Source: Minisyncoccota bacterium | GTDB lineage: Bacteria; Patescibacteriota; Minisyncoccia; Phycocordibacterales; JACRKE01 | Direction: 5' to 3' | Assembly (NCBI GenBank): GCA_041660505.1 | Contig: JBAZWG010000001.1 | Location: forward strand, 115,979-179,978 | DNA length: 64,000 bases | Shown: piece after piece, positions 1-64,000 of the stretch | How the letters are laid out: every line of letters starts with the position of its first letter | Position numbering within the stretch: position 1 is the first letter of the stretch | Notes under the pieces: model-generated | What the model was told of the DNA's origin: nothing | Seen by the model: the letters and a program-made list of their open reading frames with translations, nothing else | Database searches by the model: none | Translations under genes and position numbers: made by a program

Positions 1-973
1 CCGGCGTTTCTATCGTGGCAGGGTCTTCCTCCACAGCCTCCTCGAGCGATTCTGCAAGCTTGTCTTCCTGTTTGTCTGCACCCAAGAAGTGATCGGGGTG
101 ATCGAACTTGAGCACTCCGCCAAAATGTTTTTCTAGTGATGTATTTACGAGATCTAAGAAATTGCGTAGGTCGTTGGTAGAAAAGTAATCGATAGTAACT
201 CTCCCGCCGAAATCTTTTGCTTCTATCTGCACGCGTGTACCAAGCTTCTCGGTGAGTCTCTCTTCCAGATCAAGCAATTCTGGATTGTTCACATATTCTT
301 TCTTGCGCGCTTTATCATAAGCAATTTTACGCGAGATGCGTTCTGCCTCGCGCACAGAAAGGCGTTTGACGATAATCTCCTTAAATAGCGTCATCTGCTC
401 TTCCGGCCTGTCGCCCAACATGAGGAGTGGCCGTGTGTGACCCTCATTAATCTTGCCGTCGCGCAAGGCCTGCTTCATCTCGTCGGGAAGCATCAAGAGG
501 CGAATAGTGTTCGATACATATTCTCGGCTCTTACCGATCTTCTTTGCAATCTCGATATGCTTAAGGCCGAACTCGCGGCAGAGTTTGTCAAAAGCCATTG
601 CCCTATCGAGGGCGCTGATGTCCTCGCGTTGGAGATTCTCAATAATAGCGAGCTCTAGTTTGATTTTGTCAGATTCCGCGTCGGCTTTAATAATGACCGG
701 GACCTGTGTGACGCCGGCGATCTTGGAAGCACGCAGACGGCGCTCCCCCGCGATGAGCTCATATTCGGTACTCAAACCATCTTCGTTAAAAATTTCTTTA
801 CGCGTAACCGTAAGCGGCTGCAATATGCCGTAAGCACGGATAGAGTCGGCCATATCCTTAAGCCGCGCTTCGTCGAACTCCCTGCGTGGCTGGAAAGGAT
901 TCGGCCGGATCTTGTTGACATCCACCCAGAATATAGAGTTCCCGAGAAATGGATTTTGTACTTCTTCTGCCAT
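1..973 (-). CDS. parB: Chromosome partitioning protein ParB (Spo0J). The C-terminal end runs off the window start
   Basis: Reverse-strand ORF starting at ATG (rc) 971-973. Translation MAEEVQNPFLGNSIFWVDVNKIRPNPFQPRREFDE...GLSTEYELIAGERRLRASKIAG carries the canonical ParB box and HTH region. Not in the ORF track, presumably because it is open-ended. Confidence 0.8.
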   Translation of the reverse strand, partial: MAEEVQNPFLGNSIFWVDVNKIRPNPFQPRREFDEARLKDMADSIRAYGILQPLTVTRKEIFNEDGLSTEYELIAGERRLRASKIAGVTQVPVIIKADAESDKIKLELAIIENLQREDISALDRAMAFDKLCREFGLKHIEIAKKIGKSREYVSNTIRLLMLPDEMKQALRDGKINEGHTRPLLMLGDRPEEQMTLFKEIIVKRLSVREAERISRKIAYDKARKKEYVNNPELLDLEERLTEKLGTRVQIEAKDFGGRVTIDYFSTNDLRNFLDLVNTSLEKHFGGVLKFDHPDHFLGADKQEDKLAESLEEAVEEDPATIETP

Positions 974-1026
974 AGTGAGACTAATTATACACAAATCATC
1001 TTTTTTCTGCTAGTATTATCCAACAA

Positions 1027-1112
1027 GCCGGGGTGGCGTAATGGTAGCCGCACACGACTCAAAATCGTGTATCCGCAAGGGTGTGGGAGTTCGAGTCTCC
1101 CCCCCGGCACCA
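1027..1112 (+). tRNA. tRNA-Leu (anticodon CAA), type II with long variable arm, CCA encoded
   Basis: GCCGGGG acceptor pairs with CCCCGGC. Anticodon loop is CTCAAAA. Long variable arm and T-loop GTTCGAGTC are present. Confidence 0.85.
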
Positions 1113-1117
1113 GAATC

Positions 1118-1330
1118 ATGACAGAATTACTAATTCCTCAAGAGATTATACCGGAATCTGTTCGACAAGATATTGAGCGGGAATTTCCTGAATTTTCCGG
1201 CGCAAAAATCGAGTATACCGGTAAGCCGCATCTATATAAAGCTTACCAGAGAACTTCCATGAAATATACCGTGCGTATTTCCAAGGATTGTGACAAGTTT
1301 ATTCAATTAGTTAATTTTTATAAGAACTAA
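1118..1330 (+). CDS. Small hypothetical protein (70 aa). The annotated upstream part of ORF 956..1330 overlaps the tRNA and is discounted
   Basis: ATG at 1118 immediately after tRNA-Leu. AT-rich. No recognisable domain. Confidence 0.3.
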   Translation: MTELLIPQEIIPESVRQDIEREFPEFSGAKIEYTGKPHLYKAYQRTSMKYTVRISKDCDKFIQLVNFYKN

Positions 1331-1337
1331 AAATTAT

Positions 1338-1772
1338 ATGGAAAATCTACCGACTGAATCTAAAGATATCGCAAATGAAAGTTATCGAAAAAATGCAGAT
1401 GCTTCAATCGAAAAAACGGGTCTGCATGCTGACGCTTTCAACGCATGGATGGGCATCATGCAGTTTTCAAGAAATCAGAATCCAGACGACAATGCAATAA
1501 AATCGCTAAGAACATACTTCCCCATTCCCAAATACGGAGAACGTTATGGAGTTTATTTAAACGACGACGGTACGGTGAACGAACGACAGTCCTCATTAAA
1601 TCTTTACATCAGAAATAGCAGTAATCCTGAAAAGGTTCGAGAATATAATGATCTCGCCGATGAAGTAAATGCTGATCTCGAGCGCATGATTATGGAGAAG
1701 GACACACGTAAAGCTGCAGAATATTTTCAAAAAATCCACAAGCTACTCTATGGACGGGAGTATGCAAGATAA
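1338..1772 (+). CDS. Hypothetical protein (144 aa)
   Basis: Clean ORF, AT-rich, overlaps the miaA start by about 23 nt. No recognisable motif. Confidence 0.4.
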   Translation: MENLPTESKDIANESYRKNADASIEKTGLHADAFNAWMGIMQFSRNQNPDDNAIKSLRTYFPIPKYGERYGVYLNDDGTVNERQSSLNLYIRNSSNPEKVREYNDLADEVNADLERMIMEKDTRKAAEYFQKIHKLLYGREYAR

Positions 1773-2667
1773 ACTTCTAGTAGTCCTCGGTCCGACAGCG
1801 ACCGGTAAATCCGCTCTCGCTGTTTCGCTCGCCCTCAAATTCAACGGTGAGGTTATTTCGGCCGACTCGCGGCAGGTTTACTGCAGAATGGATATTGGCA
1901 CGGGCAAGATTACTCATGACGAGATGCGAGGCGTAAAACATCATTTGCTTGATGTTGCAGAACCTGACGAAAATTTTAGCGTTGCCACTTATCAAGAACT
2001 TGCGAGGGCTGCAATTACTGATATTCAATCCCTTGGGAAGTTGCCGATACTTTGCGGCGGGACGGGATTATACATTAAGGCAATAACACAGAACAGCTCC
2101 CTGCCGAAGGTGCCGCCGAATTTTGAACTGCGAGAAGAGCTCGAGACCTGGGATACTGCAGATATGGTAGTAGAGCTCGAAAAACTAGACCCCAACCGCG
2201 CCGAGAATATTGATAAAAATAACCGCCGCCGACTTGTGCGGGCGATAGAAATTGCGCGTGCAATCGGCGAGGTGCCAGAACTCATAGAATCCTCTGCATA
2301 TGACACTCTATATATAGGCCTGCAAGTGCACGGCCCGATTTTAAAAAAGCGCATTCATGATCGCCTCATTGCGCGTATGGATGCGAGGATGATCGAAGAG
2401 GTTGAGAGCCTTCACACATCAGGCGTCAGCTGGAAAAAGCTTGAGTCGTTCGGCCTGGAATATAAATACGTCTCGTTATTTTTACAACACACACTAAATA
2501 GAGAGCAGATGATAATAAAGCTTGAATCAGAGATCTGGCAATACGCCAAACGTCAGATGACGTGGTTTAAAAAGTACGCGCCTGATACGAAATGGTTCAA
2601 TCCGGAAGATCGTGAAGAAATCGAGGAAATAGTCTCGCATTGGGTTTCCCTATCTCCCAACTCCTAA
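1750..2667 (+). CDS. miaA: tRNA dimethylallyltransferase MiaA
   Basis: N-terminal P-loop LLVVLGPTATGKSALAVSLA, followed by ISADSRQVYxxMDIGTGK, which is the classic MiaA signature. Confidence 0.9.
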   Translation: MDGSMQDKLLVVLGPTATGKSALAVSLALKFNGEVISADSRQVYCRMDIGTGKITHDEMRGVKHHLLDVAEPDENFSVATYQELARAAITDIQSLGKLPILCGGTGLYIKAITQNSSLPKVPPNFELREELETWDTADMVVELEKLDPNRAENIDKNNRRRLVRAIEIARAIGEVPELIESSAYDTLYIGLQVHGPILKKRIHDRLIARMDARMIEEVESLHTSGVSWKKLESFGLEYKYVSLFLQHTLNREQMIIKLESEIWQYAKRQMTWFKKYAPDTKWFNPEDREEIEEIVSHWVSLSPNS

Positions 2668-2867
2668 CTCCTATCTCCCAACTCCTTCTTCACTTCCTCG
2701 AATTCATTCTCGACATCTTTGAGTCTCGATTTGAGATCTTTGATTAATACGGCAGCCGTCTTCACTTTCTCGAGTCCGGCCTCTACGTCTATATCCTTCT
2801 GCTCCTCGAACCAGCTCGAAATCTTCTCAAGCTTATCAAGTGATTCTTTTATATTCTGCTTTTTCAT
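2664..2867 (-). CDS. xseB: Exodeoxyribonuclease VII small subunit XseB
   Basis: 67-aa helical acidic protein immediately downstream of, and overlapping, xseA. Typical xseAB operon. Confidence 0.75.
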   Translation of the reverse strand: MKKQNIKESLDKLEKISSWFEEQKDIDVEAGLEKVKTAAVLIKDLKSRLKDVENEFEEVKKELGDRS

Positions 2868-3982
2868 ATTTTTATAACTTTACTGATAATTTCCCCGTCA
2901 CCAAGTTCTATATTTAATTCCGCGCCAAGTTTAGCTTGCTTAACACTCTTTAGCACCTTTCCCCCGCTCCTCACTATACTATATCCCAGCCTCAAATTCC
3001 TGGCCGGGTCAAGCAGTGTCACGAGCTGCGCGCATCTCTTTAATTCTGTCTGCGCATCTTCTAGCATCTGGCTAAATTGCGCGGAGATAACTTTTCCCAG
3101 ACCTGTTACAGATTCTTTAATTCTACTCATATCCAAATAAGCAAGCGTGTTGCGTTCATATATTGGCAGTAAACTTTCAAGCCTGTTCCATGACTCGTTC
3201 ACAGCATGTGCGGCGCCGGTCGGCGTCGACTCTTCTCTATCCGCCACGAGCGAGGCAATAGGCACATCCACATCATGACCGATACCGGCGATTATAGGAA
3301 TGTTCGAGGCGAATATCGCCCGCGCCACAGCTTCGTTATTAAATGCCTGCATACTCTCGAGACTCCCACCACCTCTGATTATTACCAGTATATCAAGATT
3401 GTACTTTTTATTTTGAAGCTCGTGTATCGCCTCTACAATTTGGCCGACAGCATCGGCGCCCTCGACTCGCGCATCTTTAAAAATAATCTTATATCCGCGC
3501 TTATCGAGATTCTGTTTGAAGTCATGAATAACCACACCATGCTTCGACGATATAACTCCAATGCGCTCGATAAATTCCGGTAGTTCGCGCTTGCGGGTAA
3601 ATAGTCCTTCTTCTCTTAATTTTTTGACGAGCAATTCATACGCTTTTTTTAGCGAGCCCTCGCCCAAGGGTTCTATCGTCTCTACCCAGAAGCCAAACGA
3701 ACCATACGCTTTATTTATACTCGGAGAACCGGAGATCTTTATTTCCATGCCGTCTTCGATCTGTACGCCGATCTGATTATAGAGCCAGGCGCCCATCACG
3801 CATTTGAGCAGAGAATTATCATCTTTGTCTTTAAGCGAGAATGATATCCACTTCCCCTTCTTAAAGTCGGTCACTTCGCCCCTGACCAGTGCCTTGTCGT
3901 GCTTCAATACATAGTTGACCGCATCCAAGAACTCACTGACGGTAAATAATGGCTGTGCGGGGTTGTTTTCGTCGAGTTCCAT
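2864..3982 (-). CDS. xseA: Exodeoxyribonuclease VII large subunit XseA
   Basis: N-terminal OB-fold region, central IIRGGGSLE motif, C-terminal coiled region. Confidence 0.9.
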   Translation of the reverse strand: MELDENNPAQPLFTVSEFLDAVNYVLKHDKALVRGEVTDFKKGKWISFSLKDKDDNSLLKCVMGAWLYNQIGVQIEDGMEIKISGSPSINKAYGSFGFWVETIEPLGEGSLKKAYELLVKKLREEGLFTRKRELPEFIERIGVISSKHGVVIHDFKQNLDKRGYKIIFKDARVEGADAVGQIVEAIHELQNKKYNLDILVIIRGGGSLESMQAFNNEAVARAIFASNIPIIAGIGHDVDVPIASLVADREESTPTGAAHAVNESWNRLESLLPIYERNTLAYLDMSRIKESVTGLGKVISAQFSQMLEDAQTELKRCAQLVTLLDPARNLRLGYSIVRSGGKVLKSVKQAKLGAELNIELGDGEIISKVIKI

Positions 3983-4075
3983 GGGTTAAGCTTACCACCT
4001 GTGACAAAAGTTGCCAAACGACGTATTTTGTAGTATCATCTAATAACTAAAAACTACCAACTAAAAACTATCCCA

Positions 4076-4234
4076 ATGTCCCAAGACCGACTTTTCAAAT
4101 TAGCCTGCAAGACGTGCAAGCACGAGAACTACTTTACGTCCAAGAATAAGAAGAAAGTTGAACGCAAAATTGAGCTCAAGAAGTTTTGCAAGTGGTGCAA
4201 GAAGCAGACCCCGCATAAAGAAAAGAAAATCTAG
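4076..4234 (+). CDS. rpmG: 50S ribosomal protein L33 (bL33), 52 aa. Below the ORF-track length cutoff
   Basis: Translation MSQDRLFKLACKTCKHENYFTSKNKKKVERKIELKKFCKWCKKQTPHKEKKI has the CxxC...CxxC zinc ribbon and the KNK...LELKKYC pattern of bL33. Confidence 0.8.
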   Translation: MSQDRLFKLACKTCKHENYFTSKNKKKVERKIELKKFCKWCKKQTPHKEKKI

Positions 4235-4244
4235 CTCGATTTTC

Positions 4245-4280
4245 GAGGTTCGACCTTAAGCACAAAAAAGGTCGAACCTC
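4245..4280 (+). terminator. Hairpin after rpmG, built from two copies of the 13-bp palindrome (GAGGTTCGACC...GGTCGAACCTC)
   Basis: 11-bp perfect stem with A-rich loop. No strong U-tract. Confidence 0.4.
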
Positions 4281-4345
4281 TGGAATGGTTTCGCATTCTC
4301 TGGTATAGTTAAAAGCGCCGAAAGGCGCTTTGGTGTTTAAATCTT

Positions 4346-4418
4346 GGGGGATTAGTTTAGTGGCAGAACAAGCGTCTCCAAAACGCTAGGCGAAGTTTCG
4401 ATTACTTCATCCCCCGCC
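4346..4418 (+). tRNA. tRNA-Trp (anticodon CCA)
   Basis: GGGGGAT acceptor pairs with ATCCCCC. Anticodon loop CTCCAAA. T-arm GAAGT-TTCGATT-ACTTC. Confidence 0.8.
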
Positions 4419-4429
4419 CTCGAAATTTT

Positions 4430-5434
4430 ATGTTAACCCCGACTAATTGGAAAGATTATGAGCTCATCGACTCCGGTGACGGAATGAAGCTGGAGCGTTG
4501 GGGCAAGTATGTTCTGGCACGGCCTGACCCACAGACTCTATGGCAGAAGGAGCGGCCGGAACTTTGGAATACTGCGGTGGGAGTTTATACGCGTAGTACC
4601 TCCGGTGGCGGCTCTTGGAGGTTTACAAAGGAACTGCCCGAGCGATGGAAGATTTCGTACAAACTAGAAGGCGAGGCCTTCTTGATGCCCAAGGCCTCGC
4701 CTTCTAGTTTGAGTTTCTGGGTGCGCCCGACAGACTTTAAACATACCGGATTATTTCCGGAACAGGCAGTGAATTGGGGCTGGCTGCGCGACACAATAGG
4801 AGCTAGGAGTTTGGAGTTAGGAGTTGGGGCAGAGAAAATTTCCGTGCTTAATCTCTTTGCCTATACGGGGGCGGCAACAGTCGCCTGTGCTTCGGCAGGT
4901 GCTAGGGTGACACACGTGGATGCTTCCAAGGGCGTCGTGACCTGGGCGCGCGAGAACTTAGAGTTAAACCAAGCCTCACCCCTAACCCCTCCCCGAAAGG
5001 GAAGGGAAACTCTCAAGAATCCCCCCTCTCCTTCGGAGAGGGGGCAAGGGGGTGAGGTGAGTGTGCGCTGGATCGTTGATGATGTCTTCAAATTCGTGGA
5101 GCGTGAGGCAAAGCGCGGTGTCAAATACGACGGCATTATTATGGACCCACCATCCTACGGTCGTGGTACCAAGGGAGAGACATGGAAGATAGAGAAAATG
5201 CTCTGGCCACTCGTCAAAGAGTGCGTCACCGTACTTTCTGATAAGCCTCTGTTCTTTTTAATTAACTCATACACATCAGGACTACCCGCAACAGTCATGA
5301 GCAACTTACTTGAGAGCGCGATGAAAGGCAAGGGTGGTAGTGTTCATTCCGAGGAGCTCGGCTTAAAAGGCTCTGCAACGGGAAGAATTTTACCGGCTGG
5401 AGTGACCGCAAGATGGCAGCAAAAGTCCTCGTAG
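4430..5434 (+). CDS. Class I SAM-dependent RNA methyltransferase (RlmI/YccW-like) carrying an in-frame ~84-bp palindromic-element insertion (4974-5057)
   Basis: LNLFAYTGAATVACASAGA...THVDAS SAM-binding motif and IIMDPPSYGRG (DPPxY) motif. The insert encodes SPLTPPRKGRETLKNPPSPSERGQGGEVS. The 3' end overlaps tRNA-Arg by about 10 nt. Confidence 0.7.
   Translation: MLTPTNWKDYELIDSGDGMKLERWGKYVLARPDPQTLWQKERPELWNTAVGVYTRSTSGGGSWRFTKELPERWKISYKLEGEAFLMPKASPSSLSFWVRPTDFKHTGLFPEQAVNWGWLRDTIGARSLELGVGAEKISVLNLFAYTGAATVACASAGARVTHVDASKGVVTWARENLELNQASPLTPPRKGRETLKNPPSPSERGQGGEVSVRWIVDDVFKFVEREAKRGVKYDGIIMDPPSYGRGTKGETWKIEKMLWPLVKECVTVLSDKPLFFLINSYTSGLPATVMSNLLESAMKGKGGSVHSEELGLKGSATGRILPAGVTARWQQKSS
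4974..5057. repeat. Palindromic element family B, copy 1 (inside the RlmI-like gene). 84 bp, a multiple of 3
   Basis: CCTCACCCC...CCCCTCCCCGAAAGGGAAGGG...CCCCCTCTCC-TTCG-GAGAGGGGG-CAAGGGGGTGAGG. The outer arms are complementary. Confidence 0.7.
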
Positions 5435-5496
5435 TCTAATGGATAGAATACTCCCCTCCGAAGGGAGTGATGTGGGTTCGATTCCCGCCGAGGACA
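5425..5496 (+). tRNA. tRNA-Arg (anticodon CCG)
   Basis: GTCCTCG acceptor pairs with CGAGGAC. Anticodon stem CTCCC/GGGAG with loop CTCCGAA. T-loop GGTTCGATTCC. Confidence 0.8.
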
Positions 5497-5498
5497 TA

Positions 5499-5990
5499 TC
5501 AAAGCTTTTTGACGTAAGCAGAAAACTTTTTTTCAGTTCCAGAAACTAGTACAAGTTCATCTGGTTTTTTACCAAGATCGCCCGACGAAAGCTTAAGAAA
5601 AACTCCGTTTGGCTTCAGAACGCGAAAAATTTCACTAAGCATTTCTTCCTGATTCTGATTATATAATCCTTGATGAAAAACGCCGGCCGCAATAATGACG
5701 TCAAAAGAATTTTCAATAAACGGCAGTCTCTCAATTCTTGCTTCTACTATGCCGGCCTTGTTTTCTCCTCGCGAACGTATTTCTACGCCAAATGCATCTA
5801 TACCGTGGCTTCTTAAATCTGAAACCATGGTGCCATCACCCGATCCGACATCAAGAACTTTTGATTTTGATAAGTCTATCTCTGGTAAACCGAATTTCTC
5901 AAGCCAATGATTAATTTCTTCGTAACGCCACGTGAACGCATCCTCAGCAGCATTCGGCACTCTCACTATGTCTCGTGGCGAACCTTCCAT
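5499..5990 (-). CDS. Small class I SAM-dependent methyltransferase
   Basis: VLDVGSGDG motif I, acidic motif II and FDVIIAAGVFH motif. 163 aa. Confidence 0.6.
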   Translation of the reverse strand: MEGSPRDIVRVPNAAEDAFTWRYEEINHWLEKFGLPEIDLSKSKVLDVGSGDGTMVSDLRSHGIDAFGVEIRSRGENKAGIVEARIERLPFIENSFDVIIAAGVFHQGLYNQNQEEMLSEIFRVLKPNGVFLKLSSGDLGKKPDELVLVSGTEKKFSAYVKKL

Positions 5991-6082
5991 AGTAAATACT
6001 ATATCACAATAAAATCGATAACACCAAACAAGCTTTGCTAAAATTTACAGAGTGGCCACCAGAAAACATCGACTAAACTTTA

Positions 6083-6166
6083 TGCGTAGGGAAGGATTCG
6101 AACCTTCGTAGCCCATAGGGCGAGAGATTTACAGTCTCTTGCATTTGACCGCTCTGCCACCTACGC
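6083..6166 (-). tRNA. tRNA-Tyr (anticodon GTA), type II
   Basis: Reverse complement gives GCGTAGG...CCTACGC acceptor, anticodon loop CTGTAAA, long variable arm and T-arm GAAGG-TTCGAAT-CCTTC. Confidence 0.85.
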
Positions 6167-6209
6167 GAGACCAATATACTAACAAATTTTTCTGGCTTTG
6201 TCTTGCTAC

Positions 6210-6497
6210 TTATTTGTTCCCTTCGTTTCGTATCTCGCGTATATCTCTCTTGACGACTTCTGCCACGTCTCCGCCGATTTTAAGACCATTTTTGAGTCCG
6301 GCCTTAAACAGTCTGACTCCTTCCTTGCCGGCCTTCTTGGCGGCCACTTCAAACTCTGCTTGATATTTCTTGCGTTCCGGTTCTGACGCCTTCCATTTTT
6401 TCTGGATTACCTTCGCTGCTTTGTTTGCTTCTTTACCTGCTTTTTTGGCGACGGAACGTATTTTCTTGATTACTTTTTTGCCTTTTGTGTTTTTCAT
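6210..6497 (-). CDS. Lysine-rich basic protein (histone H1-like / nucleic-acid-binding, putative)
   Basis: About 95 aa with roughly 30% Lys/Ala (KKVIKKIRSVAKKAGKEANKAAKVIQKKWK...). Immediately downstream of clpB on the same strand. Could still be a low-complexity artefact. Confidence 0.35.
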   Translation of the reverse strand: MKNTKGKKVIKKIRSVAKKAGKEANKAAKVIQKKWKASEPERKKYQAEFEVAAKKAGKEGVRLFKAGLKNGLKIGGDVAEVVKRDIREIRNEGNK

Positions 6498-6520
6498 GTT
6501 CTTTTTGTTATTACACATTA

Positions 6521-9220
6521 TTATTTTCTTTGTGTCGCGCGCTTCGATTGAATTGGCGACAGTTGAGACGCCTTCATCTCTTTGGCCAGGGTTACGACGA
6601 TCTTGCCGTCTTGCTCGTCTACAAACACGGTTCCCCCGCCGACCAGTTGCTTCTTGATTATGAATTCGGAAATGGGATTGAGAATACTGCTTTGGATGGC
6701 GCGCTTAAGCGGACGTACGCCATAATTCGGGTCGTAACCCTTCTCTGCGAGCGTGGTGACAGCCTTGTCTGACATTTTTATAATAATATTCTGCACAGCC
6801 AAACGTTTCTCGGTAAATGCCATCTGCACGCGCACGATATCTTTGATCGTATTAAGCGAGAGTTTATTGAAGATAATTATCTCATCGAGACGATTTAGGA
6901 ATTCGGGGCGGAAGTGTTCCTTAAGCGAGAGCATTACGCGATCCTTCTGCGCATCATCTACGCCGTCAGAAGTAATATTGCCAAAGCCGATAGTCGGCAG
7001 ACGGTTTAGGAATTCCGAACCGAGATTCGAGGTCAGAATGATTATTGTGTTCTTGAAGTTGACGAAGCGCCCCTTGGAGTCCGTGAGCCTGCCGTTATCC
7101 AAAACTTGGAGAAGAATATTAAATACCTCCGGATGTGCCTTCTCGATCTCATCGAAAAGTACAATAGAATACGGCCGGTGACGCACCGCCTCGGTGAGTG
7201 TCCCCGACTCTTCATAACCCACATAGCCCGGGGGCGAGCCGATAAGCTTCGACACGGAATGGCGCTCCATATACTCCGACATGTCGACACGAATAATTGC
7301 CTTCTCGTCGTTGAACATAAAGTCGGCAAGTGATTTGGCCAGTTCTGTTTTACCAACGCCCGTCGGACCAAGGAAGATGAATGACCCTATCGGTCTGTCC
7401 GGATCGCCGATGCCAGCGCGCGAACGTTTAATCGACTCTGATATTTTTTTGATAGCCTCGTCCTGGCCGATAACACGTTTACGCAGCTCATCCTCTATTC
7501 TGGAGAGCTTCTCGCTTTCTGCCTCAAGCATTCGCTGAACCGGTATCCCTGTCCAACGCGAGACCACGGCCGAAACGTCTTCCTCGCGGATCTCTTCCTT
7601 AAGAACGCGAGTGTCCGACTTTATGAGTTTGAGCTGTTCTTCTTGGATATGCAACTCTTTCTCCTTTGCTGGGATTTTGCCGTAACGAATCTCCGCAGCC
7701 TTGGTCAGGTCAGACTTCATCTCCGCAGCCTCGGCTTCCAGGCGGAGCGACTCGAGTTCCTTGCGAATGGCGCGAATGAGGAGAAGGTTGTCGTGCTCCT
7801 TCTGCCAGCGCGTTTGGAGCTCGGCTGTTGCGTCTTTTTGCGCTTTGATATCCCTCTCGATAACTTTAATGCGTTTCTTGGCCTCTTTGCTCGCGTCTTT
7901 GTTGTCTATTGCGGTCGCTTCTTTGGTCAGCGCTTCTTTCTCTATCTCGAGCCGCATCACCTTACGGTCGGTATCAGAGAGCAAGGCAGGCTTGTCTTCA
8001 AGTTGTAAGCGAATAGATGCGGCCGCCTCGTCAATAAGGTCAATGGCTTTATCAGGCAAGTATCTATCAGTAATATACCTGCTCGAGAGTTCAACTGCGG
8101 CTACAAGCGCTTCGTCGGTTATACGAACGCCATGATGCAACTCGTACTTTTCTTTAAGTCCGCGCAAGATGGAAACCGCGTCTTCTTGGGACGGTTCGCC
8201 TACATAAACCGGCTGGAAGCGCCGTGCCAATGCCGGATCACGTTCGATATACTTCTGATATTCTTTAAGCGTCGTGGCGCCAATCACACGGAGCTCGCCG
8301 CGCGCTAGCGCCGGCTTGAGCATGTTAGATGCGTCCATCGAGCCTTCAGCGGCGCCGGCGCCAACCAAAGTATGTATCTCGTCAACAAAGAGAATTATCT
8401 TCCCGGCCGCCTTCTCCACCTCTTTAATAACACCCTTTAGGCGCTCTTCGAATTCGCCACGATATTTACTGCCGGCAACGAGCAAGCCCAAGTCGAGCGA
8501 AATTATCTCTTTATCCTTCAGTAAATTCGGAATGTCGCCCTTGGCAATTCTATTGGCTAGACCTTCCGCCACAGCCGTTTTGCCGGTACCTGCCTCGCCG
8601 ATTAGTATTGGATTATTTTTCGTTCGGCGCGAGAGGATTTCCATGATCCTGCGCGTCTCCTCATCTCGGCCGATTACCGGGTCGAGCTTGTCTTGAGCGG
8701 CGAGGCGCGTCAGATTGCGCGCATATTTCTCGAGCAGTTTGTTTTTCTTGGTCGGTGAAGTGGCATCGGTTATTTTGGTCTGTTTGAGTTCGTTTACGAC
8801 ACGGTAGGCATCTTCTTTTTGTATTCTGAAACGCGAGAGCAGTTCCTTAGCCTGGCTCGGGATTTCAAGAAGGGCGAGGAATAAATGTTCGAGACCGATA
8901 AAATCATCTTTAAGATATGCGGCAATTTTGCCGGCGGCATCCAACACTCTTACCAATTCCGGAGTCAAATATATTTGGTATGCGGGCGATACGGTTGTGG
9001 CTGTCTCTGGCGACTCCATCGCCTCCATTACATGGTCGCCGAACAAGAGCGGGTCAACGCCCAACTTCTCAATTAGTGCGAAGATGAACGGATCTTCTTG
9101 CGTTACGATAGAAGCCAACAGATGAATAGGCGCAACCTGGTTCTGCCCGCGTTCAATAATAACCTCGTGAGCCTTACGGATCGCCTCCTTGGCTTTAGTT
9201 GTGAAATTCCCAAATGGCAT
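6521..9220 (-). CDS. clpB: Chaperone ClpB (AAA+ disaggregase)
   Basis: 899 aa. N-domain, two AAA+ modules ([30 protein letters not shown]) and an M-domain coiled coil between them. Confidence 0.95.
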
Positions 9221-9230
9221 AATCGTGGGT

Positions 9231-9272
9231 GCCGAGGTTCAACCTTGAGCATCTTAAAGGTTGAACCTCGGC
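9231..9272 (-). terminator. Bidirectional hairpin (GCCGAGGTTCAACCTT...AAGGTTGAACCTCGGC) between the 9300..10229 gene end and the clpB start
   Basis: 15-bp stem made of two 13-bp palindrome copies. Located 3' of the minus-strand gene ending at 9300. Confidence 0.4.
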
Positions 9273-9299
9273 AGTCATTAATTGCTCAAACAATCTATT

Positions 9300-10229
9300 T
9301 TACTGCCCCTTGGTGGCCTTGTCAACTTGTGGTGAAAAACCTTTATTTAGAGCCAGCTTTATACCATCAAAAGGGGTGACCTTGCCTGTTTTCTTTAAGA
9401 ACCCGGCGAATGAGCCGTTCGTGTCAATAAGCGGGTCGCCGAGCGTTTTTGCCGTAGCATCAAGATTGATACTTGCAACCGGCGATGACGAAGCATTTAT
9501 TACTCGCAAATCCGTTATGCGCCCAACGGCAACAGATGGTGTCTGGCCGCTGGTAAAATCAAGGAGGACCAGTGTTTGCCCGAGCGAGAGACTGCCCGTC
9601 GGGAACGGCGTAGAAGCGAACTTGGTATCAGTCTTGGTCGTCACAATGTCGAGCACAACCAAATTATCTTCGTCGCTTGCCGAAATAAGTTTAGCCTTAC
9701 GCTCGTCTGTCGTACCCTGGATGAGGATGGAAAATTCCTTGCCCACGTCGGTAGCCGACAAGAGTCCCGCGGGTGATGCAATGATTCGCCCCGTGTCGGA
9801 CACTATAAGGCCTGTCAGGAATGTGTCAGCGGGCGTCTCGACAGGAGCGACATCGACAACTGCGACCGAGGCCAGATTTGAAGACGCGGTAGATGTCGCA
9901 ACGGCGGTGGCCACGCCGGGGATGCGAATGCGAACCAATGTCGGTGATGATTTATGAACCGCCTGAATTATCAAATCATCTTCCGAGACAACTACTTGTG
10001 TCGTTGTATTGATCGTCTTGGTCTCGCCGGGGCCGGGGACGACTCTTTCTACTGTCCTCTCAACGACGCGATTGATCTGCTGGGTAACCGACTTGGGAGC
10101 CTGTTCAAGCAGAGTCACGGTCACAATCCCCGTCGCAATGGATGTGACGAAGCTGACGAAGAGCATCAGGAGCACGAGTTGAGTTTTATTGAGTTCTTCC
10201 ATTTGCCGCCAGTATAGCAGAAATTTCAC
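9300..10229 (-). CDS. Membrane-anchored trypsin-like (HtrA/S1C-like) domain protein, possibly catalytically degenerate
   Basis: N-terminal TM (LVLLMLFVSFVTSIATGIV). C-terminal region ends ...GDPLIDTNGSFAGF, resembling the GDSGGPL oxyanion/Ser motif but without the Ser. Confidence 0.45.
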   Translation of the reverse strand: MKFLLYWRQMEELNKTQLVLLMLFVSFVTSIATGIVTVTLLEQAPKSVTQQINRVVERTVERVVPGPGETKTINTTTQVVVSEDDLIIQAVHKSSPTLVRIRIPGVATAVATSTASSNLASVAVVDVAPVETPADTFLTGLIVSDTGRIIASPAGLLSATDVGKEFSILIQGTTDERKAKLISASDEDNLVVLDIVTTKTDTKFASTPFPTGSLSLGQTLVLLDFTSGQTPSVAVGRITDLRVINASSSPVASINLDATAKTLGDPLIDTNGSFAGFLKKTGKVTPFDGIKLALNKGFSPQVDKATKGQ

Positions 10230-11346
10230 TCACAACAATATTTACATTTTTCTTGTCAGTATTCCTGCCGAGGCTAAAGCGGATCGCATGTTTGGCTACC
10301 CCTTCTCCCTTCATATTCGCGATAACTTGCGAAAAAGCCGAGTTGCCGGCCTGCCCGCCATTACTGCGCCCAGGCGCTGGCAGGCGGGCATGACAAGCGC
10401 TCCCGGCGGAGACAGCTATCCCCTTCGCATCAAGTTCCAACACCATTCTGTCGCTCTCGATACTCATGAAAGAGACATTTACAATGTTCGGCAATTGATG
10501 ACCCTTCGATCCATTATACACAAGACCGCCTTGTGTGCTGAGTTCTTTGAGAAAAAAGTGCCGTACTTCTTCCAGCCTTTTTGATTCCTCTTGCCTGTTT
10601 TTCTGAACCTCAAGAAATGCTTCCGCAAATTTAATTTGACCTTCAACATTCTCTGTCCCCGGGCGCAATCCGCGTTCCTGACCGCCGCCAAAAAATAACG
10701 GTTCAATATCCGTTCCGTTTTTTACGAATAAAAGTCCTGTCCCCTTCGGGCCATAAACCTTATGCCCGCTTATGGTCAACAGATCCGCAAAAAATGCATG
10801 TGGCTCTATGGATCTATGCCCCGCGGTTTGACTTGCATCAGTATGGAAGTAAGGATATTCCTTTCTACTTTCCTGCCTGCCGGCAGGCACGGCAACTTTC
10901 AACTTTTTAACTATAATTCCCACTTCGCGGACAGGTTGTAATGTCCCCGTTTCGTTATTCGCGTGCATGAGTGAGACGAGAACTGTTTCAGCCTTTATTA
11001 AAGACTCTAGTTTCGAAATATCAACAATGCCGTCTTCACGAACAGGCAGGTACGAAACTTCCGCGCCTTCGCGTTCGGCCTGCTTCACCGCCTCTAGGAC
11101 TGACGCATGCTCTATATTCGAGGTAATGATATGTGGCTTATTTATCTTCTTTTTTGCGGTGCGGAAAGTGCCCAGGATTGCGAGATTATTCGCCTCCGTC
11201 CCACCGCTTGTGAAGATAAGTTCGTTTGCTTGTGTTGCAAGAGCTTTAGCAAGCTTCTTTCTTGCATTTTCGAATTCACGTCGTAGCGTCACACCGTCCG
11301 CGTGAATCGAGCTCGGATTAGGCTCCGTACCGGCTGCATAATCCAT
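10186..11346 (-). CDS. Cysteine desulfurase (class V aminotransferase, IscS/NifS-like). Likely start is at the internal Met (MDYAAG...)
   Basis: LMHANNETGTLQPVRE, HTDASQTAG, SGHKVYGPKGTGLLF (PLP-Lys) and RPGTENV motifs. Confidence 0.85.
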   Translation of the reverse strand: MDYAAGTEPNPSSIHADGVTLRREFENARKKLAKALATQANELIFTSGGTEANNLAILGTFRTAKKKINKPHIITSNIEHASVLEAVKQAEREGAEVSYLPVREDGIVDISKLESLIKAETVLVSLMHANNETGTLQPVREVGIIVKKLKVAVPAGRQESRKEYPYFHTDASQTAGHRSIEPHAFFADLLTISGHKVYGPKGTGLLFVKNGTDIEPLFFGGGQERGLRPGTENVEGQIKFAEAFLEVQKNRQEESKRLEEVRHFFLKELSTQGGLVYNGSKGHQLPNIVNVSFMSIESDRMVLELDAKGIAVSAGSACHARLPAPGRSNGGQAGNSAFSQVIANMKGEGVAKHAIRFSLGRNTDKKNVNIVVSEISAILAANGRTQ

Positions 11347-11398
11347 GAATATCCTGCGTTGCGAAAAGCGGCCAAATAGCATATACTCTCTATATTAT

Positions 11399-11860
11399 AT
11401 GCAAGACTCCATATTGTACATAGCCCTTGCGGGTCTGGCCTTGTCGCTCATTGCAGTGGGCCTTTTAATACGGCTTGAATTCAAACTCAAGAAGCTTTTC
11501 GCCGGCACAAAAGCCGACACTCTGGAAGATGTTATTGGTGCTCTTCATAAGGAGTTGCGCGCGCAGCAAGAAGCAGCCGGGCAAGCCGATGCTCGCATCG
11601 ATGATTTACACAATAGGGTCAAGCGCAGTGTTCAGTCTATCCGCACCATACGTTTCAACCCCTTTCAAGATTCCGGCAGTAACCAGAGCTTCTCGATGGT
11701 GTTCGCCGACGAGGAGGGCAACGGCGTCGTACTCTCATCTCTTTATGCGCGCGATAGAATGAGCGTCTATGCCAAACCTCTAGAAGAATTTTCTTCGGTA
11801 CACGAGCTTACGGACGAAGAACAGCATGTCATAGATGAGCGCAAAAAATTACATGAATAA
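11399..11860 (+). CDS. DUF4446-family membrane protein
   Basis: N-terminal TM, then RFNPFQDSGSNQSFSMVFADEEGNGVVLSSLYARDRMSVYAKP, which matches the DUF4446 core as I remember it. Confidence 0.45.
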   Translation: MQDSILYIALAGLALSLIAVGLLIRLEFKLKKLFAGTKADTLEDVIGALHKELRAQQEAAGQADARIDDLHNRVKRSVQSIRTIRFNPFQDSGSNQSFSMVFADEEGNGVVLSSLYARDRMSVYAKPLEEFSSVHELTDEEQHVIDERKKLHE

Positions 11861-13361
11861 ATCAGAGACCTCACAAACCATAGAACGTCCACCCGTGATT
11901 GTAATAATGGGCCACATTGACCACGGCAAGTCAACGCTTTTAGACTATGTTCGCAAAAGCAATATCGTTGCCGGCGAGGCGGGCGGCATCACCCAACACA
12001 CCGGTTCGTATGAAGTGATTCACGAAACGCCGAAGGGCGAGAAGAAAAAGATTACCTTCATCGATACGCCGGGCCACGCGGCATTCTCCGAGATGCGCGT
12101 TCGCGGAGCGATCGCCGCCGATATCGCTATATTAATTATTTCCGCAGAAGAAGGCGTAAAGGCTCAAACCCTCGAGGCCCTCAAGGCCATCATGGAGGCG
12201 AAGATCCCCTACATTGTCGCTATCACCAAAATAGACAAGCCGAATGCCAATGTCGACCGCGTCCGCCAGGACTTAGCAACCAATGACGTATATGTAGAAG
12301 GTTACGGCGGCACCATCCCCTGCGTACCAATATCGTCTAAATCAGGTGAAGGCATCCCAGAATTGCTTGATATGATTTTACTTGTTGCAGAGCTTGGAGA
12401 GTTCAAAGCAGATCCTACACTACCCGCCTCTGGTGTTGTGCTAGAAGCAAGCCTTGATGCCAAACGCGGCGCGTCGGCTACTTTGCTCATTCGTGAGGGC
12501 ACGCTTCATCAAGGCGACTTCCTCGCTATCGGCAACGAGGCAACACCGGTGCGCTCGATGCAAGACTTCAATGGCGCTCGAATAGAATCAGCGACAGTTT
12601 GTGCGCCGGTTCAAATCATGGGATTCAAGACGCCGCCGAAAGCAGGTGCCGTGTTTATGGCAGCGAAGTCGAAGAAAGAAGCGGAGGCTTATGCCGAGAC
12701 TCAAGCGAAGGTGGCGGCAACCGCAAGATTAAGCGCAACAGGCGGCGAGTCTGGTGTAGTGCTCCCCATCATCCTTAAGGCAGACTTCCTCGGCACGCTT
12801 GAAGCGATCGAGGGCGAGCTCAAGAAGCTGACGACCCCGGAAGTGACTATCAAGTTAGTTCACACCGGTATCGGTAATGTGAGCGAAGCCGACATGAAGG
12901 TCGCCGAGAGCAGTGAGCACCCGATTATTATCGGCTTCAATGTCAAAGTCGACAACAGCGCGCAAGGTATTGCCGAAAAGATTGGTGTCCAACCTCGATT
13001 GTTCTCGATCATCTACGAGATAACCGACATGCTTAAAGAAGAAATAGCCAAGCTCACACCCAAGGTGGTCGTCGAGCAAGCGGTTGGCAAAGTCAAGATT
13101 CTTAAGACATTCGGCGGGACGAAGGACAAGCAGATTGTCGGCGGAGCGGTAACCGAAGGCATGATCATAGACGGTAAGCAGGTCAAGGTCATCCGCCAGA
13201 ACACCGAAGTCGCCCGCGGACTCATCGTCGGCTTGCAACAGCAGAAGATCAAAGTTAAAGAAGTCCCGGCCGATACCCAGTTCGGCGCCATGATAGAGTG
13301 CAAGCTCGAGATCGCTCCGGGCGATATTTTAGAAGTGTTCGATATCATCGAAAATTCTTAA
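11835..13361 (+). CDS. infB: Translation initiation factor IF-2 (short form)
   Basis: G-domain IMGHIDHGKSTLLD...DTPGHAAF...TKIDK, followed by beta-barrel domains. rbfA is immediately downstream. Confidence 0.9.
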   Translation: MSAKNYMNKSETSQTIERPPVIVIMGHIDHGKSTLLDYVRKSNIVAGEAGGITQHTGSYEVIHETPKGEKKKITFIDTPGHAAFSEMRVRGAIAADIAILIISAEEGVKAQTLEALKAIMEAKIPYIVAITKIDKPNANVDRVRQDLATNDVYVEGYGGTIPCVPISSKSGEGIPELLDMILLVAELGEFKADPTLPASGVVLEASLDAKRGASATLLIREGTLHQGDFLAIGNEATPVRSMQDFNGARIESATVCAPVQIMGFKTPPKAGAVFMAAKSKKEAEAYAETQAKVAATARLSATGGESGVVLPIILKADFLGTLEAIEGELKKLTTPEVTIKLVHTGIGNVSEADMKVAESSEHPIIIGFNVKVDNSAQGIAEKIGVQPRLFSIIYEITDMLKEEIAKLTPKVVVEQAVGKVKILKTFGGTKDKQIVGGAVTEGMIIDGKQVKVIRQNTEVARGLIVGLQQQKIKVKEVPADTQFGAMIECKLEIAPGDILEVFDIIENS

Positions 13362-13383
13362 ATTCTTTAATTCTGTCCAAAAT

Positions 13384-13728
13384 ATGACCTTCCGCAAAGC
13401 ACGAGTACAGGATCAAATGCGCGACTGGTGCGCAGAATATTTTAAAGACCATCCGAGTCCGACAGGTTTGCTGACCTTAACCGGCTTCGACATGTCGCCC
13501 GACATGAAGTATGCCACGATACTTATTTCAGTACTCCCTGAGTCCGCCGAGCAAACAGTGTTTGATTATGCCGTGCGCGAACTCCACAACCTCCGCGAAT
13601 TTGTAAAATCCCAAGCGCACATGCGCGTCTTCCCCTTCTTCAAAATTGAGCTTGATATAGGCGAAAAAAGGCGCCAGGCGTTCGACGAAGTTTTGCGCCA
13701 GGCCAAAGAGGCGGATAAGAACCGATAG
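13384..13728 (+). CDS. rbfA: Ribosome-binding factor A
   Basis: 114 aa directly after infB. Contains KH-like RbfA motif ...LLTLTGFDMSPDMKYATI. Confidence 0.8.
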   Translation: MTFRKARVQDQMRDWCAEYFKDHPSPTGLLTLTGFDMSPDMKYATILISVLPESAEQTVFDYAVRELHNLREFVKSQAHMRVFPFFKIELDIGEKRRQAFDEVLRQAKEADKNR

Positions 13729-13733
13729 ATTTA

Positions 13734-13816
13734 TGCCCGGGGTGGGACTCGGACCCACACGACCTTGCGGTCAAAAGATTTTAAGTCTTTCGCGTATACC
13801 ATTCCGCCACCCGGGC
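13734..13816 (-). tRNA. tRNA-Leu (anticodon TAA), type II
   Basis: Reverse complement gives GCCCGGG...CCCGGGC acceptor, loop CTTAAAA, long variable arm and T-arm GTGGG-TCCGAGT-CCCAC. Confidence 0.85.
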
Positions 13817-13840
13817 AATTCGATTTTCAATACCACACAG

Positions 13841-13936
13841 AGGCCGCGGGGAGAATCGAACTCCCGTATAAAGGTTTTGTCCCCCCTACGGGGGATCTCC
13901 CGCAGGGAGACGGACCTTACCTTTTACTGCCTCGTG
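13841..13936 (-). other. tRNA-like element or degenerate tRNA between tRNA-Cys and tRNA-Leu
   Basis: Reverse complement contains a perfect T-arm (GGGAG-TTCGATT-CTCCC) and two GC hairpins. I could not pair a 7-bp acceptor stem or identify an anticodon arm. It needs tRNAscan or Infernal. Confidence 0.2.
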
Positions 13937-14008
13937 AGGCCTGGGCGGGAATCGAACCCGCGCATAAGAGTTTTGCAGACTCTCGACTTACCACTTGTCT
14001 ACCAGGCC
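13937..14008 (-). tRNA. tRNA-Cys (anticodon GCA)
   Basis: Reverse complement gives GGCCTGG...CCAGGCC acceptor, anticodon stem AGAGT/ACTCT with loop CTGCAAA, and T-arm GCGGG-TTCGATT-CCCGC. Confidence 0.8.
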
Positions 14009-14017
14009 TTTAAATTT

Positions 14018-14272
14018 TCAACAGTACAAATTTCTTAGTATCTCCTTTTGTTGTCCGGTCTTGAGGAACATTTCTCGCCGAAACGCTTCGGCTCTCGTTG
14101 CGTATTCTTCGACTCGCTTAAGTTCCCATGGTTTGTAAAACTGTGTCGATTTAACTTTACCACTATTATGCAGATGAAGTCTATTAGTAACATCCGCTGT
14201 ACTTCCTACATAAAGTCTGTGCTCTTTTTTACTTAACAATACATAGACATAATACATACTTCGCTTTACCAC
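14018..14272 (-). CDS. GIY-YIG nuclease superfamily protein (small, URI-domain only)
   Basis: YYVYVLLS...LYVGSTADVTNRLHLHNSG plus a downstream conserved Arg/Glu. Embedded inside the tRNA cluster. Confidence 0.7.
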   Translation of the reverse strand: MVKRSMYYVYVLLSKKEHRLYVGSTADVTNRLHLHNSGKVKSTQFYKPWELKRVEEYATRAEAFRREMFLKTGQQKEILRNLYC

Positions 14273-14363
14273 TTAGTGTCCCCTCGGGACATCTACCGAA
14301 GGTATGACAACGCGGCCGTAGCGGTTATAGTAGCAGTTTTTCGACACGAAATAAAGCACGATT

Positions 14364-14447
14364 TGGTGGGCGGGAGAGGACTTGAACCTCCATGCCTTGC
14401 GGCACCAGCTCCTAAGGCTGGCGTGTCTGCCATTTCACCACCCGCCC
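14364..14447 (-). tRNA. tRNA-Leu (anticodon TAG), type II, CCA encoded
   Basis: Reverse complement gives GGGCGGG...CCCGCCC-A-CCA, anticodon stem CCAGC/GCTGG with loop CTTAGGA, and a long variable arm. Confidence 0.85.
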
Positions 14448-14464
14448 TGCTTTCGCGAACACTG

Positions 14465-14537
14465 TCCGCCCAGTAGGATTCGAACCTACGACCTTCTCGT
14501 TAAGAGCGAGCAGCTCTACCAACTGAGCTATGGGCGG
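14465..14537 (-). tRNA. tRNA-Lys (anticodon CTT)
   Basis: Reverse complement gives CCGCCCA...TGGGCGG acceptor, D-arm GCTCAGTTGGTAGAGC, loop CTCTTAA and T-arm GTAGG-TTCGAAT-CCTAC. One mismatch at the top of the anticodon stem. Confidence 0.75.
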
Positions 14538-14568
14538 AAATACGTTACGTATTTATACCACAAAAGAG

Positions 14569-15465
14569 CTACAGACTCAAATTCCGGATGACCTCTGCTG
14601 TGATGGTCGTGGTGGCCGCTTCGCTTGTCGCACCATACAATCTTATCTCGTCACCTTCTACGAATCTCTTGAACGAGATCGTGCTTCTATTTTTATTCAA
14701 GAGTTTTGTGTTTCCATCCAGAACGACGTCATATTCTTTTCTATCCAATACCGCCCTGATCTTAGACTGATTTGTTATCGATAATATCTTGCCGGAATAA
14801 TTTCTCGGCTCAAACTGCTTCAGATCGATGAAGACATTCACTGCCGTTGCGGCGAGCGAATTGTCGGCATGATTATATTCGCCGGATACAGAAATAACTT
14901 TGTCTCCAGCTTGCAACCACGGTGTAGTTATTGTAAGCGTTCCTTTATATATCGGCGCGGAGCCCACGTTCACGCGTACCGGGCCATACTTGGTTGAGTA
15001 CAACGTAAAGGCGTTTTGGTCGGCCATGACTGCCCCGATATTTCCCGAGAAAGCGCTCGTCTCTTTAAGCACCATTAGGTCGACGACATTCCTGGCCGCC
15101 ATAGTGAAGGTATTGCCATTAGCCTCAAGTGTGCCGTCTATATTGAGATAGTCACCTTCTTTTAATTCTTTAAGTGTTGTAGCCTCACCGTATCTGCGGT
15201 AGAACTTGGTATCACCATTAGTCTTTATTGTAACCCGCAAGAACATGTCGCCCCAGACAAGCCGGGCAAAGAACGTGGTGCCGGCAAATTGAGCAATCTT
15301 TACATTACGTAAAGTCATCGCTCCATCCCTAGTCACTGTAATCTCCGGCCGCCTATCAGTACCGACTATATTTTGTAAAATAGAAATCTGCGTTGGCGTC
15401 GTTGTATCGACCTGTGCAAATGCAAACGACGGAACAGTGAGTAATACGAGTAAAAGTTTCTTCAT
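14569..15465 (-). CDS. Secreted hypothetical protein (signal peptide, internally repetitive beta-rich)
   Basis: MKKLLLVLLTVPSFAFA signal peptide. About 3 repeats of a ~90-aa module. No catalytic motif. Confidence 0.55.
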   Translation of the reverse strand: MKKLLLVLLTVPSFAFAQVDTTTPTQISILQNIVGTDRRPEITVTRDGAMTLRNVKIAQFAGTTFFARLVWGDMFLRVTIKTNGDTKFYRRYGEATTLKELKEGDYLNIDGTLEANGNTFTMAARNVVDLMVLKETSAFSGNIGAVMADQNAFTLYSTKYGPVRVNVGSAPIYKGTLTITTPWLQAGDKVISVSGEYNHADNSLAATAVNVFIDLKQFEPRNYSGKILSITNQSKIRAVLDRKEYDVVLDGNTKLLNKNRSTISFKRFVEGDEIRLYGATSEAATTTITAEVIRNLSL

Positions 15466-15472
15466 AATTTTT

Positions 15473-17272
15473 TTACATTTTTTCTAAAGTTTCGATTCCT
15501 AACAACTTCAGACCATTTCTAATAACCTGCGCAGTGGCGGCGGCAATCGCAACTCGATGCGGCGATTCTGCATCATCAGCGCTAACAATCTGTGTACTGC
15601 CATAAAAGCTATTGAACTCCTGCGCAAGCTGGAGCAAGTAACTTGCAAGATGGTTCGGTGCATAGTCAAGCCCGGCTCGCTCGATAATTTCTGGATAGCG
15701 CGCGATGAGCCGAGCGAGCGAGCTTCCGGGTAAGGTTTCGCCTTCCCCTACAGGGTAAGGCGAAACCTTACCCGAGATTCCTGCCGACTCGGCCTTTCGC
15801 AATAGTGACTGAATTCGGGCATACACATATTGCAAATACGGCCCAGAGTCCCCTTCGAAACTTAGGGATGTGTCGAAATCAAAAGTCGTGTCGGTCGTCC
15901 TGCCAGTGCGCAGAATGCTATATTTAATAGCACCGAGCGCGATGATTTCCAGGGCTTCGTCCTCATTCTCAAACATAAATTTCTCCGCCGGTATCCTAGC
16001 CTTGAGCTCTTTCTTTGTAAGTTCTATCAAGTCGTCAACATATACAATATTCCCGGTGCGCGAACTCATTTTGCCGGAGCCCTTGATGCTCACCAGGCCG
16101 TATGGCAGATGTGTAAAATCCGAAATCTTACCGATACCAAGTTGCTCGCATATCGCGAACACCTGTCGTAATGCCAGCGACTGCTCCGGCCCAACGACCC
16201 AGAACATTTTATCAGCGCGCGTCTTTTCTTTCTTAAGTTTCGTTAAAGCGATATCTTGCGTAATATATAAAGATGTACCGTCGCGCTTCATTAATATAGT
16301 ATCGGGAATCTTGTACGACTCAAGTTTCGAGAGGACTGCGCCGTCTTCAAGCTTAGTAAACACGCTTTTTGCCAATCCCTCTTCTATGTATTTCTTACCT
16401 TCTGCGTAATGCTCGCTCTCTTTCCAGAAGATATCTACACTGCTTCCAAGTCGCTTCATCGTTGCCATTTGCCCATCAAGCACCCAGCCCACAAGTAATG
16501 ACGTTAGTTCTCGAACATATGGTCCGTCCGCATCCCACGCCAAAGTTAGCTCTCTTACTAGTGCTTCGGTTTCAAGATTTTTGAAATCATCAGTGCCAAG
16601 CGTATAATACTGTTCTACGAAACGATCCGGCTTGATGCCCACAGATTCAGGCGTGAGCCACTCTGATTTATTTTCTGCCCAGCCAGCCACAGTCGCCTTC
16701 GTCTCGTCTTTATCATTTCTGCCAAATTTGAGATAGCCCCAGACAAGCTTCATAATGGCTATCCCTCTGTCATTTAAAACGTAGTCTCGCACAACGTTAA
16801 TACCCATAGCTTGCCACAGATTAGAAACCGCCATACCGGTGATGTTGTTGCGCAAATGGCCAAGGTGTAGCGCCTTCGTCGGATTGGCTGAAGTGTGCTC
16901 GATGAGCCAAGTCTTGCCCTTGCCCCAGTCACTTTTGCCATATGCCTCTTTCTCATCAAGAATAGTCTTCAAACTTCCTGCAAAAAACTCCGGTTTGAGA
17001 AATATATTCACGAATCCAGGCCCAGCCACTTCAGCCTTCGCAACAAGCGCGTGCTTCTCGAGTTCGGCTGCAATCTGCTCGCCGATATCCTTAGGTTTTT
17101 TACCCAGCTCTTTAGAAAGTTGCAAAGCAACGTTGGTCGTGTAATCACCGTGCTCGAAAGATTCCGGGTGCGTCAAGGCAACATTCACCTCCCCATCAAA
17201 TCTAGGGAATATCCTGCGTACAATATCCAGCACCTCCCGCGCGAGTTTTTCTCTAATATTTTCCGTCATCAC
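15473..17272 (-). CDS. argS: Arginine--tRNA ligase ArgS, with an in-frame insertion of a palindromic-repeat pair at 15727-15776
   Basis: HLGHLRNNITG (HIGH-type motif), the DALR anticodon-binding C-terminus and MSSRTG (KMSK-like). The insertion encodes GKVSPYPVGEGETLPGS in the C-terminal domain. Confidence 0.9.
   Translation of the reverse strand: MMTENIREKLAREVLDIVRRIFPRFDGEVNVALTHPESFEHGDYTTNVALQLSKELGKKPKDIGEQIAAELEKHALVAKAEVAGPGFVNIFLKPEFFAGSLKTILDEKEAYGKSDWGKGKTWLIEHTSANPTKALHLGHLRNNITGMAVSNLWQAMGINVVRDYVLNDRGIAIMKLVWGYLKFGRNDKDETKATVAGWAENKSEWLTPESVGIKPDRFVEQYYTLGTDDFKNLETEALVRELTLAWDADGPYVRELTSLLVGWVLDGQMATMKRLGSSVDIFWKESEHYAEGKKYIEEGLAKSVFTKLEDGAVLSKLESYKIPDTILMKRDGTSLYITQDIALTKLKKEKTRADKMFWVVGPEQSLALRQVFAICEQLGIGKISDFTHLPYGLVSIKGSGKMSSRTGNIVYVDDLIELTKKELKARIPAEKFMFENEDEALEIIALGAIKYSILRTGRTTDTTFDFDTSLSFEGDSGPYLQYVYARIQSLLRKAESAGISGKVSPYPVGEGETLPGSSLARLIARYPEIIERAGLDYAPNHLASYLLQLAQEFNSFYGSTQIVSADDAESPHRVAIAAATAQVIRNGLKLLGIETLEKM
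15727..15776. repeat. REP family A, tandem pair of hairpin copies (inside argS)
   Basis: CGGGTAAGGTTTCGCCTTCCCC followed by AGGGTAAGGCGAAACCTTACCCG. Confidence 0.7.
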
Positions 17273-17320
17273 ACCATAGTAGCAATACCGAGGTCAGTTA
17301 TCAAACGTGGATATCAATTC

Positions 17321-17363
17321 GGGGTAAGGTTTCGCCTTACCCCGAAGGGCTAAAGCCCGAAAG
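17321..17363. repeat. REP family A copy (intergenic), followed by a small GGGCTAAAGCCC hairpin
   Basis: GGGGTAAGGTTTCGCCTTACCCCG, a perfect 9-bp stem with TTTCG loop. Confidence 0.7.
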
Positions 17364-17427
17364 AAAATTCAAAAACCCAAAGTATCAAAGGGTCAAAGAT
17401 TCAAAGGAAGGCAAAAAGAATAACGAA

Positions 17428-18591
17428 CTAAGCATCCAACTTGCGGGATCGGAAGACCAGCCTGCTGCCAGCACTCCACCTGCTGTCAGGAGAGGCGTAG
17501 CCGTAGCTGAGCCAGCGCCTGCCACCGTCCGCGCTGACGCTCCAGACGCGCGGATCGTCGCCACGATCGGTAATCTGCTTCATGGCCATATAGAGATATT
17601 CTCCCATAGGTTGGTCGGAATATTGGAGACGCAGGTAAACACCTGCTTCAGCGGGTACGAGCTCGAAACCGAGTTCCGCTGCTCTTGTGTAGATTTCATC
17701 AGTCGTTGCACCGTTCGGGAAGCCCAGAGATTCCACTGAAAAGCTAACCAGATTGTATTGTTCTTGTGTGCCGGTAAACTCTGTTTTTGCGAGCATGTCT
17801 TTGGCGTAGTCGCCGACTTCAAAACCCTTCGCCTTGAGTGCTCGCTTCGCCTCTTCTGCATTTGTGATAGTTGGGTCGCCTTCGACGGTTTTCAGGAATA
17901 TACTTTGGTCGGGGAAGCGTTCATAGGCGTGTTTGATTGATGGTGGAAACTTTGCATATACTTCGGGATTCCACGGGCCGATATAGGCGACGGTTTCTGA
18001 AGTAATGGCACTCGGTTCGTAGGCGATTTGTGCAGGAGTACAGTCAAAGAGTACGGGAAGGTCATCCTTTTGGTTGCGCTTCGCCTGTATTTCTTTGATC
18101 CGCGGGTCGCGGTCGTAGCCAAAACCCTCAATTTTTGACTCGATCTCGTAGAGAAAGATAAGGTCTTCTCGGGGTAAGGTTTCGCCTTCCCCCGCCTTGC
18201 GCTCGATGTCGGTGAGGCGCTTCATGTCTGCAGACTTCTTTTTGTACTTGTCTGCTTCGGGGCCGAAGTCTTTTAGTTTCTCGTCGAGCTTTGGAGCAAT
18301 ATGCGGGTCGAAGTTTTGGTCATGGGCAATACCGCGGATTTCACCGATGTGCTCGCCCTGCATGCGGATAGCTAGGCGTGGGACAATCGCTTCGCCCGCC
18401 TCATTGATTGAGTAGTAGAGGTGCATGTCTCCGCCATCTAGGTAGTTTTGCGCAGTGGTAAGATCGGCGATGCACCATTCTAGCGGGTGGCCTTCTAGAG
18501 ATTGTACCAGCTCTGTTGCATCGCCGCCTTGCTTATAGGTAATCCATTTTCCTCGTGTCTCCTGCAAGCCTTCGGTAGAATACTCCGGCAT
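17428..18591 (-). CDS. Hypothetical protein. This is the C-terminal part of a longer reading frame that continues upstream, in frame, to 19347 across a single TAG
   Basis: No internal stops in 17428..18729. The 138 nt upstream of the annotated ATG also translate cleanly (RLEQKAKPKDERTALKNESIKLSDEEFQALLSTENFSKIYAQFLIE-MPEY...). Contains an in-frame REP copy (GEGETLPRED). Confidence 0.5.
   Translation of the reverse strand: MPEYSTEGLQETRGKWITYKQGGDATELVQSLEGHPLEWCIADLTTAQNYLDGGDMHLYYSINEAGEAIVPRLAIRMQGEHIGEIRGIAHDQNFDPHIAPKLDEKLKDFGPEADKYKKKSADMKRLTDIERKAGEGETLPREDLIFLYEIESKIEGFGYDRDPRIKEIQAKRNQKDDLPVLFDCTPAQIAYEPSAITSETVAYIGPWNPEVYAKFPPSIKHAYERFPDQSIFLKTVEGDPTITNAEEAKRALKAKGFEVGDYAKDMLAKTEFTGTQEQYNLVSFSVESLGFPNGATTDEIYTRAAELGFELVPAEAGVYLRLQYSDQPMGEYLYMAMKQITDRGDDPRVWSVSADGGRRWLSYGYASPDSRWSAGSRLVFRSRKLDA
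18171..18196. repeat. REP family A copy (in-frame inside ORF 17428..18591)
   Basis: GGGGTAAGGTTTCGCCTTCCCCCGCC. Confidence 0.65.
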
Positions 18592-18729
18592 TTCAATCAG
18601 AAATTGCGCGTATATTTTGGAGAAGTTCTCGGTGGAGAGAAGGGCTTGGAACTCCTCATCGGAGAGCTTAATGCTTTCGTTTTTGAGGGCTGTTCGCTCG
18701 TCTTTGGGCTTTGCCTTTTGCTCGAGACG

Positions 18730-19347
18730 CTAGCGCAGCATGCCAATTGTAAGAGCAAGTGCTCGTGGGTTGAGCGGGGGGAACGAAGCTACGGAGTCTT
18801 TGGTTCGTTTCTGGAAACGGGCGGTCTCTTTGCCATTTTCACCTTCCTCTTTCTTGAGCTTGCCCATTTCAAGCATAGAGCGGAAGGCCCAGTATTTCGC
18901 CCAGTCGGGGTACTGTGCATCAGACGAGGAAAGGTAGTCGATCCACTTGTTGAGGCTGTGTGTTTGGTTGTTGACGATCTGTTCCGTCTTCTGCTTTTTA
19001 AACTCTTCCGTAATCTCGACATCTCCGTGCCCTAAGTCTCGAGCAATACGTTGTTCTAGCAGAAAAGCTTCTTCGGGAACTTCTTCGGGCTTGATGACGA
19101 ATTTGTCGTTGAGGACGCGCTTCAAGGCCTCGATACCGCGCTCTTTGCCTTCGGGTTCTTCACGATTTAGAATTTCATTGAAACGGTCAAGGTAGTTTTG
19201 AATGCGTTTAAGGGGCTTTTGTGAGACTTTTTCACCCGTTCGTATTTCTGTGCGCTTGGCAGCAGAAGCCACCTCTCCGCTGCTGTGGAGAGCGCTATAT
19301 TTTTCTTTGAGAAAGGCTGGGTTTTCTTCGGTAGGGAATTTTTCCAT
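18730..19347 (-). CDS. Hypothetical protein. This is the N-terminal part of the same frame, ending at an in-frame TAG at 18730-18732
   Basis: Same reading frame as 17428..18591 (both lower bounds give the same remainder modulo 3). Possibly a pseudogene, a read-through gene, or a sequencing error. Confidence 0.45.
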   Translation of the reverse strand: MEKFPTEENPAFLKEKYSALHSSGEVASAAKRTEIRTGEKVSQKPLKRIQNYLDRFNEILNREEPEGKERGIEALKRVLNDKFVIKPEEVPEEAFLLEQRIARDLGHGDVEITEEFKKQKTEQIVNNQTHSLNKWIDYLSSSDAQYPDWAKYWAFRSMLEMGKLKKEEGENGKETARFQKRTKDSVASFPPLNPRALALTIGMLR

Positions 19348-19392
19348 GAGAAGAGTATATCAAACGCCAAAATTGACGCAAATTTATCTATC

Positions 19393-19416
19393 GGAGTAAG
19401 GCGAAACCTTACCCCG
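19393..19416. repeat. REP family A copy at the 3' flank of the RAYT gene
   Basis: GGAGTAAGGCGAAACCTTACCCCG, with the loop in opposite orientation. Confidence 0.7.
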
Positions 19417-20089
19417 AATATGGATATTTTGGCTTTTTCTCTTTTTCGCCTATTAGCATTGTGGCGACTTCGCTGAAGTCTCCCTGCTCTATAAGCCATT
19501 TAAAATAGTTATTTGGAATCTTGGTATAATCTTTCAGAACCTCCGGATTTAGGATCTTATTTTTTACAAACTTATTGTCGTACGCTTTAGCACTTGAGTA
19601 TTGATACGTTTGTAGCACAGACTCTCTTGGTAAGAAATTCTTCATCTCACAGGGATTTAGGTGGATGTAATCTATAATTTTCAGCAAGTATTCTTCATCG
19701 GTTATCAGCTTACTTTTAAATACTCCTTGAAAAAGTGCGCCGCTCCGCCCATACTTTTCGTTAAAATACATTGTGTAGGCAGTGCCGAGCCGTTGCATAA
19801 ACTTACTGATACCTCCCTCATAAATTTCGTGGAGGAGTAAATGAAAATGATTCGGCATAAGGCAGTATGCCATTACCGCAACAAGTGGTTTATGGTCAAT
19901 ATCTTTTTCTGCTTCTTCTCCTTGCGATTTTATCAGACGACTTGGACTTTCCACTTCACGATCATTGAGCAAATACAGATACTTTAAAAACAACTTGCGG
20001 TCAGCATTGGACAGAAAAATATCGCGCTTCTCGGTTCCGCGATTATAAACATGGTGAAAAGATTCTAATTCAATAGGTACACGCTCCAT
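19409..20089 (-). CDS. IS200/IS605-family Y1 (HUH) transposase of the REP-associated tyrosine transposase (RAYT) type
   Basis: FHHVYNRGTEKRDIF, CLMPNHFHLLL (HUH) and YIHLNPCE (catalytic Tyr region) motifs. Flanked at 19393-19416 and 20108-20137 by the GGGGTAAGG-TTTCG-CCTTACCCC hairpin repeat. Confidence 0.75.
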   Translation of the reverse strand: MERVPIELESFHHVYNRGTEKRDIFLSNADRKLFLKYLYLLNDREVESPSRLIKSQGEEAEKDIDHKPLVAVMAYCLMPNHFHLLLHEIYEGGISKFMQRLGTAYTMYFNEKYGRSGALFQGVFKSKLITDEEYLLKIIDYIHLNPCEMKNFLPRESVLQTYQYSSAKAYDNKFVKNKILNPEVLKDYTKIPNNYFKWLIEQGDFSEVATMLIGEKEKKPKYPYSG

Positions 20090-20107
20090 TTCCCCATTAT
20101 ACCCTTA

Positions 20108-20137
20108 TTCGGGGTAAGGTTTCGCCTTACTCTGGGG
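20108..20137. repeat. REP family A copy at the 5' flank of the RAYT gene
   Basis: TTCGGGGTAAGGTTTCGCCTTACTCTGGGG. Confidence 0.7.
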
Positions 20138-20142
20138 ATAAG

Positions 20143-21936
20143 TTAGACTGTTTGGGTGCGGGTTGCTTTGATTCTTTCGTTCTCGGTCAGGTACTGCTTG
20201 CGTAGGCGAACACTTGTGGGGGTGATTTCTAAATATTCGTCTTCATTCATTACTTCGAGTCCGCGTTCAATGGTGAGCAAATATGGTGGGACGAGGTCGA
20301 TTGCTTCATCGGATGACTTGGACCGCATGTTGGTCAGCTGTTTACCCTTGGTCGGGTTGACGGCCATCTCCTCGCCTTTCGACGTATTGCCGATCACCAT
20401 GCCTTCATACACCTCTGTCCCCGCTCCTATATACAGAGCACCGCGATCCTGCAAGTTCCAAAGGGCGAAGCCGAGGGCCTTGCCGGACTCCATCGAGATC
20501 ATTGAGCCAACGGGCTTCTTGCGGATCTCACCGGCGTAGGGCTTAAAGCCAATAACGCGCGAGGATAAAATCCCTTCGCCTTTGGTATCGACGATAAATT
20601 GAGAACGATAACCAAGCAAGCCGCGGGTGGGACCTTCGAAAATAATGCGGGTCAACTCGCCAACTTGTTTGAGCTCGCTCATTACAAATGCGCGCGAACC
20701 CAAGCGCTCGATTATGACGCCTTGGAATTCTGCCGGTGTGTCAACAATGACCTCCTCGAATGGTTCATGTTTATTGCCGTCGACATTATGGAAGATAACT
20801 TGTGGTTGAGAAACTTGCAGCTCATAGCCTTCACGGCGCATGTTCTCGAGCAATATGGAAATATGCATTTCTCCTCGGCCGGAAACTTGGAATCTTTCCG
20901 CTTCTGTAAAGTCTACGCGGAGCCCCACGTTGACCTCGAGTTCGCGTTCAAGCCTCTCACGAATCTGACGCGTCGTCACGAACTTGCCTTCTCTGCCGGC
21001 AAAAGGGCTTGAGTTCGGCATGAAGTTAAGCGTGATGGTCGGCTCGTCTACCGATATTGCCTTGAGCGGTTCGGCTGAGGCATCAGAGGTAACCGTCTCG
21101 CCGATGTCGATATCCGCCAAGCCGGCAATCATCACGATGTCTCCGGCCTCGGCTTCTGTTGCTTCTACTTTCTGCATTCCCTTGAAGGTGAAGATTTTAG
21201 TTAGCTTTCCACTGCGCGTATCGCCGTTTGGCTTGCGGACGAAGACGTTCTGCCCGGCCTTGATAATACCCTCATAGACACGGCCGACGGCCATGCGACC
21301 GAGGAAGTTGTCGTAAGCGAGATTGAACGACTGGAAGCGAAGAGGTACATCATGCTTGGCATTCGAGGCCGGCGGTACGTAAGCGAGAATAGTATCAAGA
21401 AGCGGTGTCAGATCACTCGACTCGTCGGTCAATTTTTTCTTCGCCACGCCGGCGCGGCCGTTGGCATAAACGACGGGGAAGTTTATTTGCGCGTCGTCGG
21501 CACCAAGCTCCATGAAGAGTTCGAGGACTTGTTCCTCGCACCGCGCCGGATCAGCGGCAGGCTTGTCTATTTTATTGATGACGACAATCGGCTCAAGGCC
21601 AAGCTCGAGCGATTTCTTTAGTACGAATCTGGTTTGTGGCATTGGCCCTTCCTGCGCGTCAACGATAAGTAATACCGAATCGATGGCAGAGAGCACGCGC
21701 TCCACCTCGGAGCCGAAGTCAGCATGGCCCGGTGTGTCTACTATATTAATCTTAGTATCTTTGTAATATATCGCAGCGTTTTTGGAATATATAGTAATAC
21801 CGCGCTCTTGCTCGAGAGCATTGGTGTCCATCGTAACCCCCTCGCCACCCACGCCTGTCTGCTTCAAAAGAGCGTCGGTCAAGGTGGTCTTGCCGTGGTC
21901 CACGTGTGCGATAATTGCGATATTGCGGATTTCCAT
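20143..21936 (-). CDS. typA: Translational GTPase BipA/TypA. Start placed at the internal Met ([19 protein letters not shown])
   Basis: G1 [22 protein letters not shown] and EF-G-like domains, with BipA-type C-terminus. The upstream 32 codons of the ORF look like non-coding read-through. Confidence 0.9.
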
Positions 21937-22018
21937 AAAGAAACTATAATAACACAAAATCACGTCCATTGGAAGTGATTTTGTGTTTATCTTAAATTCT
22001 CTAATTCTGCAATTCTGC

Positions 22019-22276
22019 CTATTTGCACCCACCCGCTCCTACCGTATTACAGACGACGTTCAGTATCCCGAAGACGGAAATCATTATAGCCAAGCCGATG
22101 ACGCCATAAAGCATGTGCTGTCTGCCCTTGCTCCGCTCTGCCTCGTTATCAACATGATAGATGAACTCCGCAACACCCCAGATAAAGTAAGCAAGCGCAG
22201 CCGCTCCCAAGAGACCAATGATTGGATTAAGTATCGCGGACTCTATCTTACCGATAAGGGCTACGGCGGCGTTCAT
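22019..22276 (-). CDS. Small two-TM hairpin membrane protein, divergent member of the pilin-like paralog array
   Basis: TM1, short charged loop (HVDNEAERSKGRQHM) and TM2. Same architecture as its neighbours. Confidence 0.4.
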   Translation of the reverse strand: MNAAVALIGKIESAILNPIIGLLGAAALAYFIWGVAEFIYHVDNEAERSKGRQHMLYGVIGLAIMISVFGILNVVCNTVGAGGCK

Positions 22277-22295
22277 GTATTAAGCGCTAGCCAGT

Positions 22296-22667
22296 TTACT
22301 GAACAGATTGTACAACTCCGGGAGCCGGAAGAACCTGAACACGCTGTATTCCCAAAGTATCCTGCAAGAAGTAAACAAGCCCCCAGACCGAGGCAATAAC
22401 GAACATGGCGATAGTGCCATAAATCATGCGCGCGCGACCCTCTTCTTTCTTACCCGTGTCACCTGACTCCAAAATGTACTCTGCCAAGCCGTAGATGAAA
22501 TAGATAAGCGCCAGAGCAACCATAATAGGCACAATGGCGTTGAATACCTTCTGCAAGGTAACCATAAAGCCCAAAATATTCGACGGGTTACCACTCACCT
22601 GTGCTCCAGCAATGAACGGCGCGAACGCCATCATCCCGAGAACCGCTGCTTTTATGTTTCGTGACAT
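22296..22667 (-). CDS. TrbC/VirB2-pilin-like small membrane protein, paralog 1
   Basis: Signal peptide, then conserved core LALIYFIYGLAEYIL-SG-GKKEEGR-RMI-GTIAMFV--SVWGLV. Confidence 0.5.
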   Translation of the reverse strand: MSRNIKAAVLGMMAFAPFIAGAQVSGNPSNILGFMVTLQKVFNAIVPIMVALALIYFIYGLAEYILESGDTGKKEEGRARMIYGTIAMFVIASVWGLVYFLQDTLGIQRVQVLPAPGVVQSVQ

Positions 22668-22776
22668 ATACTAATATTAATTAATTCTAAATAATTTTCG
22701 ACTTAATAAATTTTCTTGATAAACTTTATAATGTGTATATTGTACCGTGCCTATCGCAACCTGTACAGTGGAAAGC

Positions 22777-23130
22777 TTATCGATTGGCTGGGAGTAGTGG
22801 CGCGTTTATAGTACTTTTGTCTCCTACGCCTGTCGTCGTTTGTATAAACGCCACTAATCCCCACACCGACACTAGCACGAACATCGCGATAGTACCCCAG
22901 ATCATTCTGGTTCGACCTTCTTCTTTCTTGCCTGATTCACCGGATATTAAGATGTATTCCGCTAAGCCGTAGATAAAGTAGATGAGCGCGAGGCCAACGA
23001 AGATAGGCACGAGTGCGTTCATGGCAGACTTAACAGTACCGAGGAAACCGAGCAAGTCAGCGGCGAATGCCACCATTGGTAATGTAGTAATCACCCCCAC
23101 TATCCCGATTTTTGTTTTTATATGCTTCAT
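22777..23130 (-). CDS. TrbC/VirB2-pilin-like small membrane protein, paralog 2
   Basis: Same conserved core (GLALIYFIYGLAEYILISGESGKKEEGRTRMIWGTIAMFVLVSVWGLVAF), with variable N- and C-termini. Confidence 0.5.
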   Translation of the reverse strand: MKHIKTKIGIVGVITTLPMVAFAADLLGFLGTVKSAMNALVPIFVGLALIYFIYGLAEYILISGESGKKEEGRTRMIWGTIAMFVLVSVWGLVAFIQTTTGVGDKSTINAPLLPANR

Positions 23131-23159
23131 GTTAAATAACTCATTATAATTAATTTTGA

Positions 23160-23555
23160 TTAAATCGTTGGAAGCCCCGGCGAGACCACCTGCACATTAG
23201 CATCAATGCCGACAGTCTTTTGTAAAAACGCCACCAATCCCCACACCGACACTAGCACGAACATCGCTATCGTGCCCCAGATCATACGCGTCCTGCCTTC
23301 TTCTTTCTTGCCCGACTCACCGGAGATTAATATGTATTCTGCCAGGCCGTAGATAAAATAAATCAAAGCCAGACCGACCATAATTGGGACCAACAGATTC
23401 ATTACACTTTTAACCGTTTGCAAAAAACTAAATGCGCTTCCTCCTCCGTTCCCTACCCGCCCGCCCACAGCTGCGTCTGCTTGCGCATATATCGTCGTCG
23501 GGATTAATAATAATACAGGAACAGCTAACCGCAATAAATTCTTTGTTCTATTCAC
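23160..23555 (-). CDS. TrbC/VirB2-pilin-like small membrane protein, paralog 3
   Basis: Core identical to paralog 2 at protein level and near-identical at nucleotide level. Distinct N- and C-termini. Confidence 0.5.
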   Translation of the reverse strand: MNRTKNLLRLAVPVLLLIPTTIYAQADAAVGGRVGNGGGSAFSFLQTVKSVMNLLVPIMVGLALIYFIYGLAEYILISGESGKKEEGRTRMIWGTIAMFVLVSVWGLVAFLQKTVGIDANVQVVSPGLPTI

Positions 23556-23573
23556 GATTATTTTTAATTTCTA

Positions 23574-23867
23574 TTACTTATTAAATTGAGGTGCGGGAGG
23601 AGCATTTAACGAGGAACTTTGTGTATTTCCCCAGACCGTTGCTTGCAGAAGATTCACCAGCCCCCAGACAGAAATTATCACGAACATGGCTATCGTACCC
23701 CAGACCATGCGCATTCTGCCTTCTTCTTTTTTAGATGCCTCGCCGGAGACCAGAATATATTCTGCAAGTCCATAGATAAAGTAGATGAGTGCGAGGCCAA
23801 CGCAGAGCGGGACGATTATACTGAAAATACCGCGAATGTTGTTTAAGATAGATTTTACGTCGGTCAT
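23574..23867 (-). CDS. TrbC/VirB2-pilin-like small membrane protein, paralog 4
   Basis: Core GLALIYFIYGLAEYILVSGEASKKEEGRMRMVWGTIAMFVIISVWGLV. Confidence 0.5.
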   Translation of the reverse strand: MTDVKSILNNIRGIFSIIVPLCVGLALIYFIYGLAEYILVSGEASKKEEGRMRMVWGTIAMFVIISVWGLVNLLQATVWGNTQSSSLNAPPAPQFNK

Positions 23868-23872
23868 TATTT

Positions 23873-24208
23873 TTATTTTAATTTATCGACAGTGGCCTTT
23901 AGTGCCTCGCTTATAACCTTGGCACCGAGCACGACACCGGCGCCGATGACCGTCCAGAGGAAGGCGTTATTCGCCGTCTTAATCTCCTCCGGCTTGCCCT
24001 GCGCCTTTACGAACATGAAGCCGACCCAGATGATAGCCATCACCAAGACCGGCACGCCGATATCAATAACGACTTGGAGAATATCTTTAAGCAGTGTCTG
24101 AATGTCTGGCGCACTGATAGGATTGCTAAGTGGTGCTGAAGCCGCAGTTACCAACGCGATCGGCATGAAGGCAAGAGAAATCGCGATTAATTTTTTTAGT
24201 GTTCTCAT
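23873..24208 (-). CDS. TrbC/VirB2-pilin-like small membrane protein, subfamily 2 member a
   Basis: Signal peptide, TM1, loop VKAQGKPEEIKTANNAF, then TM2 WTVIGAGVVLGAKV. Confidence 0.5.
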   Translation of the reverse strand: MRTLKKLIAISLAFMPIALVTAASAPLSNPISAPDIQTLLKDILQVVIDIGVPVLVMAIIWVGFMFVKAQGKPEEIKTANNAFLWTVIGAGVVLGAKVISEALKATVDKLK

Positions 24209-24265
24209 TATTTTAAATTCTATAATTCTTCAATTCCTTAATTCTGTTCGTGTTATATTGTACAC

Positions 24266-24688
24266 CTACTGGCCCAAAAAGTTAATCTTCGCGCCGAGTC
24301 CTTTAAGAATAGCATTGACGATAAGCCATGCGCCAAGAGCGATTATCATCCCGATAACGACGTAATAAAAAATATTATGCGCTTCTGTAATCTTAGACGG
24401 ATTCCCCTGCGCGGTTACGTACTTAAATCCCGCGAACATTATGGCAATAACCGCAACAGGAGCGAGAATCTTTAATATCAAAAAATTCCAAATGTTGCTG
24501 ATGAGAGTATACAACTGCTGGAAGTCGCATTCGTTTGGATCACCGCCTTTACCGCATGGCACAAGATTTGTGGCGGCACCCGGCTCAGGCTGTACGCCTC
24601 CTAATCCTTCTGCGAAGACAGTTGCGCTTGCACCGAACATAAGCAACAGGAAAGATATGACTATAAACTTTTTACTGTGATGTAGCAT
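24266..24688 (-). CDS. TrbC/VirB2-pilin-like small membrane protein, subfamily 2 member b
   Basis: Paralog of 23873..24208 (AIMFAGFKYVTAQGNPSKITEAHNIFYYVVIGMIIALGAWLIV). Longer N-terminus with a Cys pair. Confidence 0.5.
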   Translation of the reverse strand: MLHHSKKFIVISFLLLMFGASATVFAEGLGGVQPEPGAATNLVPCGKGGDPNECDFQQLYTLISNIWNFLILKILAPVAVIAIMFAGFKYVTAQGNPSKITEAHNIFYYVVIGMIIALGAWLIVNAILKGLGAKINFLGQ

Positions 24689-25958
24689 TTTTGGGCATTA
24701 GTCTTTGTAATTGGCCTGATATATACGTTGCTGCTTCGTTATCTTTAGACTGGCCAGAGAGCATACTTTCTAAAGCGTCTCTAAAGACTTTATCCGAGGC
24801 GGACGGGCTAGGGTCCAGCCAACCCTTAGAAATGAGCGCCGCACGATTAAAGATGGTTAAGACCGGATCAATAGTCCCCGCCGAGAGCAAATCGCGCCGT
24901 GCTGGCGCAAGGCGTGCGCCCACTGCAATACTCTGGAGCACGGCAGAGCCAGACAATATCGAGCCGGCCGTGAAGGCGTTCGTCTTCTTGGGGCTCGCTT
25001 GGAGTACTGCGAAGGCATAGAGCTTGCCGTAAACCGCCGGTGCGGTAGCAAGTGCACGTTGAGGCATCACGGCTACGTCGAAATTAAGGTGAGGATTCTT
25101 CTGTCGTATATCATCATACTCGCTCGCGTGGCCGAAGTAGACAGCAAGCTTGCCAGCCTCGAACATCTGCCTGGATGAATCAAGTGCGCTGTTCCACGTA
25201 TAAACCGTCTTGGACGGATCGGAGAACTGCGTATAGAACGAAAGGGCGCCGGGTGCGTTGTCACCGAGCCTGGCCTGGATACTCCCATCGTTCGTCCAGG
25301 TTGCGATAGTTTCTCCCGATTGCAAAAGTAATGTAGAAATAATATCTTTAGCATTCGTAATATTGGCATAACCGCCCAAGGCCACCGCAGACTGCGATAC
25401 GCCTCCGCGCGCATCCTTAACCGTGAGCGAAGGCACATACTTAATCAAATCATCCCAAGTCTTGGGGAATACCGCGATGCCGGCGCTTGAGAACATATCT
25501 TTGTTCCAATACGCGACCATCGGGTCTACCACGAGCGGTATACCCACTATCCCCTGGCCCGATATAAATACGGGCGCCTCATCAATGAACGTGTCATAAA
25601 TATAACGCGCTGGGTAACTCGATGTCGGTATGGCGTAAATTTTATCCTGATAGTGAGCGATAAGATCCTGCGAGAGCATTATCGCATCCGGCCCTTTGCC
25701 GGAAGCCAAAGCTTCTATAAGAGACTGGTCGAATTCCGACTCGCTGAATCCTTTATATTTAACTGTAAAGTTTATTGTCTTGTTAACCTGTAACTGGGCA
25801 AAAGTATTGGAAATCTGCGTCTCGGGTAATGTGCCCCAGATCTCGATACTGCCAATGCCTGTCGCCGCACGATTATCAAAGAGGCCGGAGAATGCAAGCA
25901 CCCCCGCAATACCCAGGAATCCGAATATGAAAAGTGAAATTATTTGAAATCGGGTCAT
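24672..25958 (-). CDS. Membrane-anchored extracellular solute-binding-like protein (putative)
   Basis: N-terminal TM anchor and a ~400-aa periplasmic-type alpha/beta domain. My recognition of this family is weak. Confidence 0.4.
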   Translation of the reverse strand: MTRFQIISLFIFGFLGIAGVLAFSGLFDNRAATGIGSIEIWGTLPETQISNTFAQLQVNKTINFTVKYKGFSESEFDQSLIEALASGKGPDAIMLSQDLIAHYQDKIYAIPTSSYPARYIYDTFIDEAPVFISGQGIVGIPLVVDPMVAYWNKDMFSSAGIAVFPKTWDDLIKYVPSLTVKDARGGVSQSAVALGGYANITNAKDIISTLLLQSGETIATWTNDGSIQARLGDNAPGALSFYTQFSDPSKTVYTWNSALDSSRQMFEAGKLAVYFGHASEYDDIRQKNPHLNFDVAVMPQRALATAPAVYGKLYAFAVLQASPKKTNAFTAGSILSGSAVLQSIAVGARLAPARRDLLSAGTIDPVLTIFNRAALISKGWLDPSPSASDKVFRDALESMLSGQSKDNEAATYISGQLQRLMPKNATSQ

Positions 25959-26497
25959 TATTCTGTTTTCTTAGCGATAAATCCGTAATGATGCGCACCG
26001 GCATGGAATGGGGGCATGACTCTGAAGCCCGCTTCTTCAAACATCTTGCGCGCGCTCGGCTCCGATATCACTTGAGCCTGCGTGGGCCCCAGATTTTTAA
26101 ACGAATCTGACCATTCTATATATAAGACCTTGCCGGCCGGCTTGAGCACACGATGAGCCTCGCGTATCATGGCACCGCGATTCTCGGACTGGAACAAAAC
26201 ATTAGATATCACTACTGCATCCATACTGCTATCTTTCAGTTTGGATCCGCCGCCGACATCCAAGTCGCCCCACACTACTTCTATCGTGCCAATGTGCTTC
26301 TCCTTGGCCTCTCGCTTGAGCTTCTCAAGCAAATCCTTCTGTACCTCTACGGCATACACATGCCCCGTACCGCCCACACGGCGTGCCGAGGCAAAGCTAT
26401 AGGCGCCAGCTCCGGCGCCGAAGTCTGCCACGCTCATCCCGGGATGGAGTTCCAAGTGCCCAATATTTTGTTCCGGATCTGCAAACGAGCCCAACAT
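25958..26497 (-). CDS. Class I SAM-dependent methyltransferase
   Basis: VADFGAGAGAYSF motif I and acidic motif II. 179 aa. Confidence 0.65.
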   Translation of the reverse strand: MLGSFADPEQNIGHLELHPGMSVADFGAGAGAYSFASARRVGGTGHVYAVEVQKDLLEKLKREAKEKHIGTIEVVWGDLDVGGGSKLKDSSMDAVVISNVLFQSENRGAMIREAHRVLKPAGKVLYIEWSDSFKNLGPTQAQVISEPSARKMFEEAGFRVMPPFHAGAHHYGFIAKKTE

Positions 26498-26746
26498 GCT
26501 TATATTCTATCGTAGAAGCGTTGTAATACAATGGGATAACTTGCTTGACATTATATACTCTATGTGCTATTATTAGACGTTTCGTTCTTTGAGAATCGTA
26601 TATAGAATCACTCAATATAAGTAGAAGAACTCGAAGTTCACCATTTGGGATTCGCGAATAATGCATAGTTCGCGGATCCTAGTTTGTGAACTTCGAGACA
26701 TTCCGTCTCATCAGAATTGACGCCGCACTGTGGCGATGGGAGAAAC

Positions 26747-27661
26747 ATGGGTATCTTTATCGTGGCAATCATCACCCTCATCATTGTAAACCTTCTAGTT
26801 AATGGCTGGGAGGTTGTCAATGAGCCAGAGGTTGCAATCAAACAGCGACTTGGAAAGTATGTGGGTACGGAAGCACGAGCAGGTTTTCATTTCTGTTTCC
26901 TACAAGGCCTTCTGACCACGCTCGTCCGATTCAAGGTTGAGAGGGTCGAGAAAACAATTGCTATCGAGGACGTTAAAACTCCTGATAACATTATCAGTGT
27001 TGTAGCGAGCAGCTACCGCTATAGCCCTGACCCAAGTAATGCCGCCAATTTCATTTTGAGCAAGATGCACACCGGTGTTGAAGAATCGTTCGAGAGGGCG
27101 ATTAAAACGAATGTACGCGAGCTGGCTCGAAGGCAAGGTGAAAAACCGGAAACATGGAAAGAGCTCATGGACTCAACCGAGATGATTTCACGCGAAGTCA
27201 TCAGGAAAATCTGCAACGGTGCTACCAATGAGGACATCGATGCGATCTACAACGATCGCGCGAACCACAAGGTGGCGCCTTGGGGGGTTATCGTCCACAA
27301 GATTGATGTCACAAGGGTAGTCTCCGACATTAAACAAACCGAAGCCGAATCTGATAAGGCGGCAGAGGAGCCTCAACAGCAAGGCCAGGTCAAGAACATG
27401 GAGACTATCATCCTGATGGCAGCCAAAATAAAGGAGAAGTTCCCAGGTCAGTCAGATGACTGGTGCTTCAGTCAGGCACGGTTTGTCCAGATGTCGATCG
27501 ACAAGGGCACGAAGGGTATGCCCCAGATACTTGACCCTGTCTGGGCATCGCTTGGCAACAACCTCATGTCTGTACTGATGGAGTTCGCAAGGTCTAGACA
27601 GAGTAGTAACCCTAAGATCATCTACTTGCCAACAGGTTCAAACACGGGAAAGGAGGAGTAG
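26747..27661 (+). CDS. SPFH/band-7 (stomatin/prohibitin-like) domain membrane protein
   Basis: N-terminal TM (MGIFIVAIITLIIVNLLV), then a VVNEPEVAIKQRLGKY...GFHF...YRY SPFH core. The C-terminal half is diverged. Start taken at the internal Met of ORF 26717..27661. Confidence 0.55.
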   Translation: MGIFIVAIITLIIVNLLVNGWEVVNEPEVAIKQRLGKYVGTEARAGFHFCFLQGLLTTLVRFKVERVEKTIAIEDVKTPDNIISVVASSYRYSPDPSNAANFILSKMHTGVEESFERAIKTNVRELARRQGEKPETWKELMDSTEMISREVIRKICNGATNEDIDAIYNDRANHKVAPWGVIVHKIDVTRVVSDIKQTEAESDKAAEEPQQQGQVKNMETIILMAAKIKEKFPGQSDDWCFSQARFVQMSIDKGTKGMPQILDPVWASLGNNLMSVLMEFARSRQSSNPKIIYLPTGSNTGKEE

Positions 27662-27665
27662 TGTT

Positions 27666-28226
27666 ATGAACAGAACAATTGGAAACCTATTGATAACTCC
27701 TTTCCTGATCCTAATCTTGATCTTGGGGGTGACGCAGTGCGGAAGGACTCCGGCTTCGCCCGCCAGTATAACCACCCAGGCTCCGGCCGTCCCCGTCCAG
27801 ATCTGGGCCGGGCACGAAGTCTGGAAGGCCACTAGGACTTTCATACCGACCACACCCAGATTCGTCTGGGGAAAGGATGGTAAGTCCTTCCGTGGCTGGG
27901 AGAAATCAAGAGACAGCGAGTACATCGCCCGCTACTGGTCGACGAGAATGACTCGTGACACCACCACCCATCGCGCATTCGAATATGTCAGCGAAGGGAA
28001 TTGTGTCACGACTGGTGTAATTGACTTCCACAAGTCTTGTGGCAAGTCAAGAGAGACCACGCCGGAATTCATAACGGCTCGAGTGGTCGCCAGAGTAGAC
28101 GCGGCGTACACCTACGAGCCGGAGAACGCGGAAGAAGGCGGGTGTAAAATCACCCTCAACTTCCGCAACGTCGAGCTCTGGCGACCCGAGGACATCCCAC
28201 CACGTGTCCTCGACCAGATGCCTTGA
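27666..28226 (+). CDS. Putative lipoprotein (hypothetical), GC-rich
   Basis: Signal peptide with lipobox-like LGVTQC. Four Cys. Noticeably higher GC than flanking DNA. 5 nt downstream of the SPFH gene. Confidence 0.5.
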   Translation: MNRTIGNLLITPFLILILILGVTQCGRTPASPASITTQAPAVPVQIWAGHEVWKATRTFIPTTPRFVWGKDGKSFRGWEKSRDSEYIARYWSTRMTRDTTTHRAFEYVSEGNCVTTGVIDFHKSCGKSRETTPEFITARVVARVDAAYTYEPENAEEGGCKITLNFRNVELWRPEDIPPRVLDQMP

Positions 28227-28328
28227 TGTCATCGTCTAACTAAAGGAGAGTGATTCTATAGATTTTCACGAGCCCCGGAGGTTACATTCATAAGAATGGA
28301 CACCGGGGTTTTGTGCTTCTTGCCACTT

Positions 28329-30803
28329 TTACAAACAGGTAAGAGAAGCGATCGAGTCCCCTTCGCGGAGCTTCATTATTCTCACGCCTTGGGTTTGGCG
28401 ACCTAATGTCGGGATTTGCTTGATTTCTGTTCTTATCACTTGGCCGTTCTTGGAGATGGCGATAATTTCATTCTCTACGTCCGGCGTTATTATGCGGGCC
28501 ACCATTACCTTCCCCGTCTTCGGCGTAACTTTCGATGTCTTAATACCGGAACCGCCTCTGTGTTGAGTTTTATATTCCTTGGCCGCCGTCATCTTGCCAT
28601 AGCCGTTCTCGCTCATGATGAGGAACTTCACTTCTTTATTGGATTTCTTGACTACATCCGCGCCGACGATAAAATCATTTTTCTTGAATTTCATTGCGCG
28701 CACACCTGTTGCATTCCTGCCCATCTCGCGCACATCTGATTCTTTAAATCGTATCGATTGGCCGAGCGAAGTTGAGAGAATTATATCGTCACCTTTCTCG
28801 ACGAATAGTGCGCCCATGAGCTGGTCACCATCATCAAGCTTAATTGCGATAAGCCCGCTCCGGCGCACGTCTTTGAAGTTCTCGGCCGCCACTTTCTTGA
28901 TTGTCCCCTGCTTCGTAATAAGTGCGAGTGAAAGCGAGGCTTGCTCCTTGGCCGCCTTGGGCATGGCGAGCACAGATGTAACTCGCTCGCTCTCGCCTAG
29001 CGAGACGAAGTTCATAATTGATTTGCCGCGCGTAGCACGCTTGCCTTCCGGTAACTCGAACATCTTGAGCTGATAGGCCTTGCCTTTGTCGGAGAAGAAC
29101 AAAATGTCACTATGAGTATTCGCGGTAACGAAGTTGGTGATGAAGTCTTCTTCTTTCGTATCCAGATCAATGACGCCGACGCCACCTCTGCGTTGGACGC
29201 GGTACTCGGCCGGGTCGGTGCGCTTAACGTATCCGCCGGAAGTAAGGACCAGTACGTTGTCTGCCTCGGGCACCAAGTCCTCATCGCGAATCTCCTTGAC
29301 TCCGCCCTTGACCACGCGCGTTCTGCGCTCGTCGCCGTATTTGATTATCAATTCTTCAAATTCTTTCTTGATGACGCCGAGCATTTTCTTGGTGCTCGCG
29401 AGAATTTCTTTGAGCTCGGCAATGAGTAGCTGGAGTGCTCCAAGCTCGTCTTCTATTTTCTTACGTTCGAGGCCGGCAAGTCTTTGCAATTTCATTTCGA
29501 GAATCGCCGTCGCCTGGAGTGCAGAGAATTTGAATCTGGCGATAAGTGCCGCGTGCGCCTCGGGACCGTCTTTGGACTTTCTGATTATTTTTATTACTTC
29601 ATCAATGAAATCAAGTGCCTTTTTCAAACCAAGCAAAATGTGTTCGCGCTCCTCCGCCTTGCGCAGGTCGAAAGCCGTGCGACGCTTGACCACCTCTTGA
29701 CGGTGCTTGAGGAACTCTTCGAGGATAGTGCGGAGCGAGAGTATCTTCGGCACGCCATTCACCAAGGCGAGCATGTTGTAGTTGAAGGCCTGCTCGAGGT
29801 CGGTGTGCTTGTATAAAAAGTTAAGAACCTTCTGCGGATAAGTCGCGTTTTTGAGGTCTATCACGATGCGCGTGTCGTTCGTCGATTCATTGCGGATGTC
29901 CTTGATACCTTCCAATTTTTTCTCATGCACGAGGTCGGCGATCTTCACAATAAGCTCCGAACGATTGACCTGATACGGTATCGAGGTGATGACAATCTGG
30001 AAGGTACCGGCTTTATTCTCGACTATCTCGGCCTCACCGCGCACAATGACACCGCCGCGGCCGGTCGCATAAGCGTGATTAATGTCTGCCTGATTGAAAA
30101 TGACTCCGCCCGTCGGGAAGTCGGGGCCCTTCACGAACTTAAGCAAATCTTCCGTCGTCGCGTCTTTGTTCTCAATAAGATGAATCAGTGCCTCGAGAAC
30201 TTCTTTAAGATTGTGTGGCGGGATCTTGGTTGCCATGCCCACGGCAATACCAAGCGTACCGTTCAAGAGCAGGTTTGGCAGAGTGGTCGGGAAGACTGTG
30301 GGCTCTTTGCGCGTCGCATCGTAGTTCGGTATCCATTCCACAGTCTCCTTCTCGATGTCTCGCAAGAGTTCCTCGGTAATCTTCGACATCTTGGCCTCGG
30401 TATAACGGTGCGCCGCTGCCGAGTCACCTTCGATAGAGCCGAAGTTACCTTGGCCGGCCACGAGCGGGTAGCGCATGTAGAATTCCTGCTTCAGCTTGAC
30501 CATCGCGTCATATACCGCCACGTCGCCGTGAGGGTGATACTTCGCCAGCACATCGCCGACGACAGCTGCCGACTTGCGGAATTTGGCGGAGGTGGTGAGC
30601 CCGAGCTCATGCATCACAAATAAAATTCTGCGGTGCACAGGCTTCAAACCGTCTCTAACGTCAGGAAGTGCGCGTGAGACAATAACAGACATCGCGTAGT
30701 CGAGGTACGACACGCGCATCTCCGGCACGATGTTCATCTTAATGACGTTCACATGCGGAGTGACCGGCTGGTTATTCTCTTTGTTTTTATTTTTGTCCGC
30801 CAT
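28329..30803 (-). CDS. gyrA: DNA gyrase subunit A
   Basis: [25 protein letters not shown] (active-site Tyr region) and C-terminal beta-pinwheel repeats. Confidence 0.95.
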
Positions 30804-31017
30804 TCTGTAAGTTATTGATTACATTCTTTATATAGTCTATCGGGCTCATCGAAGTGGCGGGTTGGCTATTGGAGCCGTTGTTAAGGGTATAACTGAAGTT
30901 GACAGCCCAGATCGCGAAGACTACTGCCATGCATAATCCGAGCACCACATACATAATCTGCCGGCGGGTATGTTCCGGCTTGGCCTGCACCTTTTCTATT
31001 GTATCTAAAATACTCAT
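30787..31017 (-). CDS. Small membrane protein (hypothetical), overlaps the gyrA start
   Basis: Single TM ([19 protein letters not shown]). 76 aa. Confidence 0.35.
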
Positions 31018-31044
31018 TTCCTTTCAACTTTTAAACTTTCAACT

Positions 31045-31689
31045 TTATGAACTTACGGGATCTATAATAACAACGTCTCCCTCTTTGCCCTCCAAGTCTT
31101 TCTTGCGTAAAGTGAGCTTATCGATAGGCTTGGCACCCTCATCACCGTAGGCTTTTAAAAATTGCTGGAGTAGCGCCTTGTCAATTCCCTTCACACCGGC
31201 GTGCATCGGGATGACAAGCTTGGGTTCGAGCGTTGTTGCCACATCGGCCGCCATCGCTGGCGTCAAAACTTCTCCGCCCGTTATCGGTACAAACAAGAGG
31301 TCAATCTCGCCAAGTTGCTCGATAACGTCTGCAGAAATATCTTTTACGTTAAGTGCGCCCAAATGACAAAGTCTGGCCCCTTCGAACAATACAGAATATA
31401 TTGTGTTGAACTTTTTCTCATTATTTACCACCTGCTCTATCCCAACGCCTTTTATATAGATATCTTTAGTCTCATATTCACCCGGACCGTCGACGACAAA
31501 AGGCACTTTACTGCCGAAGGTGCATTCCGAAATGCCATTGTAGTCCGGATGATGCATCGAGACCATAACGAGGTCGGCACCGAATTTACTGCCTTTATAG
31601 GCTGACTCTTTAGAGACCGGATTGAAGGCAATAATAGTGTCGCCGAATTGGATCTTGTACGAGGCGAGTCCGTAATAGGTAATAACCAT
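31045..31689 (-). CDS. MBL-fold metallo-hydrolase
   Basis: HxHxDH-type motif (SMHHPDYNG) and a downstream His/Asp. 214 aa. Confidence 0.7.
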   Translation of the reverse strand: MVITYYGLASYKIQFGDTIIAFNPVSKESAYKGSKFGADLVMVSMHHPDYNGISECTFGSKVPFVVDGPGEYETKDIYIKGVGIEQVVNNEKKFNTIYSVLFEGARLCHLGALNVKDISADVIEQLGEIDLLFVPITGGEVLTPAMAADVATTLEPKLVIPMHAGVKGIDKALLQQFLKAYGDEGAKPIDKLTLRKKDLEGKEGDVVIIDPVSS

Positions 31690-31720
31690 AGGGCTATATT
31701 ATAGCAAAAAATAGGCTCTT

Positions 31721-32179
31721 CTACAAGCCGGAAATTAGATCGCCGACACGTACGCCGTGCCTGTCCGCCCAGCCGGCGGAGAGCTCTATAACGCCGTTAA
31801 CGTGAGCCGGGGATTCATAAATTTTCGGAACGTCGGCAGGCAAAGGAATGTTGCGCTCGATGCCAAGCACTCGGCCGTTCGCCACCCAGACAAGATCAAA
31901 AGGCATAAGCATTCCTTTGTTCCAGAACTTCGTATTTATAGGCTTGGGGAATGTGAAAATCATTCCTTCATCATCATCAAGAGACGCTACCCCCATCAGC
32001 CCGCGTTCCTGATCCGCTGGTGTCTCGGCCATTCGTGCATTAATAGTCTCGCCTGCAAGCTCTATCTCTGTAACGCGCATCTCGGCGTAGGCCTTAGGCT
32101 GATAATATTTCTGCGTGAAGAAAATAATAACTCCCGCGACAATAAGCACGAGCAAAAAATAAAGTTGTTTTTTATGCAT
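31721..32179 (-). CDS. DUF192 (COG1430) domain protein, secreted/membrane-anchored
   Basis: TM, then GLMGV...DDEGMIFTF...FWNKGMLMPFDLVWV motifs typical of DUF192. Start at the internal Met (MHKKQLYFLL). Confidence 0.6.
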   Translation of the reverse strand: MHKKQLYFLLVLIVAGVIIFFTQKYYQPKAYAEMRVTEIELAGETINARMAETPADQERGLMGVASLDDDEGMIFTFPKPINTKFWNKGMLMPFDLVWVANGRVLGIERNIPLPADVPKIYESPAHVNGVIELSAGWADRHGVRVGDLISGL

Positions 32180-32378
32180 GGAGTAATCGTAACATGCCGA
32201 GCTTAGACATCTTGTGGATAACACTGTCGCCTCGCCGGCGACCCGCCGTAGAGGCGGGTGGACAAATGAATGAAAATACTGTAATATCTTGCCATTAGTA
32301 ATTAAAAAGCCGGTAGACCCCCGGCACTGCCACATAGATGGCTAGCTCGAAAGAGTAATTAACGGGTCTTTTGTATTT

Positions 32379-33554
32379 ATGGCTATGAACGCAGTTGCAG
32401 ACATTATCCAGGCAGAAGAGGAGCAGGGATTGCTCCCATCTTCGCAGATGACAGAGGTTTTGAATAAAACACGCGGGCTCCCGAATGTCGGCGAGCTTAT
32501 CGAAGGCGAAGTTTTGGGTCACGGCAAACTTACTCTATATATAGACTTGGGCGTACTGGGCACGGGCATTATCTACGGTCGCGAATATTTGAACGCGCGC
32601 GATGTAATCAAGAAGATTAATCCCGGCGACAAAATTACGGCGAAGGTTGTTGGTCTCGAAGACGAGGTGAGCGGTTATATAGAGCTCTCGCTTAAAGAAG
32701 CGCGCCAAGCGGCCATCTGGAAGGAAGCAGAAGCGGCTATCACCAACAAAACTCCGCTCGAGATTGCAGTGAAGGACGCGAACAAAGGCGGGCTCATTAT
32801 GGACTGGCAAGGTATCATGGGCTTCTTGCCGGCATCTCAACTCAAGAGCGAGCACTACCCGCGCGTAGCCGACGGCGACAAGGACAAGATCATGGGCGAG
32901 CTCAAGAACTTGATAGGCAAGAAACTGACGGTTGCGATAATCGCCGCCGACCCCAAGGAAGGCAAGCTCATCTTCTCCGAGAAGGGCGCATCGCAGAAAG
33001 AAAAAATCGAGATGATCAGCAAGTATCACGTGGGCGACGTTGTGACCGGCGAGGTGACCGGCGCCGTTGACTTCGGCATCTTTATGAAAGTTGAAGATGG
33101 ACTCGAAGGCTTGGTACACATCTCTGAAATAGACTGGGCACTTGTCGAGAATCCTCGCGCGCTTTACAAAGTCGGCGACAAGATCGAGGTTAAGATAATC
33201 GAAATCAAGGACGGCAAACTCTCGCTCTCTATTAAATCCCTCAAAGAAAATCCGTGGAAAAAATCGGAGGCAAAATATAAGAAGGGCACTGAAGTTAAGG
33301 GTGTACTTATTCGTTACAACAAACACGGCGCATTGGTCTCTATCGAAGAGGGTATCGCCGGCTTGGTGCATGTCTCGGAATTCGAATCGCTCGAGAAGAT
33401 GAAGGCCAAGCTCGAGCTCGGCAAGTCGTACAACTTCTTCATCACTATGTTCGACGCCAAGGATCAACGCATGGCACTCTCGCTTAACGATCCATCGAAG
33501 GCGAAGAAAGTGGAGGAGAAACCGGCCGAGACGACAGAAGCAAAAGCAGAATAA
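32379..33554 (+). CDS. rpsA: 30S ribosomal protein S1 (four S1 domains)
   Basis: Repeated S1/OB modules (GEVLGHGKLTLYIDLG, GDVVTGEVTGAVDFGIFMKV, GTEVKGVLIRYNKHGALVSI). Confidence 0.8.
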   Translation: MAMNAVADIIQAEEEQGLLPSSQMTEVLNKTRGLPNVGELIEGEVLGHGKLTLYIDLGVLGTGIIYGREYLNARDVIKKINPGDKITAKVVGLEDEVSGYIELSLKEARQAAIWKEAEAAITNKTPLEIAVKDANKGGLIMDWQGIMGFLPASQLKSEHYPRVADGDKDKIMGELKNLIGKKLTVAIIAADPKEGKLIFSEKGASQKEKIEMISKYHVGDVVTGEVTGAVDFGIFMKVEDGLEGLVHISEIDWALVENPRALYKVGDKIEVKIIEIKDGKLSLSIKSLKENPWKKSEAKYKKGTEVKGVLIRYNKHGALVSIEEGIAGLVHVSEFESLEKMKAKLELGKSYNFFITMFDAKDQRMALSLNDPSKAKKVEEKPAETTEAKAE

Positions 33555-33595
33555 TTCAAATTATTCACAGCCTCCCAACTTCCAACTCCTATCTC

Positions 33596-34225
33596 CTAAC
33601 TCCTATTATATTCCCCCATTGCTCTATCACGGCCTTCGGTGATTATTGCCGTAAGTGCTTCTGCCGCTCTCTTGGCGATTTTCTTGAACTCTTCGGATTC
33701 AGCTTTAGAAAATTTGCCTAATATAAGATCAATGACCGCATCCTCGCCTATCGGCTTTTTGAGTTTGCCGGACGGCGTTACCTTCGACACGCCAACACGC
33801 ACGCGAGTGAATGCTTCAGATCCTAGAACCTTCACTACAGACTTGAGCCCGTTATGCCCGCCGGGACCACGATTGTACGAAACTCGTAAAGTACCAATCG
33901 GCAGGTCAATGTCATCGTGCACGATAATTAAATTCTCGTAAAACTTTTTACCTTTCGTGATCTTGCGTCCGAGCAAAGTCGGACTTACTGCCCCGACGCT
34001 CTTTCCGGAATTATTCATGAACGTCTCTGGTTGCATGAGCAGTACACCGATCCTTTCAACTTTCCCCTTTGTAACTTTCGACTGTGTCTTTTTATCACTC
34101 TCCCATTCAGCCAGCTCATAAACTTTCCTAAATTGCTCAAGCACAATCCGCCCGACATTATGCCGCGTCTGTTCGTACTCTTCCCCCGGATTCCCCAAAC
34201 CCACGATTACAAAGTTTTTTGCCAT
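33596..34225 (-). CDS. pth: Peptidyl-tRNA hydrolase
   Basis: VIVGLGNPGEEYEQTRHNVG, IIVHDDIDLPIGTLR, GGHNGLKS. Confidence 0.9.
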   Translation of the reverse strand: MAKNFVIVGLGNPGEEYEQTRHNVGRIVLEQFRKVYELAEWESDKKTQSKVTKGKVERIGVLLMQPETFMNNSGKSVGAVSPTLLGRKITKGKKFYENLIIVHDDIDLPIGTLRVSYNRGPGGHNGLKSVVKVLGSEAFTRVRVGVSKVTPSGKLKKPIGEDAVIDLILGKFSKAESEEFKKIAKRAAEALTAIITEGRDRAMGEYNRS

Positions 34226-34311
34226 AAATTTAGAGTTGACTTTTTATTTTTATTTCTGCTATAATACAACTGTTCATTAGAAAGCGCCGGCCTGTACGGC
34301 GTTTTCCTTTT

Positions 34312-34917
34312 TTACAGATCTTTTTTGATTCTATACTTCCAGTCATTAAGGTCAATAAAATTGACTTTTCCTCGTTTTTCTTTAATCAACTCTCGTAACT
34401 TTGACGAAAATCTTGAGGTAAAATACCTTGGACCAATTCTGCTCTTCCTAGCACTAGAAGCAATGTAGATTTTAACCCCTTTTTCCACTAAGTCTCGCAT
34501 TAAGTATTCAAAGTCTCCGTCACCTGTAAAAATAAGAAATTCTGTGTGTGGACTTGCGTACTTTTCTGCATCAACAGTCAGTTCAACATCGCAATTTGAT
34601 TTCCATTTTACACCCCCTTCTATGGTATGATTAATGCCAGTTGAACAATTAGGGCATTTTATATTGATGACAGAGTCTTTGTTTTTATATATAAAAAATG
34701 GTTTTGCGCGCATGGCATAACCAAGCTTTGCTAGCTCTTCATATTCCTGGATGAGTGAATCATTTCCTTGTTGTATACCGGAGTAAAAGAAAATCTTTTC
34801 GCACTGCCATTTGTCGGCAAGATAGGCATGCATCTTTCTCCAGTCGATAACAAAGCCAAGCAACTTGTTCGCTGTGGTTTCTGTGTTTTGAACGTCGATA
34901 AAGGCGACGCGAGACAT
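34312..34917 (-). CDS. NYN/LabA-like (PIN-fold) domain protein
   Basis: VAFIDVQN...DVELTVDA...FTGDGDFEYLMRDLVEKGVKIYIASS plus a CPNC zinc-ribbon-like insert. Start at the internal Met. Confidence 0.6.
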   Translation of the reverse strand: MSRVAFIDVQNTETTANKLLGFVIDWRKMHAYLADKWQCEKIFFYSGIQQGNDSLIQEYEELAKLGYAMRAKPFFIYKNKDSVINIKCPNCSTGINHTIEGGVKWKSNCDVELTVDAEKYASPHTEFLIFTGDGDFEYLMRDLVEKGVKIYIASSARKSRIGPRYFTSRFSSKLRELIKEKRGKVNFIDLNDWKYRIKKDL

Positions 34918-35117
34918 GCTTTTGCATTGTACCAAATCAAGGCCTACAATAAGGCCTTTTTCGTGTTCATACCCAATACTTGACAAAACTGTCAATAGTG
35001 TGCTACTGTTATAGGTAGCTTTTTGACATTCTTACCAACCTCAAACCGCACGGGGTCTTCGGGCGCGCGACAAACGCTTGCGCGCAAATAAGCTGCCATC
35101 TTTGGCAGAAAGGAGAC

Positions 35118-35635
35118 CTGTGTTAGAAACCATCCCGGAACTCGAGTCCCGGCGGGTTGAGGTAGAAGAGGGGACGATTTTCGTCTCCTTCGGCGGCATG
35201 GCTGGGTCACTCCTCGACTCTGAGTCGTGGATCGGGATCAGCGGCATGGCCCATGAGGTGAGTTTCAGGGTCATGAGCGATGGGGAAGTCCAGCTGGGGG
35301 AATGGTTCGACGCTGATCCGTTCAGCGACGATGTCTCCGGTTGGCAACGTTGGGTAGGTTACCAAACAACGCCGCTGAATAAGGCGGTCTACTGTTTGGG
35401 TAACACCCGAGAAGTTTCCTACGGGAGACTTTTCGGAGTAACAACCCACGAGTGGCTCTTTGGGGAAGATAAGGGTCTCCCGGCCATTCGAGCGGAATTC
35501 CCAGGCGCAAGGGTCCTGTACCTCACGGCCGAGGGAGTGTTCGTCGAGGGGGCGAAGTCGTTGGTCACGAAGTGCGACAACGACGACAGCGTCGGGTGCG
35601 TGGAAATCCACGTACAAGCCGACTTTCCCTGGTAA
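35118..35635 (+). CDS. Hypothetical protein in a GC-rich islet (GTG start after AGGAGA)
   Basis: Strong GC3 bias, unlike its neighbours. AGGAGA RBS 5 nt upstream of GTG. Followed by a hairpin plus T-run terminator at 35645-35685. Confidence 0.4.
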
Positions 35636-35644
35636 GACTTTTTT

Positions 35645-35685
35645 AAGCGCTCTGGTTCGTCCGGAGCGCTTTTCTGTTTTTATCC
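35645..35685 (+). terminator. Intrinsic terminator (AAGCGCTC-loop-GAGCGCTT followed by TTTTCTGTTTTT)
   Basis: 8-bp GC-rich stem followed by a U-tract. Confidence 0.5.
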
Positions 35686-35720
35686 GTCCCTACCGACGAG
35701 GTTCAACCTCGGCGGTAAAA

Positions 35721-35786
35721 GATTGGCGGCAAGGAGAGACCTCTTCCCTTTTTCTTCGCAAAATTCCTTAAGGACTCACCTTACCG
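35721..35786. repeat. Repeat family C related copy
   Basis: GATTGGCGGCAAGGAGAGACCTCTTCCC and TTAAGGACTCACCTTACCG. Confidence 0.4.
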
Positions 35787-35868
35787 TCAAAAAATATTTT
35801 TTATCCCCTTTTTCGTTCATTTCTCACGGTATCAGAAGTGTGCTATAATGCACAGATAATCCTCAATT

Positions 35869-36471
35869 TTGTCAAAAATGCCTGAAGAAAAGCCTAAAGA
35901 AAACGTGAATACGGAATCTGACACAATGACCATAAAAGACTTTATCATCGAAGTGATAAAGTTCTTCGTCTTGGCGCTTGTTATTGTCCTCCCCATCCGC
36001 GCCTATGTGGCCCAGCCGTTCATTGTGAGCGGGACATCGATGGTGCCAACTTTCGAAGACGGCCAATATCTGATTATAGACGAACTTTCTTATCGCTTTC
36101 ATGAGCCGGCGCGGGGGGACGTCATTATCTTTAAATATCCGCTCGACCCTTCCAAGTTCTTCATCAAGCGCGTTATTGGCTTACCTGGCGAGACTGTAAC
36201 AATCAAGAATGGCGACGTCAGTATCACAGAGGCTGGTGGCAAGACTATCACGCTCGACCAATCGTATGTGAAATTTCCGCGTGTTGATTCAGAAATTAGC
36301 ATCCTAGGCAAAGATGAATATTGGGTAATGGGCGACAATCGCTCCGCGTCATCAGACTCACGAAGCTGGGGAGCCATCACACGAGAGCATATTGTGGGGG
36401 TTGCGGCTCTGCGCCTCTTCCCCCTTTCCGGAATTTCCGTATTACCAGGTAAAGTAACTTACAAAAATTAA
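35869..36471 (+). CDS. lepB: Signal peptidase I
   Basis: SGTSMVPT (Ser box), KRVIGLPGE (Lys box) and GDNRSASSDSR (box E). Confidence 0.85.
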   Translation: MSKMPEEKPKENVNTESDTMTIKDFIIEVIKFFVLALVIVLPIRAYVAQPFIVSGTSMVPTFEDGQYLIIDELSYRFHEPARGDVIIFKYPLDPSKFFIKRVIGLPGETVTIKNGDVSITEAGGKTITLDQSYVKFPRVDSEISILGKDEYWVMGDNRSASSDSRSWGAITREHIVGVAALRLFPLSGISVLPGKVTYKN

Positions 36472-36474
36472 ATT

Positions 36475-37797
36475 ATGAAAAAAGAATTAAAGAAAATTGG
36501 TGGCGCGCTGAAGGATCCGGCGCAAACCGCGAAGGGTATGCGCGACTTGATCGGCGAGGAGCTCTTCGGCTTCCAAGGATTCTTCGAGAAAGCGGCCGAG
36601 GTCGCGCTCTACTACGGCTTCAAGCCGATCGAGACGCCGATCATGGAGGACATTCGCATCTATCTCTCCGGCCTGGGCGAAGGCACCGACGTTATCGACA
36701 AGCAATTATATTCGCTCAAGACGAAGGGTGGCGACTTGCTCGCCCTGCGCCCGGAGTTCACTGCCGGCGTCATGCGCAGTTATATCGAGCAAGGCATGCA
36801 ATCTTGGCCGCAACCGGTCCAGCTCTACAGCTACGGCGCCTGCTTCCGTCATGACAAACCGCAGAAGGGCCGCTACCGTCAGTTCTATCAATTCAATATG
36901 GAGATACTCGGCACCGACAAGAGTATAGCCGACGCCACCATCATTCGCTTGACCACGCTCATCTTGCAAGAGGCCGGCCTCGAGAACCTAACGCTCGAAA
37001 TAAATTCCATCGGCGACAAAGAATGCCGCCCAGCCTATCGCAAGGAATTGGTGAATTATTACAAGAAACATGTCGGTGAAATCTGTGCGGATTGTAAAGA
37101 GCGTTTGAAGACCAATCCTCTCCGTCTCCTCGATTGTAAAGAGGAGAAATGCCAGCCGATCAAAGCCGGTGCACCCACCTCTGTCTCTTTCCTTTGCGCC
37201 AACTGCAAACATCAGTTCAAAGAAGTGCTCGAATATCTCGAGACTTTGGGTGTCGAGTACACCATCAACAATCATCTCGTGCGCGGATTGGATTACTACA
37301 CCAAGACGGTGTTCGAGATTAAATTGCCGGACGCGACGAACGAAGACGGCTCAAAGACCGAGGGACTTTCCGTCGCCTCTGGTGGCCGCTACGACTACTT
37401 GGCCAAGGCGCTCGGCAGTAAAAAAGACGTGCCGGGCGTCGGTGTCGGCATCGGGACAGACCGCGTGCTGATGGACAAGCATGCAGACCTCGCTCCGCGC
37501 ATCGTGAAGAAGCCTAAGATGTACTTCATCCAGCTTGGCTTCGACGCGAAATTGAAGAGTTTGCTCGTTACCGAGATCTTGCGCAAGTGCAGGATTCCAG
37601 TTTCGCATTCTTTATCCAAGGACAGCTTGGGTGTTCAGCTCGGCATGGCGGAGAAGCTCGGCGTGCCATACGCCCTTATCTTGGGTCAACGCGAGGTCTT
37701 CGACAACACTATCATCGTCCGCAACATGACGAACAGGTCGCAAGAGATCGTCAAAATTGACAAACTGGCCGAATACTTGAAGAAAATCAAGTTTTAG
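36475..37797 (+). CDS. hisS: Histidine--tRNA ligase
   Basis: Class II motifs GMRDLIGEE, FRHDKPQKGRYRQFYQFNMEILG and GGRYD. C-terminal anticodon-binding domain. Confidence 0.9.
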   Translation: MKKELKKIGGALKDPAQTAKGMRDLIGEELFGFQGFFEKAAEVALYYGFKPIETPIMEDIRIYLSGLGEGTDVIDKQLYSLKTKGGDLLALRPEFTAGVMRSYIEQGMQSWPQPVQLYSYGACFRHDKPQKGRYRQFYQFNMEILGTDKSIADATIIRLTTLILQEAGLENLTLEINSIGDKECRPAYRKELVNYYKKHVGEICADCKERLKTNPLRLLDCKEEKCQPIKAGAPTSVSFLCANCKHQFKEVLEYLETLGVEYTINNHLVRGLDYYTKTVFEIKLPDATNEDGSKTEGLSVASGGRYDYLAKALGSKKDVPGVGVGIGTDRVLMDKHADLAPRIVKKPKMYFIQLGFDAKLKSLLVTEILRKCRIPVSHSLSKDSLGVQLGMAEKLGVPYALILGQREVFDNTIIVRNMTNRSQEIVKIDKLAEYLKKIKF

Positions 37798-37813
37798 GCT
37801 ATACTGCTCTCCT

Positions 37814-38062
37814 ATGATACAAGTAGAAGTCAAGAAAAACAGCAACGAAACTAATGCCTCGATTATTCGTCGCTTTACGAAGCGCGTTCAGGAATCCACG
37901 ATTCTGTCGACCGCTCGTTCACATCGCTACAAAGAACGCGATCCGTCATCCTACACAATGAAGAAGAAAGCTCTTAAGCGCATCAATCGCCATGTAGAAG
38001 TGACCCGCCTCAAGAAACTTGGGCTCATGGCGGAGCGTAAGCCGATGCAAGGCCATAAGTAG
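37814..38062 (+). CDS. rpsU: 30S ribosomal protein S21 (putative)
   Basis: 82-aa basic protein, IRRFTKRVQES...Y.KP...KKKALKR pattern. Confidence 0.5.
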   Translation: MIQVEVKKNSNETNASIIRRFTKRVQESTILSTARSHRYKERDPSSYTMKKKALKRINRHVEVTRLKKLGLMAERKPMQGHK

Positions 38063-38063
38063 A

Positions 38064-38456
38064 ATGACCGAAATAAAAAATCTCGCGACACCAAAGATCC
38101 CTGATATCCCCTTCGATGAGATTAAAAACAGCGCTTTGGGAAAAGAATATTCCTTGAGCGTTGTTTTCGTTCCGCACGGAGAATCCAATAGAATTAATAA
38201 AGAATACAGGAAGAAGAACAAGCCCACGAATATCCTAAGCTTCCCTTACACCTTCGAATCCGGCGAGATAGTGCTTTGCGCCGAGATGATAAAAGATGAG
38301 GCAGAGGAACACAAACTTTCGTACAAAGATTATCTGACTTACTTATATATTCACGGTCTGGTACACCTCGCCGGCTTCGACCATTCATTGCTTATGGAAA
38401 GGCGCGAAATAGAATTGCGCAAGAAATATCTGCCAGCAGATTTCGTCCGACCGTAA
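38064..38456 (+). CDS. ybeY: Endoribonuclease YbeY
   Basis: HGLVHLAGFDH zinc-binding motif. About 130 aa. Confidence 0.8.
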   Translation: MTEIKNLATPKIPDIPFDEIKNSALGKEYSLSVVFVPHGESNRINKEYRKKNKPTNILSFPYTFESGEIVLCAEMIKDEAEEHKLSYKDYLTYLYIHGLVHLAGFDHSLLMERREIELRKKYLPADFVRP

Positions 38457-38517
38457 CAGGGCGGTTTTGCACAGGTTTTTCTTTGTTGTTATTGTTTTGA
38501 GTGCTAAAATACGGAAC

Positions 38518-39723
38518 ATGAGACAGAATGTCGTCACCGGAATTGACGTGGGTACTTCCGCCGTTCGCGTGGTGGTCGCCATCGGCGCGCAGGATGATGT
38601 GAACCCGCGCGTTATCGCCGCCGTATCACGAGAATCGCACGGCTTGCGACATGGCTATATTGTAAATATCGAAGAGGCGACAGAGAGTATCAAAGAAGCG
38701 ATAAAAGCCGCGGAACAAGCTGCGAGCGTCAAGATCGGCCGCGCGTTCGTGAGTATCGGTGGGATGAGTCTGACCTCTCTTAACGGCGAGGCGTCTGTTA
38801 ATATCCCCGAAGGCAAAGAGGTGGAGGCGTCGGACGTTGACCGCGCGATGAAATCCGCAGAAGAAAATTTAAAGCGTGCAGAGAATTTCAAGATCATTCA
38901 CGTCGTTCCTCTTTCCTACAAGCTCGATGGTAAAAAAGTCTTGGGTAAACCGAACGGCATGATGGGCAAGACGCTCGAGGTGCGAGCTCTGTTCGTCGTT
39001 TGTCTTGAGCAACATTTCAAGAATATGATGAACGCTGTTTCCGCCGCGGGAATAGACATAGAAGACGTCGTCGCCTCCCCCTTAGCCGCCGGCCTCGTAA
39101 CTCTTACCAAGCTCCAACGCATGGCCGGCTGCGTCCTAGCCAACATCGGCGCCGAGACAGTATCTATCGCAGTGTACGAAAATAATAATCCGGTCTATGT
39201 TCACGCCTTCCCCATCGGCTCGGTTGATATCACGAATGACATCGCGCTCGGCTTCCGCATCCCGATAGAAGATGCCGAAAAGGTTAAGACTCATAGGCAA
39301 GATAATCAATATCCCAAGAAAAAATTGGATGAAATAATTATGGCGCGTTTATCCGATATTTTCGAGCTCATCGAAGCACATTTAAAAAAGATTGGGCGCA
39401 ACGGACTTCTGCCGGCAGGTATCGTCATCACGGGTGGCGGCTCGAGCCTCGAGATGATAGAGGCGCTTGCCAAAAGCTCGCTTAAAATCCCGGCGAAGAT
39501 CGCTACCATCCTCTTTCCCAAAGGTACGGAGACGGCGCGCTCGGTCGCGTCGTCGCCATCGGTACCCAAGTCCCCCTTCCCGGTGCGCGATTCATCTTGG
39601 GCGGTTGCCTATGGGCTCTGTATAATCGGGCTCAAAACCGAGGCGGAAGAAGTGATGAGTTTGAAGACCCTTAAACAAACGAAGAATTTTATTTTAGAGT
39701 GGCTTAAGCAGTTTCTTCCTTAG
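38518..39723 (+). CDS. ftsA: Cell division protein FtsA
   Basis: VVTGIDVGTSAVRVVVA actin-fold phosphate-1, IVITGGGS phosphate-2. Immediately upstream of ftsZ. Confidence 0.85.
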   Translation: MRQNVVTGIDVGTSAVRVVVAIGAQDDVNPRVIAAVSRESHGLRHGYIVNIEEATESIKEAIKAAEQAASVKIGRAFVSIGGMSLTSLNGEASVNIPEGKEVEASDVDRAMKSAEENLKRAENFKIIHVVPLSYKLDGKKVLGKPNGMMGKTLEVRALFVVCLEQHFKNMMNAVSAAGIDIEDVVASPLAAGLVTLTKLQRMAGCVLANIGAETVSIAVYENNNPVYVHAFPIGSVDITNDIALGFRIPIEDAEKVKTHRQDNQYPKKKLDEIIMARLSDIFELIEAHLKKIGRNGLLPAGIVITGGGSSLEMIEALAKSSLKIPAKIATILFPKGTETARSVASSPSVPKSPFPVRDSSWAVAYGLCIIGLKTEAEEVMSLKTLKQTKNFILEWLKQFLP

Positions 39724-39726
39724 CGC

Positions 39727-39860
39727 GGTCACCAAGGACTCACCTCTTCCCTCCGCCTTTGGCGGATTCCTGGAGGAGAGACCTTGGTGACTGAATAAGA
39801 AAAAACTGGAATGTTTAAGGTCTCTCCTCCAGAGGGAGGTGAGACCTTGTGAGGTCAAAC
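39727..39860. repeat. Repeat family C. Structured inverted-repeat element(s) in the ftsA-ftsZ intergenic region. A related copy lies at 35721-35786
   Basis: GGTCACCAAGG...CCTTGGTGAC terminal IR encloses CCGCCTTTGGCGG. A second, partial inverted copy is AAGGTCTCTCCTCCAGAGGGAGGTGAGACC. It shares 12-19-mers (AAGGACTCACCT, GGAGAGACCT, CTCTTCCC) with 35.7 kb. Confidence 0.5.
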
Positions 39861-39943
39861 ATCCCAGTTTTTTCCTTAAATTTGTCGGTTTGACTTCTCT
39901 AAAAAATCGCGTAGAATGAGGCATTACGAACAAAAATCATCGT

Positions 39944-41107
39944 ATGCCTAAAATAAATCCGGAAATAGAAGCATTCGCCAGAATAAAAGTCATCGGTGTC
40001 GGCGGTTCGGGCGGTAACGCTATCAACCACATGATCAACTGCAAGGTGCGAGGCGTTGAGTTTATCGCCATGAACACCGACGCGCAAGACCTACATCATT
40101 CGCTCGCACCGAAGAAAATTCATATCGGCAAGAACGTCACACGCGGGAACGGCGCCGGCATGGACCCGAGTATCGGCCGGAAAGCGGCAGAAGAAACCTT
40201 AGAAGAAATCCAGGCAGTCATCAAGGGTGCGGACATGGTCTTCATCGCCGGCGGTATGGGCGGTGGCACAGGCACAGGCGCCGCACCAGTAATCGCCAAG
40301 GTTGCCAAGGAGCAAGGTTCGCTCACCGTCGGCGTCGTCACCAAACCGTTCATGTTCGAGGGCGCCCAGCGTGGCAGACTGGCCCAAGAAGGGCTCGATG
40401 AACTTTCGAAAGAAGTTGACGCATTAATTTTAGTGCAAAACGACCGTCTCTCCGGAATCATAGACAAGAACACAACACTCGCCGCCGCCTTCGCGCTCTG
40501 TGACGACGTACTGCGACAAGCTGTTGAAGGTATCTCCGACCTTATCACGACCCAGGGCATCATCAACCTCGACTTCGCCGACATCCGCGCCGTCATGCAG
40601 AACGCCGGCTCGGCCCTCATGGGTATCGGTGCGGCCGTAGGCGAGAATCGCGCGACAGAGGCTGCCCGCATGGCCATCAATTCTCCGCTCCTCGACCTAT
40701 CGATCGAAGGCGCCAAGGGTGTACTCTTCGCTATCGCCGGTGGTGACGACATGACGATGTTCGAGATCCAAGAGGCAGCCAAGGTCATTACCGAGTCTAT
40801 CGACAAAGATGCCAAGGTCATCTTCGGCGCCATCAGAGATGAGAAACTTAAGAAGAACGAGTTGCGCGTTACCGTCATCGCCTCCGGCTTCCCAAGCCAG
40901 AATTACAGCAAAGGCTTGCCGATAGTCGGCCAGCACACAGAATCCAAACCGCGCGAGCAGAAAGAAGAGAAGCAGTCCTTCATGTCACGCATTACAAAGA
41001 CTGCTCCGGCCCCAGAGCCAGAACCCGAGCCGGAGCCGGAGGCAATAGAACCAGAACAAGAAGACTGGTCATCAGTCCCCGCCTTCCTGCGAAGAAACAA
41101 GAAATAA
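39944..41107 (+). CDS. ftsZ: Cell division protein FtsZ
   Basis: GVGGSGGNA, GGGTGTGAAPV tubulin signature. C-terminal Pro/Glu-rich linker and conserved tail. Confidence 0.95.
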   Translation: MPKINPEIEAFARIKVIGVGGSGGNAINHMINCKVRGVEFIAMNTDAQDLHHSLAPKKIHIGKNVTRGNGAGMDPSIGRKAAEETLEEIQAVIKGADMVFIAGGMGGGTGTGAAPVIAKVAKEQGSLTVGVVTKPFMFEGAQRGRLAQEGLDELSKEVDALILVQNDRLSGIIDKNTTLAAAFALCDDVLRQAVEGISDLITTQGIINLDFADIRAVMQNAGSALMGIGAAVGENRATEAARMAINSPLLDLSIEGAKGVLFAIAGGDDMTMFEIQEAAKVITESIDKDAKVIFGAIRDEKLKKNELRVTVIASGFPSQNYSKGLPIVGQHTESKPREQKEEKQSFMSRITKTAPAPEPEPEPEPEAIEPEQEDWSSVPAFLRRNKK

Positions 41108-41108
41108 C

Positions 41109-41145
41109 AAAAAACAACCCGCCTCATCGGCGGGTTGTTTTTTGT
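41109..41145. terminator. Bidirectional intrinsic terminator between ftsZ and the RRM-protein gene
   Basis: AACAACCCGCC-TCAT-CGGCGGGTTGTT, flanked by A-run and T-run. Confidence 0.6.
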
Positions 41146-41157
41146 TCTGCGAAGGGT

Positions 41158-41460
41158 TTAGTTTCGAGGACCGAATGAGCGCGGAGCGCCACCCATACCG
41201 CCTGTTCGAGGCTGCATCGGGCGAGCTTCGTTAACCGTCAAGCGACGGCCTTCTAGCTCCTTGCCATTCCACATCTCGATAGCTTTGTCTGCATCTGCAT
41301 CATTGTCGAACTCGACGAACCCGAAGCCTTTTGAGCGACCGGTCATCTTGTCCATAATGATCGTTGCTGACGATACCGCACCCGCCTGAGCGAAGGCAGC
41401 TTTGAGGCTGTCATCATTCATCGAGTAAGGAATGCCACCGACGTACAATTTCTTTGCCAT
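41158..41460 (-). CDS. RRM-domain RNA-binding protein (glycine-rich tail)
   Basis: RNP2 LYVGGI and RNP1 KGFGFVEF. Start at MAKKLYVGG. The upstream ~180 nt form a long structured 5' UTR. Confidence 0.75.
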   Translation of the reverse strand: MAKKLYVGGIPYSMNDDSLKAAFAQAGAVSSATIIMDKMTGRSKGFGFVEFDNDADADKAIEMWNGKELEGRRLTVNEARPMQPRTGGMGGAPRSFGPRN

Positions 41461-41705
41461 TATGTGAGATTCTTTTTTTCCTCCGACGCCCGTCTTGCGG
41501 GGTACGGAGAGCCGACTGTAACGTCGGCTTTGCTGTAAGGCGACCTGTCTCTTTGGTCCTACTCTTTGTTTTAGCTTCTTTCTTGTGAAAAGGAGCTCAC
41601 ATAAGGGCACGGAAACCTACGAGTTCACTTACTATGCCTACAAGTCTAGCATGACCTTGAGCTTTGTCAAACGAGTATATTTTTGCTATAGTGTGCAGGC
41701 GCAAA

Positions 41706-41779
41706 AGCGCGATTAGCTCATCTGGTTAGAGCGCGACATTGACATTGTCGAGGTAACAGGTTCGACCCCTGTATCGCGC
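41706..41779 (+). tRNA. tRNA-Val (anticodon GAC)
   Basis: GCGCGAT acceptor pairs with ATCGCGC. D-arm GCTCATCTGGTTAGAGC. Anticodon stem CGACA/TGTCG with loop TTGACAT. Confidence 0.85.
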
Positions 41780-41784
41780 ACAAA

Positions 41785-42387
41785 TTAGCTTTTCCATTCT
41801 GTGAGCTTACCCGCTTCTCGCTCAAGCGCGTCGGCTTTGCGTAAATTTTTCAGCACGATTTCGGGCGCTATCGCATAGTGTTTTATTTCTTCCATAGCTT
41901 CATCAATCCCCCACAAGTTTTCTTCTTCACACTCCCAGCCTTTTTCGAAGCTATTCAAATTAAGCGGGCGCGAATAACTTCGCAATGTCTTGCGCCCGTC
42001 GTCGGTAAAATATTCATGAAAGTATGATAGTGCCAGCTCGCGCAGTGTTCGGTAAACTGGCTCGCGATATCTTAAAACTGCGTGATTAGTCTTGGATAAA
42101 GCCCCCCAATGATCAGAAACTTTAAACGGCGCGATAATATGATTCCAGTCATTACTCGTATCAAGATGCATTAAGAGCGGCTTGTGTCCGTGAAGCGAGA
42201 GTATATACGCGCCGAGCATTGCGCCTTCGAGGCAATGAGCGCTATGCGTGCGCATCACCATTAAAGGCGACTTGGCGGTATCAATACCGTCTGGCTCGAA
42301 ATTAATCGGGATAGTATTTAAGAAGTCTTGCACCTTTGCTGGCGTGTTTAAACTGCGAAATAATTTCTGCCCAGAAGCGCTAAACAT
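41785..42387 (-). CDS. Hypothetical protein (possible Cys/His hydrolase fold)
   Basis: 200 aa. Conserved-looking HSAHCLEGAMLGAYIL segment. No confident family assignment. Confidence 0.45.
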   Translation of the reverse strand: MFSASGQKLFRSLNTPAKVQDFLNTIPINFEPDGIDTAKSPLMVMRTHSAHCLEGAMLGAYILSLHGHKPLLMHLDTSNDWNHIIAPFKVSDHWGALSKTNHAVLRYREPVYRTLRELALSYFHEYFTDDGRKTLRSYSRPLNLNSFEKGWECEEENLWGIDEAMEEIKHYAIAPEIVLKNLRKADALEREAGKLTEWKS

Positions 42388-42398
42388 GAGGCTATTCT

Positions 42399-42433
42399 AA
42401 CAGAGCTTGACAAAATAAATCAAGCATGATACA
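42399..42433 (+). promoter_or_regulatory. Sigma-70-like promoter of cspA (TTGACA-17 nt-TACACT) with ~80-nt 5' UTR
   Basis: CTTGACAAAATAAATCAAGCATGATACACTATACAG. Confidence 0.45.
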
Positions 42434-42515
42434 CTATACAGACATAAGAAGTCTCTAAGAAACGTCGTCGAAGTTCGAAAAGCTACTTACATTAGAAACT
42501 AGAAACAAGTCTTAC

Positions 42516-42716
42516 ATGACAGGAACAATCAAGACCTTAGTACGAGATCGCGGATTCGGCTTCATTGCCGCTGAAGGACTCGCTAAGGACATTTTCTTCC
42601 ACAGCAAATCTCTCGTCGGTGTCGATTTTATGACACTTAACGAAGGCGATGCGGTCTCATTCGACCAGGAAGAGTCCCCGAAGGGCCCGAATGCCGTGAA
42701 CGTGCAGAAGGCATAA
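42516..42716 (+). CDS. cspA: Cold-shock protein (CspA family)
   Basis: GTIKTLVRDRGFGFI...DIFFHSKS. RNP motifs of the cold-shock domain. Confidence 0.85.
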   Translation: MTGTIKTLVRDRGFGFIAAEGLAKDIFFHSKSLVGVDFMTLNEGDAVSFDQEESPKGPNAVNVQKA

Positions 42717-42737
42717 ATCACGCCGTATTCCAAAAAA

Positions 42738-42768
42738 ACAGTCCGATTAACTTCGGGCTGTTTTTTTG
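42738..42768 (+). terminator. Intrinsic terminator after cspA
   Basis: AACAGTCCG...CGGGCTGTT stem followed by TTTTTTT. Confidence 0.55.
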
Positions 42769-42817
42769 TCGCACAAGGCAGTCTTCTGCGAGCCCAAGAA
42801 GACTGCCTTGTGCGACT
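42769..42817. repeat. 19-bp perfect inverted repeat (GTCGCACAAGGCAGTCTTC-N11-GAAGACTGCCTTGTGCGAC) at the left border of the GC-rich island
   Basis: Read directly from the sequence. No other copy in the window. Confidence 0.6.
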
Positions 42818-42903
42818 TTACAAAAAGCCGGTTCGCGTATACCATAGACATCTGTACTGCATGAGTCGTGTGGACTTGTGCTTGAAAGGGAAAAGGAGGA
42901 GTC

Positions 42904-43263
42904 TTGCCCACTTCACTCGGAGTCGAGATTGAACTGTTGCCGCCTCATTTGGCGGCGGATGAATTGCTCGTGTTTCTCCAGCACTGGTGGATGGACCGGC
43001 ACGATGAGCCCGGCCCACTTCTGCGTGATGGAGAGATCCGAGCCGAGGGTCGCAAGGCCCTGCGCCAGGTCATCGAGCACGGCGTGCCCGATGACCGCTG
43101 GAAGGTGAAGGATGTGCTCCAGCGCGCAGGGGTCACCGGCTTTTCGCCGGACGGCAACTGGCTCGAGAACGACTGGGTCGTTCTCGAAACCTTCGTCTCG
43201 ACCAACTGGCCCGCCGAGCCGAGCCACGAAGGCCAGCCCGAGTCGGCAAATCTCACCTTCTAG
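42904..43263 (+). CDS. Hypothetical protein (GC-rich island). TTG start after AAGGAGGA
   Basis: Strong GC3 bias. A competing antisense ORF (42913..43356) is also open, so the strand is uncertain. Confidence 0.3.
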   Translation: MPTSLGVEIELLPPHLAADELLVFLQHWWMDRHDEPGPLLRDGEIRAEGRKALRQVIEHGVPDDRWKVKDVLQRAGVTGFSPDGNWLENDWVVLETFVSTNWPAEPSHEGQPESANLTF

Positions 43264-43546
43264 CCGATTCCTCTCCAGCGCCACACAACTCTCACTAAGC
43301 CGCTCAAGATCCCAGGATCGCGAGCGGCTTCGAACTTTCTGCCAAACCCTTTCCAAATTTTTTTCTAAATAAATCAGCGACCGCTTATTTATTTAGAATT
43401 GTGTTTTTCATTTTTTTAAAATGTGGGAACGTAAAAGGCCGGCGTCTCAAAAAGACAACGCCGGCCCTGGTTACACACGTATTAGTGAATCTGCTGTGAT
43501 CAAACGCTCACGACCGGCGCATTCTTCTTCTTAGCGGGCAAGGGTT

Positions 43547-45013
43547 TTAGTTCTTACCCTTCTCCGACGAGTTGAACCAGCCCGGGAAGTACTGCTGGCG
43601 GAGCTTGTCGATGAGGTTGTCTGCCTTATCCATTCTGTCGTCTCCCATGTTTCGCAGAAAGCTCTTCAAAGCTTTGCGATAACGAGCGACCGAGAACCTC
43701 CAGTCCTTGATTGCTGACTTGAGGCTTTCTTTCTCGACGGCGTTGAGCATGTCAGACATGGATAGGACCACGATGGCCTCTTCCTTGTCGAGGAGGTCTT
43801 CGAGAGACCACCTCGTGAGATCGAGCCGATCCATGTAGGACCAACCCTCGAACCCACCGTACCCGAACAACACCGGGTAGTTCTGACGATACAGCTGATC
43901 ATATCCTTGTCGGATTGATGCTCCGATGAGGACGATGACGGCCTCGCCAGCCGTCATCTTGTTTGCCACGGACTCGACTTTAGAGGCGTCGAGCTTCTTC
44001 TTGAGTCCCGCGAGGAACGGAAACTTCTTCAAGAGCTTGGTCTCCTGCTCTGGCGTGAGTGGCCTCGGTTGGGCCTTCAGCTTCCTCGCCGGAGCCTTCA
44101 ACTTCTCGATGGCTGCGGGTACCCTTGCTGGCGCTTGCAAGGCAAGCATGGCGGCCAGAACATCCTGCTCGCCGTCGATGACGACGTCGTGCTCGGTCCC
44201 AAAATCCTGTCCACGATCCCAACCCTCCGCGAACTGGCAAAGCTGGTAGATGCCAGATCGTGGCCCGCCTCCCATCTGCAGAGCGGCGACCAGTTTCTTG
44301 GCGATCTCCGTGTCCAAAGCCCCATTGACGTCAGGGGCACTGTCGAGGACCTCGTCGAGTATCTTCTCGGCCTCGAGAACCCGCTCGAAGTAGTCGAGAG
44401 GCCCAGTGAGAACATGCCGCTTGAATACCGAAGTGGTAGCAATCTGGGCGCCCATTCGCGCCCATGTATCACTCATGTTGACGAGCCTCGTGGCGCGGTC
44501 AATCCGCTCCTGAAGTGGCGCAGGTGTCCGGAACGGGTCAACTGCCGTCATACCAGAAACTTCCCACTGTACTACGTAGGCCGTGTCTGGTGAAAGGCCA
44601 TCGATAGTGACGCTCCCGTAGCCGTTGTTGTTTGAGGATACAAACATGTTCGTGTAGTCCTGGCCGTTCAAACGGACCGTGACATTAGCGAGCTGTTCGA
44701 TTGCTGGCATTTCCTCCGGCTGAGCGGGGAAAACTACTCGCACCCACCCAACCGCGGAGTGGTCTGACATCACGTTGACTCCGTGTGTGTCGATCATTCC
44801 GGACGACACAGGAACGGCTGTCGTTGTGGGAGTCGGCGGCAGGTCGCGTGACGCTGCCGTGGCCGTGTTGGCCGCGCGGGCCTTCACGACGTCCTTGGCT
44901 GTCGCCGGCGTGGGGTCGAACCCCATGCCATTGACGCCTGCTCCGCACCCGAACGAACCGAAAACGAGTCCTGCGACCAGGAAGGTCGCGATGATGATCC
45001 GAATGGCGTGCAT
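43547..45013 (-). CDS. Secreted/lipoprotein, hypothetical (GC-rich island)
   Basis: Signal peptide with FGCGAG lipobox-like motif. 488 aa. Thr/Pro-rich linker, then a helical domain. Confidence 0.5.
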   Translation of the reverse strand: MHAIRIIIATFLVAGLVFGSFGCGAGVNGMGFDPTPATAKDVVKARAANTATAASRDLPPTPTTTAVPVSSGMIDTHGVNVMSDHSAVGWVRVVFPAQPEEMPAIEQLANVTVRLNGQDYTNMFVSSNNNGYGSVTIDGLSPDTAYVVQWEVSGMTAVDPFRTPAPLQERIDRATRLVNMSDTWARMGAQIATTSVFKRHVLTGPLDYFERVLEAEKILDEVLDSAPDVNGALDTEIAKKLVAALQMGGGPRSGIYQLCQFAEGWDRGQDFGTEHDVVIDGEQDVLAAMLALQAPARVPAAIEKLKAPARKLKAQPRPLTPEQETKLLKKFPFLAGLKKKLDASKVESVANKMTAGEAVIVLIGASIRQGYDQLYRQNYPVLFGYGGFEGWSYMDRLDLTRWSLEDLLDKEEAIVVLSMSDMLNAVEKESLKSAIKDWRFSVARYRKALKSFLRNMGDDRMDKADNLIDKLRQQYFPGWFNSSEKGKN

Positions 45014-45213
45014 TTGCCACTCTCCTTTCTTTGCCCTGCTGTGTGATACAGACGGGGCGGTAATGGTCCTTTGAGACCGTTGCGCTTAGGCAAAGCAATG
45101 CTTAACCCAAGAATAACGGCCCCAAATAACCTTACTTTGCTTGTTTATTTTGATTCACTAAACGTATGTCAAAGATCGAAATAACCCGTACATAGTAGCA
45201 CACCTATTGACAT

Positions 45214-45290
45214 TCTGTCAAGGAGTTAAATATTATTTAAATAGGCCATTGATTGACATTATGTCAAATATAGTGTAGTATTTAAAGGAT
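45214..45290. promoter_or_regulatory. Divergent promoter region with two TTGACA-N3-TGTCAA palindromic operator-like sites
   Basis: TATTGACATTCTGTCAAGGAG at ~45213-45230. TTGACATTATGTCAA at ~45251-45265, followed 17 nt later by TAGTAT (-10-like). Confidence 0.4.
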
Positions 45291-45346
45291 TTCTTCGTTG
45301 ACAACGCCCATACCGGGCATCATAGTTTTATCCACGGAGGTGGATT

Positions 45347-46957
45347 ATGGTTCTCTTTATCGTAGCGATGATTCTGGTTTGCGGTCTCGGCAACATCGGC
45401 TGTGACCCTGCGGACTTCCCGCAGGCGCAGTCTGGCATCCAGCCCGCTTCGACCAGCTCGTGCTGGCCGTCGCAGGTTATGACAGCCACGGTGGCCGAGG
45501 TCGTTGCCCACAACAATCCTGCGACGGTCAGCCAGACCATCGCAGGGAGAATCGGGCAGGACTTCGGTGGTATCGTCGTCGACGCGACCGCAGCACGACG
45601 AGACATTGAGGTGTGGTCGTTGGTTCAAGTTATTGAGACGACCAACGGCGCCATGCCGACGATGCTTACAAACCTGCAGATGTTCAAGGGCACAGCGCCG
45701 TTGAACACAGGATCGGCGATTGCGAACCCTAGCACCTCCGCAGTGCTTGTGGTCTTCGACCAGCCGGTCTATGTCCCCCATGGGACGGTCGCGACATTCG
45801 CGACCAAGGCCAACGTTTCGGCGGCGGCACCTGTCGGTGCGAAGTTCTCACTTCGCAATGCCGGTGTTGTCGCATTCGAGGCCGGTGGTGGCCCACTCGT
45901 TCCAGTTGCGATTGACCGAACCACTGCGGGAAATACGGTCACAGTCGTTCGCTCTGGCCTTGCGCTAGGTACCGACACGTCCTCGCCTAGCTACCAACAA
46001 GTGGCTGGCGGGACGGTGAACGTCCTTGCGACGGTCGTGAAGTTCCGGGCAACAAGCGAGAACGTGAGGCTTCAGCGCCTCTATCTCGCTCTGGTTTCCG
46101 GGAGCACGTCCAGTATCGTGCAGGGTACAGTCTGGTTGGGCTCCGCGCAAGTTGGGTCGGTAACGTGGACGGGCGTGAGCACGCGTGCAACTTGCACGCT
46201 TGACTCACCCGTGGACATCCCCGACGGTCAGGATGTGCCGATGATTGTCCGAGTTGACGTGGCACCAATCGGCGTCAACCAACCCGGCCGGTCCGGCGAG
46301 CTCATCAGGCTCACCGTAATCGGCGCCGACGCCATTGGCCTCGAGTCCGGCGAGTCGGTCACAGCAACTGGCTCGGCAGAATCGATGGGCTTTCGCACGT
46401 ACAAGTCCGTGTCCACCATCTCGCTCGACTCGCTCCCCACGCAGGGAGCAACGGACGGGCGGTTGATGCGGTTCAAGGTCGCGGCCAACCCGCTTGGCAG
46501 CATCGGACTTGCGAAATTGAGCTTCCGGGTCAATACGACCGGTTGCTCGACTTCGGGTTTTAGTCTGACAATGTATGGGGATCCTGGTTACGCTATTACG
46601 GTGGGTAGCGGTGTGTTCAAGGCCACCGGTGCAACGCCAACGAGTTCCGGCCTCGTCGAGATTCTCGGCGAGCCAACCATCAATGCCGCCGCCGGAACTC
46701 AAATGTTCTTCGAGCTCCGAGCAAATGTGGCACCGAGTGGAGTGGATTACTCGGTGGTCACGACCTTGCTCGGAGAGACTGCGCCCCTGCCGCCAGCAGG
46801 GATGTCTTCGGCTCCGGAGGTCGACGGCCACGGCGGGCGCTTCATCTGGACGCCGAACAGCCTCTTCCAGTCCGGTCTCGTAGACCTCGACTGGACGAAC
46901 GGGTTCGGGGTACTGGGTCTGCCCTCGAGCGGGCTCGCCCAAGTCCGTACTAACTAA
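45347..46957 (+). CDS. Secreted surface/adhesin-like protein (lipoprotein signal, Ala/Thr/Gly/Val-rich beta-rich), GC-rich island
   Basis: Signal peptide with VCGLGNIGC. 536 aa, low complexity, beta-strand-like. No enzymatic motif. Confidence 0.5.
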   Translation: MVLFIVAMILVCGLGNIGCDPADFPQAQSGIQPASTSSCWPSQVMTATVAEVVAHNNPATVSQTIAGRIGQDFGGIVVDATAARRDIEVWSLVQVIETTNGAMPTMLTNLQMFKGTAPLNTGSAIANPSTSAVLVVFDQPVYVPHGTVATFATKANVSAAAPVGAKFSLRNAGVVAFEAGGGPLVPVAIDRTTAGNTVTVVRSGLALGTDTSSPSYQQVAGGTVNVLATVVKFRATSENVRLQRLYLALVSGSTSSIVQGTVWLGSAQVGSVTWTGVSTRATCTLDSPVDIPDGQDVPMIVRVDVAPIGVNQPGRSGELIRLTVIGADAIGLESGESVTATGSAESMGFRTYKSVSTISLDSLPTQGATDGRLMRFKVAANPLGSIGLAKLSFRVNTTGCSTSGFSLTMYGDPGYAITVGSGVFKATGATPTSSGLVEILGEPTINAAAGTQMFFELRANVAPSGVDYSVVTTLLGETAPLPPAGMSSAPEVDGHGGRFIWTPNSLFQSGLVDLDWTNGFGVLGLPSSGLAQVRTN

Positions 46958-46987
46958 ACTGTGCGAGGTTGAACCTCGCACAGTTTG
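46957..46987. terminator. Hairpin (AAACTGTGCGAGGTTGAACCTCGCACAGTTT) at the right border of the island. Contains the 13-bp palindrome
   Basis: 12-bp stem around a self-complementary core. Confidence 0.45.
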
Positions 46988-47051
46988 ATTCAGCTCTTTC
47001 TCGCAACCCGGCTTCCATGTGGAAGTCCGGGTTGCTTTGTTTTTATACTGC

Positions 47052-47816
47052 TTATTTCGCAGAGGTTTCGGACGCTATGAATTTCTTGACATCGGCCAAT
47101 GTGTTCATGAACTGCGCCGGGAAGATGATGGTCGAATTTTTCTCTACGCTTATCTCGGCCATCGTCTGTAAATTGCGGAGTTGGAGGGCAATCGGGTGCG
47201 CTTGCATCACGTCGGCGGTATCGGCCAACTTCTGCGCGGCGAGGAACTCACCTTCGGCGGCGATAACCTTGGCGCGCTTCTCGCGTTCGGCCTCGGCTTG
47301 TTTGGCCATTGCCCTTTGCATGTTGTCGGGGAGCTGAATGTCTTTTATTTCCACCACCGAGACGACGACACCCCACTGTTCGGTGTGCCCGTCCAATACT
47401 CCGCGAATCTCGGTATTAATAGTATCGCGAGAGGAAAGTATCGTGTCGAGCTCGAAGCGCCCGACGATATTCCTCACTGTTGTTTGGGCAATCTGATTGA
47501 TGGCGTTCATCACGTTCTCGATTGCTATCAAGCTCTTGGTTGCATCCACAACTTTGTAATAGGCTACGGCTGAAATGTCTACCGAGACGTTATCCTTCGT
47601 AATTATTTTCTGCGGAGGGATAGGTAATGTTATCGTGCGCAAGTCGACTTTGTATAAAATATCAACGTACGGGATTATCCAGTTCAGACCCGGGTTGCGC
47701 TCCCCCACAATCTTACCGAAGCGGAAGACGACACCTTTTTGATATTGCTGGACGATGCGCACGCCCGGCAAGACGACGAACACTATGACGAACACGAGAA
47801 TGTAAACTATGTCCAT
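47052..47816 (-). CDS. SPFH/band-7 protein (stomatin/QmcA-like)
   Basis: N-terminal TM, then RIVQQYQKGVVFRFGK...ITKDNVSVDISAVAYYKV..., a canonical stomatin-family core. Confidence 0.85.
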   Translation of the reverse strand: MDIVYILVFVIVFVVLPGVRIVQQYQKGVVFRFGKIVGERNPGLNWIIPYVDILYKVDLRTITLPIPPQKIITKDNVSVDISAVAYYKVVDATKSLIAIENVMNAINQIAQTTVRNIVGRFELDTILSSRDTINTEIRGVLDGHTEQWGVVVSVVEIKDIQLPDNMQRAMAKQAEAEREKRAKVIAAEGEFLAAQKLADTADVMQAHPIALQLRNLQTMAEISVEKNSTIIFPAQFMNTLADVKKFIASETSAK

Positions 47817-47848
47817 ACGAAAAAATTATTAAATAATTTCTTACTTTT

Positions 47849-49174
47849 TTATTTACGTCTCCAAGAGGGCTTAAAGCCGCCATGCCCGCCACCACGTCCG
47901 CCATGTCCGCCAAATTTTTGTGATTCATAAGGGCGTTCTTTGATAGTGCTCTGGCGTGCCGGCGGGAGATCTTGCGGCTTGGATTTCTCCGGCAGGCGCT
48001 TCTTGGTCAAACGTTCGATGGTCTGTATGTCACGGCGCTCATGATGCTCGGCGAATGAGATTGCCTTGCCCTCTTTACCCGCGCGGCCGGTACGGCCGAT
48101 GCGATGGACGTAATCCTCGGCCGAGTCCGGTAGGTCATAATTAATAACAAGGCCGATGTCGGAGACATCGATACCGCGCGCAGCAATGTCTGTCGCCACC
48201 AAGACGCGATATTTACCTTTCTTAAATCCGAGCAAGGCCTCTGTGCGCTGTGAGAGAGATTTATTGGAATGAATATCCGTCGCCGTATGACCCATGTCTT
48301 GGATATGTTTGGCGAGTCTCTTGGCACCGTGCTTGGTGCGTGAGAAAACGAGTATCGTGCCCGGGTTGTCGGCAATGAGCTTCTCGAGCAAGCGCGATTT
48401 CTCTTCTTTCGTAACGAAATAAATTTCTTCAGAAATTTTTGCAACAGTCGTGCCCGATGTGGCAACCTGTACCGTTTGCGGTGCGTGCAGATAGGCCTTC
48501 GCCATTTGAGCAATCTTGTCCGGCATCGTGGCCGAGAAAAGAAGCGTCTGATGTACCTTCGGGATCATCGCGATGACGGTGCGAATCTGCGGCTCGAATC
48601 CCATATCAAGCATTCTGTCGGCTTCATCGAGAATTAATATCGAGACTTGGGATAGGTCAATCGTCTTCTGGCGAATGTGGTCATTGATACGGCCGGGGGT
48701 AGCGACTATCACGTGCGGATTCTCGCGGAGCTTGCGCATCTGGGCACCCATGTTGGCACCGCCGACGAGCATGGCGGTTTTAATTCCTAAATCTTTTCCG
48801 ATAGCAACAAGCTTCTCGTCCACCTGGGCGGCGAGCTCGCGCGTGGGCAAGAGCACTAGGCCAGTGCCCTTGGTCAAGGCTAGGCGCTGGAGCATCGGCA
48901 GACCGAAGGCGAGCGTTTTGCCTGTGCCGGTCTGGGCGATACCGATGATGTCCTTGCCAGTTAACACAACCGGTATGGCCTGCGCCTGGATAGGTGTCGG
49001 GTTGGTAATATTGAGCTTAGCTAGAGTATTGGTGAATACCGGAGCGAGGCCGAGGTCGGTGAAGGTTACTGAACCAACCGTAGAAGGTTCAACCTTTTGG
49101 ACCTGCCCGACAGTGCCAGTCATTGGCAGGCGGGTGCCTAAGGTTGAACCTTGGGAAGTGGTGTTTTGTGGCAC
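47849..49174 (-). CDS. DEAD-box ATP-dependent RNA helicase with Gly/Arg-rich C-terminal tail
   Basis: Q-motif FTDLGL...PTPIQ, AQTGTGKT, DEAD, SAT, HRIGRTGRAG. The real start may be the Met at ~49123. Confidence 0.9.
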   Translation of the reverse strand: MPQNTTSQGSTLGTRLPMTGTVGQVQKVEPSTVGSVTFTDLGLAPVFTNTLAKLNITNPTPIQAQAIPVVLTGKDIIGIAQTGTGKTLAFGLPMLQRLALTKGTGLVLLPTRELAAQVDEKLVAIGKDLGIKTAMLVGGANMGAQMRKLRENPHVIVATPGRINDHIRQKTIDLSQVSILILDEADRMLDMGFEPQIRTVIAMIPKVHQTLLFSATMPDKIAQMAKAYLHAPQTVQVATSGTTVAKISEEIYFVTKEEKSRLLEKLIADNPGTILVFSRTKHGAKRLAKHIQDMGHTATDIHSNKSLSQRTEALLGFKKGKYRVLVATDIAARGIDVSDIGLVINYDLPDSAEDYVHRIGRTGRAGKEGKAISFAEHHERRDIQTIERLTKKRLPEKSKPQDLPPARQSTIKERPYESQKFGGHGGRGGGHGGFKPSWRRK

Positions 49175-49242
49175 AAATTAGCAGTTAGAATAAGCCTATA
49201 TTATATAGTAAGAGTTGCCGATTGTCAATCAGAATTTTGAAC

Positions 49243-51480
49243 CTATTCTTTACACTTGTTGCAGATGTCGCGGACGTTCTCCGGTACATAATCGCAAGAT
49301 GGTGCCATTTTGAAGCCTGCGCAGACTTGGTCGTTCGGTACGAAGCCTGCCGGAGGTGTGCCTCCTGATGATTCGCTACTCTGGGAAGATGATTCTCCTT
49401 GTCCAGAGATGCCCATACTCTCCGGCACCCCCTCTGGAATATATCCCTTCGGGATGCCGCCTTTCGGAATACCGGCCGGGATACTCCCCGCTTCAGGGAT
49501 TCCTGCCGGGCGGAAGTTCTTCATACAAGCGGCGATGTCGCCTTGGACGTCCTCTGGGCCTTTGACCTCGCCTTTCTGTGCGCGCTCGGCGATATTACTT
49601 AAGCGATCTTTAAGACATGCCTGAATTTCCGGTGGGGCTTGCTTCAACTGCTCATCCATCATCTTCTGCATTACTGCGCCGATATTACCGACACAACTCT
49701 GGATTGCTGCGCCTGCCTCGGGGCCGATTTCTACATCTTCGCCCGCCTCGATTTTGGCCACCTTATCTTTACCCAATTTATGTTCGATACAAGTGCGAAT
49801 TTCCTCCGGCATCTGCTTTAATCCATCGCGCATTTTCTTTAAGCCTTCTGTCTTCATTTTGCCGAAGCAGTTCTTAATCTTATCGCCCGCGTCCGGTGAT
49901 GGCGGAGCATCGCCCTTAAGCATCCCTTCGAGCCCACCCTCACCCATCGCTTGCTCGACACATTGCTTGGTCGCCGAGTCTGCTTGATCCATGGCGCCCT
50001 TGAGCTTACTCATCATCTGCGGGAGATACTTGGCAAAGCAGGCTTTGATCTTGCCGCCAGCCTCCGGCCCCGGCATATATGTACCGCCTTCTACACTTGA
50101 GATGATGTTCGGGTCAACTTCTGACTTCAAACAATCCACCACTTCTTGCGGTGCTTGTTGTAAGCCGGCGCGGAGCTGGCTCATGCCGTCCTTAATCTCC
50201 TTCAGTTTATCTGCGGGAATGAGGTCATGCTCTTTAGCAAATTCGAAGCAGGCGGTCTGATTCTTTGCGTCATTACAATAGGCATCACATGACGCCTTCG
50301 ACGTACAGCCACCGGGGCCCTTGCCCCCTGTCTTGCGCACGAGATCAGCCTCTTCTTTACTGATGAAGCCGGCCTTCTCGCCGAAAGCCACGCATTCCAT
50401 TACATTGTTATTATCGGCGCAGTATTTCTCGCACTGGTCTTTCGTCGTGCATTTGCCGGGCGACTGGCCGCTCTCGATAAGCGGGAGAACTTTGCGCGCC
50501 ATCTCCGACTCTTCTTTACTTACAAAGCCGGCCTTCTCTGCGAAGTCGAGACATTCACCGCCGTGGCCTGATGCAGTGCAATAAGTGTTGCAAGACTTCT
50601 GATCAGTACAGCCACCGGGCAATTTCGCACCGGCCTTCAAAGCTTGGGCGACTTGCTTGCCCTGCTTGAGCACGTCGGCACTAATGAAGTTATGCTTCTC
50701 GGCGAAGGTGAGGCACGAATCGATATTTTTTATATCAGAACAATATGTCGTACACGATGCTTGGTCTTTGCACGAGCCGGGGCCGTCGCCCTTCAATACA
50801 TCGGCGAACTCTTTCGCCTTGGCGGCGTCCTCTTTGGAAATTAAACCTGTTTTAGCGCCGAAGTCAGCACAAGCTCCGTAATTCTCTTGTTTATCGCAAT
50901 AAGTTTTACATTCCTTGTCACTCGCGCAGTTGCCGAGAGCGACTATGGGATAAGTGCTGATGACTTTCACGACGATAGGTTTGCCTACCGTGTTGCCGTT
51001 GTTCACGAGCTTAAGATCCATCGTTGCCGCACTGCCGACTATCGATGCGATGTTCCATTTGTAGATGTAAGCCTGACCCGGGTCTGTCGTAACTTGATAA
51101 CCGCCACCAGCACTTGAGTTGTTCGCTGATAGGTCTGCGCTGTAAAACAGCATCCAAGCTTTGCCGGAGAGATATGGGAAGTTTCTGCCGTCTTTATAAG
51201 TGAAGCTTGCACCTTTGTTCATGAGCGCGGACGTTACCACTTTACCGTTCACGTAAACCTCTAATGGATAGTTGGCGCCAGCAGGCTTATTGTAGTCGAT
51301 ACGGCCGAGCAAGCTCAAGACGCTCGTTGCCGGCACTGTCCCGGACCATGAGTCATTGGCCGCAATGCGGATCTCGTCAGGGATGGTAACCGCCTGTGCG
51401 GTTTGCACCGTTCCTAACATAATGAGCAACATTGGCACGATGCCGGTAAATCGCAAAAGTTTTTTTATTGTCATATTCAT
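49243..51480 (-). CDS. Secreted cysteine-rich tandem-repeat protein (hypothetical)
   Basis: Signal peptide. About 6 copies of a ~44-aa unit (C..K..C..YC......C..F[AG]EKAGFISKEE...), then a second repeat type, a GIP-rich tract and C-terminal CxxC. Confidence 0.55.
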   Translation of the reverse strand: MNMTIKKLLRFTGIVPMLLIMLGTVQTAQAVTIPDEIRIAANDSWSGTVPATSVLSLLGRIDYNKPAGANYPLEVYVNGKVVTSALMNKGASFTYKDGRNFPYLSGKAWMLFYSADLSANNSSAGGGYQVTTDPGQAYIYKWNIASIVGSAATMDLKLVNNGNTVGKPIVVKVISTYPIVALGNCASDKECKTYCDKQENYGACADFGAKTGLISKEDAAKAKEFADVLKGDGPGSCKDQASCTTYCSDIKNIDSCLTFAEKHNFISADVLKQGKQVAQALKAGAKLPGGCTDQKSCNTYCTASGHGGECLDFAEKAGFVSKEESEMARKVLPLIESGQSPGKCTTKDQCEKYCADNNNVMECVAFGEKAGFISKEEADLVRKTGGKGPGGCTSKASCDAYCNDAKNQTACFEFAKEHDLIPADKLKEIKDGMSQLRAGLQQAPQEVVDCLKSEVDPNIISSVEGGTYMPGPEAGGKIKACFAKYLPQMMSKLKGAMDQADSATKQCVEQAMGEGGLEGMLKGDAPPSPDAGDKIKNCFGKMKTEGLKKMRDGLKQMPEEIRTCIEHKLGKDKVAKIEAGEDVEIGPEAGAAIQSCVGNIGAVMQKMMDEQLKQAPPEIQACLKDRLSNIAERAQKGEVKGPEDVQGDIAACMKNFRPAGIPEAGSIPAGIPKGGIPKGYIPEGVPESMGISGQGESSSQSSESSGGTPPAGFVPNDQVCAGFKMAPSCDYVPENVRDICNKCKE

Positions 51481-51483
51481 AAA

Positions 51484-51753
51484 TTATTTGCCGAATGGAT
51501 TAGTGTAAGCCTGCGTGTATGGGTTGACTGCCGGCTCCGAGAAAGGATTAGTGTTCGGCATTTGCTCTACTGCACTACTGCCGGAACCAACCTTGTCATA
51601 TAATGTCGCACCCAAAGCGCCTCCTTCTGCAGAGGTTACGTCGGAGGCTTGCCCGCCATACGGCTCTGTCGAGGATGCGTTACGAGACACGAAGTACCAT
51701 CCTGCGGCGACAATAATCGCAAGCACGACGATATAAGTAATATATTTTTTCAT
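51484..51753 (-). CDS. Small secreted/membrane protein (hypothetical)
   Basis: N-terminal TM or signal (YIVVLAIIVAAGWYF). 89 aa. Confidence 0.35.
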   Translation of the reverse strand: MKKYITYIVVLAIIVAAGWYFVSRNASSTEPYGGQASDVTSAEGGALGATLYDKVGSGSSAVEQMPNTNPFSEPAVNPYTQAYTNPFGK

Positions 51754-52676
51754 AGGGCCAGTATACTCTTGTCTAGCATCTCTTTCAACCCTTGTTCCAT
51801 CGTGTGCGAAGGCTTCCAGCCCAGCTCCTTTTGCGCGAGCGTGGTGTCGAGCATAATGTCACGCACTTCACCTTTTACCGCCTCTATGTGCTTGGCTTCG
51901 CCTTTGAACTTTAGAAGATTCTTGAGAATAGTAAAAACTTGATTCACGCTCACTTGAGAGCCGTTCGCAAGATGGAAGAGTTTATGCGCCGGATTTTTCT
52001 CCATCGCGTTCACGATAAATTCCGCGATGTCGAGCACGTAAATAAAGTCGCGCGTCTGCTCACCGTCGCCGAAGATGGTCGGCGACTCACCCTTCATCAT
52101 CGCCTCAATGAATATCGCCGTGACCCTGCGGAACTTGGGGTCGTCCCCCGGCCCATAAACATTACCGAAGCAGAAGATCAAATAATCTAAGCCGTAGAGC
52201 TCGTGATACATCCAGACATAATGCTCCGCCGTATGCTTAGAGATACCGTAGGGCGACATCGGCTTGATAGGATGTTTCTCGTCTACGGGCAAATATTCCG
52301 GCTCGCCGACTCTAGCCCCGCCGGTCGAAGTATAAATAACTCTCTTAACCCCGCTCTTCTTGCAAGCTTCGAGCACATTTATGGTGCCGATAATATTCTG
52401 CAGAGCATCAAAGACCGGCTCCTCCAGGGACCGGCGCAACATCACCTGCGCCGCCGTGTGAATAACGATGTCTGGCTTCTCTATATTGAATATATCCTGA
52501 ATATCTTTCGTAATATCGCGCTCGTAAAACTTCACACCGGCCGGCAACTTTTCTCGCTTCCCCGTACTCAAGTTATCCAGCACCACAACGTCATACCCCG
52601 CTTTTTGTAAAACGATAACGATATGCGACCCAATGAACCCTGCCCCGCCGGTAACCAAAACTTTTTTGTATTTCAT
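51750..52676 (-). CDS. NAD-dependent epimerase/dehydratase (UDP-glucose 4-epimerase-like)
   Basis: VLVTGGAGFIGSH Rossmann motif. YxxxK catalytic dyad region. Confidence 0.85.
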   Translation of the reverse strand: MKYKKVLVTGGAGFIGSHIVIVLQKAGYDVVVLDNLSTGKREKLPAGVKFYERDITKDIQDIFNIEKPDIVIHTAAQVMLRRSLEEPVFDALQNIIGTINVLEACKKSGVKRVIYTSTGGARVGEPEYLPVDEKHPIKPMSPYGISKHTAEHYVWMYHELYGLDYLIFCFGNVYGPGDDPKFRRVTAIFIEAMMKGESPTIFGDGEQTRDFIYVLDIAEFIVNAMEKNPAHKLFHLANGSQVSVNQVFTILKNLLKFKGEAKHIEAVKGEVRDIMLDTTLAQKELGWKPSHTMEQGLKEMLDKSILAL

Positions 52677-52739
52677 ATGATGGGTATAACCAACGCGATA
52701 AGCAAAAAAGTTAGATTGTCCGGGGTCTCGCCTCGAAGG

Positions 52740-53072
52740 TCAACGTTTCATTTTAACGAAAGTATAATAAATAACTGAAGCAAGAATAGTCCAGTAAAAA
52801 ATTAGATAGATACCAATAAATGGAGGCGGCGGGTCATCTCGCAAAAAGTCGGTAGAAAGCAACAAGGGTCCTATTAAAACAATTTTGATAGGCGATATAA
52901 TTGTAGATACGGTATTTTTCCAAGCTATTGGTGACGCCGTTCCAAGGAAAGAGTCCGGGTGCTTGGGGAAGCCTCGGGGGCCTGTTGACCCCAAAAGCGT
53001 GGTAGTGATAAACATAAAAGCGAACCCAAAAATGATGAAAAGAATAACGAATTTTTTTCTTGAAATATTCAT
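52740..53072 (-). CDS. Small multi-TM membrane protein (hypothetical), flanked by family D hairpins
   Basis: 3 predicted TMs. Hairpins with the shared GGTCTCGCCTCG core at ~52720-52745 and ~53080-53102. Confidence 0.4.
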   Translation of the reverse strand: MNISRKKFVILFIIFGFAFMFITTTLLGSTGPRGFPKHPDSFLGTASPIAWKNTVSTIISPIKIVLIGPLLLSTDFLRDDPPPPFIGIYLIFYWTILASVIYYTFVKMKR

Positions 53073-53108
53073 GTATGCTTGTCCGAGGTCTCGCCTCGGA
53101 CATTAGTT

Positions 53109-53462
53109 TTATAAATACTCGTCGTTCAGATCAAGAAAGTTTGTGACTTTTTCTGAAATGTCTTTATAATATTTCGGTTCAAGCGTGCCTAGAGTTTTAC
53201 TGATTCTTCGACGATCGATCATGCGCAGTTGAGAAATTTCTAGGCGAGAATCGCTTTTCAAACCGTTTTCTTTGCTTGCAATAATCCAGACGGCAGAGGG
53301 AACATCTTTGGGTGTGTTGGTAAGGGGCACGACAATAACGGTCTCTATTTTAGACTGGTTAACCTTATTGTTCTGGAGTATCAATGCCGGACGGACACCG
53401 CGCTTTTCTGCGCCGCGTGCGGGGTCGAAGTTAACAACAACAATATCGTATTTCTTTACCAT
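53109..53462 (-). CDS. Type II toxin, MazF/PemK family endoribonuclease
   Basis: KKYDIVVVNFDPARGAEKRGVRPALIL...TVIVVPLTN matches the PemK/MazF fold signature. Confidence 0.75.
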   Translation of the reverse strand: MVKKYDIVVVNFDPARGAEKRGVRPALILQNNKVNQSKIETVIVVPLTNTPKDVPSAVWIIASKENGLKSDSRLEISQLRMIDRRRISKTLGTLEPKYYKDISEKVTNFLDLNDEYL

Positions 53463-53698
53463 TCCAAGTTCACGGGATTATTTGCGATCGAAAACCACAT
53501 ATCCATTTCTTCTTTGTCCTCCGCCATGCGGTTATATGACTCCGTAATCGCGCGACCTTTCGCCTCGCGTTCTAGTTTCTTTATAGAATCTTCGATGACT
53601 TCACGACGGGTAACTTCGCGTTCTTTAGCCATCTTATCGACGAACATAAGCAACTGCGAATTGATATTAGTAGTGATACGTGTTTGATGCTTTATCAT
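53456..53698 (-). CDS. Putative antitoxin (RHH/CopG-like) partner of MazF
   Basis: Small acidic protein overlapping the toxin start by 7 nt. The start codon is uncertain. Confidence 0.45.
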   Translation of the reverse strand: MIKHQTRITTNINSQLLMFVDKMAKEREVTRREVIEDSIKKLEREAKGRAITESYNRMAEDKEEMDMWFSIANNPVNLEW

Positions 53699-53738
53699 AT
53701 GCATCATGATATGCCTGTCAGTATGTATTGTCAAGCTA

Positions 53739-53825
53739 CGGAGAGAGTGGGATTTGAACCCACGATACGGTTGCCCGTATGCCGGTTTTCGAAACCGGTG
53801 CCTTCAACCACTCAGCCATCTCTCC
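53739..53825 (-). tRNA. tRNA-Ser (anticodon CGA), type II
   Basis: Reverse complement gives GGAGAGA...TCTCTCC acceptor, anticodon stem CCGGT/ACCGG with loop TTCGAAA, long variable arm and T-arm GTGGG-TTCAAAT-CCCAC. Confidence 0.85.
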
Positions 53826-53902
53826 AAAACCTTTATACTCTAGCAATTTTTTGCCATTTTGACAAAAATGCGTTATTATAGCGGGACAATTTTAGTGCGT
53901 AA

Positions 53903-53974
53903 GGCCCTATCGTCTAACGGTTAGGACAGAAGCTTTTCAAGCTTTAAACCAGGGTTCGACTCCCTGTAGGGTCA
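53903..53974 (+). tRNA. tRNA-Glu (anticodon TTC)
   Basis: GGCCCTA acceptor pairs with TAGGGTC (one G-U). Loop TTTTCAA. T-arm CAGGG-TTCGACT-CCCTG. Confidence 0.8.
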
Positions 53975-53977
53975 CAG

Positions 53978-55654
53978 ATGCCAACGCGGATACTAAGTTA
54001 TTTACATAAAGAATTCACCGGCTTGCATGAAGCGGCTTTTCTCTTGGGCGCTTCGGCTTTTCTCTCGCAAGTGCTCGCTTTATTTCGCGATCGTTTACTC
54101 GCCTCCACTTTCGGCTCGGGGAGCGCTCTGGATATTTATTATGCCGCTTTCAAGATTCCTGATTTTATTTACGCTTCTATCGCCTCTGTCGTTTCTGTCA
54201 CCGTACTCATCCCATTCATAATAGAACGCTTGGCAGATGGCCGAGATGCGGAAGCTAAGAAATTTTTAAACACTGTCTTCACGGCATTTTCTGTGGTGAT
54301 GGTCGGCGTCTGTGGATTGAGCTGGATATTCATTCCCGCACTCGCACCTATCGTCGTTCCTGGCTTCTCTCCTGCACAGCAGGCGGAGTTCATCACTCTC
54401 TCGCGCATTCTCCTGCTCTCGCCATTCCTACTTGGCCTCTCCGCCCTGCTCGGCAGTGCGACGCAGGCATTCAGAAAGTTTTTTGTCTTCGCTATCACGC
54501 CCATCGTCTACAACATAGGGATAATTATTGGCATCGTCTTCTTTTATCCCACATTCGGTTTGCCAGGCCTCGCCTATGGCGTCGCGCTCGGCGCTTTTCT
54601 GCACTTGAGCATTCAGCTACCAGTACTTTACAAGCTGGACTTCTTCCCAAAATTCACTTCATCTCTTGATTTCAAAACTTTGCGCGAAGTCATAATGATA
54701 TCCCTCCCCCGCACAGTTGCGCTCGCGACGGATAAAATTTCGCTTGCCGTCCTTGCCGCCCTTGGTTCTCTTATGGCCACCGGCACTATCACTATATTTA
54801 ATCTCGCCCTAAACTTGCAATCAGTCCCACTTGCGGTCGTTGGCGTTAGCTACTCCATTGCCGCCTTCCCCGCGCTGGCACAGATATTCAGCAAGGGCGA
54901 TATGGCGGAATTCAGAAGCAAGGTAGAGACGGCGATAAGACACATCGTCTTTTGGTCCGTCCCGGCAACGGTACTCTTCATCGTCTTGCGCGCCCAAATC
55001 ATCCGCGTAATTTATGGTGCCGGCAGATTCGATTGGAGCGATACGAGGCTTACCGCCGCGGCCTTGGCGATATTCGCTGTTTCTGTCGTTGCCCAGAGCT
55101 TGATATTGCTCTTCGTCCGTGCATATTATGCGGGAGGCAAGACCATGAGACCGCTTATGGTGAACGCCGGTACTTCGATACTCACTATAATTTTCGCTTT
55201 CGTATTTATAAAGTGGTTCGAAGTTTCAGAAATGTTCAGACAAATTATCGGCATCACCGTCAGAGTTTCTGACGTGTCCGATACTGTCATGCTCACGCTC
55301 CCGCTTGCCTACTCTCTTGGATATATTGTGAATGCGATACTGCTTTGGATCTACTTCGTCAAAGACTTCGGTAATTTTTCCTCGCCTGTTATCAAGTCTT
55401 GTATGCAAGTGCTGGGGGCATCTCTTGCCGGCGGATTCGTGACGTATCTCGCCCTCAATGCCTCGCAAGGATTCCTTTCTTTGCACACAACATTCGGCGT
55501 CTTCAGCCAAGGGTTCGTCTCCGGCATTATCGGTATCTTGGTCATCATCGCCATCTTGCGCGCAATAAAAAATAAAGAACTCAATGTCGTCGCCGACACA
55601 CTTCATCACAAATTCTGGAAGGAAAAGGTTGTGGTCGCCGAACAAAATTTGTAA
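53978..55654 (+). CDS. murJ: Lipid II flippase MurJ (MviN family)
   Basis: 558 aa, about 14 TM segments. N-terminal LGASAFLSQVLALFRDRLLA...YYAAFKIPDF pattern of MurJ. Confidence 0.85.
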   Translation: MPTRILSYLHKEFTGLHEAAFLLGASAFLSQVLALFRDRLLASTFGSGSALDIYYAAFKIPDFIYASIASVVSVTVLIPFIIERLADGRDAEAKKFLNTVFTAFSVVMVGVCGLSWIFIPALAPIVVPGFSPAQQAEFITLSRILLLSPFLLGLSALLGSATQAFRKFFVFAITPIVYNIGIIIGIVFFYPTFGLPGLAYGVALGAFLHLSIQLPVLYKLDFFPKFTSSLDFKTLREVIMISLPRTVALATDKISLAVLAALGSLMATGTITIFNLALNLQSVPLAVVGVSYSIAAFPALAQIFSKGDMAEFRSKVETAIRHIVFWSVPATVLFIVLRAQIIRVIYGAGRFDWSDTRLTAAALAIFAVSVVAQSLILLFVRAYYAGGKTMRPLMVNAGTSILTIIFAFVFIKWFEVSEMFRQIIGITVRVSDVSDTVMLTLPLAYSLGYIVNAILLWIYFVKDFGNFSSPVIKSCMQVLGASLAGGFVTYLALNASQGFLSLHTTFGVFSQGFVSGIIGILVIIAILRAIKNKELNVVADTLHHKFWKEKVVVAEQNL

Positions 55655-55712
55655 AGCAAACTTCCTCCCCGTGAATTTCAGGGAGGAAGTTTTTGCTCCT
55701 TTCTGCGCCTAG

Positions 55713-56297
55713 TCATAGCAACCTAAGCGCAATAGACACGAACACTGGGATGAACAGGTTATCATCCTGCCACCACGGTTCGTGCTTGCCGATGATCTCG
55801 CCGATTGCGGCAACGAAGCCGATGACGGTAGAGAGCGGCAAGACGCATCCGCTTGCCGATGCAGCGAATGCCCCGGCAATCCAGGCACCTAAGAAGCCCT
55901 CGCATGTCTTCTTGCCGGCACCCGGGAACGGCGTGAGGCCGTAGTGGATACCAACGAGCCTGGCCGCCGGATCAACGCACGCGACGCAGATAACACAGAG
56001 CCAGAATGTCCCAGCCGGGGCGATCCACCAGGCCAGCACAAGCCCGGTGACCATCGCCGGTGCGGCCGTTGGCCTACCATCCCTCTCGTCATCGCGGATA
56101 ATCCCGTTCATGACGGCGAGGAAAGCGTTGCGTACATACTCCACACGCGTGCGTAAAAACTCGACTCCCACGACAATCATCCAGAGCAGATACATACCGT
56201 ACTCCGGTGAGACGCGCAATGCCAGTCCGACAGCGAACGGTGTCGATAAGACATGCCAGATTGCCCGCCACCCCTCATAATTCCTGTTCAAGAGCAA
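55713..56297 (-). CDS. CTP-transferase-1 family membrane protein (CdsA / dolichol-kinase-like), GC-rich
   Basis: Polytopic protein with a GKKTCEGFLGAWIAG signature near the C-terminus. Elevated GC relative to neighbours. Confidence 0.5.
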   Translation of the reverse strand: MLLNRNYEGWRAIWHVLSTPFAVGLALRVSPEYGMYLLWMIVVGVEFLRTRVEYVRNAFLAVMNGIIRDDERDGRPTAAPAMVTGLVLAWWIAPAGTFWLCVICVACVDPAARLVGIHYGLTPFPGAGKKTCEGFLGAWIAGAFAASASGCVLPLSTVIGFVAAIGEIIGKHEPWWQDDNLFIPVFVSIALRLL

Positions 56298-56381
56298 TCA
56301 CCTCCGGCAACACCCTACCACTCTTCAATATATAGTCAACTCTCTATTATATGTGTATACTGAATAATCATTAAGATTTAT

Positions 56382-57641
56382 ATGATTATTTTAGCTATCG
56401 AAACATCTTGCGATGATACTGCGATAAGCGTGGTTGAGGCCACGGGCGGTATTGACGCGCCTGATTTTAAAATACTTTGCTCTTTGGTATCATCGCAAAC
56501 TGCCTTGCACGCCGAGTGGGGCGGGGTCGTGCCGATGCTTGCCAAACGGGAGCATGAACGAAACCTGCCTCTTTTGTTAATTAGGGCTCTTGAAGAATTT
56601 GGACATGAGATGTCCAAGAATCAGACATCTCATGTCTTAGACCCCGAACTCAAAGCAGAAATAGAGAAGATTCTTGTACGAGAGCCTGATTTACTTAAGT
56701 CGGTTTTCGATTCTGTTGTTCAAATTCAGAGGCCGAAGATAGATGCTATCGCCGTGACTTATGGCCCAGGGCTGGAACCCGCGCTCTGGAGCGGGATAAA
56801 TTTTGCAAAAGTGCTTGGCTTACTCTGGGACGTGCCGGTCATCCCGACAAATCATATGGAGGGACATGTCGTTTCCGCCTTACTGGGCGGAAACGAATTT
56901 TCAAGTTCCAATTTTCAATTTCCAACATTGGCACTGCTTGTCTCTGGGGGCCACACAGAACTCGCGCAAATTAACAACTGGACCGATTATAAAATCCTGG
57001 CACAGACGCGCGATGATGCAGCGGGTGAGGCATTTGATAAAGTCGCGCGTATTTTAGGATTACCCTACCCCGGCGGCCCGGAGATTGCCAAACTTGCGTT
57101 ACAAGGTGTCGCCGATGATGAGGTGAAGCTCCCCCGACCGATGATACATTCGAAAGATTTAGATTTTTCTTTTTCCGGCCTTAAGACTGCAGTGCTGTAT
57201 TTAGTGCAAAAGATTAACCCCTCCCCGACCCTCCCCGAAGGAGAGGGAGAAAACACAGAAACTTCTGGTTTGAGTTCCCCCTCTCCTTCGGGGAGGGGGC
57301 AAGGGGGTGGGGCTGAATTATCTTTGCAAAAAAAAGCGAATATCGCGCGCGAGTTTCAGAATTCTGTCGCAGAGGTACTCGTGCATAAAGTTGATAAGGC
57401 ACTTGGCGCCCAGGGCGCCAAGTCATTCATCATGGGTGGCGGGGTGACAGCCAACGCGCACATCAGATCGGAGATTACGAAAATGCTCGAGTCTAAGTAT
57501 CCTGACATGAGAATTTTCATCCCCGATAAAAAATATACGACCGACAACGCAGCAATGATAGCCGGTGCCGCCTACTTCCGGATCATCACAAAAACCGTGC
57601 CGAAACTGGAAAAAGCTGAAGGCAATTTGAAGTGGGAGTAG
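56382..57641 (+). CDS. tsaD: tRNA N6-adenosine threonylcarbamoyltransferase TsaD, with an in-frame ~96-bp palindromic-element insertion at ~57217-57312
   Basis: ILAIETSCDDTAISVV, HMEGH and SGGVTAN motifs. The insert encodes NPSPTLPEGEGENTETSGLSSPSPSGRGQGGGAELS. Confidence 0.9.
   Translation: MIILAIETSCDDTAISVVEATGGIDAPDFKILCSLVSSQTALHAEWGGVVPMLAKREHERNLPLLLIRALEEFGHEMSKNQTSHVLDPELKAEIEKILVREPDLLKSVFDSVVQIQRPKIDAIAVTYGPGLEPALWSGINFAKVLGLLWDVPVIPTNHMEGHVVSALLGGNEFSSSNFQFPTLALLVSGGHTELAQINNWTDYKILAQTRDDAAGEAFDKVARILGLPYPGGPEIAKLALQGVADDEVKLPRPMIHSKDLDFSFSGLKTAVLYLVQKINPSPTLPEGEGENTETSGLSSPSPSGRGQGGGAELSLQKKANIAREFQNSVAEVLVHKVDKALGAQGAKSFIMGGGVTANAHIRSEITKMLESKYPDMRIFIPDKKYTTDNAAMIAGAAYFRIITKTVPKLEKAEGNLKWE
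57217..57312. repeat. Palindromic element family B, copy 2 (inside tsaD)
   Basis: CCCCTCCCCGACCCTCCCCGAAGGAGAGGGAG...CCCCCTCTCC-TTCG-GGGAGGGGG-CAAGGGGGTGGGG. Same orientation as copy 1. Confidence 0.7.
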
Positions 57642-57663
57642 CCTTCTGATACTATAGGAAGAT

Positions 57664-59889
57664 ATGGATATAAACGACAAATTGCTCAAGCCTTACGACC
57701 CCAAAGAGACCGAGGGACGGATTTATAAAAAATGGGAAGATTCTGGATTTTTTAATCCGGATGTTTGCGTGAAAAAAGGCGTAACCAAGCCCGATGCCGA
57801 AGTATTCAATATAGTTCTCCCCCCGCCGAACGTAACCGGTATATTACACATGGGTAGTGCACTCATGCTCGTTATCGAGGATATTCTTATCCGCCAAGCA
57901 CGTATGGCAGGCAAGCGGACGCTTTGGCTCCCCGGCACAGACTCGGCAGCCATCGCCACGCAGTCAAAAGTCGAGAAAGATATTCAGAAGAAAGAAGGAA
58001 AAAGTCGTTATGACCTTGGACGTGAGGAACTTCTAAAAAGAATTGATGTCTTCGTAGAAGAAAGTAAAACAACAATTCTGGCACAGATGCGCGCAGCAGG
58101 AGCGTCGCTCGATTGGAGTCGGTATGCCTACACAATGGACGAGAAGCGCTACAACGCGGTGATGGAGGCGTTCGTACGCATGTACAACGCCGGACTTATT
58201 TATCGCGGTAATAGAATCGTGATCTGGGACCCAAAGGGTCAAACAACTATTTCCGACGACGAGATAGTGTACAAAGAAGAAAAAACTAAATTTTACTATT
58301 TGAAGTACGGGCCATTTACAATCGGTACCACCCGCCCAGAAACAAAGTTCGGCGATAAGTATGTCGTAATGCATCCGGATGACAAGCGATATAAAGAATA
58401 TGAAGACGGACAAAAAATAGACCTTGAGTGGATTAACGGCCCGATTACCGCGACCATTGTTAAAGACGACAAGATGGACATGGAATTCGGCAGCGGTGTC
58501 ATGACGATTACCCCGGCGCACTCTGTCGTAGACTTCGAGATGGCCGAGCGGCACAAGCTTGATTACGAGCAGATTATTGATCTTAAGGGTATTCTTTTGC
58601 CTGTTGCCGGAGAATTCGCCGGTCAACATATAAAGAAAGCGCGTGAGGCAATTATTGAGAAGCTGCAAAAGAAGGGTCTTGTTGAAAAGATCGATGAAAA
58701 TTATGTTCATAATATTGCCACCGCCGAACGCACAGACGGTATCGTTGAGCCGCAAATAATGTTGCAGTGGTTCATTGATGTTGATAAAAAGTTCAAAATT
58801 CCCTATTCAGAAATCCCTGGTATCGCGACAGGCACAGAAACAACACTCAAAGAAATTATGCGCCGTGCGGTGGACTCCGGCGATGTAAAGATAACACCGA
58901 ATAACTTCGAAAATGTTTACTATAACTGGATAAATAATCTGCGCCCGTGGTGCATTAGCCGGCAAATTTGGTTCGGCCACAGAATACCCGTATGGTATAA
59001 AGGAAGCGAAATCTATTGCGACAAAGAAGCACCAAAAGAATCTGGCCCCTCCTCGTCGGCGGGCAAGTGGGAACAAGATCCGGATGTTTTAGACACATGG
59101 TTTTCTTCGGCACTTTGGACATTCTCAACACTTGGCTGGCCGGATAATACTGTTGATTTGAAAATGTATCACCCGACGTCAGTATTAGAAACGGGTTACG
59201 ACATTATTTTCTTCTGGGTTGCGCGCATGATACTCGCGAGCGGATTCTTGCTCGGCCAAGTACCGTTTAAGAACGTTTATTTACACGGCTTGGTGCGCGA
59301 CGGGCAGGGGCGCAAAATATCGAAGTCTCTTGGCAATAACATCGACCCAATGGAGATGGCGGCCAAGTACGGCATGGACGCGGTGCGCATGTCGCTTATT
59401 GTCGGCACAAGCATGGGTGCCGACAGCAGAATATCGGAAGATAAAATAAAAGCTTATAAACACTTTTCCAATAAGCTCTGGAATATCACGAGATTCGTTA
59501 CCAGTTCCCAAAAAGACGATGATGAGAGAGTGGCGCCGAAGGCCAGTACTCGCGATACAGAAATTCTTGCAGAATTTAACAAACTTATTGCTGAAATCAC
59601 GGCCTGTATGGACCGCGGGCAATTCCATCTTGCGGCCGAAACTCTCTATGCTTACGTCTGGCACACGTTCGCCGATAAAATTATCGAAGAGTCTAAAGAA
59701 ATCTTGGCGGGTGATGCCACAGCAGATGCCGGCGTACGCGAAAGCCGACGGCAATTACTCATGCACATACTCGAAACGTCGCTCAAACTTCTCCACCCGT
59801 TTATGCCCTTTGTGACAGAAGAACTCTGGGGTATAATTGAACCGAATGAGCAGATGCTCATGGTTCAAAAATGGCCGACTCAACGCTAA
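57664..59889 (+). CDS. valS: Valine--tRNA ligase (short form, no C-terminal coiled coil)
   Basis: PPPNVTGILHMGSAL (HIGH-type) and KISKSLGNNIDP (KMSKS). Editing-domain and anticodon-binding regions present. Confidence 0.7.
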   Translation: MDINDKLLKPYDPKETEGRIYKKWEDSGFFNPDVCVKKGVTKPDAEVFNIVLPPPNVTGILHMGSALMLVIEDILIRQARMAGKRTLWLPGTDSAAIATQSKVEKDIQKKEGKSRYDLGREELLKRIDVFVEESKTTILAQMRAAGASLDWSRYAYTMDEKRYNAVMEAFVRMYNAGLIYRGNRIVIWDPKGQTTISDDEIVYKEEKTKFYYLKYGPFTIGTTRPETKFGDKYVVMHPDDKRYKEYEDGQKIDLEWINGPITATIVKDDKMDMEFGSGVMTITPAHSVVDFEMAERHKLDYEQIIDLKGILLPVAGEFAGQHIKKAREAIIEKLQKKGLVEKIDENYVHNIATAERTDGIVEPQIMLQWFIDVDKKFKIPYSEIPGIATGTETTLKEIMRRAVDSGDVKITPNNFENVYYNWINNLRPWCISRQIWFGHRIPVWYKGSEIYCDKEAPKESGPSSSAGKWEQDPDVLDTWFSSALWTFSTLGWPDNTVDLKMYHPTSVLETGYDIIFFWVARMILASGFLLGQVPFKNVYLHGLVRDGQGRKISKSLGNNIDPMEMAAKYGMDAVRMSLIVGTSMGADSRISEDKIKAYKHFSNKLWNITRFVTSSQKDDDERVAPKASTRDTEILAEFNKLIAEITACMDRGQFHLAAETLYAYVWHTFADKIIEESKEILAGDATADAGVRESRRQLLMHILETSLKLLHPFMPFVTEELWGIIEPNEQMLMVQKWPTQR

Positions 59890-60605
59890 ACATTTTTCTC
59901 ATTTCACTTCTTGCCGGCATCTTGCCACCTCTTTTGTGGCTTTTACTCTTTTGGCTTCGTGAAGACAAGGCCCAGCCCGAGCCAAAGAAGACAATCGCGC
60001 TTGTCTTCGTACTCGGAATGCTCTCCATCTTCCCCGCCGAGGTGCTGGCCCAGTTCGTGGCAGACCACCTGCCGGCGGGAACGTTCATTCTTATTGCCAC
60101 GCAAGCATTCGTAGAAGAATTAGTTAAATTCTTTGCCGCTTTCATGGGCGCAATGTGGCACAACAAAGCCTTCGACGAGCCCATTGATGCCATGGTATAT
60201 CTCATCACCGCGGCCATCGGATTCTCGGCACTCGAAAATGCGCTCTTTATGTTCAGCACGGTCAAAGCCGGCGGGATTCTCGTAGGGATTGCATCCAACG
60301 CAATGCGCTTCATTGGCGCAACAATGTTGCACACGCTTTCTTCTGCGACGCTCGGTGCATTCATCGGCTTCGCATTCTATAGAAGCAAATTTATAAAAGA
60401 TAAACGCCTCGTCTTCGGACTTATCCTCGCCACGATGTTGCATACGCTCTACAATGAGCTTATACTAATGAATGTAAATAATTCCGGTTCGCATTATTTG
60501 GCGGTCTTCGGCATGATGTGGGTCGGTATTATCGTCATTCTGTTTTTCTTCGAGAAGATAAAAAGTATTTTTGTAAACAAAAAAGAGATTAACTTGATTA
60601 ACTAA
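59871..60605 (+). CDS. PrsW-family intramembrane protease
   Basis: EELVK (EExxK), FSALENALF (FxxxE) and MLHTLYNE (HxxxN) motifs in a polytopic protein. Confidence 0.65.
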   Translation: MADSTLNIFLISLLAGILPPLLWLLLFWLREDKAQPEPKKTIALVFVLGMLSIFPAEVLAQFVADHLPAGTFILIATQAFVEELVKFFAAFMGAMWHNKAFDEPIDAMVYLITAAIGFSALENALFMFSTVKAGGILVGIASNAMRFIGATMLHTLSSATLGAFIGFAFYRSKFIKDKRLVFGLILATMLHTLYNELILMNVNNSGSHYLAVFGMMWVGIIVILFFFEKIKSIFVNKKEINLIN

Positions 60606-60620
60606 TTTAATAATCAACAG

Positions 60621-61076
60621 ATGACACACAAAAACAAGCGATCATTCTTTGAGAGGCTAACCGGCGCCAAGAAAAATGATTGGGACGATGTAGACAATCG
60701 TCCTCTGACCGAAACGGGCACTTCTGCCGGCGCAGATGATGAGACCGAGGGCCAGCTTGCCGTGGATGTGCATCAAGACGAGAGCGAGATAATAGTTCGC
60801 GCCTTTATTGCCGGGGTAAAGCCCGAGAATCTGGATATTGTCATCACTCGCGAGATGGTTACCGTGAAGGGCAAGCGCGAACGTCCGGAAGAGATCAGCA
60901 ATAAAGATTATTTCATTCAGGAGCTCTATTGGGGCTCATTCGCGCGTACTATTATGCTTCCTCAAGAAATAGATGCTGACGGCGCAGAGGCGGTGGAGCG
61001 CCACGGCCTCCTCACCATCCGCCTGCCCAAGCTAGATAAACACAAGACCAAGAGCGTCCGAGTGAAAAGTATTTAG
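60621..61076 (+). CDS. Hsp20/alpha-crystallin small heat-shock protein
   Basis: Alpha-crystallin domain ...VDVHQDESEIIVRAFIAGVKPENLDIVI...GLLTIRLPK. Confidence 0.85.
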   Translation: MTHKNKRSFFERLTGAKKNDWDDVDNRPLTETGTSAGADDETEGQLAVDVHQDESEIIVRAFIAGVKPENLDIVITREMVTVKGKRERPEEISNKDYFIQELYWGSFARTIMLPQEIDADGAEAVERHGLLTIRLPKLDKHKTKSVRVKSI

Positions 61077-61119
61077 CTCTGGAAAGTTGATATAAGAAAT
61101 GATATACTAGCACCCAATT

Positions 61120-61192
61120 GCTGGGATAGCTCAGTTGGTAGAGCGCTACTCTGAAGAAGTAGATGTCCCCAGTTCGAACCTGGGTCCCAGCA
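61120..61192 (+). tRNA. tRNA-Phe (anticodon GAA)
   Basis: GCTGGGA acceptor pairs with TCCCAGC. Loop CTGAAGA. T-arm CCCAG-TTCGAAC-CTGGG. Confidence 0.85.
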
Positions 61193-61208
61193 CAAATATC
61201 CACGATAA

Positions 61209-61463
61209 TTATCGCCCGAATTGGCCGAGATTGCCTAGCTGGCCGATTTGGCTTTGGACTTGCGAATAAAGCTTGATCGCCTGATTGAGATAAGGCTGGA
61301 CATAGTAATACCCCGCCGCGAGACCGCCGAGTATAAGGACCCAGTACATGATTCTGAACACCATTGACCAACGATTAGACCGGCGCATGGCGTGAAGAAT
61401 CTTATTATTATCCCGCGCAAGCTCGGCTGTCTCTTGAAGCAATTTTTTTTCTTCTGGTGTCAT
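61209..61463 (-). CDS. Small membrane protein (hypothetical)
   Basis: One or two TM helices (VFRIMYWVLILGGLAAGYYY). Start at the internal Met. Confidence 0.35.
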   Translation of the reverse strand: MTPEEKKLLQETAELARDNNKILHAMRRSNRWSMVFRIMYWVLILGGLAAGYYYVQPYLNQAIKLYSQVQSQIGQLGNLGQFGR

Positions 61464-61569
61464 ATTGGTAGTATAGCAAAGTATTAGGAAAAAGTTATCC
61501 ACGCCTGTTTTTAGTCTCTAGATGCATCCAAGGTGTATACTTATAGTACAGAATTAATTAACAAAACGT

Positions 61570-63114
61570 ATGAAGTTTAAAAAGAGTTCACTAATAATTG
61601 CGGGAGTATTTTCTTTAGCAGTTGGTGGTATGGGTGTAAGTGTTGTGCTTGCTGCAACGACCATTAATCTTGGTAGCGCTAATACATACGCGGTGCTTGG
61701 TGGTTCGGCTATTACCAATACGGGCGCCAGTGTTATTAACGGCGACCTGGGTTTGAGCCCGGGTTCTGCGGTCACAGGCATCCCACCGGCGACGTTGAAC
61801 GGCACGCAACATATAGGTGACGCAGGAGCAGTCCAAGCAGAATCAGATCTGACGACGGCGTACAATGCCGCAGCAGGACAATCAACGCTTTCCACTATCT
61901 CCACAGAGCTCGGTGGCTCGACAAAAACCGCCGGTGTCTATGATTCTGCGGCGGGGACCTTTGGTATCACCGGCACGTTGACCCTCGATGCGCAGGGTGA
62001 CCCCAATGCTGTCTTTATATTCAAAACAGCTTCAACGCTAATAACTGCCGGTGCCAGCAACGTGGTGCTCGCTAACGGCGCCCAGGCCTGTAATGTCTTT
62101 TGGCAAGTGGGCAGTTCAGCGACGCTCGGGACAAACTCGACATTCAAAGGCAATATCCTTGCCTTGCAATCTGCGACGTTGACGACCGGGGCGAATGTCG
62201 AAGGTCGCGTGCTCGCACGGAACGGAGCCGTCACTCTGGACTCGAACATGATAACCAAAGCAACTTGTGCGGTTGTGCCACCTGCGGTAGTAATACCACC
62301 ACCTGCCTCTACCCCTGTAGTTGTTGCTCCATTGATGCCGCCGCTTATCAGCGTTAAAAAAGTCCCCTCGCTGGTTGCAACATTACCCGCTGGTGGCGGG
62401 ACTGTTGCCTTCGATTATGCAGTCTCGAATGTCGGCACAGTCGCCATGAGCAACATCACGATCAACGACGATAAGTGTTCCCCTGTAACGTTCATTTCGG
62501 GCGATACGAACGGAGATTTAAAATTGGACGTAACAGAAACATGGAACTATCGTTGTACCCAGAACATCACGCAGACCACGACCAACAGCGTCGTCGTGAC
62601 CGGCCAAGCGAACGGCTTCACCGCCACCGACAGTGCGAATGCGATCGTCAACGTTGGCGTTGCAACACAGGCGCCTTTAATCCATCTTATAAAAACGCCT
62701 AATCTATTTGTACTGCCAAGGAGTGGGCCGGTGACATACACCTATACGGTAACTAACCCCGGCACAGTTCCTCTAAATAATGTAAGTGTGGTTGATGATA
62801 AGTGTAGCCCGGTCTCCGGCTATACTGGTGACGTTAATAACGACAATTTGCTTGATCTGTCGGAAACCTGGGCATATTCCTGCCAGATGAATTTAACGTC
62901 CAACACAGTAAACACCGCGACGGCAGAAGGTAGCGCCAGTGGTCTCACCGCGATCGATTACGCACTTGCAACAGTCCTCGTCACTCCCCCTACGTTGCCA
63001 AAATCAGGATTTGGACCAGACTATACCACCGCTTCAGAAAGCTTATTCATTACGGCCGGAGTTTTTGCGACAATACTAACCCTCTTTGCAATTCGAAAGA
63101 AGCAAGTTATTTGA
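61570..63114 (+). CDS. DUF3494 (ice-binding-like fold) surface protein with two DUF11/CARDB-like repeats and a C-terminal LPKSG sorting signal
   Basis: Signal peptide. [38 protein letters not shown] (DUF3494 hallmark). Two ~70-aa DDKCSPV...GD.N.D..LD..ETW.Y.C repeats. LPKSG plus hydrophobic stretch plus RKKQ tail. Confidence 0.6.
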   Translation: [514 protein letters not shown]

Positions 63115-63117
63115 TTC

Positions 63118-63720
63118 ATGCTACGATGGAAGCTTTTTAGAGCGGGGATGCTGGGAATCGCCGGTGTCTTTATAACTATTCTCTGCGTAGATATAAGTCT
63201 AATCGTACAAACCACCGACGCTAAGATGGTTGCGTCGGTCAGTGTTCTGCCTGCAATACCCGCAGAACAGCCAGATACCGGGATTCCAGTTCGTCTACAG
63301 ATTCCTGCGATACATATTGATGCGCCTATTATAAGTGTAGGATTAAGTTCCGATGGAACAATGGAGATGCCGAAGGGTCCCACTGATGCAGCATGGTTTG
63401 ATATTGGTCCGCGTCCGGGAGAGAAAGGCAGCGCAGTAATCTCGGGGCATTATGGGTGGAAGGACGGCGTAGCCGCCTTATTTGACAATTTACACATGCT
63501 TAAGAAGGGGGATGTCATATACGTCGAAAACGAACAAGGGGTGACTAACAATTTTATCGTCCGCGAACTCCGAACCTACGGCGAAAATGATGATTCTTCA
63601 GACGTGTTCGGTTCAAATGATACAAAGGCTCATCTGAATCTCATAACCTGCGAAGGAACATGGAACAAGGCGAAGAAAAGTTATTCCGACCGTCTAATCG
63701 TCTTTACCGACAAAAAATAG
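63118..63720 (+). CDS. Sortase (class E/F-like transpeptidase)
   Basis: N-terminal TM. His region (ISGHYGWK), TLITC catalytic Cys motif (NLITCEG) and conserved Arg. Immediately downstream of the LPKSG substrate. Confidence 0.7.
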   Translation: MLRWKLFRAGMLGIAGVFITILCVDISLIVQTTDAKMVASVSVLPAIPAEQPDTGIPVRLQIPAIHIDAPIISVGLSSDGTMEMPKGPTDAAWFDIGPRPGEKGSAVISGHYGWKDGVAALFDNLHMLKKGDVIYVENEQGVTNNFIVRELRTYGENDDSSDVFGSNDTKAHLNLITCEGTWNKAKKSYSDRLIVFTDKK

Positions 63721-63792
63721 TGCCCCCGGGTGGAATTGAACCATCAACTACCCCTTAGGACGGGGCTGTTATATCCGTTTAACTACGGGGGC
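63721..63792 (-). tRNA. tRNA-Arg (anticodon CCT)
   Basis: Reverse complement gives GCCCCCG...CGGGGGC acceptor, anticodon stem GCCCC/GGGGT with loop GTCCTAA. One A.C mismatch in the T-stem. Confidence 0.7.
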
Positions 63793-64000
63793 TCGCAAGC
63801 CCTACTATAGCATCTCTCGAGTCTTCGGGCGAGACTTTGTTCGGACGTTCATGAGCACACTTTTTGCAGCGTAATACGATACGTTCTTCGCCTACGAGAT
63901 TCTCGTACCCTATCGGTTCCATCATACCGCCGCAATCTGATGCGCGATCGCCCGGGTCTATGTCTACATGCTTGCTCCAGAGACATTTGGAGCAGTGATT
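63781..64000 (-). CDS. C-terminal fragment of a protein ending in a Cys-rich zinc-ribbon (gene continues beyond the window end)
   Basis: Open minus-strand frame ...NHCSKCLWSKHVDIDPGDRASDCGGMMEPIGYENLVGEERIVLRCKKCAHERPNKV.... Identity unknown. The frame appears to run about 12 nt into the tRNA. Confidence 0.25.

Follow-up and report, generated by a model that had tools for sequence, protein, structure and literature searches.

The short palindromes scattered over the window (the whole 64,000-nt stretch of Minisyncoccota bacterium DNA analysed here) are very probably REP sequences, REPIN-like when paired, i.e., non-autonomous hairpin elements of a REP/REPIN-RAYT system. We favor this reading because palindromes of this kind flank Y1 transposase genes, including one gene in the window and its paralogs, which carry their own variants. 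Among the candidates that an earlier note on this DNA had listed, that of a protein binding site comes closest, as the hairpin most likely serves as the substrate of a Y1 transposase.

In the proposed mechanism, a RAYT-type Y1/HUH transposase would recognise hairpins in single-stranded DNA and copy or excise the elements in trans. Two inverted units separated by a 4-45-nt spacer form one long hairpin, and single units lie at the tips of hairpins with locus-specific lower stems. By analogy with the biochemistry of IS200/IS605 and RAYT enzymes, binding and cleavage of such hairpins would spread the elements, and selection would remove all insertions but those that keep the frame, lack stops and fall in tolerant loops of the protein.

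The repeat unit and its five loci in the window

The earlier note had reported eight copies of the 13-mer GAGGTT(C/G)AACCTC. Eight copies of a motif do exist, but the exact 13-mer occurs only twice (35698-35710 and 46965-46977), and the actual unit is the 13-bp near-palindrome RAGGT-YSR-ACCTY, present in eight copies at five loci. The other six copies (4245-4257, 4268-4280, 9234-9246, 9257-9269, 49084-49096 and 49140-49152) differ from the 13-mer by one or two bases, either at an outer position (G/A or C/T) or in the centre (TCG/CGA). The last pair had previously been placed 10 bases too high, at 49094-49106 and 49150-49162, and the end coordinates of the first two pairs were slightly off. The over-representation itself was confirmed: allowing up to two mismatches, the 13-mer matches eight times in the window against 1.16 expected, a number reached in none of 100 shuffles, and the core AGGTTSAACCT with at most one mismatch also matches eight times against 0.74 expected. 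For RAGGT-YSR-ACCTY, a zero-order model predicts 0.03 matches in the window. When the spacing x in AGGT-Nx-ACCT was varied over the window, only x=3 was enriched (nine copies; 0-1 at other spacings). The more general architecture RAGG-N5-CCTY yields 26 units in the window, where we estimate about 3.6 to be expected. The five loci of the RAGGT-YSR-ACCTY family are as follows.

4245-4280, REPIN-like doublet GAGGTTCGACCTT-10 nt-AAGGTCGAACCTC, 13-bp stem and 10-nt loop
9230-9273, REPIN-like doublet TGCCGAGGTTCAACCTT-10 nt-AAGGTTGAACCTCGGCA, 17-bp stem and 10-nt loop
35691-35717, singlet CGAGGTTCAACCTCG, forming the tip of a longer, imperfect hairpin
46956-46986, singlet within a perfect 15+1+15 palindrome, AAACTGTGCGAGGTT-G-AACCTCGCACAGTTT
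49084-49152, doublet AAGGTTCAACCTT-43 nt-AAGGTTGAACCTT, imperfect 32-nt arms and a spacer that itself folds

Three of the five loci are inverted doublets, and four are extragenic. All five fold as DNA, with z-scores from -4.5 to -8.2; over DNA and RNA folds together the range is -3.8 to -8.2, which bears out the suggestion that the pairs form hairpins. The first doublet was correctly described as lying after rpmG: it begins 10 nt past the stop of this gene (L33), at 4234, and on its 3' side come a separate canonical terminator (about 4313-4340) and then tRNA-Trp. The second was likewise correctly located between clpB and its upstream gene. It lies within the clpB leader (minus strand), ends 9 nt short of the clpB ATG at 9220, and has a promoter-like TTGACA-17-TAAAAT (9325-9297) upstream. 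The singlet at 35691-35717 is intergenic, with a terminator upstream (35645-35671) and a signal peptidase gene downstream. The perfect palindrome overlaps the stop of the ORF 45347-46957 and is followed by a terminator-like hairpin with a T-run, found by eye at about 47005-47045. As intrinsic terminators, the motif hairpins themselves were rejected: the terminator scan does not call them, no T-run directly follows them, and at both 4245 and 46965 a separate canonical terminator follows.

The fifth locus most likely lies in frame in the N-terminal extension (QGSTL...KVEP) of the DEAD-box helicase. In a close relative, the helicase ATG aligns with the window GTG at 49174, and both motif copies are in frame downstream of it; the doublet spacers of the two genomes differ in length by 33 nt. 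It is therefore doubtful that the copies bracket the helicase start codon, as had been proposed, and an mRNA structure regulating helicase translation finds no support, since the pair most likely belongs to the N-terminal coding sequence.

Sister families and a RAYT-like gene in the same genome

The window contains a RAYT-like transposase gene flanked by a sister palindrome, GGGGTAAGGTTTCGCCTTACCCC, and further elements of related build.

19409-20089, minus strand, RAYT-like Y1/HUH transposase gene, 226 aa, with LMPNHFHLLL and YIHLNP motifs
20114-20130, sister-family REP GGGGTAAGGTTTCGCCTTAC, its centre about 27 nt before the start codon of the RAYT gene
19391-19417, sister-family REP GGAGTAAGGCGAAACCTTACCCCGAA, inverted orientation, overlapping the RAYT stop codon
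15727-15774, sister-family doublet, 23-nt arms and 2-nt gap, in frame in argS
17319-17345, sister-family singlet, intergenic between argS and ORF 17428-18591
18170-18195, sister-family singlet within ORF 17428-18591, encoding AGEGETLPR
4660-4711, third-family doublet CAAACTAGAAGGCGAGGCCTT-10 nt-AAGGCCTCGCCTTCTAGTTTG within the SAM-methyltransferase ORF 4430-5434
39728-39874, nested hairpins with the RAGG-N5-CCTY units AAGGACTCACCTC, GAGGAGAGACCTT, AAGGTCTCTCCTC and GAGGTGAGACCTT, in the ftsA-ftsZ spacer
53081-53101, singlet gtccGAGGTCTCGCCTCggac of RAGG-N5-CCTY architecture

The protein matches PF01797 (Y1_Tnp) with 33.6 bits against a cut-off of 23 and contains LMPNHFHLLL and IIDYIHLNP, as expected of a Y1_Tnp fold with an HUH motif and a catalytic tyrosine. 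Its gene is one of three paralogs on the 719-kb source contig, and both others are flanked on both sides by their own palindrome variants. The three are 49-66% identical, each with its own palindrome, which fits a single copy per family. The core of the third-family doublet at 4660-4711 equals that of the palindromes flanking the paralog P0012. In the window's genome, none of the RAYT genes found has exactly GAGGTTSAACCTC on its flanks: the variants beside the three paralogs of the 719-kb contig are different ones, and a search of this genome for a fourth paralog found none. Either a paralog whose core is related (P0019: AGAGAGTTSAACTCTCT) may mobilise the GAGGTTSAACCTC sub-family, or the sub-family may be an orphan.

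Several of these elements reside in genes. Within the window they are found in argS (residues 500-516 of arginyl-tRNA synthetase, in the DALR domain region), the methyltransferase gene, ORF 17428 and, most likely, the helicase N-terminus. Copies of the motif are found both inside and outside coding sequences, in every frame and in either orientation. Presence and absence of elements varies between close relatives, and only indel polymorphism was seen. For instance, tsaD of the relative L227 carries a motif doublet that adds 7 codons and is missing from the window tsaD. The window tsaD also has an unclassified hairpin insert of about 26 codons, which is absent from L227.

Spread across Patescibacteria and association with transposase genes

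Pattern scans returned at least 240 motif loci, almost all in Patescibacteria (CPR) MAGs. The paired pattern AGGTTSRACCTT-N4-34-AAGGTYSAACCT was found in at least 120 stretches of species genomes, nearly all from Patescibacteria and several per genome, and an open-centre pattern matched at least 120 metagenome contigs; by our own estimate, about two matches or fewer were expected by chance. Because most of these loci were ascertained through the motif itself, conservation within them was not used as evidence. The density is one unit per 7-8 kb in the window and about one per 14 kb in the related loci beyond the ascertained pairs (116 extra units over 1.6 Mb, where 0.64 units in all would be expected). 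Besides being very short, the elements have a core that is conserved across CPR classes.

Among 134 unbiased pairs, the arms are complementary in 113 (84%), with co-varying centres (TCG/CGA, CCG/CGG, TCA/TGA), and one orientation outnumbers the other 2.4:1 (80 vs 33). Stems prolonged by at least 3 bp of flanking sequence were seen in 42% of the singlets and in 28% of the pairs, where 1.6% would be expected. The spacers are variable, yet they group into families that are present at unrelated loci. In some families, TAG/CTA adjoins the stem (CTAGAAGG..., CTATCGAGG...), albeit inconsistently.

In many CPR lineages, the palindrome lies on both sides of Y1/HUH transposase genes (Pfam Y1_Tnp). In L205, TCTATCGAGGTTSAACCTCGATAGAAA occurs four times, two copies flanking a Pfam Y1_Tnp ORF and two inside it; the two proteins searched against PF01797 scored 33.6 and 36.6 bits (cut-off 23). 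Transposase homologs in 20 motif-ascertained loci had the palindrome within 150 nt on both sides in six cases and on one side in four, and six had copies inside. RAYT genes flanked by the RAGGT-YSR-ACCTY palindrome were found in L205, L014, L211, L005, L236, L246, L248 and L250. When four RAYT genes of other lineages were chosen by protein identity alone, three had the exact unit on both sides (L246/L247, which is one gene on two contigs, L248 and L250), and the fourth, in L244, was flanked by a close variant. Further RAYT genes likewise have a palindrome of this build on either side, in a variant of their own. The only NCBIfam match of all six proteins searched was NF047646 (REP-associated tyrosine transposase), with scores of 43-53 bits, below the curated cut-off of 80. 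Transposases sharing the 13-bp core are only 40-55% identical, and no tnpB was seen beside the transposase genes among the called genes of L242-L250.

Alternative explanations and likeness to known systems

The main idea of the earlier note was an RNA element, i.e., a hairpin that terminates transcription or stabilises the mRNA at gene ends and regulates translation in the leaders of clpB and the helicase. The RNA hairpins are indeed stable (-16 to -35 kcal/mol, z-scores -3.8 to -7.8), two copies start within 10 nt of a stop codon and one ends just short of the clpB ATG, and in L010 a doublet likewise lies about 60 nt upstream of clpB. However, L010 is the only one of five other clpB loci with a readable 5' end that has a doublet near the gene; the distance is 0.65-3.6 kb in L217, L229 and L191 and greater in L166. 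The hairpins lack T-tracts, separate canonical terminators follow at two loci, and the motif is spread across Patescibacteria, all of which speaks against a genome-specific terminator module. Moreover, about half of the related copies are within ORFs (of 312 element loci, 47% are 30 or more codons deep in stop-free frames of at least 200 codons), and the helicase pair is probably coding. In an Rfam scan only tRNAs reached threshold, and no sub-threshold match overlapped a motif site. In E. coli, REPs can make the upstream mRNA more stable and influence the termination of translation. RNA effects here would be secondary consequences of a REP and do not provide an alternative origin. We consider an RNA element as the primary explanation improbable.

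A dimeric protein that binds the motif in double-stranded DNA, such as a global regulator or a Noc/MatP/ParB-like organiser, seems less probable still. The units are 6-1-6 palindromes in which either half-site matches AAGGTY, the density would put some tens to about a hundred sites into a 1-Mb genome, sites occur whatever the coding status, and two window copies sit just 3' of strong promoter-like sites. Independent sites, however, would need neither a complementary neighbour, which 84% of the pairs have, nor variable complementary flanks. Such a protein also does not account for one genome harbouring sister families with quite different 5-nt centres and a separate transposase paralog for each, and the position upstream of clpB differs in most relatives.

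The least probable explanation is a DNA-uptake signal, by which the competence machinery, widespread among CPR bacteria, would recognise self DNA and which would accrue by biased uptake and recombination, as do Neisseria DUS and Haemophilus USS. It would suit a motif found regardless of coding status, frame and orientation, with a core common to a large clade and frequent inverted pairs, and the elements in KsgA and a MutY-like gene fill a segment about as long as that in the E. coli homologs, which looks more like conversion than pure insertion; but DUS/USS occur about once per kb, roughly ten times the density of one per 7-14 kb observed here, uptake bias predicts neither arm complementarity, locus-specific stem extensions, spacer families nor transposase genes flanked by clade-specific variants, and our literature search found no paper tying an uptake sequence to Saccharibacteria.

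The published description of REPINs agrees with these observations on five points. REPINs are inverted doublets, their spacers all differ yet fold, one of the two orientations is frequent while the other is rare, long palindromic singlets occur, and RAYT genes are flanked by REPINs. The CPR elements resemble the systems of Proteobacteria (E. coli BIMEs, GI-GIII of Pseudomonas fluorescens SBW25) in being short imperfect palindromes with many copies per genome, in forming doublets that fold as one long hairpin, with differing but folding spacers, a preferred orientation and long palindromic singlets, and in having several Y1/HUH paralogs per genome, each flanked by its own palindrome family. At the level of the class, the occurrences essentially do belong to a larger repeat already described (REP/REPIN-type), which the earlier note had named as a ground for refuting its claim, and the window has sister families of like architecture.

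Several traits run counter to this class. REPs are by definition almost exclusively extragenic, yet nearly half of the related elements lie deep in long ORFs; REPINs are about 100 bp, whereas the CPR doublets are about 30-60 bp. A 13-bp core shared across classes by such divergent transposases is not typical of REP-RAYT pairs, the CPR proteins score below the RAYT cut-off of NCBIfam, and a conserved GTAG-like head is at most suggested by the TAG/CTA that adjoins the stem in some families.

Other known systems share part of the pattern. Rickettsia palindromic elements (RPE) are also in-frame palindromic repeats in genes of a reduced genome, encoding short peptides in tolerant regions. However, RPE span about 100-150 bp, occur in a single genus and have no known transposase, whereas the CPR elements measure 13-60 bp and are tied to a Y1 transposase. 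IS200/IS605 and their transposase-less derivatives share the Y1_Tnp superfamily and subterminal hairpins flanking the gene, but no identical multi-copy IS units were seen here (the CPR paralogs being only 49-66% identical), solitary hairpins far outnumber transposase genes, and no tnpB was seen beside those of L242-L250 among the called genes. DUS/USS are similarly short, clade-wide motifs that occur within genes and between them and frequently form inverted pairs close to gene ends, yet the CPR unit is about ten-fold sparser, palindromic, extended by stems into variable flanks, and transposase-linked. Cyanobacterial HIP1 (GCGATCGC) is likewise a phylum-wide over-represented palindrome in genes and spacers; it is 8 bp long, far denser than the CPR motif and not arranged as hairpin doublets, and it is not known to be linked to a transposase, in contrast to the doublet-forming, transposase-linked CPR motif. 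HIP1 itself is not enriched in the window (two copies).

As elements of a REP/REPIN-RAYT system, the palindromes would affect expression of clpB, rpmG and the helicase, if at all, merely as a by-product. The system is unusual in that its core is conserved across CPR classes, its elements are very short, and about half of them lie in frame inside genes.

The motif in the window and in a close relative

The exact form GAGGTT(C/G)AACCTC was found at only two positions, 35698 and 46965. When up to two mismatches were allowed, eight copies were found in the window against 1.16 expected, and none of 100 shuffles reached eight. The excess described in the earlier note was borne out in the window, whereas the eightfold recurrence of one exact 13-mer was not, and the coordinates it gave for the last pair were 10 bases too high. 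The 11-mer core AGGTTSAACCT with at most one mismatch recovered the same eight copies (0.74 expected). The unit proper is AGGT-N3-ACCT, for which the N3 spacing alone was enriched in the window (9 versus 0-1 at other spacings). Units of the broader build RAGG-N5-CCTY numbered 26 across the window, compared with about 3.6 estimated from composition. The cyanobacterial HIP1 element was rejected as a candidate, the window holding merely two GCGATCGC.

The eight copies form five loci, three inverted pairs and two singlets at the tips of longer palindromes, and a stable hairpin was predicted at all five by DNA and RNA folding alike.

Motif loci in the window
4245-4280: inverted pair, starting 10 nt past the stop of rpmG (L33) and followed by a separate canonical terminator and tRNA-Trp
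9230-9273: inverted pair in the clpB leader, downstream of a TTGACA-17-TAAAAT site and ending 9 nt before the ATG
35691-35717: singlet, positioned after a terminator
46956-46986: singlet overlapping the stop of a hypothetical ORF and followed by a terminator-like hairpin
49084-49152: inverted pair at the DEAD-box helicase gene, preceded by the perfect TTGACA-17-TATAAT site of that gene

The sigma-70 consensus promoter-like site is near-perfect before clpB (9325-9297, minus strand) and perfect before the helicase gene (49228-49200, minus strand). No recognisable Shine-Dalgarno sequence was seen at the start codons 9220 (clpB) or 49174/49123 (helicase). The G+C content is 0.56 in 44001-48000 versus about 0.48 elsewhere in the window; this region, which includes ORFs 45347-46957 (no Pfam match) and 43547-45013, is possibly acquired DNA. 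A palindrome of 34+34 nt without spacer (26630-26697, 79% complementary), adjoining ORF 26717-27661, is unrelated to the motif. The 64-kb window carries 13 tRNA genes, four of them clustered at 13733-14537, in agreement with a very small genome.

Two stretches of the window show synteny with a metagenome contig, L227, which encodes a helicase 84% identical in protein. The ATG of this helicase aligns with the GTG at 49174 in the window, both motif units lie downstream and in frame, and the pair is separated by 10 nt in L227 and by 43 nt in the window; this 33-nt difference preserves the frame. The helicase pair is therefore most likely coding, within an N-terminal extension, and not the structure around the start codon that the earlier note had suggested as a regulator of translation. 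In tsaD, a motif doublet (+7 codons) is present in L227 but not in the window, and the window gene contains a different hairpin insert, KINPSPTLPEGEGENTETSGLSSPSPSGRGQGGGAE, of about +26 codons (57229-57297; 23-nt arms, 96% complementary) that is absent from L227. The RAGG-N5-CCTY form does not occur in the latter hairpin. The different tsaD inserts indicate that the elements turn over between relatives with about 72% nucleotide identity.

Spread across Patescibacteria and copies inside genes

A scan of one genome per species revealed the paired pattern in at least 120 stretches, nearly all from Patescibacteria (CPR) MAGs among the matches listed, so the motif is not confined to one genome, contrary to the genome-specific module named among the candidates of the earlier note. 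The lineages matched were Saccharibacteria, Kaiser-, Moran-, Taylor-, Wolfe-, Vogel-, Yanofsky-, Doudna- and Levybacteria, Paceibacterota and Minisyncoccia, and single genomes often gave several matches. The open-centre pattern was present in at least 120 metagenome contigs, with the centre classes TCA/TGA, TCG/CGA and CCG/CGG. The arms were complementary in 113 of 134 pairs, and the central-C arm preceded the other in 80 pairs and followed it in 33. In 42% of singlets and 28% of pairs, the flanks added 3 bp or more to the stem, versus 1.6% expected. Spacers were diverse and partly self-complementary, with length peaks at 10-11 and 14 nt, and spacer families recurred at unrelated loci. Outside the ascertained pairs, 1.6 Mb yielded 116 extra units, where 0.64 would be expected for all units together. 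One contig, L098, contains seven motif units in tandem inside an ORF, with a period of about 42 nt (2696-2959, 71% G+C); this array is apparently something else, a repetitive protein, and the genome does not look like CPR.

On a crude ORF map, the majority of pairs fell inside long ORFs, in every frame and in both orientations, encoding peptides such as RFDL..QGRTL, QGSTL..KVEP and KVRP..RSNL. Among 312 element loci, 47% lay at least 30 codons inside stop-free frames of at least 200 codons, which cover 64% of bases; for frames of at least 500 codons, the corresponding values were 20% and 27%. Three MAGs have an element at identical codon positions in LeuRS, and two share such a position in KsgA. 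Because these loci were selected by the motif, arm conservation in the LeuRS, KsgA and MutY-like orthologs says nothing about constraint. By inspection, a stop codon arises in only one combination of centre and frame (GGT TGA ACC), and this near-lack of stop codons may aid survival of the unit in ORFs.

Association with RAYT-like genes

In contig L205, four copies of TCTATCGAGGTTSAACCTCGATAGAAA were found, two flanking and two inside an ORF of 224 amino acids that matches the Pfam family Y1_Tnp and is IS200-like. The window encodes a homolog of this ORF at 19409-20089 (minus strand), and homologs were also present at 20 motif-ascertained loci. Among the 20 loci, a unit lay within 150 nt on both sides in six and on one side in four, and units were found inside the gene in six. 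Palindrome copies in frame within transposase genes were seen at L205:2091-2117 and 2371-2397, and also in contigs L130, L066, L035 and L053.

To remove the bias of motif ascertainment, further homologs were taken by protein identity alone. Of the genes picked in this way, one from Minisyncoccota has TCGCAAGGTTCGACCTTGCGA and TTCGCAAGGTCGAACCTTGCGAA at its sides, one from Parcubacteria has GGGGAAGGTTCAACCTTCCCC-type hairpins on either side, one from Vogelbacteria lies between doublets of the variant AAGGGTTCAACCTTT, and one labelled Omnitrophota lies between GAGGTTCGACCTC arrays. The remaining transposase genes each lie between private palindrome variants that have this build in common (GAGG-CTSAG-CCTC, GAGG-CGACG-CCTC, AAGG-GCGCC-CCTT and others). 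Beside the gene labelled Omnitrophota (contig L250, 2670-2860 and 1800-1850), four direct repeats of GAGGTTCGACCTC follow each other at intervals of about 31 nt, which may mean that the system reaches past CPR or that the bin carries a wrong label.

The sole NCBIfam match of six of the proteins was NF047646 (REP-associated tyrosine transposase, RAYT), at 43-53 bits versus a curated cut-off of 80. A PDB sequence search with the window RAYT gave no match. A source already gives one homolog the name 'REP element-mobilizing transposase RayT', so annotation exists for the gene family, if not for the repeat.

The 719,008-bp source contig, from a Candidatus Paceibacterota MAG, encodes three RAYT paralogs that are 49-66% identical to one another.

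RAYT paralogs and their palindromes
P0001: window 19409-20089 (minus strand); GGGGTAAGGTTTCGCCTTACCCC-type palindromes at 20114-20130 and 19391-19417
P0012: locus L242; flanking palindrome TAGAAGGCGAGGCCTTCTA
P0019: locus L243; flanking palindrome TAGAGAGTTSAACTCTCTA, having just the GTTSAAC tip in common with the window motif

Six copies of GGGGTAAGGTTTCGCCTTACCCC, the sister family of P0001, lie within 5 kb around this gene (15727-15774, 17326-17338, 18176-18188, 19398-19410 and 20116-20128). The four besides the P0001 flanks are a doublet in argS, a singlet in ORF 17428-18591 and an intergenic singlet; the argS doublet (15727-15774) is in frame, within the DALR domain region of arginyl-tRNA synthetase. 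The P0012 core is identical in a window doublet at 4660-4711, inside a methyltransferase ORF. Protein searches of the source genome with the L205 transposase and protein P0014 did not find a fourth paralog cognate to GAGGTTSAACCTC, the sub-family of the window motif. The ftsA-ftsZ spacer (39728-39874) contains nested inverted repeats with four RAGG-N5-CCTY units, centred on AGAGA/TCTCT and ACTCA/TGAGA, and related single units were seen at 35731 and 35770.

A probable REPIN-RAYT-like system and its alternatives

Published REPs are short imperfect palindromes, and their replicative unit, the REPIN, is a hairpin-forming inverted doublet with spacers that fold although no two are alike. Doublets of one orientation are common and those of the other are rare, long palindromic singlets are products of excision, RAYT genes are flanked by REPINs, and several RAYT-REPIN families can share one genome. 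The features of the CPR palindromes match this description. The known biochemistry of IS200/IS605 and RAYT enzymes suggests that the hairpin would be recognised by the transposase in single-stranded DNA and then copied or excised. In contrast to classical REPINs, the CPR elements are much shorter, and their core is common to several CPR classes although the enzymes are only 40-55% identical. Furthermore, REPINs are described as almost exclusively extragenic, whereas about half of the CPR copies lie in frame within genes.

This in-gene habit resembles that of the Rickettsia palindromic elements.

A primary role of the hairpins in RNA is not supported. No motif hairpin at the five window loci is followed by its own T-tract, scans against Rfam by gathering threshold and by E-value matched no family at the motif sites, half of the related copies lie in coding sequence, and among five other clpB loci with a readable 5' end the upstream position is repeated in just one. 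Loop orientation relative to genes was dropped as a test of this role because the loops are largely symmetric. Secondary effects of the hairpins on mRNA stability or translation are possible. A DNA-uptake signal leaves the arm complementarity, the variable stem extensions and the transposase link unexplained, and motif density is low. The same points count against a double-stranded operator or nucleoid site, and so does the fact that families with different centres coexist, each tied to its own paralog.

Several specific candidates were also rejected. GGCACCC follows the motif in both the clpB and helicase leaders; a heat- or cold-shock operator common to the two genes was discarded because this sequence is not conserved in L227 and because the clpB upstream regions of other relatives, except L010, have no nearby element. 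Sequestration of Shine-Dalgarno or anti-Shine-Dalgarno sequences (GAGGT/ACCTC) misfits the commoner AAGGT/ACCTT and lacks a suitably placed start codon. A mimic of the tRNA T-arm or T-loop was dropped because the motif loop reads TTCRA on a single strand and copies of either sense are present in the window. The cited Patescibacteria LexA motifs include direct repeats, and for TIGR-Tas stem-loop arrays the hairpin spacers are too short and no box C/D was seen by eye.

We lean slightly towards an ancient, Patescibacteria-wide REPIN-RAYT-like system, in which the core RAGG-N5-CCTY (mostly AAGGT-YSR-ACCTT) is kept across class-level lineages and very short elements routinely colonise genes in frame (aminoacyl-tRNA synthetases, TsaD, KsgA and the transposase gene itself), giving recurrent peptide insertions in minimal genomes. 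Literature searches, with most subscription journals outside their coverage, found no work linking RAYT or REPIN with Patescibacteria or placing the motif in a relevant context; exact motif strings gave only unrelated primer-type matches, and CPR combined with palindrome, hairpin or uptake sequence gave nothing relevant. Work on REPIN-RAYT systems concerns mainly Proteobacteria, and the elements are described as extragenic. Once recognised, the window motif is an ordinary-looking REP family, and the interest lies in the CPR-wide core and the in-gene copies.

For the window, a supposed regulatory or uptake motif becomes a repeat family of known type, and several hairpin inserts within essential genes, which gene callers and aligners would otherwise misread, are flagged. 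The short conserved core may also mark CPR DNA in metagenomes. A clade-wide version, in which ultra-small, gene-dense CPR genomes tolerate or exploit in-frame insertion, would bear on how far the DNA-hairpin specificity of Y1 transposases can be conserved, on the origin of lineage-specific loops in CPR proteins and on the persistence of selfish or domesticated hairpin elements where non-coding space is nearly nil.

Follow-up and report, generated by a model that had tools for sequence, protein, structure and literature searches.

Two short palindromic segments that lie in frame inside unrelated protein genes of a Candidatus Paceibacterota genome (Patescibacteria/CPR, groundwater) are shown, on sequence criteria, to be inverted pairs of a triplex motif, of the class known in E. 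coli as BoxC, PIT or TMECO. The best overall explanation of the evidence, and one that we hold to be on balance probable, is that the copies in the window (the whole 64-kb stretch of DNA analysed here) are empty forms of cassettes which in other genomes enclose a DUF559 endonuclease domain.

Two segments of the window are homologous and self-complementary

The segments, at 4974-5058 (copy A) and 57218-57312 (copy B), are homologous to each other and have the same orientation, both lying on the + strand within + strand ORFs (Table 1). The blocks CCCCTCCCCGAA(A)GG, a spacer, CCCCCTCTCC-TTCG-G(A/G)GAGGGGG and CAAGGGGGTG(A/G)GG are common to both, and MAFFT aligned the two with 77% column identity over ~120 nt. 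A 32-mer, CCCCTCTCCTTCGGRGAGGGGGCAAGGGGGTG, is identical in the two segments and has no third occurrence in the window; chance matches to it numbered 0 in 100 shuffles (0 expected). Under Watson-Crick folding, the hairpins were more stable than those of shuffled controls (z = -3.6 and -6.0), with 0/200 shuffles equally stable. The encoded peptides are PSPSERGQGGE in the methyltransferase copy and PSPSGRGQGGG in the tsaD copy. The homology, block content, self-complementarity and common orientation given in the preliminary description of this DNA are thus borne out by the shared exact 32-mer, the alignment and the folding; its further claim that the family was undescribed did not survive, as the segments are a variant of the BoxC/PIT/TMECO triplex-motif repeats. 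Rfam at gathering thresholds returned tRNAs only, with no family for the element and no intron family. A search with the 36-aa insert against 1.84 billion representative proteins matched only itself and one tandem-repeat ORF (P0241), a near-empty result that we attribute to low complexity, which defeats HMMER.

Table 1. Positions of the two elements, their parts and their host genes in the window.
Feature	Position	Strand	Description	Basis
Copy A host gene	4430..5434	+	SAM-dependent methyltransferase, 334 aa, PF10672; best solved relative 2igt	
Copy A left half	4974..5006	-	Reverse-complemented triplex motif; - strand reads CCCTTCCC-TTTC-GGGGAGGG-GTTAG-GGGTGAGG	ITxF-like class II finder and sequence
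Copy A central spacer	5007..5020	+	~14 nt, between the inverted motifs; a DUF559 ORF occupies the equivalent place in related elements	
Copy A right half	5021..5058	+	Triplex motif CCCCCTCTCC-TTCG-GGAGAGGGGG-CAA-GGGGGTGAGG; translated PPSPSERGQGGEV	
Copy B host gene	56382..57641	+	tsaD, 419 aa, PF00814	
Copy B left half	57218..57247	-	Reverse-complemented triplex motif; - strand reads CCCTCTCC-TTC-GGGGAGGG-TCG-GGGAGGGG; tsaD reading NPSPTLPEGEGE	
Copy B central spacer	57248..57276	+	~29 nt	
Copy B right half	57277..57312	+	Triplex motif CCCCCTCTCC-TTC-GGGGAGGGGG-CAA-GGGGGTGGGG; translated SPSPSGRGQGGG	

The segments are pairs of a register-shifted triplex motif

In a single motif, a short loop separates a C-rich block from its Watson-Crick complement (G block 1), and a second loop, of ~3 nt, leads on to the mirror-image G block 2. 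Both window copies pair a direct motif on the right with a reverse-complemented one on the left, so that the whole element is also a long palindrome. We scored the motifs with our own implementation of the class II (purine-motif) rule of Holder et al., in which a pyrimidine block, a loop of 1-6 nt, a Watson-Crick purine block, a second loop of 1-6 nt and a mirror purine block follow one another, with G*G-C, A*A-T or T*A-T pairings, stems of at least 8 nt and at most one mismatch per pairing. All four half-elements passed (stems 8-11 nt, loops 1-5 nt), as did both E. coli TMECO controls (2/2) with the same script, and the 64 kb held no further G/C-rich class II matches on either strand. The strict TMECO consensus, CCCTCNCCC-N3-6-GGGNGAGGG-N3-GGGNGAGGG, had 0 matches in the window by regular expression; because the stems are register-shifted to CCCCCTCTCC / GGAGAGGGGG / GGGGGTGAGG, the elements are a variant and not TMECO proper.

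The third block could be assessed in a wider set of hairpins, described below, that was collected with a search pattern lacking it. It was present in 100 of 123, and position 3 of G block 1 matched position 8 of G block 2 in 99 of those 100 (Fisher 5e-11, uncorrected for relatedness). Judged by this covariation, the third block is real, and the mirror relation of the two G blocks lends indirect support to triplex folding of the motif strand. For the E. coli motifs, the triplex was stable in vitro and none was detected in vivo (Holder et al. 2015, PMC4666352). According to the same study, E. coli K-12 has 23 copies, always intergenic and including five inverted pairs; the motifs are associated with local genome instability, no mobility genes were found near them, PIT motifs lack promoter and terminator activity, and TMECO was reported in proteobacteria only (PMC4666352).

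Both segments are in-frame insertions

Relative to the solved structure 2igt, the methyltransferase has ~25 additional residues between chain positions 197 and 203; relative to E. coli TsaD (4ydu), the window's TsaD has ~33 additional residues between positions 219 and 230. The methyltransferase insert is present in the orthologue P0122 (72%) and absent in P0124, P0125 and all distant homologues. The TsaD insert occurs at the same codon in P0002-P0004 (72-79% identity) and is absent in P0005-P0008 and all more distant homologues. Because some close orthologues are without them, both segments are insertions and not ancestral protein sequence. Length differences among the orthologous copies are multiples of three, and all copies are open in the host frame. 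In an AF2 model of TsaD (pTM 0.81), residues 282-308 are coil with pLDDT < 50, between helices 265-278 and 315-344, so that the insert is predicted to be a disordered loop. The central claim of the preliminary description, that one repeat family has been placed in frame in two unrelated genes, is upheld by the alignments to orthologues and solved structures.

Other statements about the hosts stood in part. The window's TsaD is indeed ~80 aa longer than that of E. coli, of which the element accounts for only ~30-36 aa; a second insert of ~40 aa (residues 75-118) is found in all 15 aligned homologues, distant ones included. The description of both hosts as essential is plausible for TsaD and is not supported for the PF10672 methyltransferase.

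A segment held at the same position by orthologues had been put forward as a sign that it is not mobile. Carriers at 72-79% protein identity do hold it at the same codon; equally close relatives are without it, and old insertions are therefore favoured over immobility. The orthologue alignments show both to be lineage-specific insertions, acquired by tsaD and the methyltransferase gene in the ancestry of a subclade of Paceibacterota. Comparison of filled and empty sites at the DNA level revealed no target-site duplication or transposition footprint (no direct repeat), and some equally close relatives carry unrelated hairpins at the same site. In a neighbour-joining tree of TsaD built without the insert columns, the seven close relatives were monophyletic in 200/200 bootstraps, the four insert carriers were not (0/200), and the topology was star-like; the tree would fit either one old gain with later losses or repeated gains.

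The motif DNA is conserved beyond its coding content

Identity at third codon positions among the four tsaD carriers is 52-53% across the gene and 90-93% in the right-hand motif, so that the motif DNA is far more conserved than the synonymous sites of its host gene. The arms also change in compensation, with CCCCGAAGG/CCTTCGGGG in the window versus CCCCCAAGG/CCTTGGGGG in the related locus L002. Given the conservation of synonymous sites and these compensatory changes, the encoded peptide does not account for the conservation of the motif.

Related motifs are spread over many phyla

A GTDB scan (one genome per species) with the 22-mer CCCCTCTCCTTCGGRGAGGGGG returned at least 120 loci from many phyla. 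Hosts include Desulfobacteraceae (dozens in one MAG), Chitinophagaceae and other Bacteroidota, Moduliflexus, Ignavibacteria, Planctomycetota, Patescibacteria and Saccharibacteria. Many loci share the architecture CCCCACCCC-NN-CCCCTCCCC-GAAG-GGGAGGGG, loop, CCCCTCTCC-TTCG-GGAGAGGGG-NN(N)-GGGGGTGAGG. Stop-free stretches of at least 900 nt hold 36 of the 123 copies, and genic locations confirmed by Pfam comprise LeuRS in Bacteroidia (SPSPSERGQGGEV), LeuRS in Ferruginibacter in a different frame, LeuRS in a Patescibacterium on the antisense strand, SHMT in a Patescibacterium and a response regulator. Stop codons are confined to one of the motif's six reading frames, which helps it to survive in frame. 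In IMG/VR the 22-mer was found in 2 contigs only, so phages are no obvious vehicle.

Motif pairs elsewhere bracket DUF559 endonuclease domains

In several LeuRS genes the two motif halves lie far apart with a DUF559 domain between them (PF04480, Vsr-like PD-(D/E)XK; E = 1e-30 to 1e-32). By tblastn there were 11 DUF559 places in the 120 listed motif loci, and at most of these a motif stood on one side or both. We also fetched 80 metagenome loci by DUF559 protein similarity alone and then applied the motif finder. In these loci, which are the closest relatives of a query copy found beside a motif, so that the association may be limited to a subfamily, a G/C-rich triplex motif stood within 350 nt of the DUF559 domain in 67/80 and on both sides in 44/80. 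Motif density was 2.67/kb near the domain versus 0.27/kb farther out in the same loci. The two-sided cases were inverted in 40/44, with the window's polarity (C..G) in 24 and the opposite polarity (G..C) in 16; outside the window, motif pairs of the same polarity as the window's do bracket DUF559 ORFs.

The domain lay in frame in a long ORF in 28 of the 80 loci, and Pfam identified ten such hosts: LeuRS, ValRS, IleRS, TGT, acetyl-CoA synthetase, RecG, MeaB, class-V aminotransferase, HsdM and a UvrD-like helicase. No Hint domain was found by Pfam in the window hosts, the genic motif copies or the ten in-frame DUF559 ORFs. At one LeuRS site (PLAxxxW/TMPGxAGSSWY), seven loci have the full cassette and another, L035, has a solo motif. 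Both the DNA and the peptide at the left end of a Patescibacterial LeuRS cassette (L017; ATTAACCCCACCCCCGACCCCCTCCCCGAAGGAGAGGGGG; INPTPDPLPEGEGE) closely resemble those of copy B's left half (ATTAACCCCTCCCCGACCCTCCCCGAAGGAGAGGGAG; INPSPTLPEGEGE).

E. coli K-12 itself has a DUF559 gene, ycjD, whose 3' end (..SPSP*) is a motif-like hairpin, with TMECO no. 9 just downstream. The gene is present in 3377/5426 E. coli genomes. A second DUF559 3' end, apparently a remnant, lies just downstream of it in K-12. Among 25 E. coli records taken as a spread sample, uncorrected for phylogeny and too small to serve as evidence, there were fewer TMECO-9-like places without ycjD.

By tblastn, no DUF559 homologue was found in the 64-kb window or its relatives L001-L009. 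No DUF559 protein of the 719,008-bp source contig appeared among the best 120 protein-database matches, and none occupied the TsaD or methyltransferase insert sites among the orthologues found. In the literature covered, with most subscription journals outside it, nothing linked BoxC-type motifs to DUF559 or placed DUF559 cassettes in frame in housekeeping genes, and reports on the encoded peptides and DUF559 made no tie to BoxC, mobility or in-frame insertion. The Vsr/DUF559 clade includes a proven homing endonuclease (PMC3424549; PMC2677866).

Origin of the window copies

The likeliest origin of the window copies is from DUF559 cassettes, of which they would be empty, translated derivatives. 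In the mechanism that we envisage, the DUF559 nuclease, with its predicted activity, would make a DNA break, and recombinational repair would place a copy of the unit at a new site. On this view the copies in the window would be empty, non-autonomous cassettes, either deletion derivatives or units moved in trans. In a genome with almost no intergenic space, an insertion would survive only if it fell in a tolerant loop, had a length divisible by three and was read in one of the five frames without stop codons. Such an element is most likely selfish or neutral rather than of use to the host. We put forward a broader reading tentatively, as plausible and short of probable: the window inserts may be relics of an undescribed selfish class, a DUF559 cassette bounded by inverted triplex-forming repeats that sits in frame in conserved housekeeping genes and is kept in the protein without a splicing domain, with BoxC/PIT/TMECO as its non-autonomous derivatives.

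The main rival reverses the order of events. Motif pairs would spread without DUF559, through template switching, gene conversion or illegitimate recombination at non-B DNA, and DUF559 would be a separate selfish element homing into pair centres, so that the window copies would never have had an endonuclease. The window has no DUF559, most motif loci are likewise without it (11 places in the 120 listed), E. coli has 23 motifs to one DUF559 gene, and the occurrence of both flank polarities (24 C..G, 16 G..C) fits insertion into or beside existing repeats. We nevertheless consider this course of events rather unlikely, as it leaves near-identical motifs in unrelated genes and phyla unexplained. 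The cassette with both its motifs, moreover, recurs as one unit in many different conserved genes, for which movement of the whole unit is the simpler account.

That the inserts are kept for use by the host seems improbable to us, whether the useful part were a Pro/Ser/Gly loop in the proteins or a structure in mRNA or DNA through which tsaD and methyltransferase expression is tuned. Such a use would suit the persistence of the insert at one codon over 72-79% protein identity, together with its strong nucleotide conservation and compensatory changes. However, the same sequence is shared by unrelated genes, intergenic regions and many phyla, equally close relatives are without the insert or carry unrelated hairpins at its site, the loop is predicted to be disordered, and the PIT motifs of E. 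coli have no promoter or terminator activity (PMC4666352).

Still less probable is that the element is REP/REPIN-like and mobilised by the window's own RAYT (an IS200-like Y1 transposase), with the shared CCCCGAAG as its recognition site. A Y1_Tnp ORF is present at 19409..20089, and the preliminary description had noted a motif in common with a second repeat family of the window, family A, as a possible RAYT recognition site; CCCCGAA does occur in both repeat families, but the common part is a short 7-mer only. The link of the RAYT to our element was not confirmed, since inverted family A repeats alone bracket the ORF, and the 858 kb that surround 123 motif copies, drawn from many phyla, contained no RAYT homologue by tblastn. 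We therefore reject membership of the REP/REPIN-RAYT system: the element does not flank a RAYT and does not co-occur with one in the 858 kb. The two have in common that they are short interspersed palindromes, and a true example, family A with its Y1_Tnp gene, lies in the same window; unlike REP/REPIN repeats, our element neither flanks this RAYT nor accompanies RAYTs elsewhere. Finally, it is hardly credible that RNA splicing, translational bypass or protein splicing takes the segment out, so that the mature protein is without it: a long hairpin would bring the junctions together, yet every orthologous copy has a length divisible by three and no stop in the host frame, only host domains and no Hint or intein domain were detected, and no Rfam family matched.

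Relation to known elements

The window elements resemble BoxC/PIT/TMECO in their three blocks (a C block, a complementary G block and a mirror G block with T opposite A) and loop sizes, in their inverted pairs, strong conservation among copies and wide distribution, and in having no transposase nearby. Both window copies are inverted pairs, and similar copies are many (two pairs in 64 kb; at least 120 loci with the exact 22-mer). The elements differ from the E. coli motifs, which are intergenic, in being register-shifted and in lying in frame inside ORFs of a CPR bacterium, and the association with DUF559 has not been reported for the E. coli motifs. The repeat class is thus known; relative to PMC4666352, what is new is that the register is a variant one, that the host belongs to the CPR and that the location is genic and in frame.

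The preliminary description had proposed a comparison with Rickettsia palindromic elements (RPEs), and in behaviour the likeness holds. RPEs, as reportedly described by Ogata and colleagues in 2000, are short palindromes in frame in unrelated conserved protein genes, where they add translated segments at the protein surface. The window elements too are palindromic, in frame, translated as extra segments in a loop with the host fold undisturbed (for TsaD, the low-confidence stretch of the AF2 model), and without a transposase of their own. The resemblance is in behaviour only, since the organism and the sequence are different and RPEs are not triplex motifs; because the window elements match BoxC-type motifs, homology to RPE families is unlikely. 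We know of no RPE that brackets an endonuclease gene.

Homing endonucleases and inteins (I-Bth0305I; 'fractured genes', PMC2677866; PMC3424549) offer a second parallel, in that the DUF559-bearing relatives of our elements, like inteins, occupy conserved sites within housekeeping genes (aaRS, RecG, TGT) and are in frame there. Inverted triplex motifs as boundaries set our elements apart, as does the lack of an endonuclease in the window copies. As neither a Hint or splicing domain nor an intron ribozyme is present, the protein apparently retains the insert. A third parallel is with MITEs such as Correia elements and the cyanobacterial Nezha, which are likewise short and non-coding, have inverted-repeat ends, far outnumber their coding partner and are sometimes in frame in genes. 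As for inverted ends held in common with a coding partner, the DUF559 cassettes of other genomes carry the same inverted motifs and the left end of L017 resembles that of copy B, and for the window's own genome neither the 64 kb nor the best 120 protein-database matches revealed a partner. Unlike MITEs, the window elements have no target-site duplication, and the candidate partner is a small PD-(D/E)XK nuclease and not a DDE transposase.

Implications

To our knowledge, the function, origin and means of spread of the abundant and highly conserved BoxC/PIT/TMECO repeats have been without explanation since the 1990s. The window shows a repeat of this class, in a shifted register, inside translated genes of a minimal CPR genome, with motif DNA conserved well beyond coding need. 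The cassettes found across phyla in frame in aminoacyl-tRNA synthetases, RecG, TGT and further conserved genes provide a candidate for how the repeats spread, a small Vsr-like endonuclease bracketed by them. If true, this would amount to an intein-like lifestyle without protein splicing, and it would supply bacterial proteins in general with loop insertions. For annotators, the finding accounts for the recurrent 'PSPSERGQGGE / PLPEGEGE'-type segments and the over-long housekeeping proteins encountered in metagenome-assembled genomes.

Hairpins and in-frame repeats in the window

Perfect hairpins (stem of at least 10 nt, loop of 3-14 nt) are abundant in the window as a whole, with 16 observed compared to ~0.7 expected from Markov simulations. 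The methyltransferase ORF that hosts one copy of the triplex-motif pair (inverted G/C-rich repeats of the BoxC/PIT/TMECO class) contains a further palindrome with arms CAAACTAGAAGGCGAGGCCTT...AAGGCCTCGCCTTCTAGTTTG, read in that ORF as LEGEAFLMPKASPSS. At its position, 2igt, the best solved relative, and nearly all aligned methyltransferase homologues have no insert, while two homologues (P0125 and P0126) have unrelated ones. A heptamer-like repeat, CTCCCAACTCCTAACTCCT with its complement, occurs in three copies in the window, one of them in frame in the methyltransferase and encoding RSLELGVGA, where 2igt is shorter by 7 residues; the remaining two lie within short stop-free stretches and are apparently intergenic. 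A tRNA-Trp ends 11 nt upstream of the methyltransferase start codon.

In tsaD, the host of the other triplex-motif copy, three further hairpins are in frame at variable loops. Compared with its E. coli counterpart, this TsaD has ~40 additional aa at residues 75-118. The insert is present in 15 of 15 aligned homologues; it is a trait of the homologue group, without relation to the triplex-motif repeat.

Family A, a separate repeat family (TCGGGGTAAGGTTTCGCCTTACCCCGAA), has at least five copies, two of them in inverted orientation on either side of a Y1_Tnp (RAYT-like) ORF. A double copy is in frame within an ORF that, from its sequence motifs (..GKVSPYPVGEGETLPG..), looks like arginyl-tRNA synthetase.

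Repeats and associated features (window coordinates, or locus)
Feature	Position	Setting
Perfect palindrome, arms 21 nt, loop 10 nt	4660-4712	in frame in methyltransferase ORF
Heptamer-like repeat	4798-4828; 2654-2707; 33572-33618	
Hairpins with common stem GAGGTTC(G/A)ACCTT	4245-4281; 9230-9274; 49084-49152	last: inside 1326-nt stop-free stretch, - strand
tRNA-Arg(CCG)	5425-5496	overlaps final 10 nt of methyltransferase ORF (stop at 5434)
Family A repeats	15725-20136	
Family A double copy	15727-15775	ORF 15473..17272 (-)
Y1_Tnp ORF	19409..20089	
Further tsaD hairpins	56602-56637; 56869-56897; 57401-57424	
TsaD ~40-aa insert	56604-56735	
Alternative-hairpin stems, recurrences	46956-46987; 57401-57424	
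Alternative hairpins	L006, L007	tsaD site
Alternative hairpin	L009	methyltransferase site

Motif-like sequences outside the window

In the E. coli K-12 locus 1,351,200-1,351,760, the DUF559 gene ycjD ends in SPSP* inside a motif-like hairpin. Downstream lie TMECO no. 9, one of the E. coli triplex motifs, and an apparent partial copy of the 3' end of ycjD; the ycjD region was found in 3377 of 5426 complete E. coli genomes. At locus L134, the LeuRS-like open stretch that holds a DUF559 cassette also contains a NUDIX domain match (E = 2.6e-14, ORF residues 542-657). P0241, matched in the peptide search with the 36-aa insert, is a predicted 263-aa 'protein' made of tandem motif-like peptides (SPSPLWGEGRGEGIARRGLFSL...), which probably reflects translation of an array of related repeats.

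Different palindromes at the same loops

In relatives without the triplex-motif pair, at the loci L006, L007 and L009, the identical codon position is occupied by other perfect hairpins: CTTGGAGGC..GCCTCCAAG, AACTGTGCGAGA..TCTCGCACAGTT and CACTTGGCGCTCCGAGCG..CGCTCGGAGCGCCAAGTG. Two of these three stems were found again elsewhere in the window. The same loops thus seem to have been struck repeatedly by different small palindromes.

Follow-up and report, generated by a model that had tools for sequence, protein, structure and literature searches.

The first-described palindromic elements of Rickettsia, the RPEs, are about 150 bp long, and we know of no transposase that has been assigned to them. 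REPs residing within open reading frames, including tRNA synthetase genes, have been catalogued in Opitutus, Thauera, Xanthomonas, sphingomonads and others, and the same genomes also encode REP-flanked tyrosine transposase genes (PMC3733652). For proteobacterial REP/RAYT (TnpA-REP) and REPIN systems, E. coli RayT/YafM with its structure (PDB 4er8) and Pseudomonas fluorescens SBW25 served as references (PMC3479197, PMC3116915, PMC5581495).

Here, we analyzed a stretch of 64 kb (the window, with a coding fraction of about 89%) from a 719-kb Paceibacteria (CPR) contig, whose organism is named Candidatus Paceibacterota by its sources. To an earlier note this DNA had looked like that of a CPR/Patescibacteria genome, and this proved correct. 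In our judgement, the locus described below very probably represents a REP/RAYT system carried by a member of the Paceibacteria (CPR). It is a known kind of selfish DNA in a lineage for which the searched papers hold no description of it. The same note had presented the joint occurrence of such a system and in-frame palindromic insertions as new or at least rare, which overstated the case: intragenic REPs and RAYT genes have already been catalogued in several phyla (PMC3733652), so that novelty is limited to the CPR. The literature searched contains no link of RAYT or REP to Patescibacteria/CPR, and the host lineage therefore looks new as far as these papers show.

Results and discussion

The features to which we refer are the following (window coordinates, strand):

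4665-4706, no strand assigned: doublet of a second hairpin, REP2 (TAGAAGGC-GAG-GCCTTCTA), in frame in the SAM-dependent methyltransferase ORF 4430-5434
15473-17272, minus: argS, arginine-tRNA ligase (Pfam; NCBIfam TIGR00456, 412 bits)
15727-15774, no strand assigned: REP1 doublet in argS, two inverted copies with a 2-nt spacer, 48 nt or 16 codons
15727-15749, plus: REP1 copy in the argS doublet
15752-15774, minus: REP1 copy in the argS doublet
17321-17343, plus: REP1 copy, the sole perfect one, located in the intergenic spacer that separates the argS start from the hypothetical ORF's stop
17428-19347, minus: interrupted gene of a conserved CPR protein family (the hypothetical ORF; homologues of about 610-650 aa)
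18171-18193, plus: REP1 copy inside this conserved CPR ORF, 22/23 match
19393-19415, minus: REP1 copy at the 3' end of the RAYT gene
19409-20089, minus: RAYT-like Y1/HUH tyrosine transposase, 226 aa (Pfam Y1_Tnp, fold, motifs)
20111-20133, plus: REP1 copy upstream of the RAYT start
20143-22032, minus: typA/bipA, with an empty site (PPASNAKHD) around 21349-21375

The transposase and its flanking hairpins

The motifs of a REP-associated tyrosine transposase that had been recognized in the ORF at 19409-20089 (HHVYNRG, MPNHFHLLL, DYIHLNP) were confirmed. H80-F-H82 forms the HUH motif, and the putative catalytic Tyr140 lies inside DYIHLNP; an alignment of 35 homologues showed no variation at H80, H82, Y140 or N144. 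The C-terminal motif is Y-x-Y-S-S. Pfam Y1_Tnp was passed with 33.6 bits against a cut-off of 23, and NCBIfam REP_Tyr_transpos matched with E=3e-11, but its 43 bits stay below the equivalog cut-off of 80. An AlphaFold2 model of the protein (pLDDT 86) had E. coli TnpA-REP (4er8_A) as its closest PDB fold (E=9.6e-6, about 11% identity, TM-score 0.46/0.60), and hhalign against E. coli RayT (E=5.7e-5) aligned the HUH, Tyr and W/Y-x-F/Y-S-S/T motifs.

The gene is enclosed by 39-nt inverted repeats (19394-19432 and 20094-20132, 90% complementary), whose outer parts are the two flanking REP1 copies. The inner part of the arm at 20094-20132 is GGGTATAATGG on the coding strand, a -10-like hexamer. The copies flank the gene as had been reported, but their true ends are 19415 and 20133, and the 3' copy overlaps the transposase ORF and provides its TAA stop codon (GGGG-TAA-GG).

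A transposase between hairpins could also be an ordinary autonomous insertion sequence of the IS200/IS605 type, with the hairpins as its ends and the extra copies as solo ends or MITE-like debris. The fold indeed also matches the TnpA structures of IS608, ISDra2 and IS200 (E = 1e-4 to 1e-3), and the sequence profile is about equally weak for ISDra2 TnpA and 4er8 (E = 0.14 vs 0.3). However, the RAYT model was the sole NCBIfam match, with no IS200 model at E <= 0.01, a tnpB partner gene is absent, and both ends consist of one hairpin in inverted orientation rather than of distinct left and right ends. These observations, together with the relationships among homologues given below, make an autonomous insertion sequence unlikely.

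Distribution and folding of the hairpin

REP1 is a 23-nt palindrome, GGGGTAAGG-TTTCG-CCTTACCCC. When the window was searched with GGGGTAAGGTTTCGCCTTACCCC, allowing up to three mismatches, six copies were found against 0.00 expected from 100 shuffles, and all of them are confined to 4.4 kb (15727-20133). The proposed hairpin flanking the transposase gene, with further copies within about 4 kb, was thus borne out. Copy number looks low and local, and in relatives no REP copy was found farther than about 500 nt from the transposase gene (flanks of up to 10 kb per side). Folded as single-stranded DNA, the perfect intergenic copy, whose stem extends to 12 bp (17318-17346), yielded -14.0 kcal/mol (z = -6.9). 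Values were -25 to -26 kcal/mol (z = -8.7) for the argS doublet and only -7.8 kcal/mol (z = -2.2) for the copy in the hypothetical ORF, which has a stem mismatch. The 5' flank is conserved as (A/T)TTC and lacks the 5' GTAG or CGTC tag of described REP superfamilies.

Away from RAYT genes, REP1 was encountered in the window and in metagenome contigs within typA and fmt, at a kinase gene's 3' end and at intergenic sites. Such dispersed copies consist of the 23-nt hairpin or the 48-nt doublet alone, devoid of any transposase remnant, which again speaks against debris of an insertion sequence. They might instead be host regulatory structures, i.e. terminators, mRNA stabilisers or protein-binding sites, next to which the Y1 gene is incidental. 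Several copies are indeed located at gene ends, the stop codons of both the RAYT gene and the kinase gene in L009 being part of REP1, and for REPs of other bacteria a role in terminating transcription and stabilising mRNA has been hypothesised (PMC3733652). Against this, the hairpins are not followed by a T-tract, and the terminator prediction called none of them. The region had no match in Rfam. Of the seven sites not flanking a RAYT gene, four lie inside conserved coding sequences, and each RAYT homologue or paralogue examined has its own matching hairpin, which is not expected of an incidental neighbour. Host regulatory structures beside an incidental Y1 gene are therefore a very improbable reading.

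Homologues and paralogues

Hairpins likewise flank five homologues that come from other CPR assemblies and are 47-82% identical. In L023/L024 (82% aa identity) the order typA-REP-RAYT-REP is syntenic, with 76.6% nucleotide identity over 2.4 kb; L016-L019 (76%) have the same REP in a different genomic context; L020 (54%) carries doublets of CGTAAGGTTTCACCTTACG, the core of which is shared with REP1; and L021 and L022 (47-49%) have hairpin doublets of their own. A compensatory stem change, G3:C21 to C3:G21 (n=1), is present in L023 and L020. Two more RAYT paralogues, P0012 and P0019, are encoded in the same genome, each with a different hairpin; the former is flanked by REP2. The same architecture of gene and hairpin was seen in every homologue examined. 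An enzyme of the Y1/HUH type between inverted hairpin copies, with the hairpin also present elsewhere, is what the proposed REP/RAYT-type module consists of, and this description stands.

For the insertion sequence interpretation, these comparisons cut both ways. The RAYT+REP unit is in another context in L016 and missing between argS and typA in L010, so that the whole unit must have moved or been lost at least once. Conversely, the three paralogues are only 49-66% identical to one another, each with its different hairpin and without the (near-)identical gene copies of an insertion sequence, and the position adjacent to typA is kept at 77% nucleotide identity, indicating vertical inheritance.

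Hairpin copies within genes

That the hairpin occurs in frame within housekeeping genes was substantiated by filled and empty typA sites, which show insertion directly: the empty site is present in the window, L023 and L024, whereas typA of L010 (86% identical) contains a 48-nt REP1 doublet with a net gain of 13 aa. The fmt gene of L008 has a single REP1 copy, and its product exceeds three solved Fmt proteins by 8 aa, exactly where the hairpin encodes GKAKPYP.

In the window, the argS doublet encodes GKVSPYP-V-GEGETLP in frame (...ISGKVSPYPVGEGETLPGSS...), in a variable loop where the DALR domain begins. Alignment with 39 orthologues showed this loop to be hypervariable and to exceed that of the closest orthologue by only about 2 aa. 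The claim of an insertion in argS hence holds as to a lineage-specific, in-frame sequence, and a simple gain of 16 aa is not shown. The hypothetical ORF, which has no Pfam domain and is missing at this position in the relatives L010 and L023, reads its copy as GEGETLP (...RKAGEGETLPREDL...). It had been thought to gain GEGETLPRED and to remain unbroken, and neither is the case: 43 homologues are equal in length at this point and have a similar motif, K-x-G-[EQ]-x-L-[TS]-K, and an in-frame TAG (18730-18732) interrupts the ORF. Simple cut-and-insert transposition does not predict either the replacement in the hypothetical ORF or the change of about 2 aa in the argS loop.

The intragenic copies might have arisen by gene conversion or template switching from nearby REP copies onto partly similar sequence, the transposase having no part in their placement. 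This would fit the copy without length change, as homologues already encode G-E-x-L in the same columns (for example KAGETLTKEE in P0247); GGC GAA ACC TTA, a possible spelling of this motif, equals the REP loop plus 3' stem; it would also fit the barely extended argS loop and the clustering of the six window copies, as local conversion would give. Yet the gains in typA of L010 and fmt of L008 are near element size, the empty alleles bear no resemblance to the repeat, and neither contig contains a RAYT gene or a second REP copy that could be a nearby donor. The REP2 doublet in the methyltransferase gene likewise has its cognate RAYT, P0012, outside the window. Conversion is consequently a decidedly unlikely source of these copies. 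As a separate observation, two element families other than REP1 occur in frame in the window's methyltransferase and TsaD genes: REP2, in the methyltransferase gene, and a third family of about 75-95 nt, in both.

Four of the six frame-and-orientation combinations of REP1 are open, with one TAA-containing frame per orientation. In the copies at 15727 and 18171, CCTTACCC has become CCTTCCCC through an A-to-C change (frame-2 TAA to GAA) common to both copies read in the TAA-containing frame.

Proposed mechanism

Under the favoured REP/RAYT reading, the 226-aa protein would be a single-strand DNA endonuclease/transferase of the RAYT type with Y1/HUH chemistry. We infer its binding, cleavage, strand transfer and target choice by analogy with E. 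coli TnpA-REP (PMC3479197). The enzyme would bind the folded 23-nt hairpin on single-stranded DNA and cleave beside it by Tyr140, with a metal ion held by H80/H82/N144. Rejoining of the strand at another single-stranded site would then disperse the hairpin, both singly and as tight, REPIN-like doublets of 48 nt. Inheritance of the gene together with its two inverted hairpins is as one unit, which a relative with 77% DNA identity keeps at the same place beside typA; the hairpin sequence changes little as the genes diverge. Since about 89% of the window is coding, most insertions would land in genes, and the surviving copies preserve the frame, a doublet adding 48 nt and a single copy about 24 nt; they are located in tolerant surface loops and offer a stop-free reading frame. 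The identical A-to-C change has removed the in-frame TAA from both copies read that way; it weakens the hairpin and probably immobilises these two copies.

Comparison with known systems

With IS200/IS605 TnpA (IS608, ISDra2) the system shares the fold, the catalytic motifs and, presumably, recognition of subterminal hairpins on single-stranded DNA, whereas distinct left and right ends, identical multi-copy elements and the frequent tnpB were not seen here. The in-frame copies resemble RPEs (Ogata et al. 2000, as cited in PMC10969869 and PMC3733652) as palindromic repeats in unrelated housekeeping genes of a small reduced genome that add short peptide segments at positions compatible with protein folding, and the third element family resembles them in size and behaviour. 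Unlike RPEs, REP1 has only 23 nt (48 nt as a doublet) and an obvious cognate enzyme adjoining it.

Di Nocera et al. (2013, PMC3733652) described 'REPtrons' and intragenic REPs with GTAG or CGTC tags, which likewise occur as singles and dimers in frame in ORFs, among them genes for tRNA synthetases and other nucleic-acid enzymes, and supply stop codons of flanking ORFs from REP ends. REP1 differs in having neither tag, in an apparently much higher intragenic fraction (the four of seven sites) and in its host, the CPR not being among the taxa of that survey. Compared with proteobacterial REP/RAYT, the host here has a 0.72-Mb CPR genome, the protein is larger (226 vs 165 aa), about 11% identical and short of the NCBIfam RAYT cut-off, a GTAG guide is missing from the 5' foot of the hairpin, the doublets are compact (48 nt overall, with a spacer of 0-2 nt), unlike REPINs with a spacer region, and the few copies seen are mostly in genes instead of between them. 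What is held in common is a Y1/HUH enzyme with HUH, a catalytic Tyr in D-Y-I-x-x-N-P and W/Y-x-F/Y-S-S/T, inverted short GC-rich hairpins that bracket its gene and recur elsewhere, alone or as inverted doublets, a single gene for each hairpin family with several diverged gene/hairpin pairs per genome, and vertical inheritance of the gene in place.

Hairpin copies around the transposase gene

The genes and copies of the 23-nt hairpin repeat (REP1) that concern us here are the following.

15473-17272, minus strand, argS
15727-15774, pair of REP1 copies within argS
17321-17343, perfect REP1 copy, intergenic
17428-19347, minus strand, hypothetical ORF
18171-18193, REP1 copy within the hypothetical ORF
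19393-19415, minus strand, REP1 copy
19409-20089, minus strand, RAYT-type transposase gene
20111-20133, plus strand, REP1 copy
20143-22032, minus strand, typA

We found six copies of the 23-mer GGGGTAAGG-TTTCG-CCTTACCCC at three or fewer mismatches in the 64-kb window of a 719-kb contig, against 0.00 expected, and all of them lie within 4.4 kb (15727-20133). The palindrome that the earlier note had placed at both ends of the transposase gene, with further copies nearby, was thus recovered. Its description as a hairpin also stood when the repeat was folded as single-stranded DNA: the sole perfect copy (17321-17343) has a 12-bp stem and a folding energy of -14 kcal/mol (z = -6.9), and the pair at 15727-15774 folds as a single long hairpin at -25 to -26 kcal/mol. 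The two copies flanking the transposase gene are inverted and constitute the outer portions of inverted repeats, 39 nt long and 90% complementary. The copy at the 3' end overlaps the ORF, and its GGGG-TAA-GG supplies the stop codon. Among the aligned copies, (A/T)TTC or TC directly precedes GGGGTAAGG on the 5' side, the 3' flanks are variable, and no conserved tetranucleotide of the GTAG or CGTC kind was seen at the hairpin end. A scan of 15400-20400 for terminators and promoters gave counts no higher than in shuffled sequence and did not flag the hairpins, and an Rfam search of the window returned tRNAs only.

The transposase is a Y1/HUH protein

The product of the minus-strand ORF 19409-20089 has 226 residues, carries the motifs HHVYNRG, MPNHFHLLL and DYIHLNP and matches Pfam family Y1_Tnp (PF01797; 33.6 bits versus a cut-off of 23, E=4.9e-8, residues 59-143). 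REP_Tyr_transpos is the sole NCBIfam match, at 43.4 bits and under that model's cut-off of 80. Residues H80 and H82 (in H80-F-H82), Y140 and N144 are invariant in 35/35 aligned homologues, as is a C-terminal Y-x-x-S-S, and the HUH and tyrosine motifs reported earlier are therefore retained on careful alignment. The reference activity for binding and cleavage of single-stranded REP is that of E. coli TnpA-REP, whose active site comprises Y115, H59, H61, N119, H123 and E161 (PMC3479197). In the window protein, Y115, H59, H61 and N119 have conserved equivalents; H123 has none.

An AlphaFold2 model of the protein (pLDDT 86) was used for a fold search, in which the complex of E. coli TnpA-REP with a REP hairpin (PDB 4er8) ranked first (E=9.6e-6), followed by IS608 (1e-4), ISDra2 and IS200; the matches 4er8, 2a6m, 2xma, 2vjv and 2f4f all had a probability of 1.00. 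Profile alignment with hhalign against E. coli RayT (b0228; E=5.7e-5, probability 66%) paired MPNHFHLLL with LPEHMHCIW, DYIHLNP with DYIYINP (the Y115 region) and YQYSS with WPFST. A phmmer search of the PDB sequences with the transposase gave nothing relevant, and against the PDB the 35-sequence profile reached no better than E=0.14-0.3, with ISDra2 and 4er8 equally weak.

The transposase genes inspected have matching hairpins

The homologues scored number over 7,900; their source labels read merely 'transposase' or 'hypothetical', and those with names come nearly all from CPR groups. Proteins with an exact match to those of the window belong to a contig of 719,008 bp that is labelled Candidatus Paceibacterota at source. 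This genome encodes three paralogues with 49-66% mutual identity, each with a different flanking hairpin. A scan of metagenomes for the REP core yielded six contigs with true copies, and additional loci were obtained via protein look-ups.

Transposase genes related to the window gene, with protein identity to the window protein and flanking hairpins
P0012, paralogue in the same genome; 56%; TAGAAGGC-GAG-GCCTTCTA (REP2)
P0019, paralogue in the same genome; 49%; TAGAGAGTT-C-AACTCTCTA
L023/L024; 82%; typA, REP, RAYT and REP colinear with window 21804-19396 at 76.6% nucleotide identity
L016-L019; 76%; REP1 hairpin on either side of the gene, other genomic neighbourhood
L020; 54%; CGTAAGGTTTCACCTTACG doublets on either side of the gene
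L021, L022; 47-49%; doublets of other hairpins

A matching hairpin was present at 8/8 genes whose flanks were inspected (the window gene, two paralogues and five homologues), and across homologues at 47-82% identity the hairpin is shared, related or different according to how far they have diverged. The hairpin of L023/L024, GGCGTAAGG..CCTTACGC, carries a compensatory exchange of G3:C21 for C3:G21 that is also found in L020. Because L023/L024 are colinear with the window, the module has been inherited in place. A doublet of REP2, the hairpin of P0012, occurs in the window at 4665-4706 while the P0012 gene lies elsewhere, and therefore this family is dispersed as well.

An ordinary IS200-type element is unlikely. 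Both ends of the present unit are identical and inverted, each paralogue has a hairpin of its own, the genomic position is conserved, and no identical gene duplicates within a hairpin family were found among the three known paralogues of the genome.

The earlier note had allowed for the repeat being missing from relatives; copies do occur there, in typA, in fmt and at other sites. The flanks of the relatives' genes (up to 10 kb per side) held no extra copies more than ~500 nt from the gene, and copy numbers in relatives are probably low. A scan for GGGTAAGGTTTCGCCTTMC across 185,579 species-representative genomes, a set that does not include the source genome, gave three hits only, all with at least 4 mismatches to the 23-mer and in unrelated taxa, which we regard as chance matches. 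Directly after the RAYT-proximal hairpin, L023 contains a tandem repeat of the hairpin 3' arm plus spacer (GCCTTACGCATTTTA; 2390-2445).

Hairpin copies inside genes

Read in both orientations, the 23-mer offers four open frames (GVRFRLTP, GKVSPYP, GVRRNLTP and GKAKPYP), and the one remaining frame per orientation contains TAA. Three of the four open frames are in use: GKVSPYP in argS and in typA of a related locus (L010), GVRRNLTP in the same L010 typA and GKAKPYP in fmt of locus L008. Two copies, those at 15727 and 18171, are read in the TAA frame, and they share an A-to-C change (CCTTACCCC to CCTTCCCCC) that converts TAA to GAA and gives the peptide GEGETLP. This change disrupts one stem pair, and the copy at 18171 folds at just -7.8 kcal/mol. 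A doublet spans 23+2+23 = 48 nt, that is 16 codons, so the reading frame is kept. Hairpin-encoded peptides such as GKVSPYPVGEGETLPGS are predicted.

The L010 typA gene (86% identical to that of the window) contains a 48-nt doublet encoding GVRRNLTPESKVSPYP. The site is filled in L010 and empty in the window, L023 and L024, all three of which share one sequence there; the doublet is thus present or absent as a single unit, and its 2-nt spacer is as in the argS doublet. Single REP1 copies are those in L008 fmt and at 17321 and 18171 in the window. L008 fmt has one copy, at which the protein is 8 residues longer than three solved Fmt proteins, the comparison being with solved structures as fmt is present neither in the window nor at the other loci. 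In L009, a kinase-like gene takes its stop codon from a REP1 copy.

For argS, the alignment of 39 orthologues upheld part of what had been proposed. The sequence is lineage-specific; a plain gain of 16 residues was not borne out. The doublet sits in the loop that follows the first DALR helix, the length of this loop is highly variable among the orthologues, and in the window protein it is only ~2 residues longer than in the closest orthologue (63% identity). No clean empty argS allele was found in close relatives: L010 stops short of the site, and the ArgRS of L023 is of a different type past residue ~100.

The proposed gain of GEGETLPRED in the hypothetical ORF did not survive alignment, since 43 homologues align there without gaps and with zero length change. 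In the hairpin columns these homologues have K-x-G-[EQ]-x-L-[TS]-K, and the copy overwrites pre-existing sequence. The gene belongs to a CPR-wide conserved family of ~630 aa (967 homologues) without a Pfam domain; assignment of its N-terminal half as Cpf1_PI-like was rejected (19 bits versus a Pfam cut-off of 27). An in-frame TAG at 18730-18732 splits it into parts of 205 and 433 aa, and one source annotation gives a 387-aa ORF only; the TAG may reflect recent pseudogenization, an error in the assembly or stop-codon read-through.

Local gene conversion could be the origin of some in-gene copies. It would cover the copy in the hypothetical ORF and the tight clustering of the repeats, and it fails for typA, fmt and the REP2 doublet, which lies far off. 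A role of the hairpins in regulation alone does not fit, given the copies inside genes and the pairing of each gene with its hairpin.

The interval between argS and typA differs among loci. It measures 105 nt and is empty in L010 (1386-1490), holds RAYT and an unrelated 148-aa ORF in L023 (2413-3039), and in the window (17273-20142) holds RAYT and the conserved gene of 640 codons. The segment beside the RAYT gene is a hotspot of gene turnover. Over residues 1-100, the window ArgRS (15473-17272) shares 58-82% identity with the syntenic L023 protein; over the remainder it shares 16-36%, save for one 50-residue block at 62%; against a second homologue, P0122, the pattern is the opposite, with 38% over the first 50 residues and 48-78% beyond. 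This suggests a mosaic ArgRS whose catalytic and anticodon-binding parts may have been replaced through recombination.

Other repeats in the window

The ORF of a SAM-dependent methyltransferase (4430-5434, PF10672) contains three different repeats, all in frame.

4665-4706, REP2 doublet LEGEAFLMPKASPSS
4798-4828, GGAGTT-type repeat GARSLELGVGAEK
4974-5057, composite palindromic element of ~85 nt

Compared with 32 homologues, the composite element adds 25 residues as a clean insertion. Its second copy, made up of the hairpins CCCTCCCCGAAGGAGAGGG and CCCCCTCTCCTTCGGGGAGGGGG, is located at 57229-57312 within the TsaD gene (ORF 56382-57641). It is read in frame as ...PSPTLPEGEGENTETSGLSSPSPSGRGQGGG... 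and divides the Pfam match to TsaD into two stretches. No cognate transposase was found for this element.

The 13-nt palindrome RAGGTTSAACCTY has eight copies in the window (4245-4280, 9230-9273, 35698-35710, 46965-46977 and 49084-49152) against 0.26 expected, mostly as intergenic inverted doublets; one doublet falls within a DEAD-box helicase ORF, in its N-terminus as annotated. The palindrome resembles the hairpins beside the L021 and L022 transposase genes and may be the repeat of another RAYT encoded outside the window. A CTCCYAACTCC-type repeat of 31-33 nt has three copies that are 87-92% identical, at the miaA 3' end (2654-2686), in frame in the methyltransferase gene (4798-4828) and in an intergenic position (33572-33604). 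Downstream of typA, 4-5 diverged copies (63-78% identical) of a ~200-nt unit, spaced 313-478 nt apart (22159-23840), correspond to a tandem array of small paralogous minus-strand ORFs. Runs of an 8-nt unit (TCTNAATT-like, e.g. TCTTAAATTCTCTAATTCTGC) occur at 13348-13376, 21982-22018 and 24203-24247, in intergenic or gene-end positions.

Proposed mechanism and comparison with known systems

Taken together, these data are best read as the work of a RAYT-type enzyme that would spread its cognate hairpin on single-stranded DNA, by a chemistry inferred from E. coli TnpA-REP, followed by selection, which would retain in-frame, stop-free insertions located in loops that tolerate them. Coding sequence makes up ~89% of the window, and at such coding density the repeats land in essential genes. 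A wider proposal, which we offer tentatively and think rather doubtful as yet, is that Paceibacteria, and perhaps CPR bacteria widely, carry several RAYT/hairpin pairs per genome that, with almost no intergenic room, persist mainly within coding genes, such that selfish palindromes would keep on rewriting the surface loops of proteins essential to translation (ArgRS, TypA, Fmt, TsaD and an rRNA methyltransferase). On this proposal, some copies might arise by replacement or conversion beyond known REP/RAYT mechanisms, an example being the hypothetical-ORF copy, which leaves length unchanged.

RAYT-type genes are very common across CPR assemblies, and a matching hairpin at every gene inspected suggests that REP/RAYT is a regular feature of ultra-small genomes, the system having been studied so far nearly always in Proteobacteria. 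The repeats are a natural record of protein loops that tolerate insertions of 8-25 residues and a likely cause of assembly and annotation trouble in metagenome-assembled CPR genomes. Because their sites vary between relatives, they could also serve as strain-level markers.

Good descriptions of REP/RAYT systems exist (PMC3116915, PMC5581495, PMC3479197). In the study by Di Nocera et al., REPs located wholly within ORFs were reported from several phyla, with over half of these REPs arranged as dimers or groups and tRNA synthetase genes among those hit, as were stop codons provided by REP ends and REP-specific 'REPtrons' (PMC3733652). In contrast to the GTAG and CGTC REP superfamilies (PMC3733652), REP1 carries neither tag. 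The doublets of argS and L010 typA may correspond to REPINs, in which an inverted REP doublet acts as the mobile unit; REP1 also occurs singly. The RPEs of Rickettsia (cited in PMC10969869 and PMC3733652) are the classic case of in-frame palindromes. REP1 resembles them in behaviour, namely in the placement of in-frame palindromes in housekeeping genes. The RPEs first described are ~150 bp long, and REP1 is far shorter. No paper linking RAYT, REP or REPIN with Patescibacteria or CPR was found in the literature searched. Part of the novelty that the earlier note had seen in this combination is not upheld, as intragenic REPs and REPtrons are already known from several phyla (PMC3733652), and no new class of mechanism is opened. 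The system is of a known kind; what distinguishes it is the CPR host and the high intragenic share of its copies.
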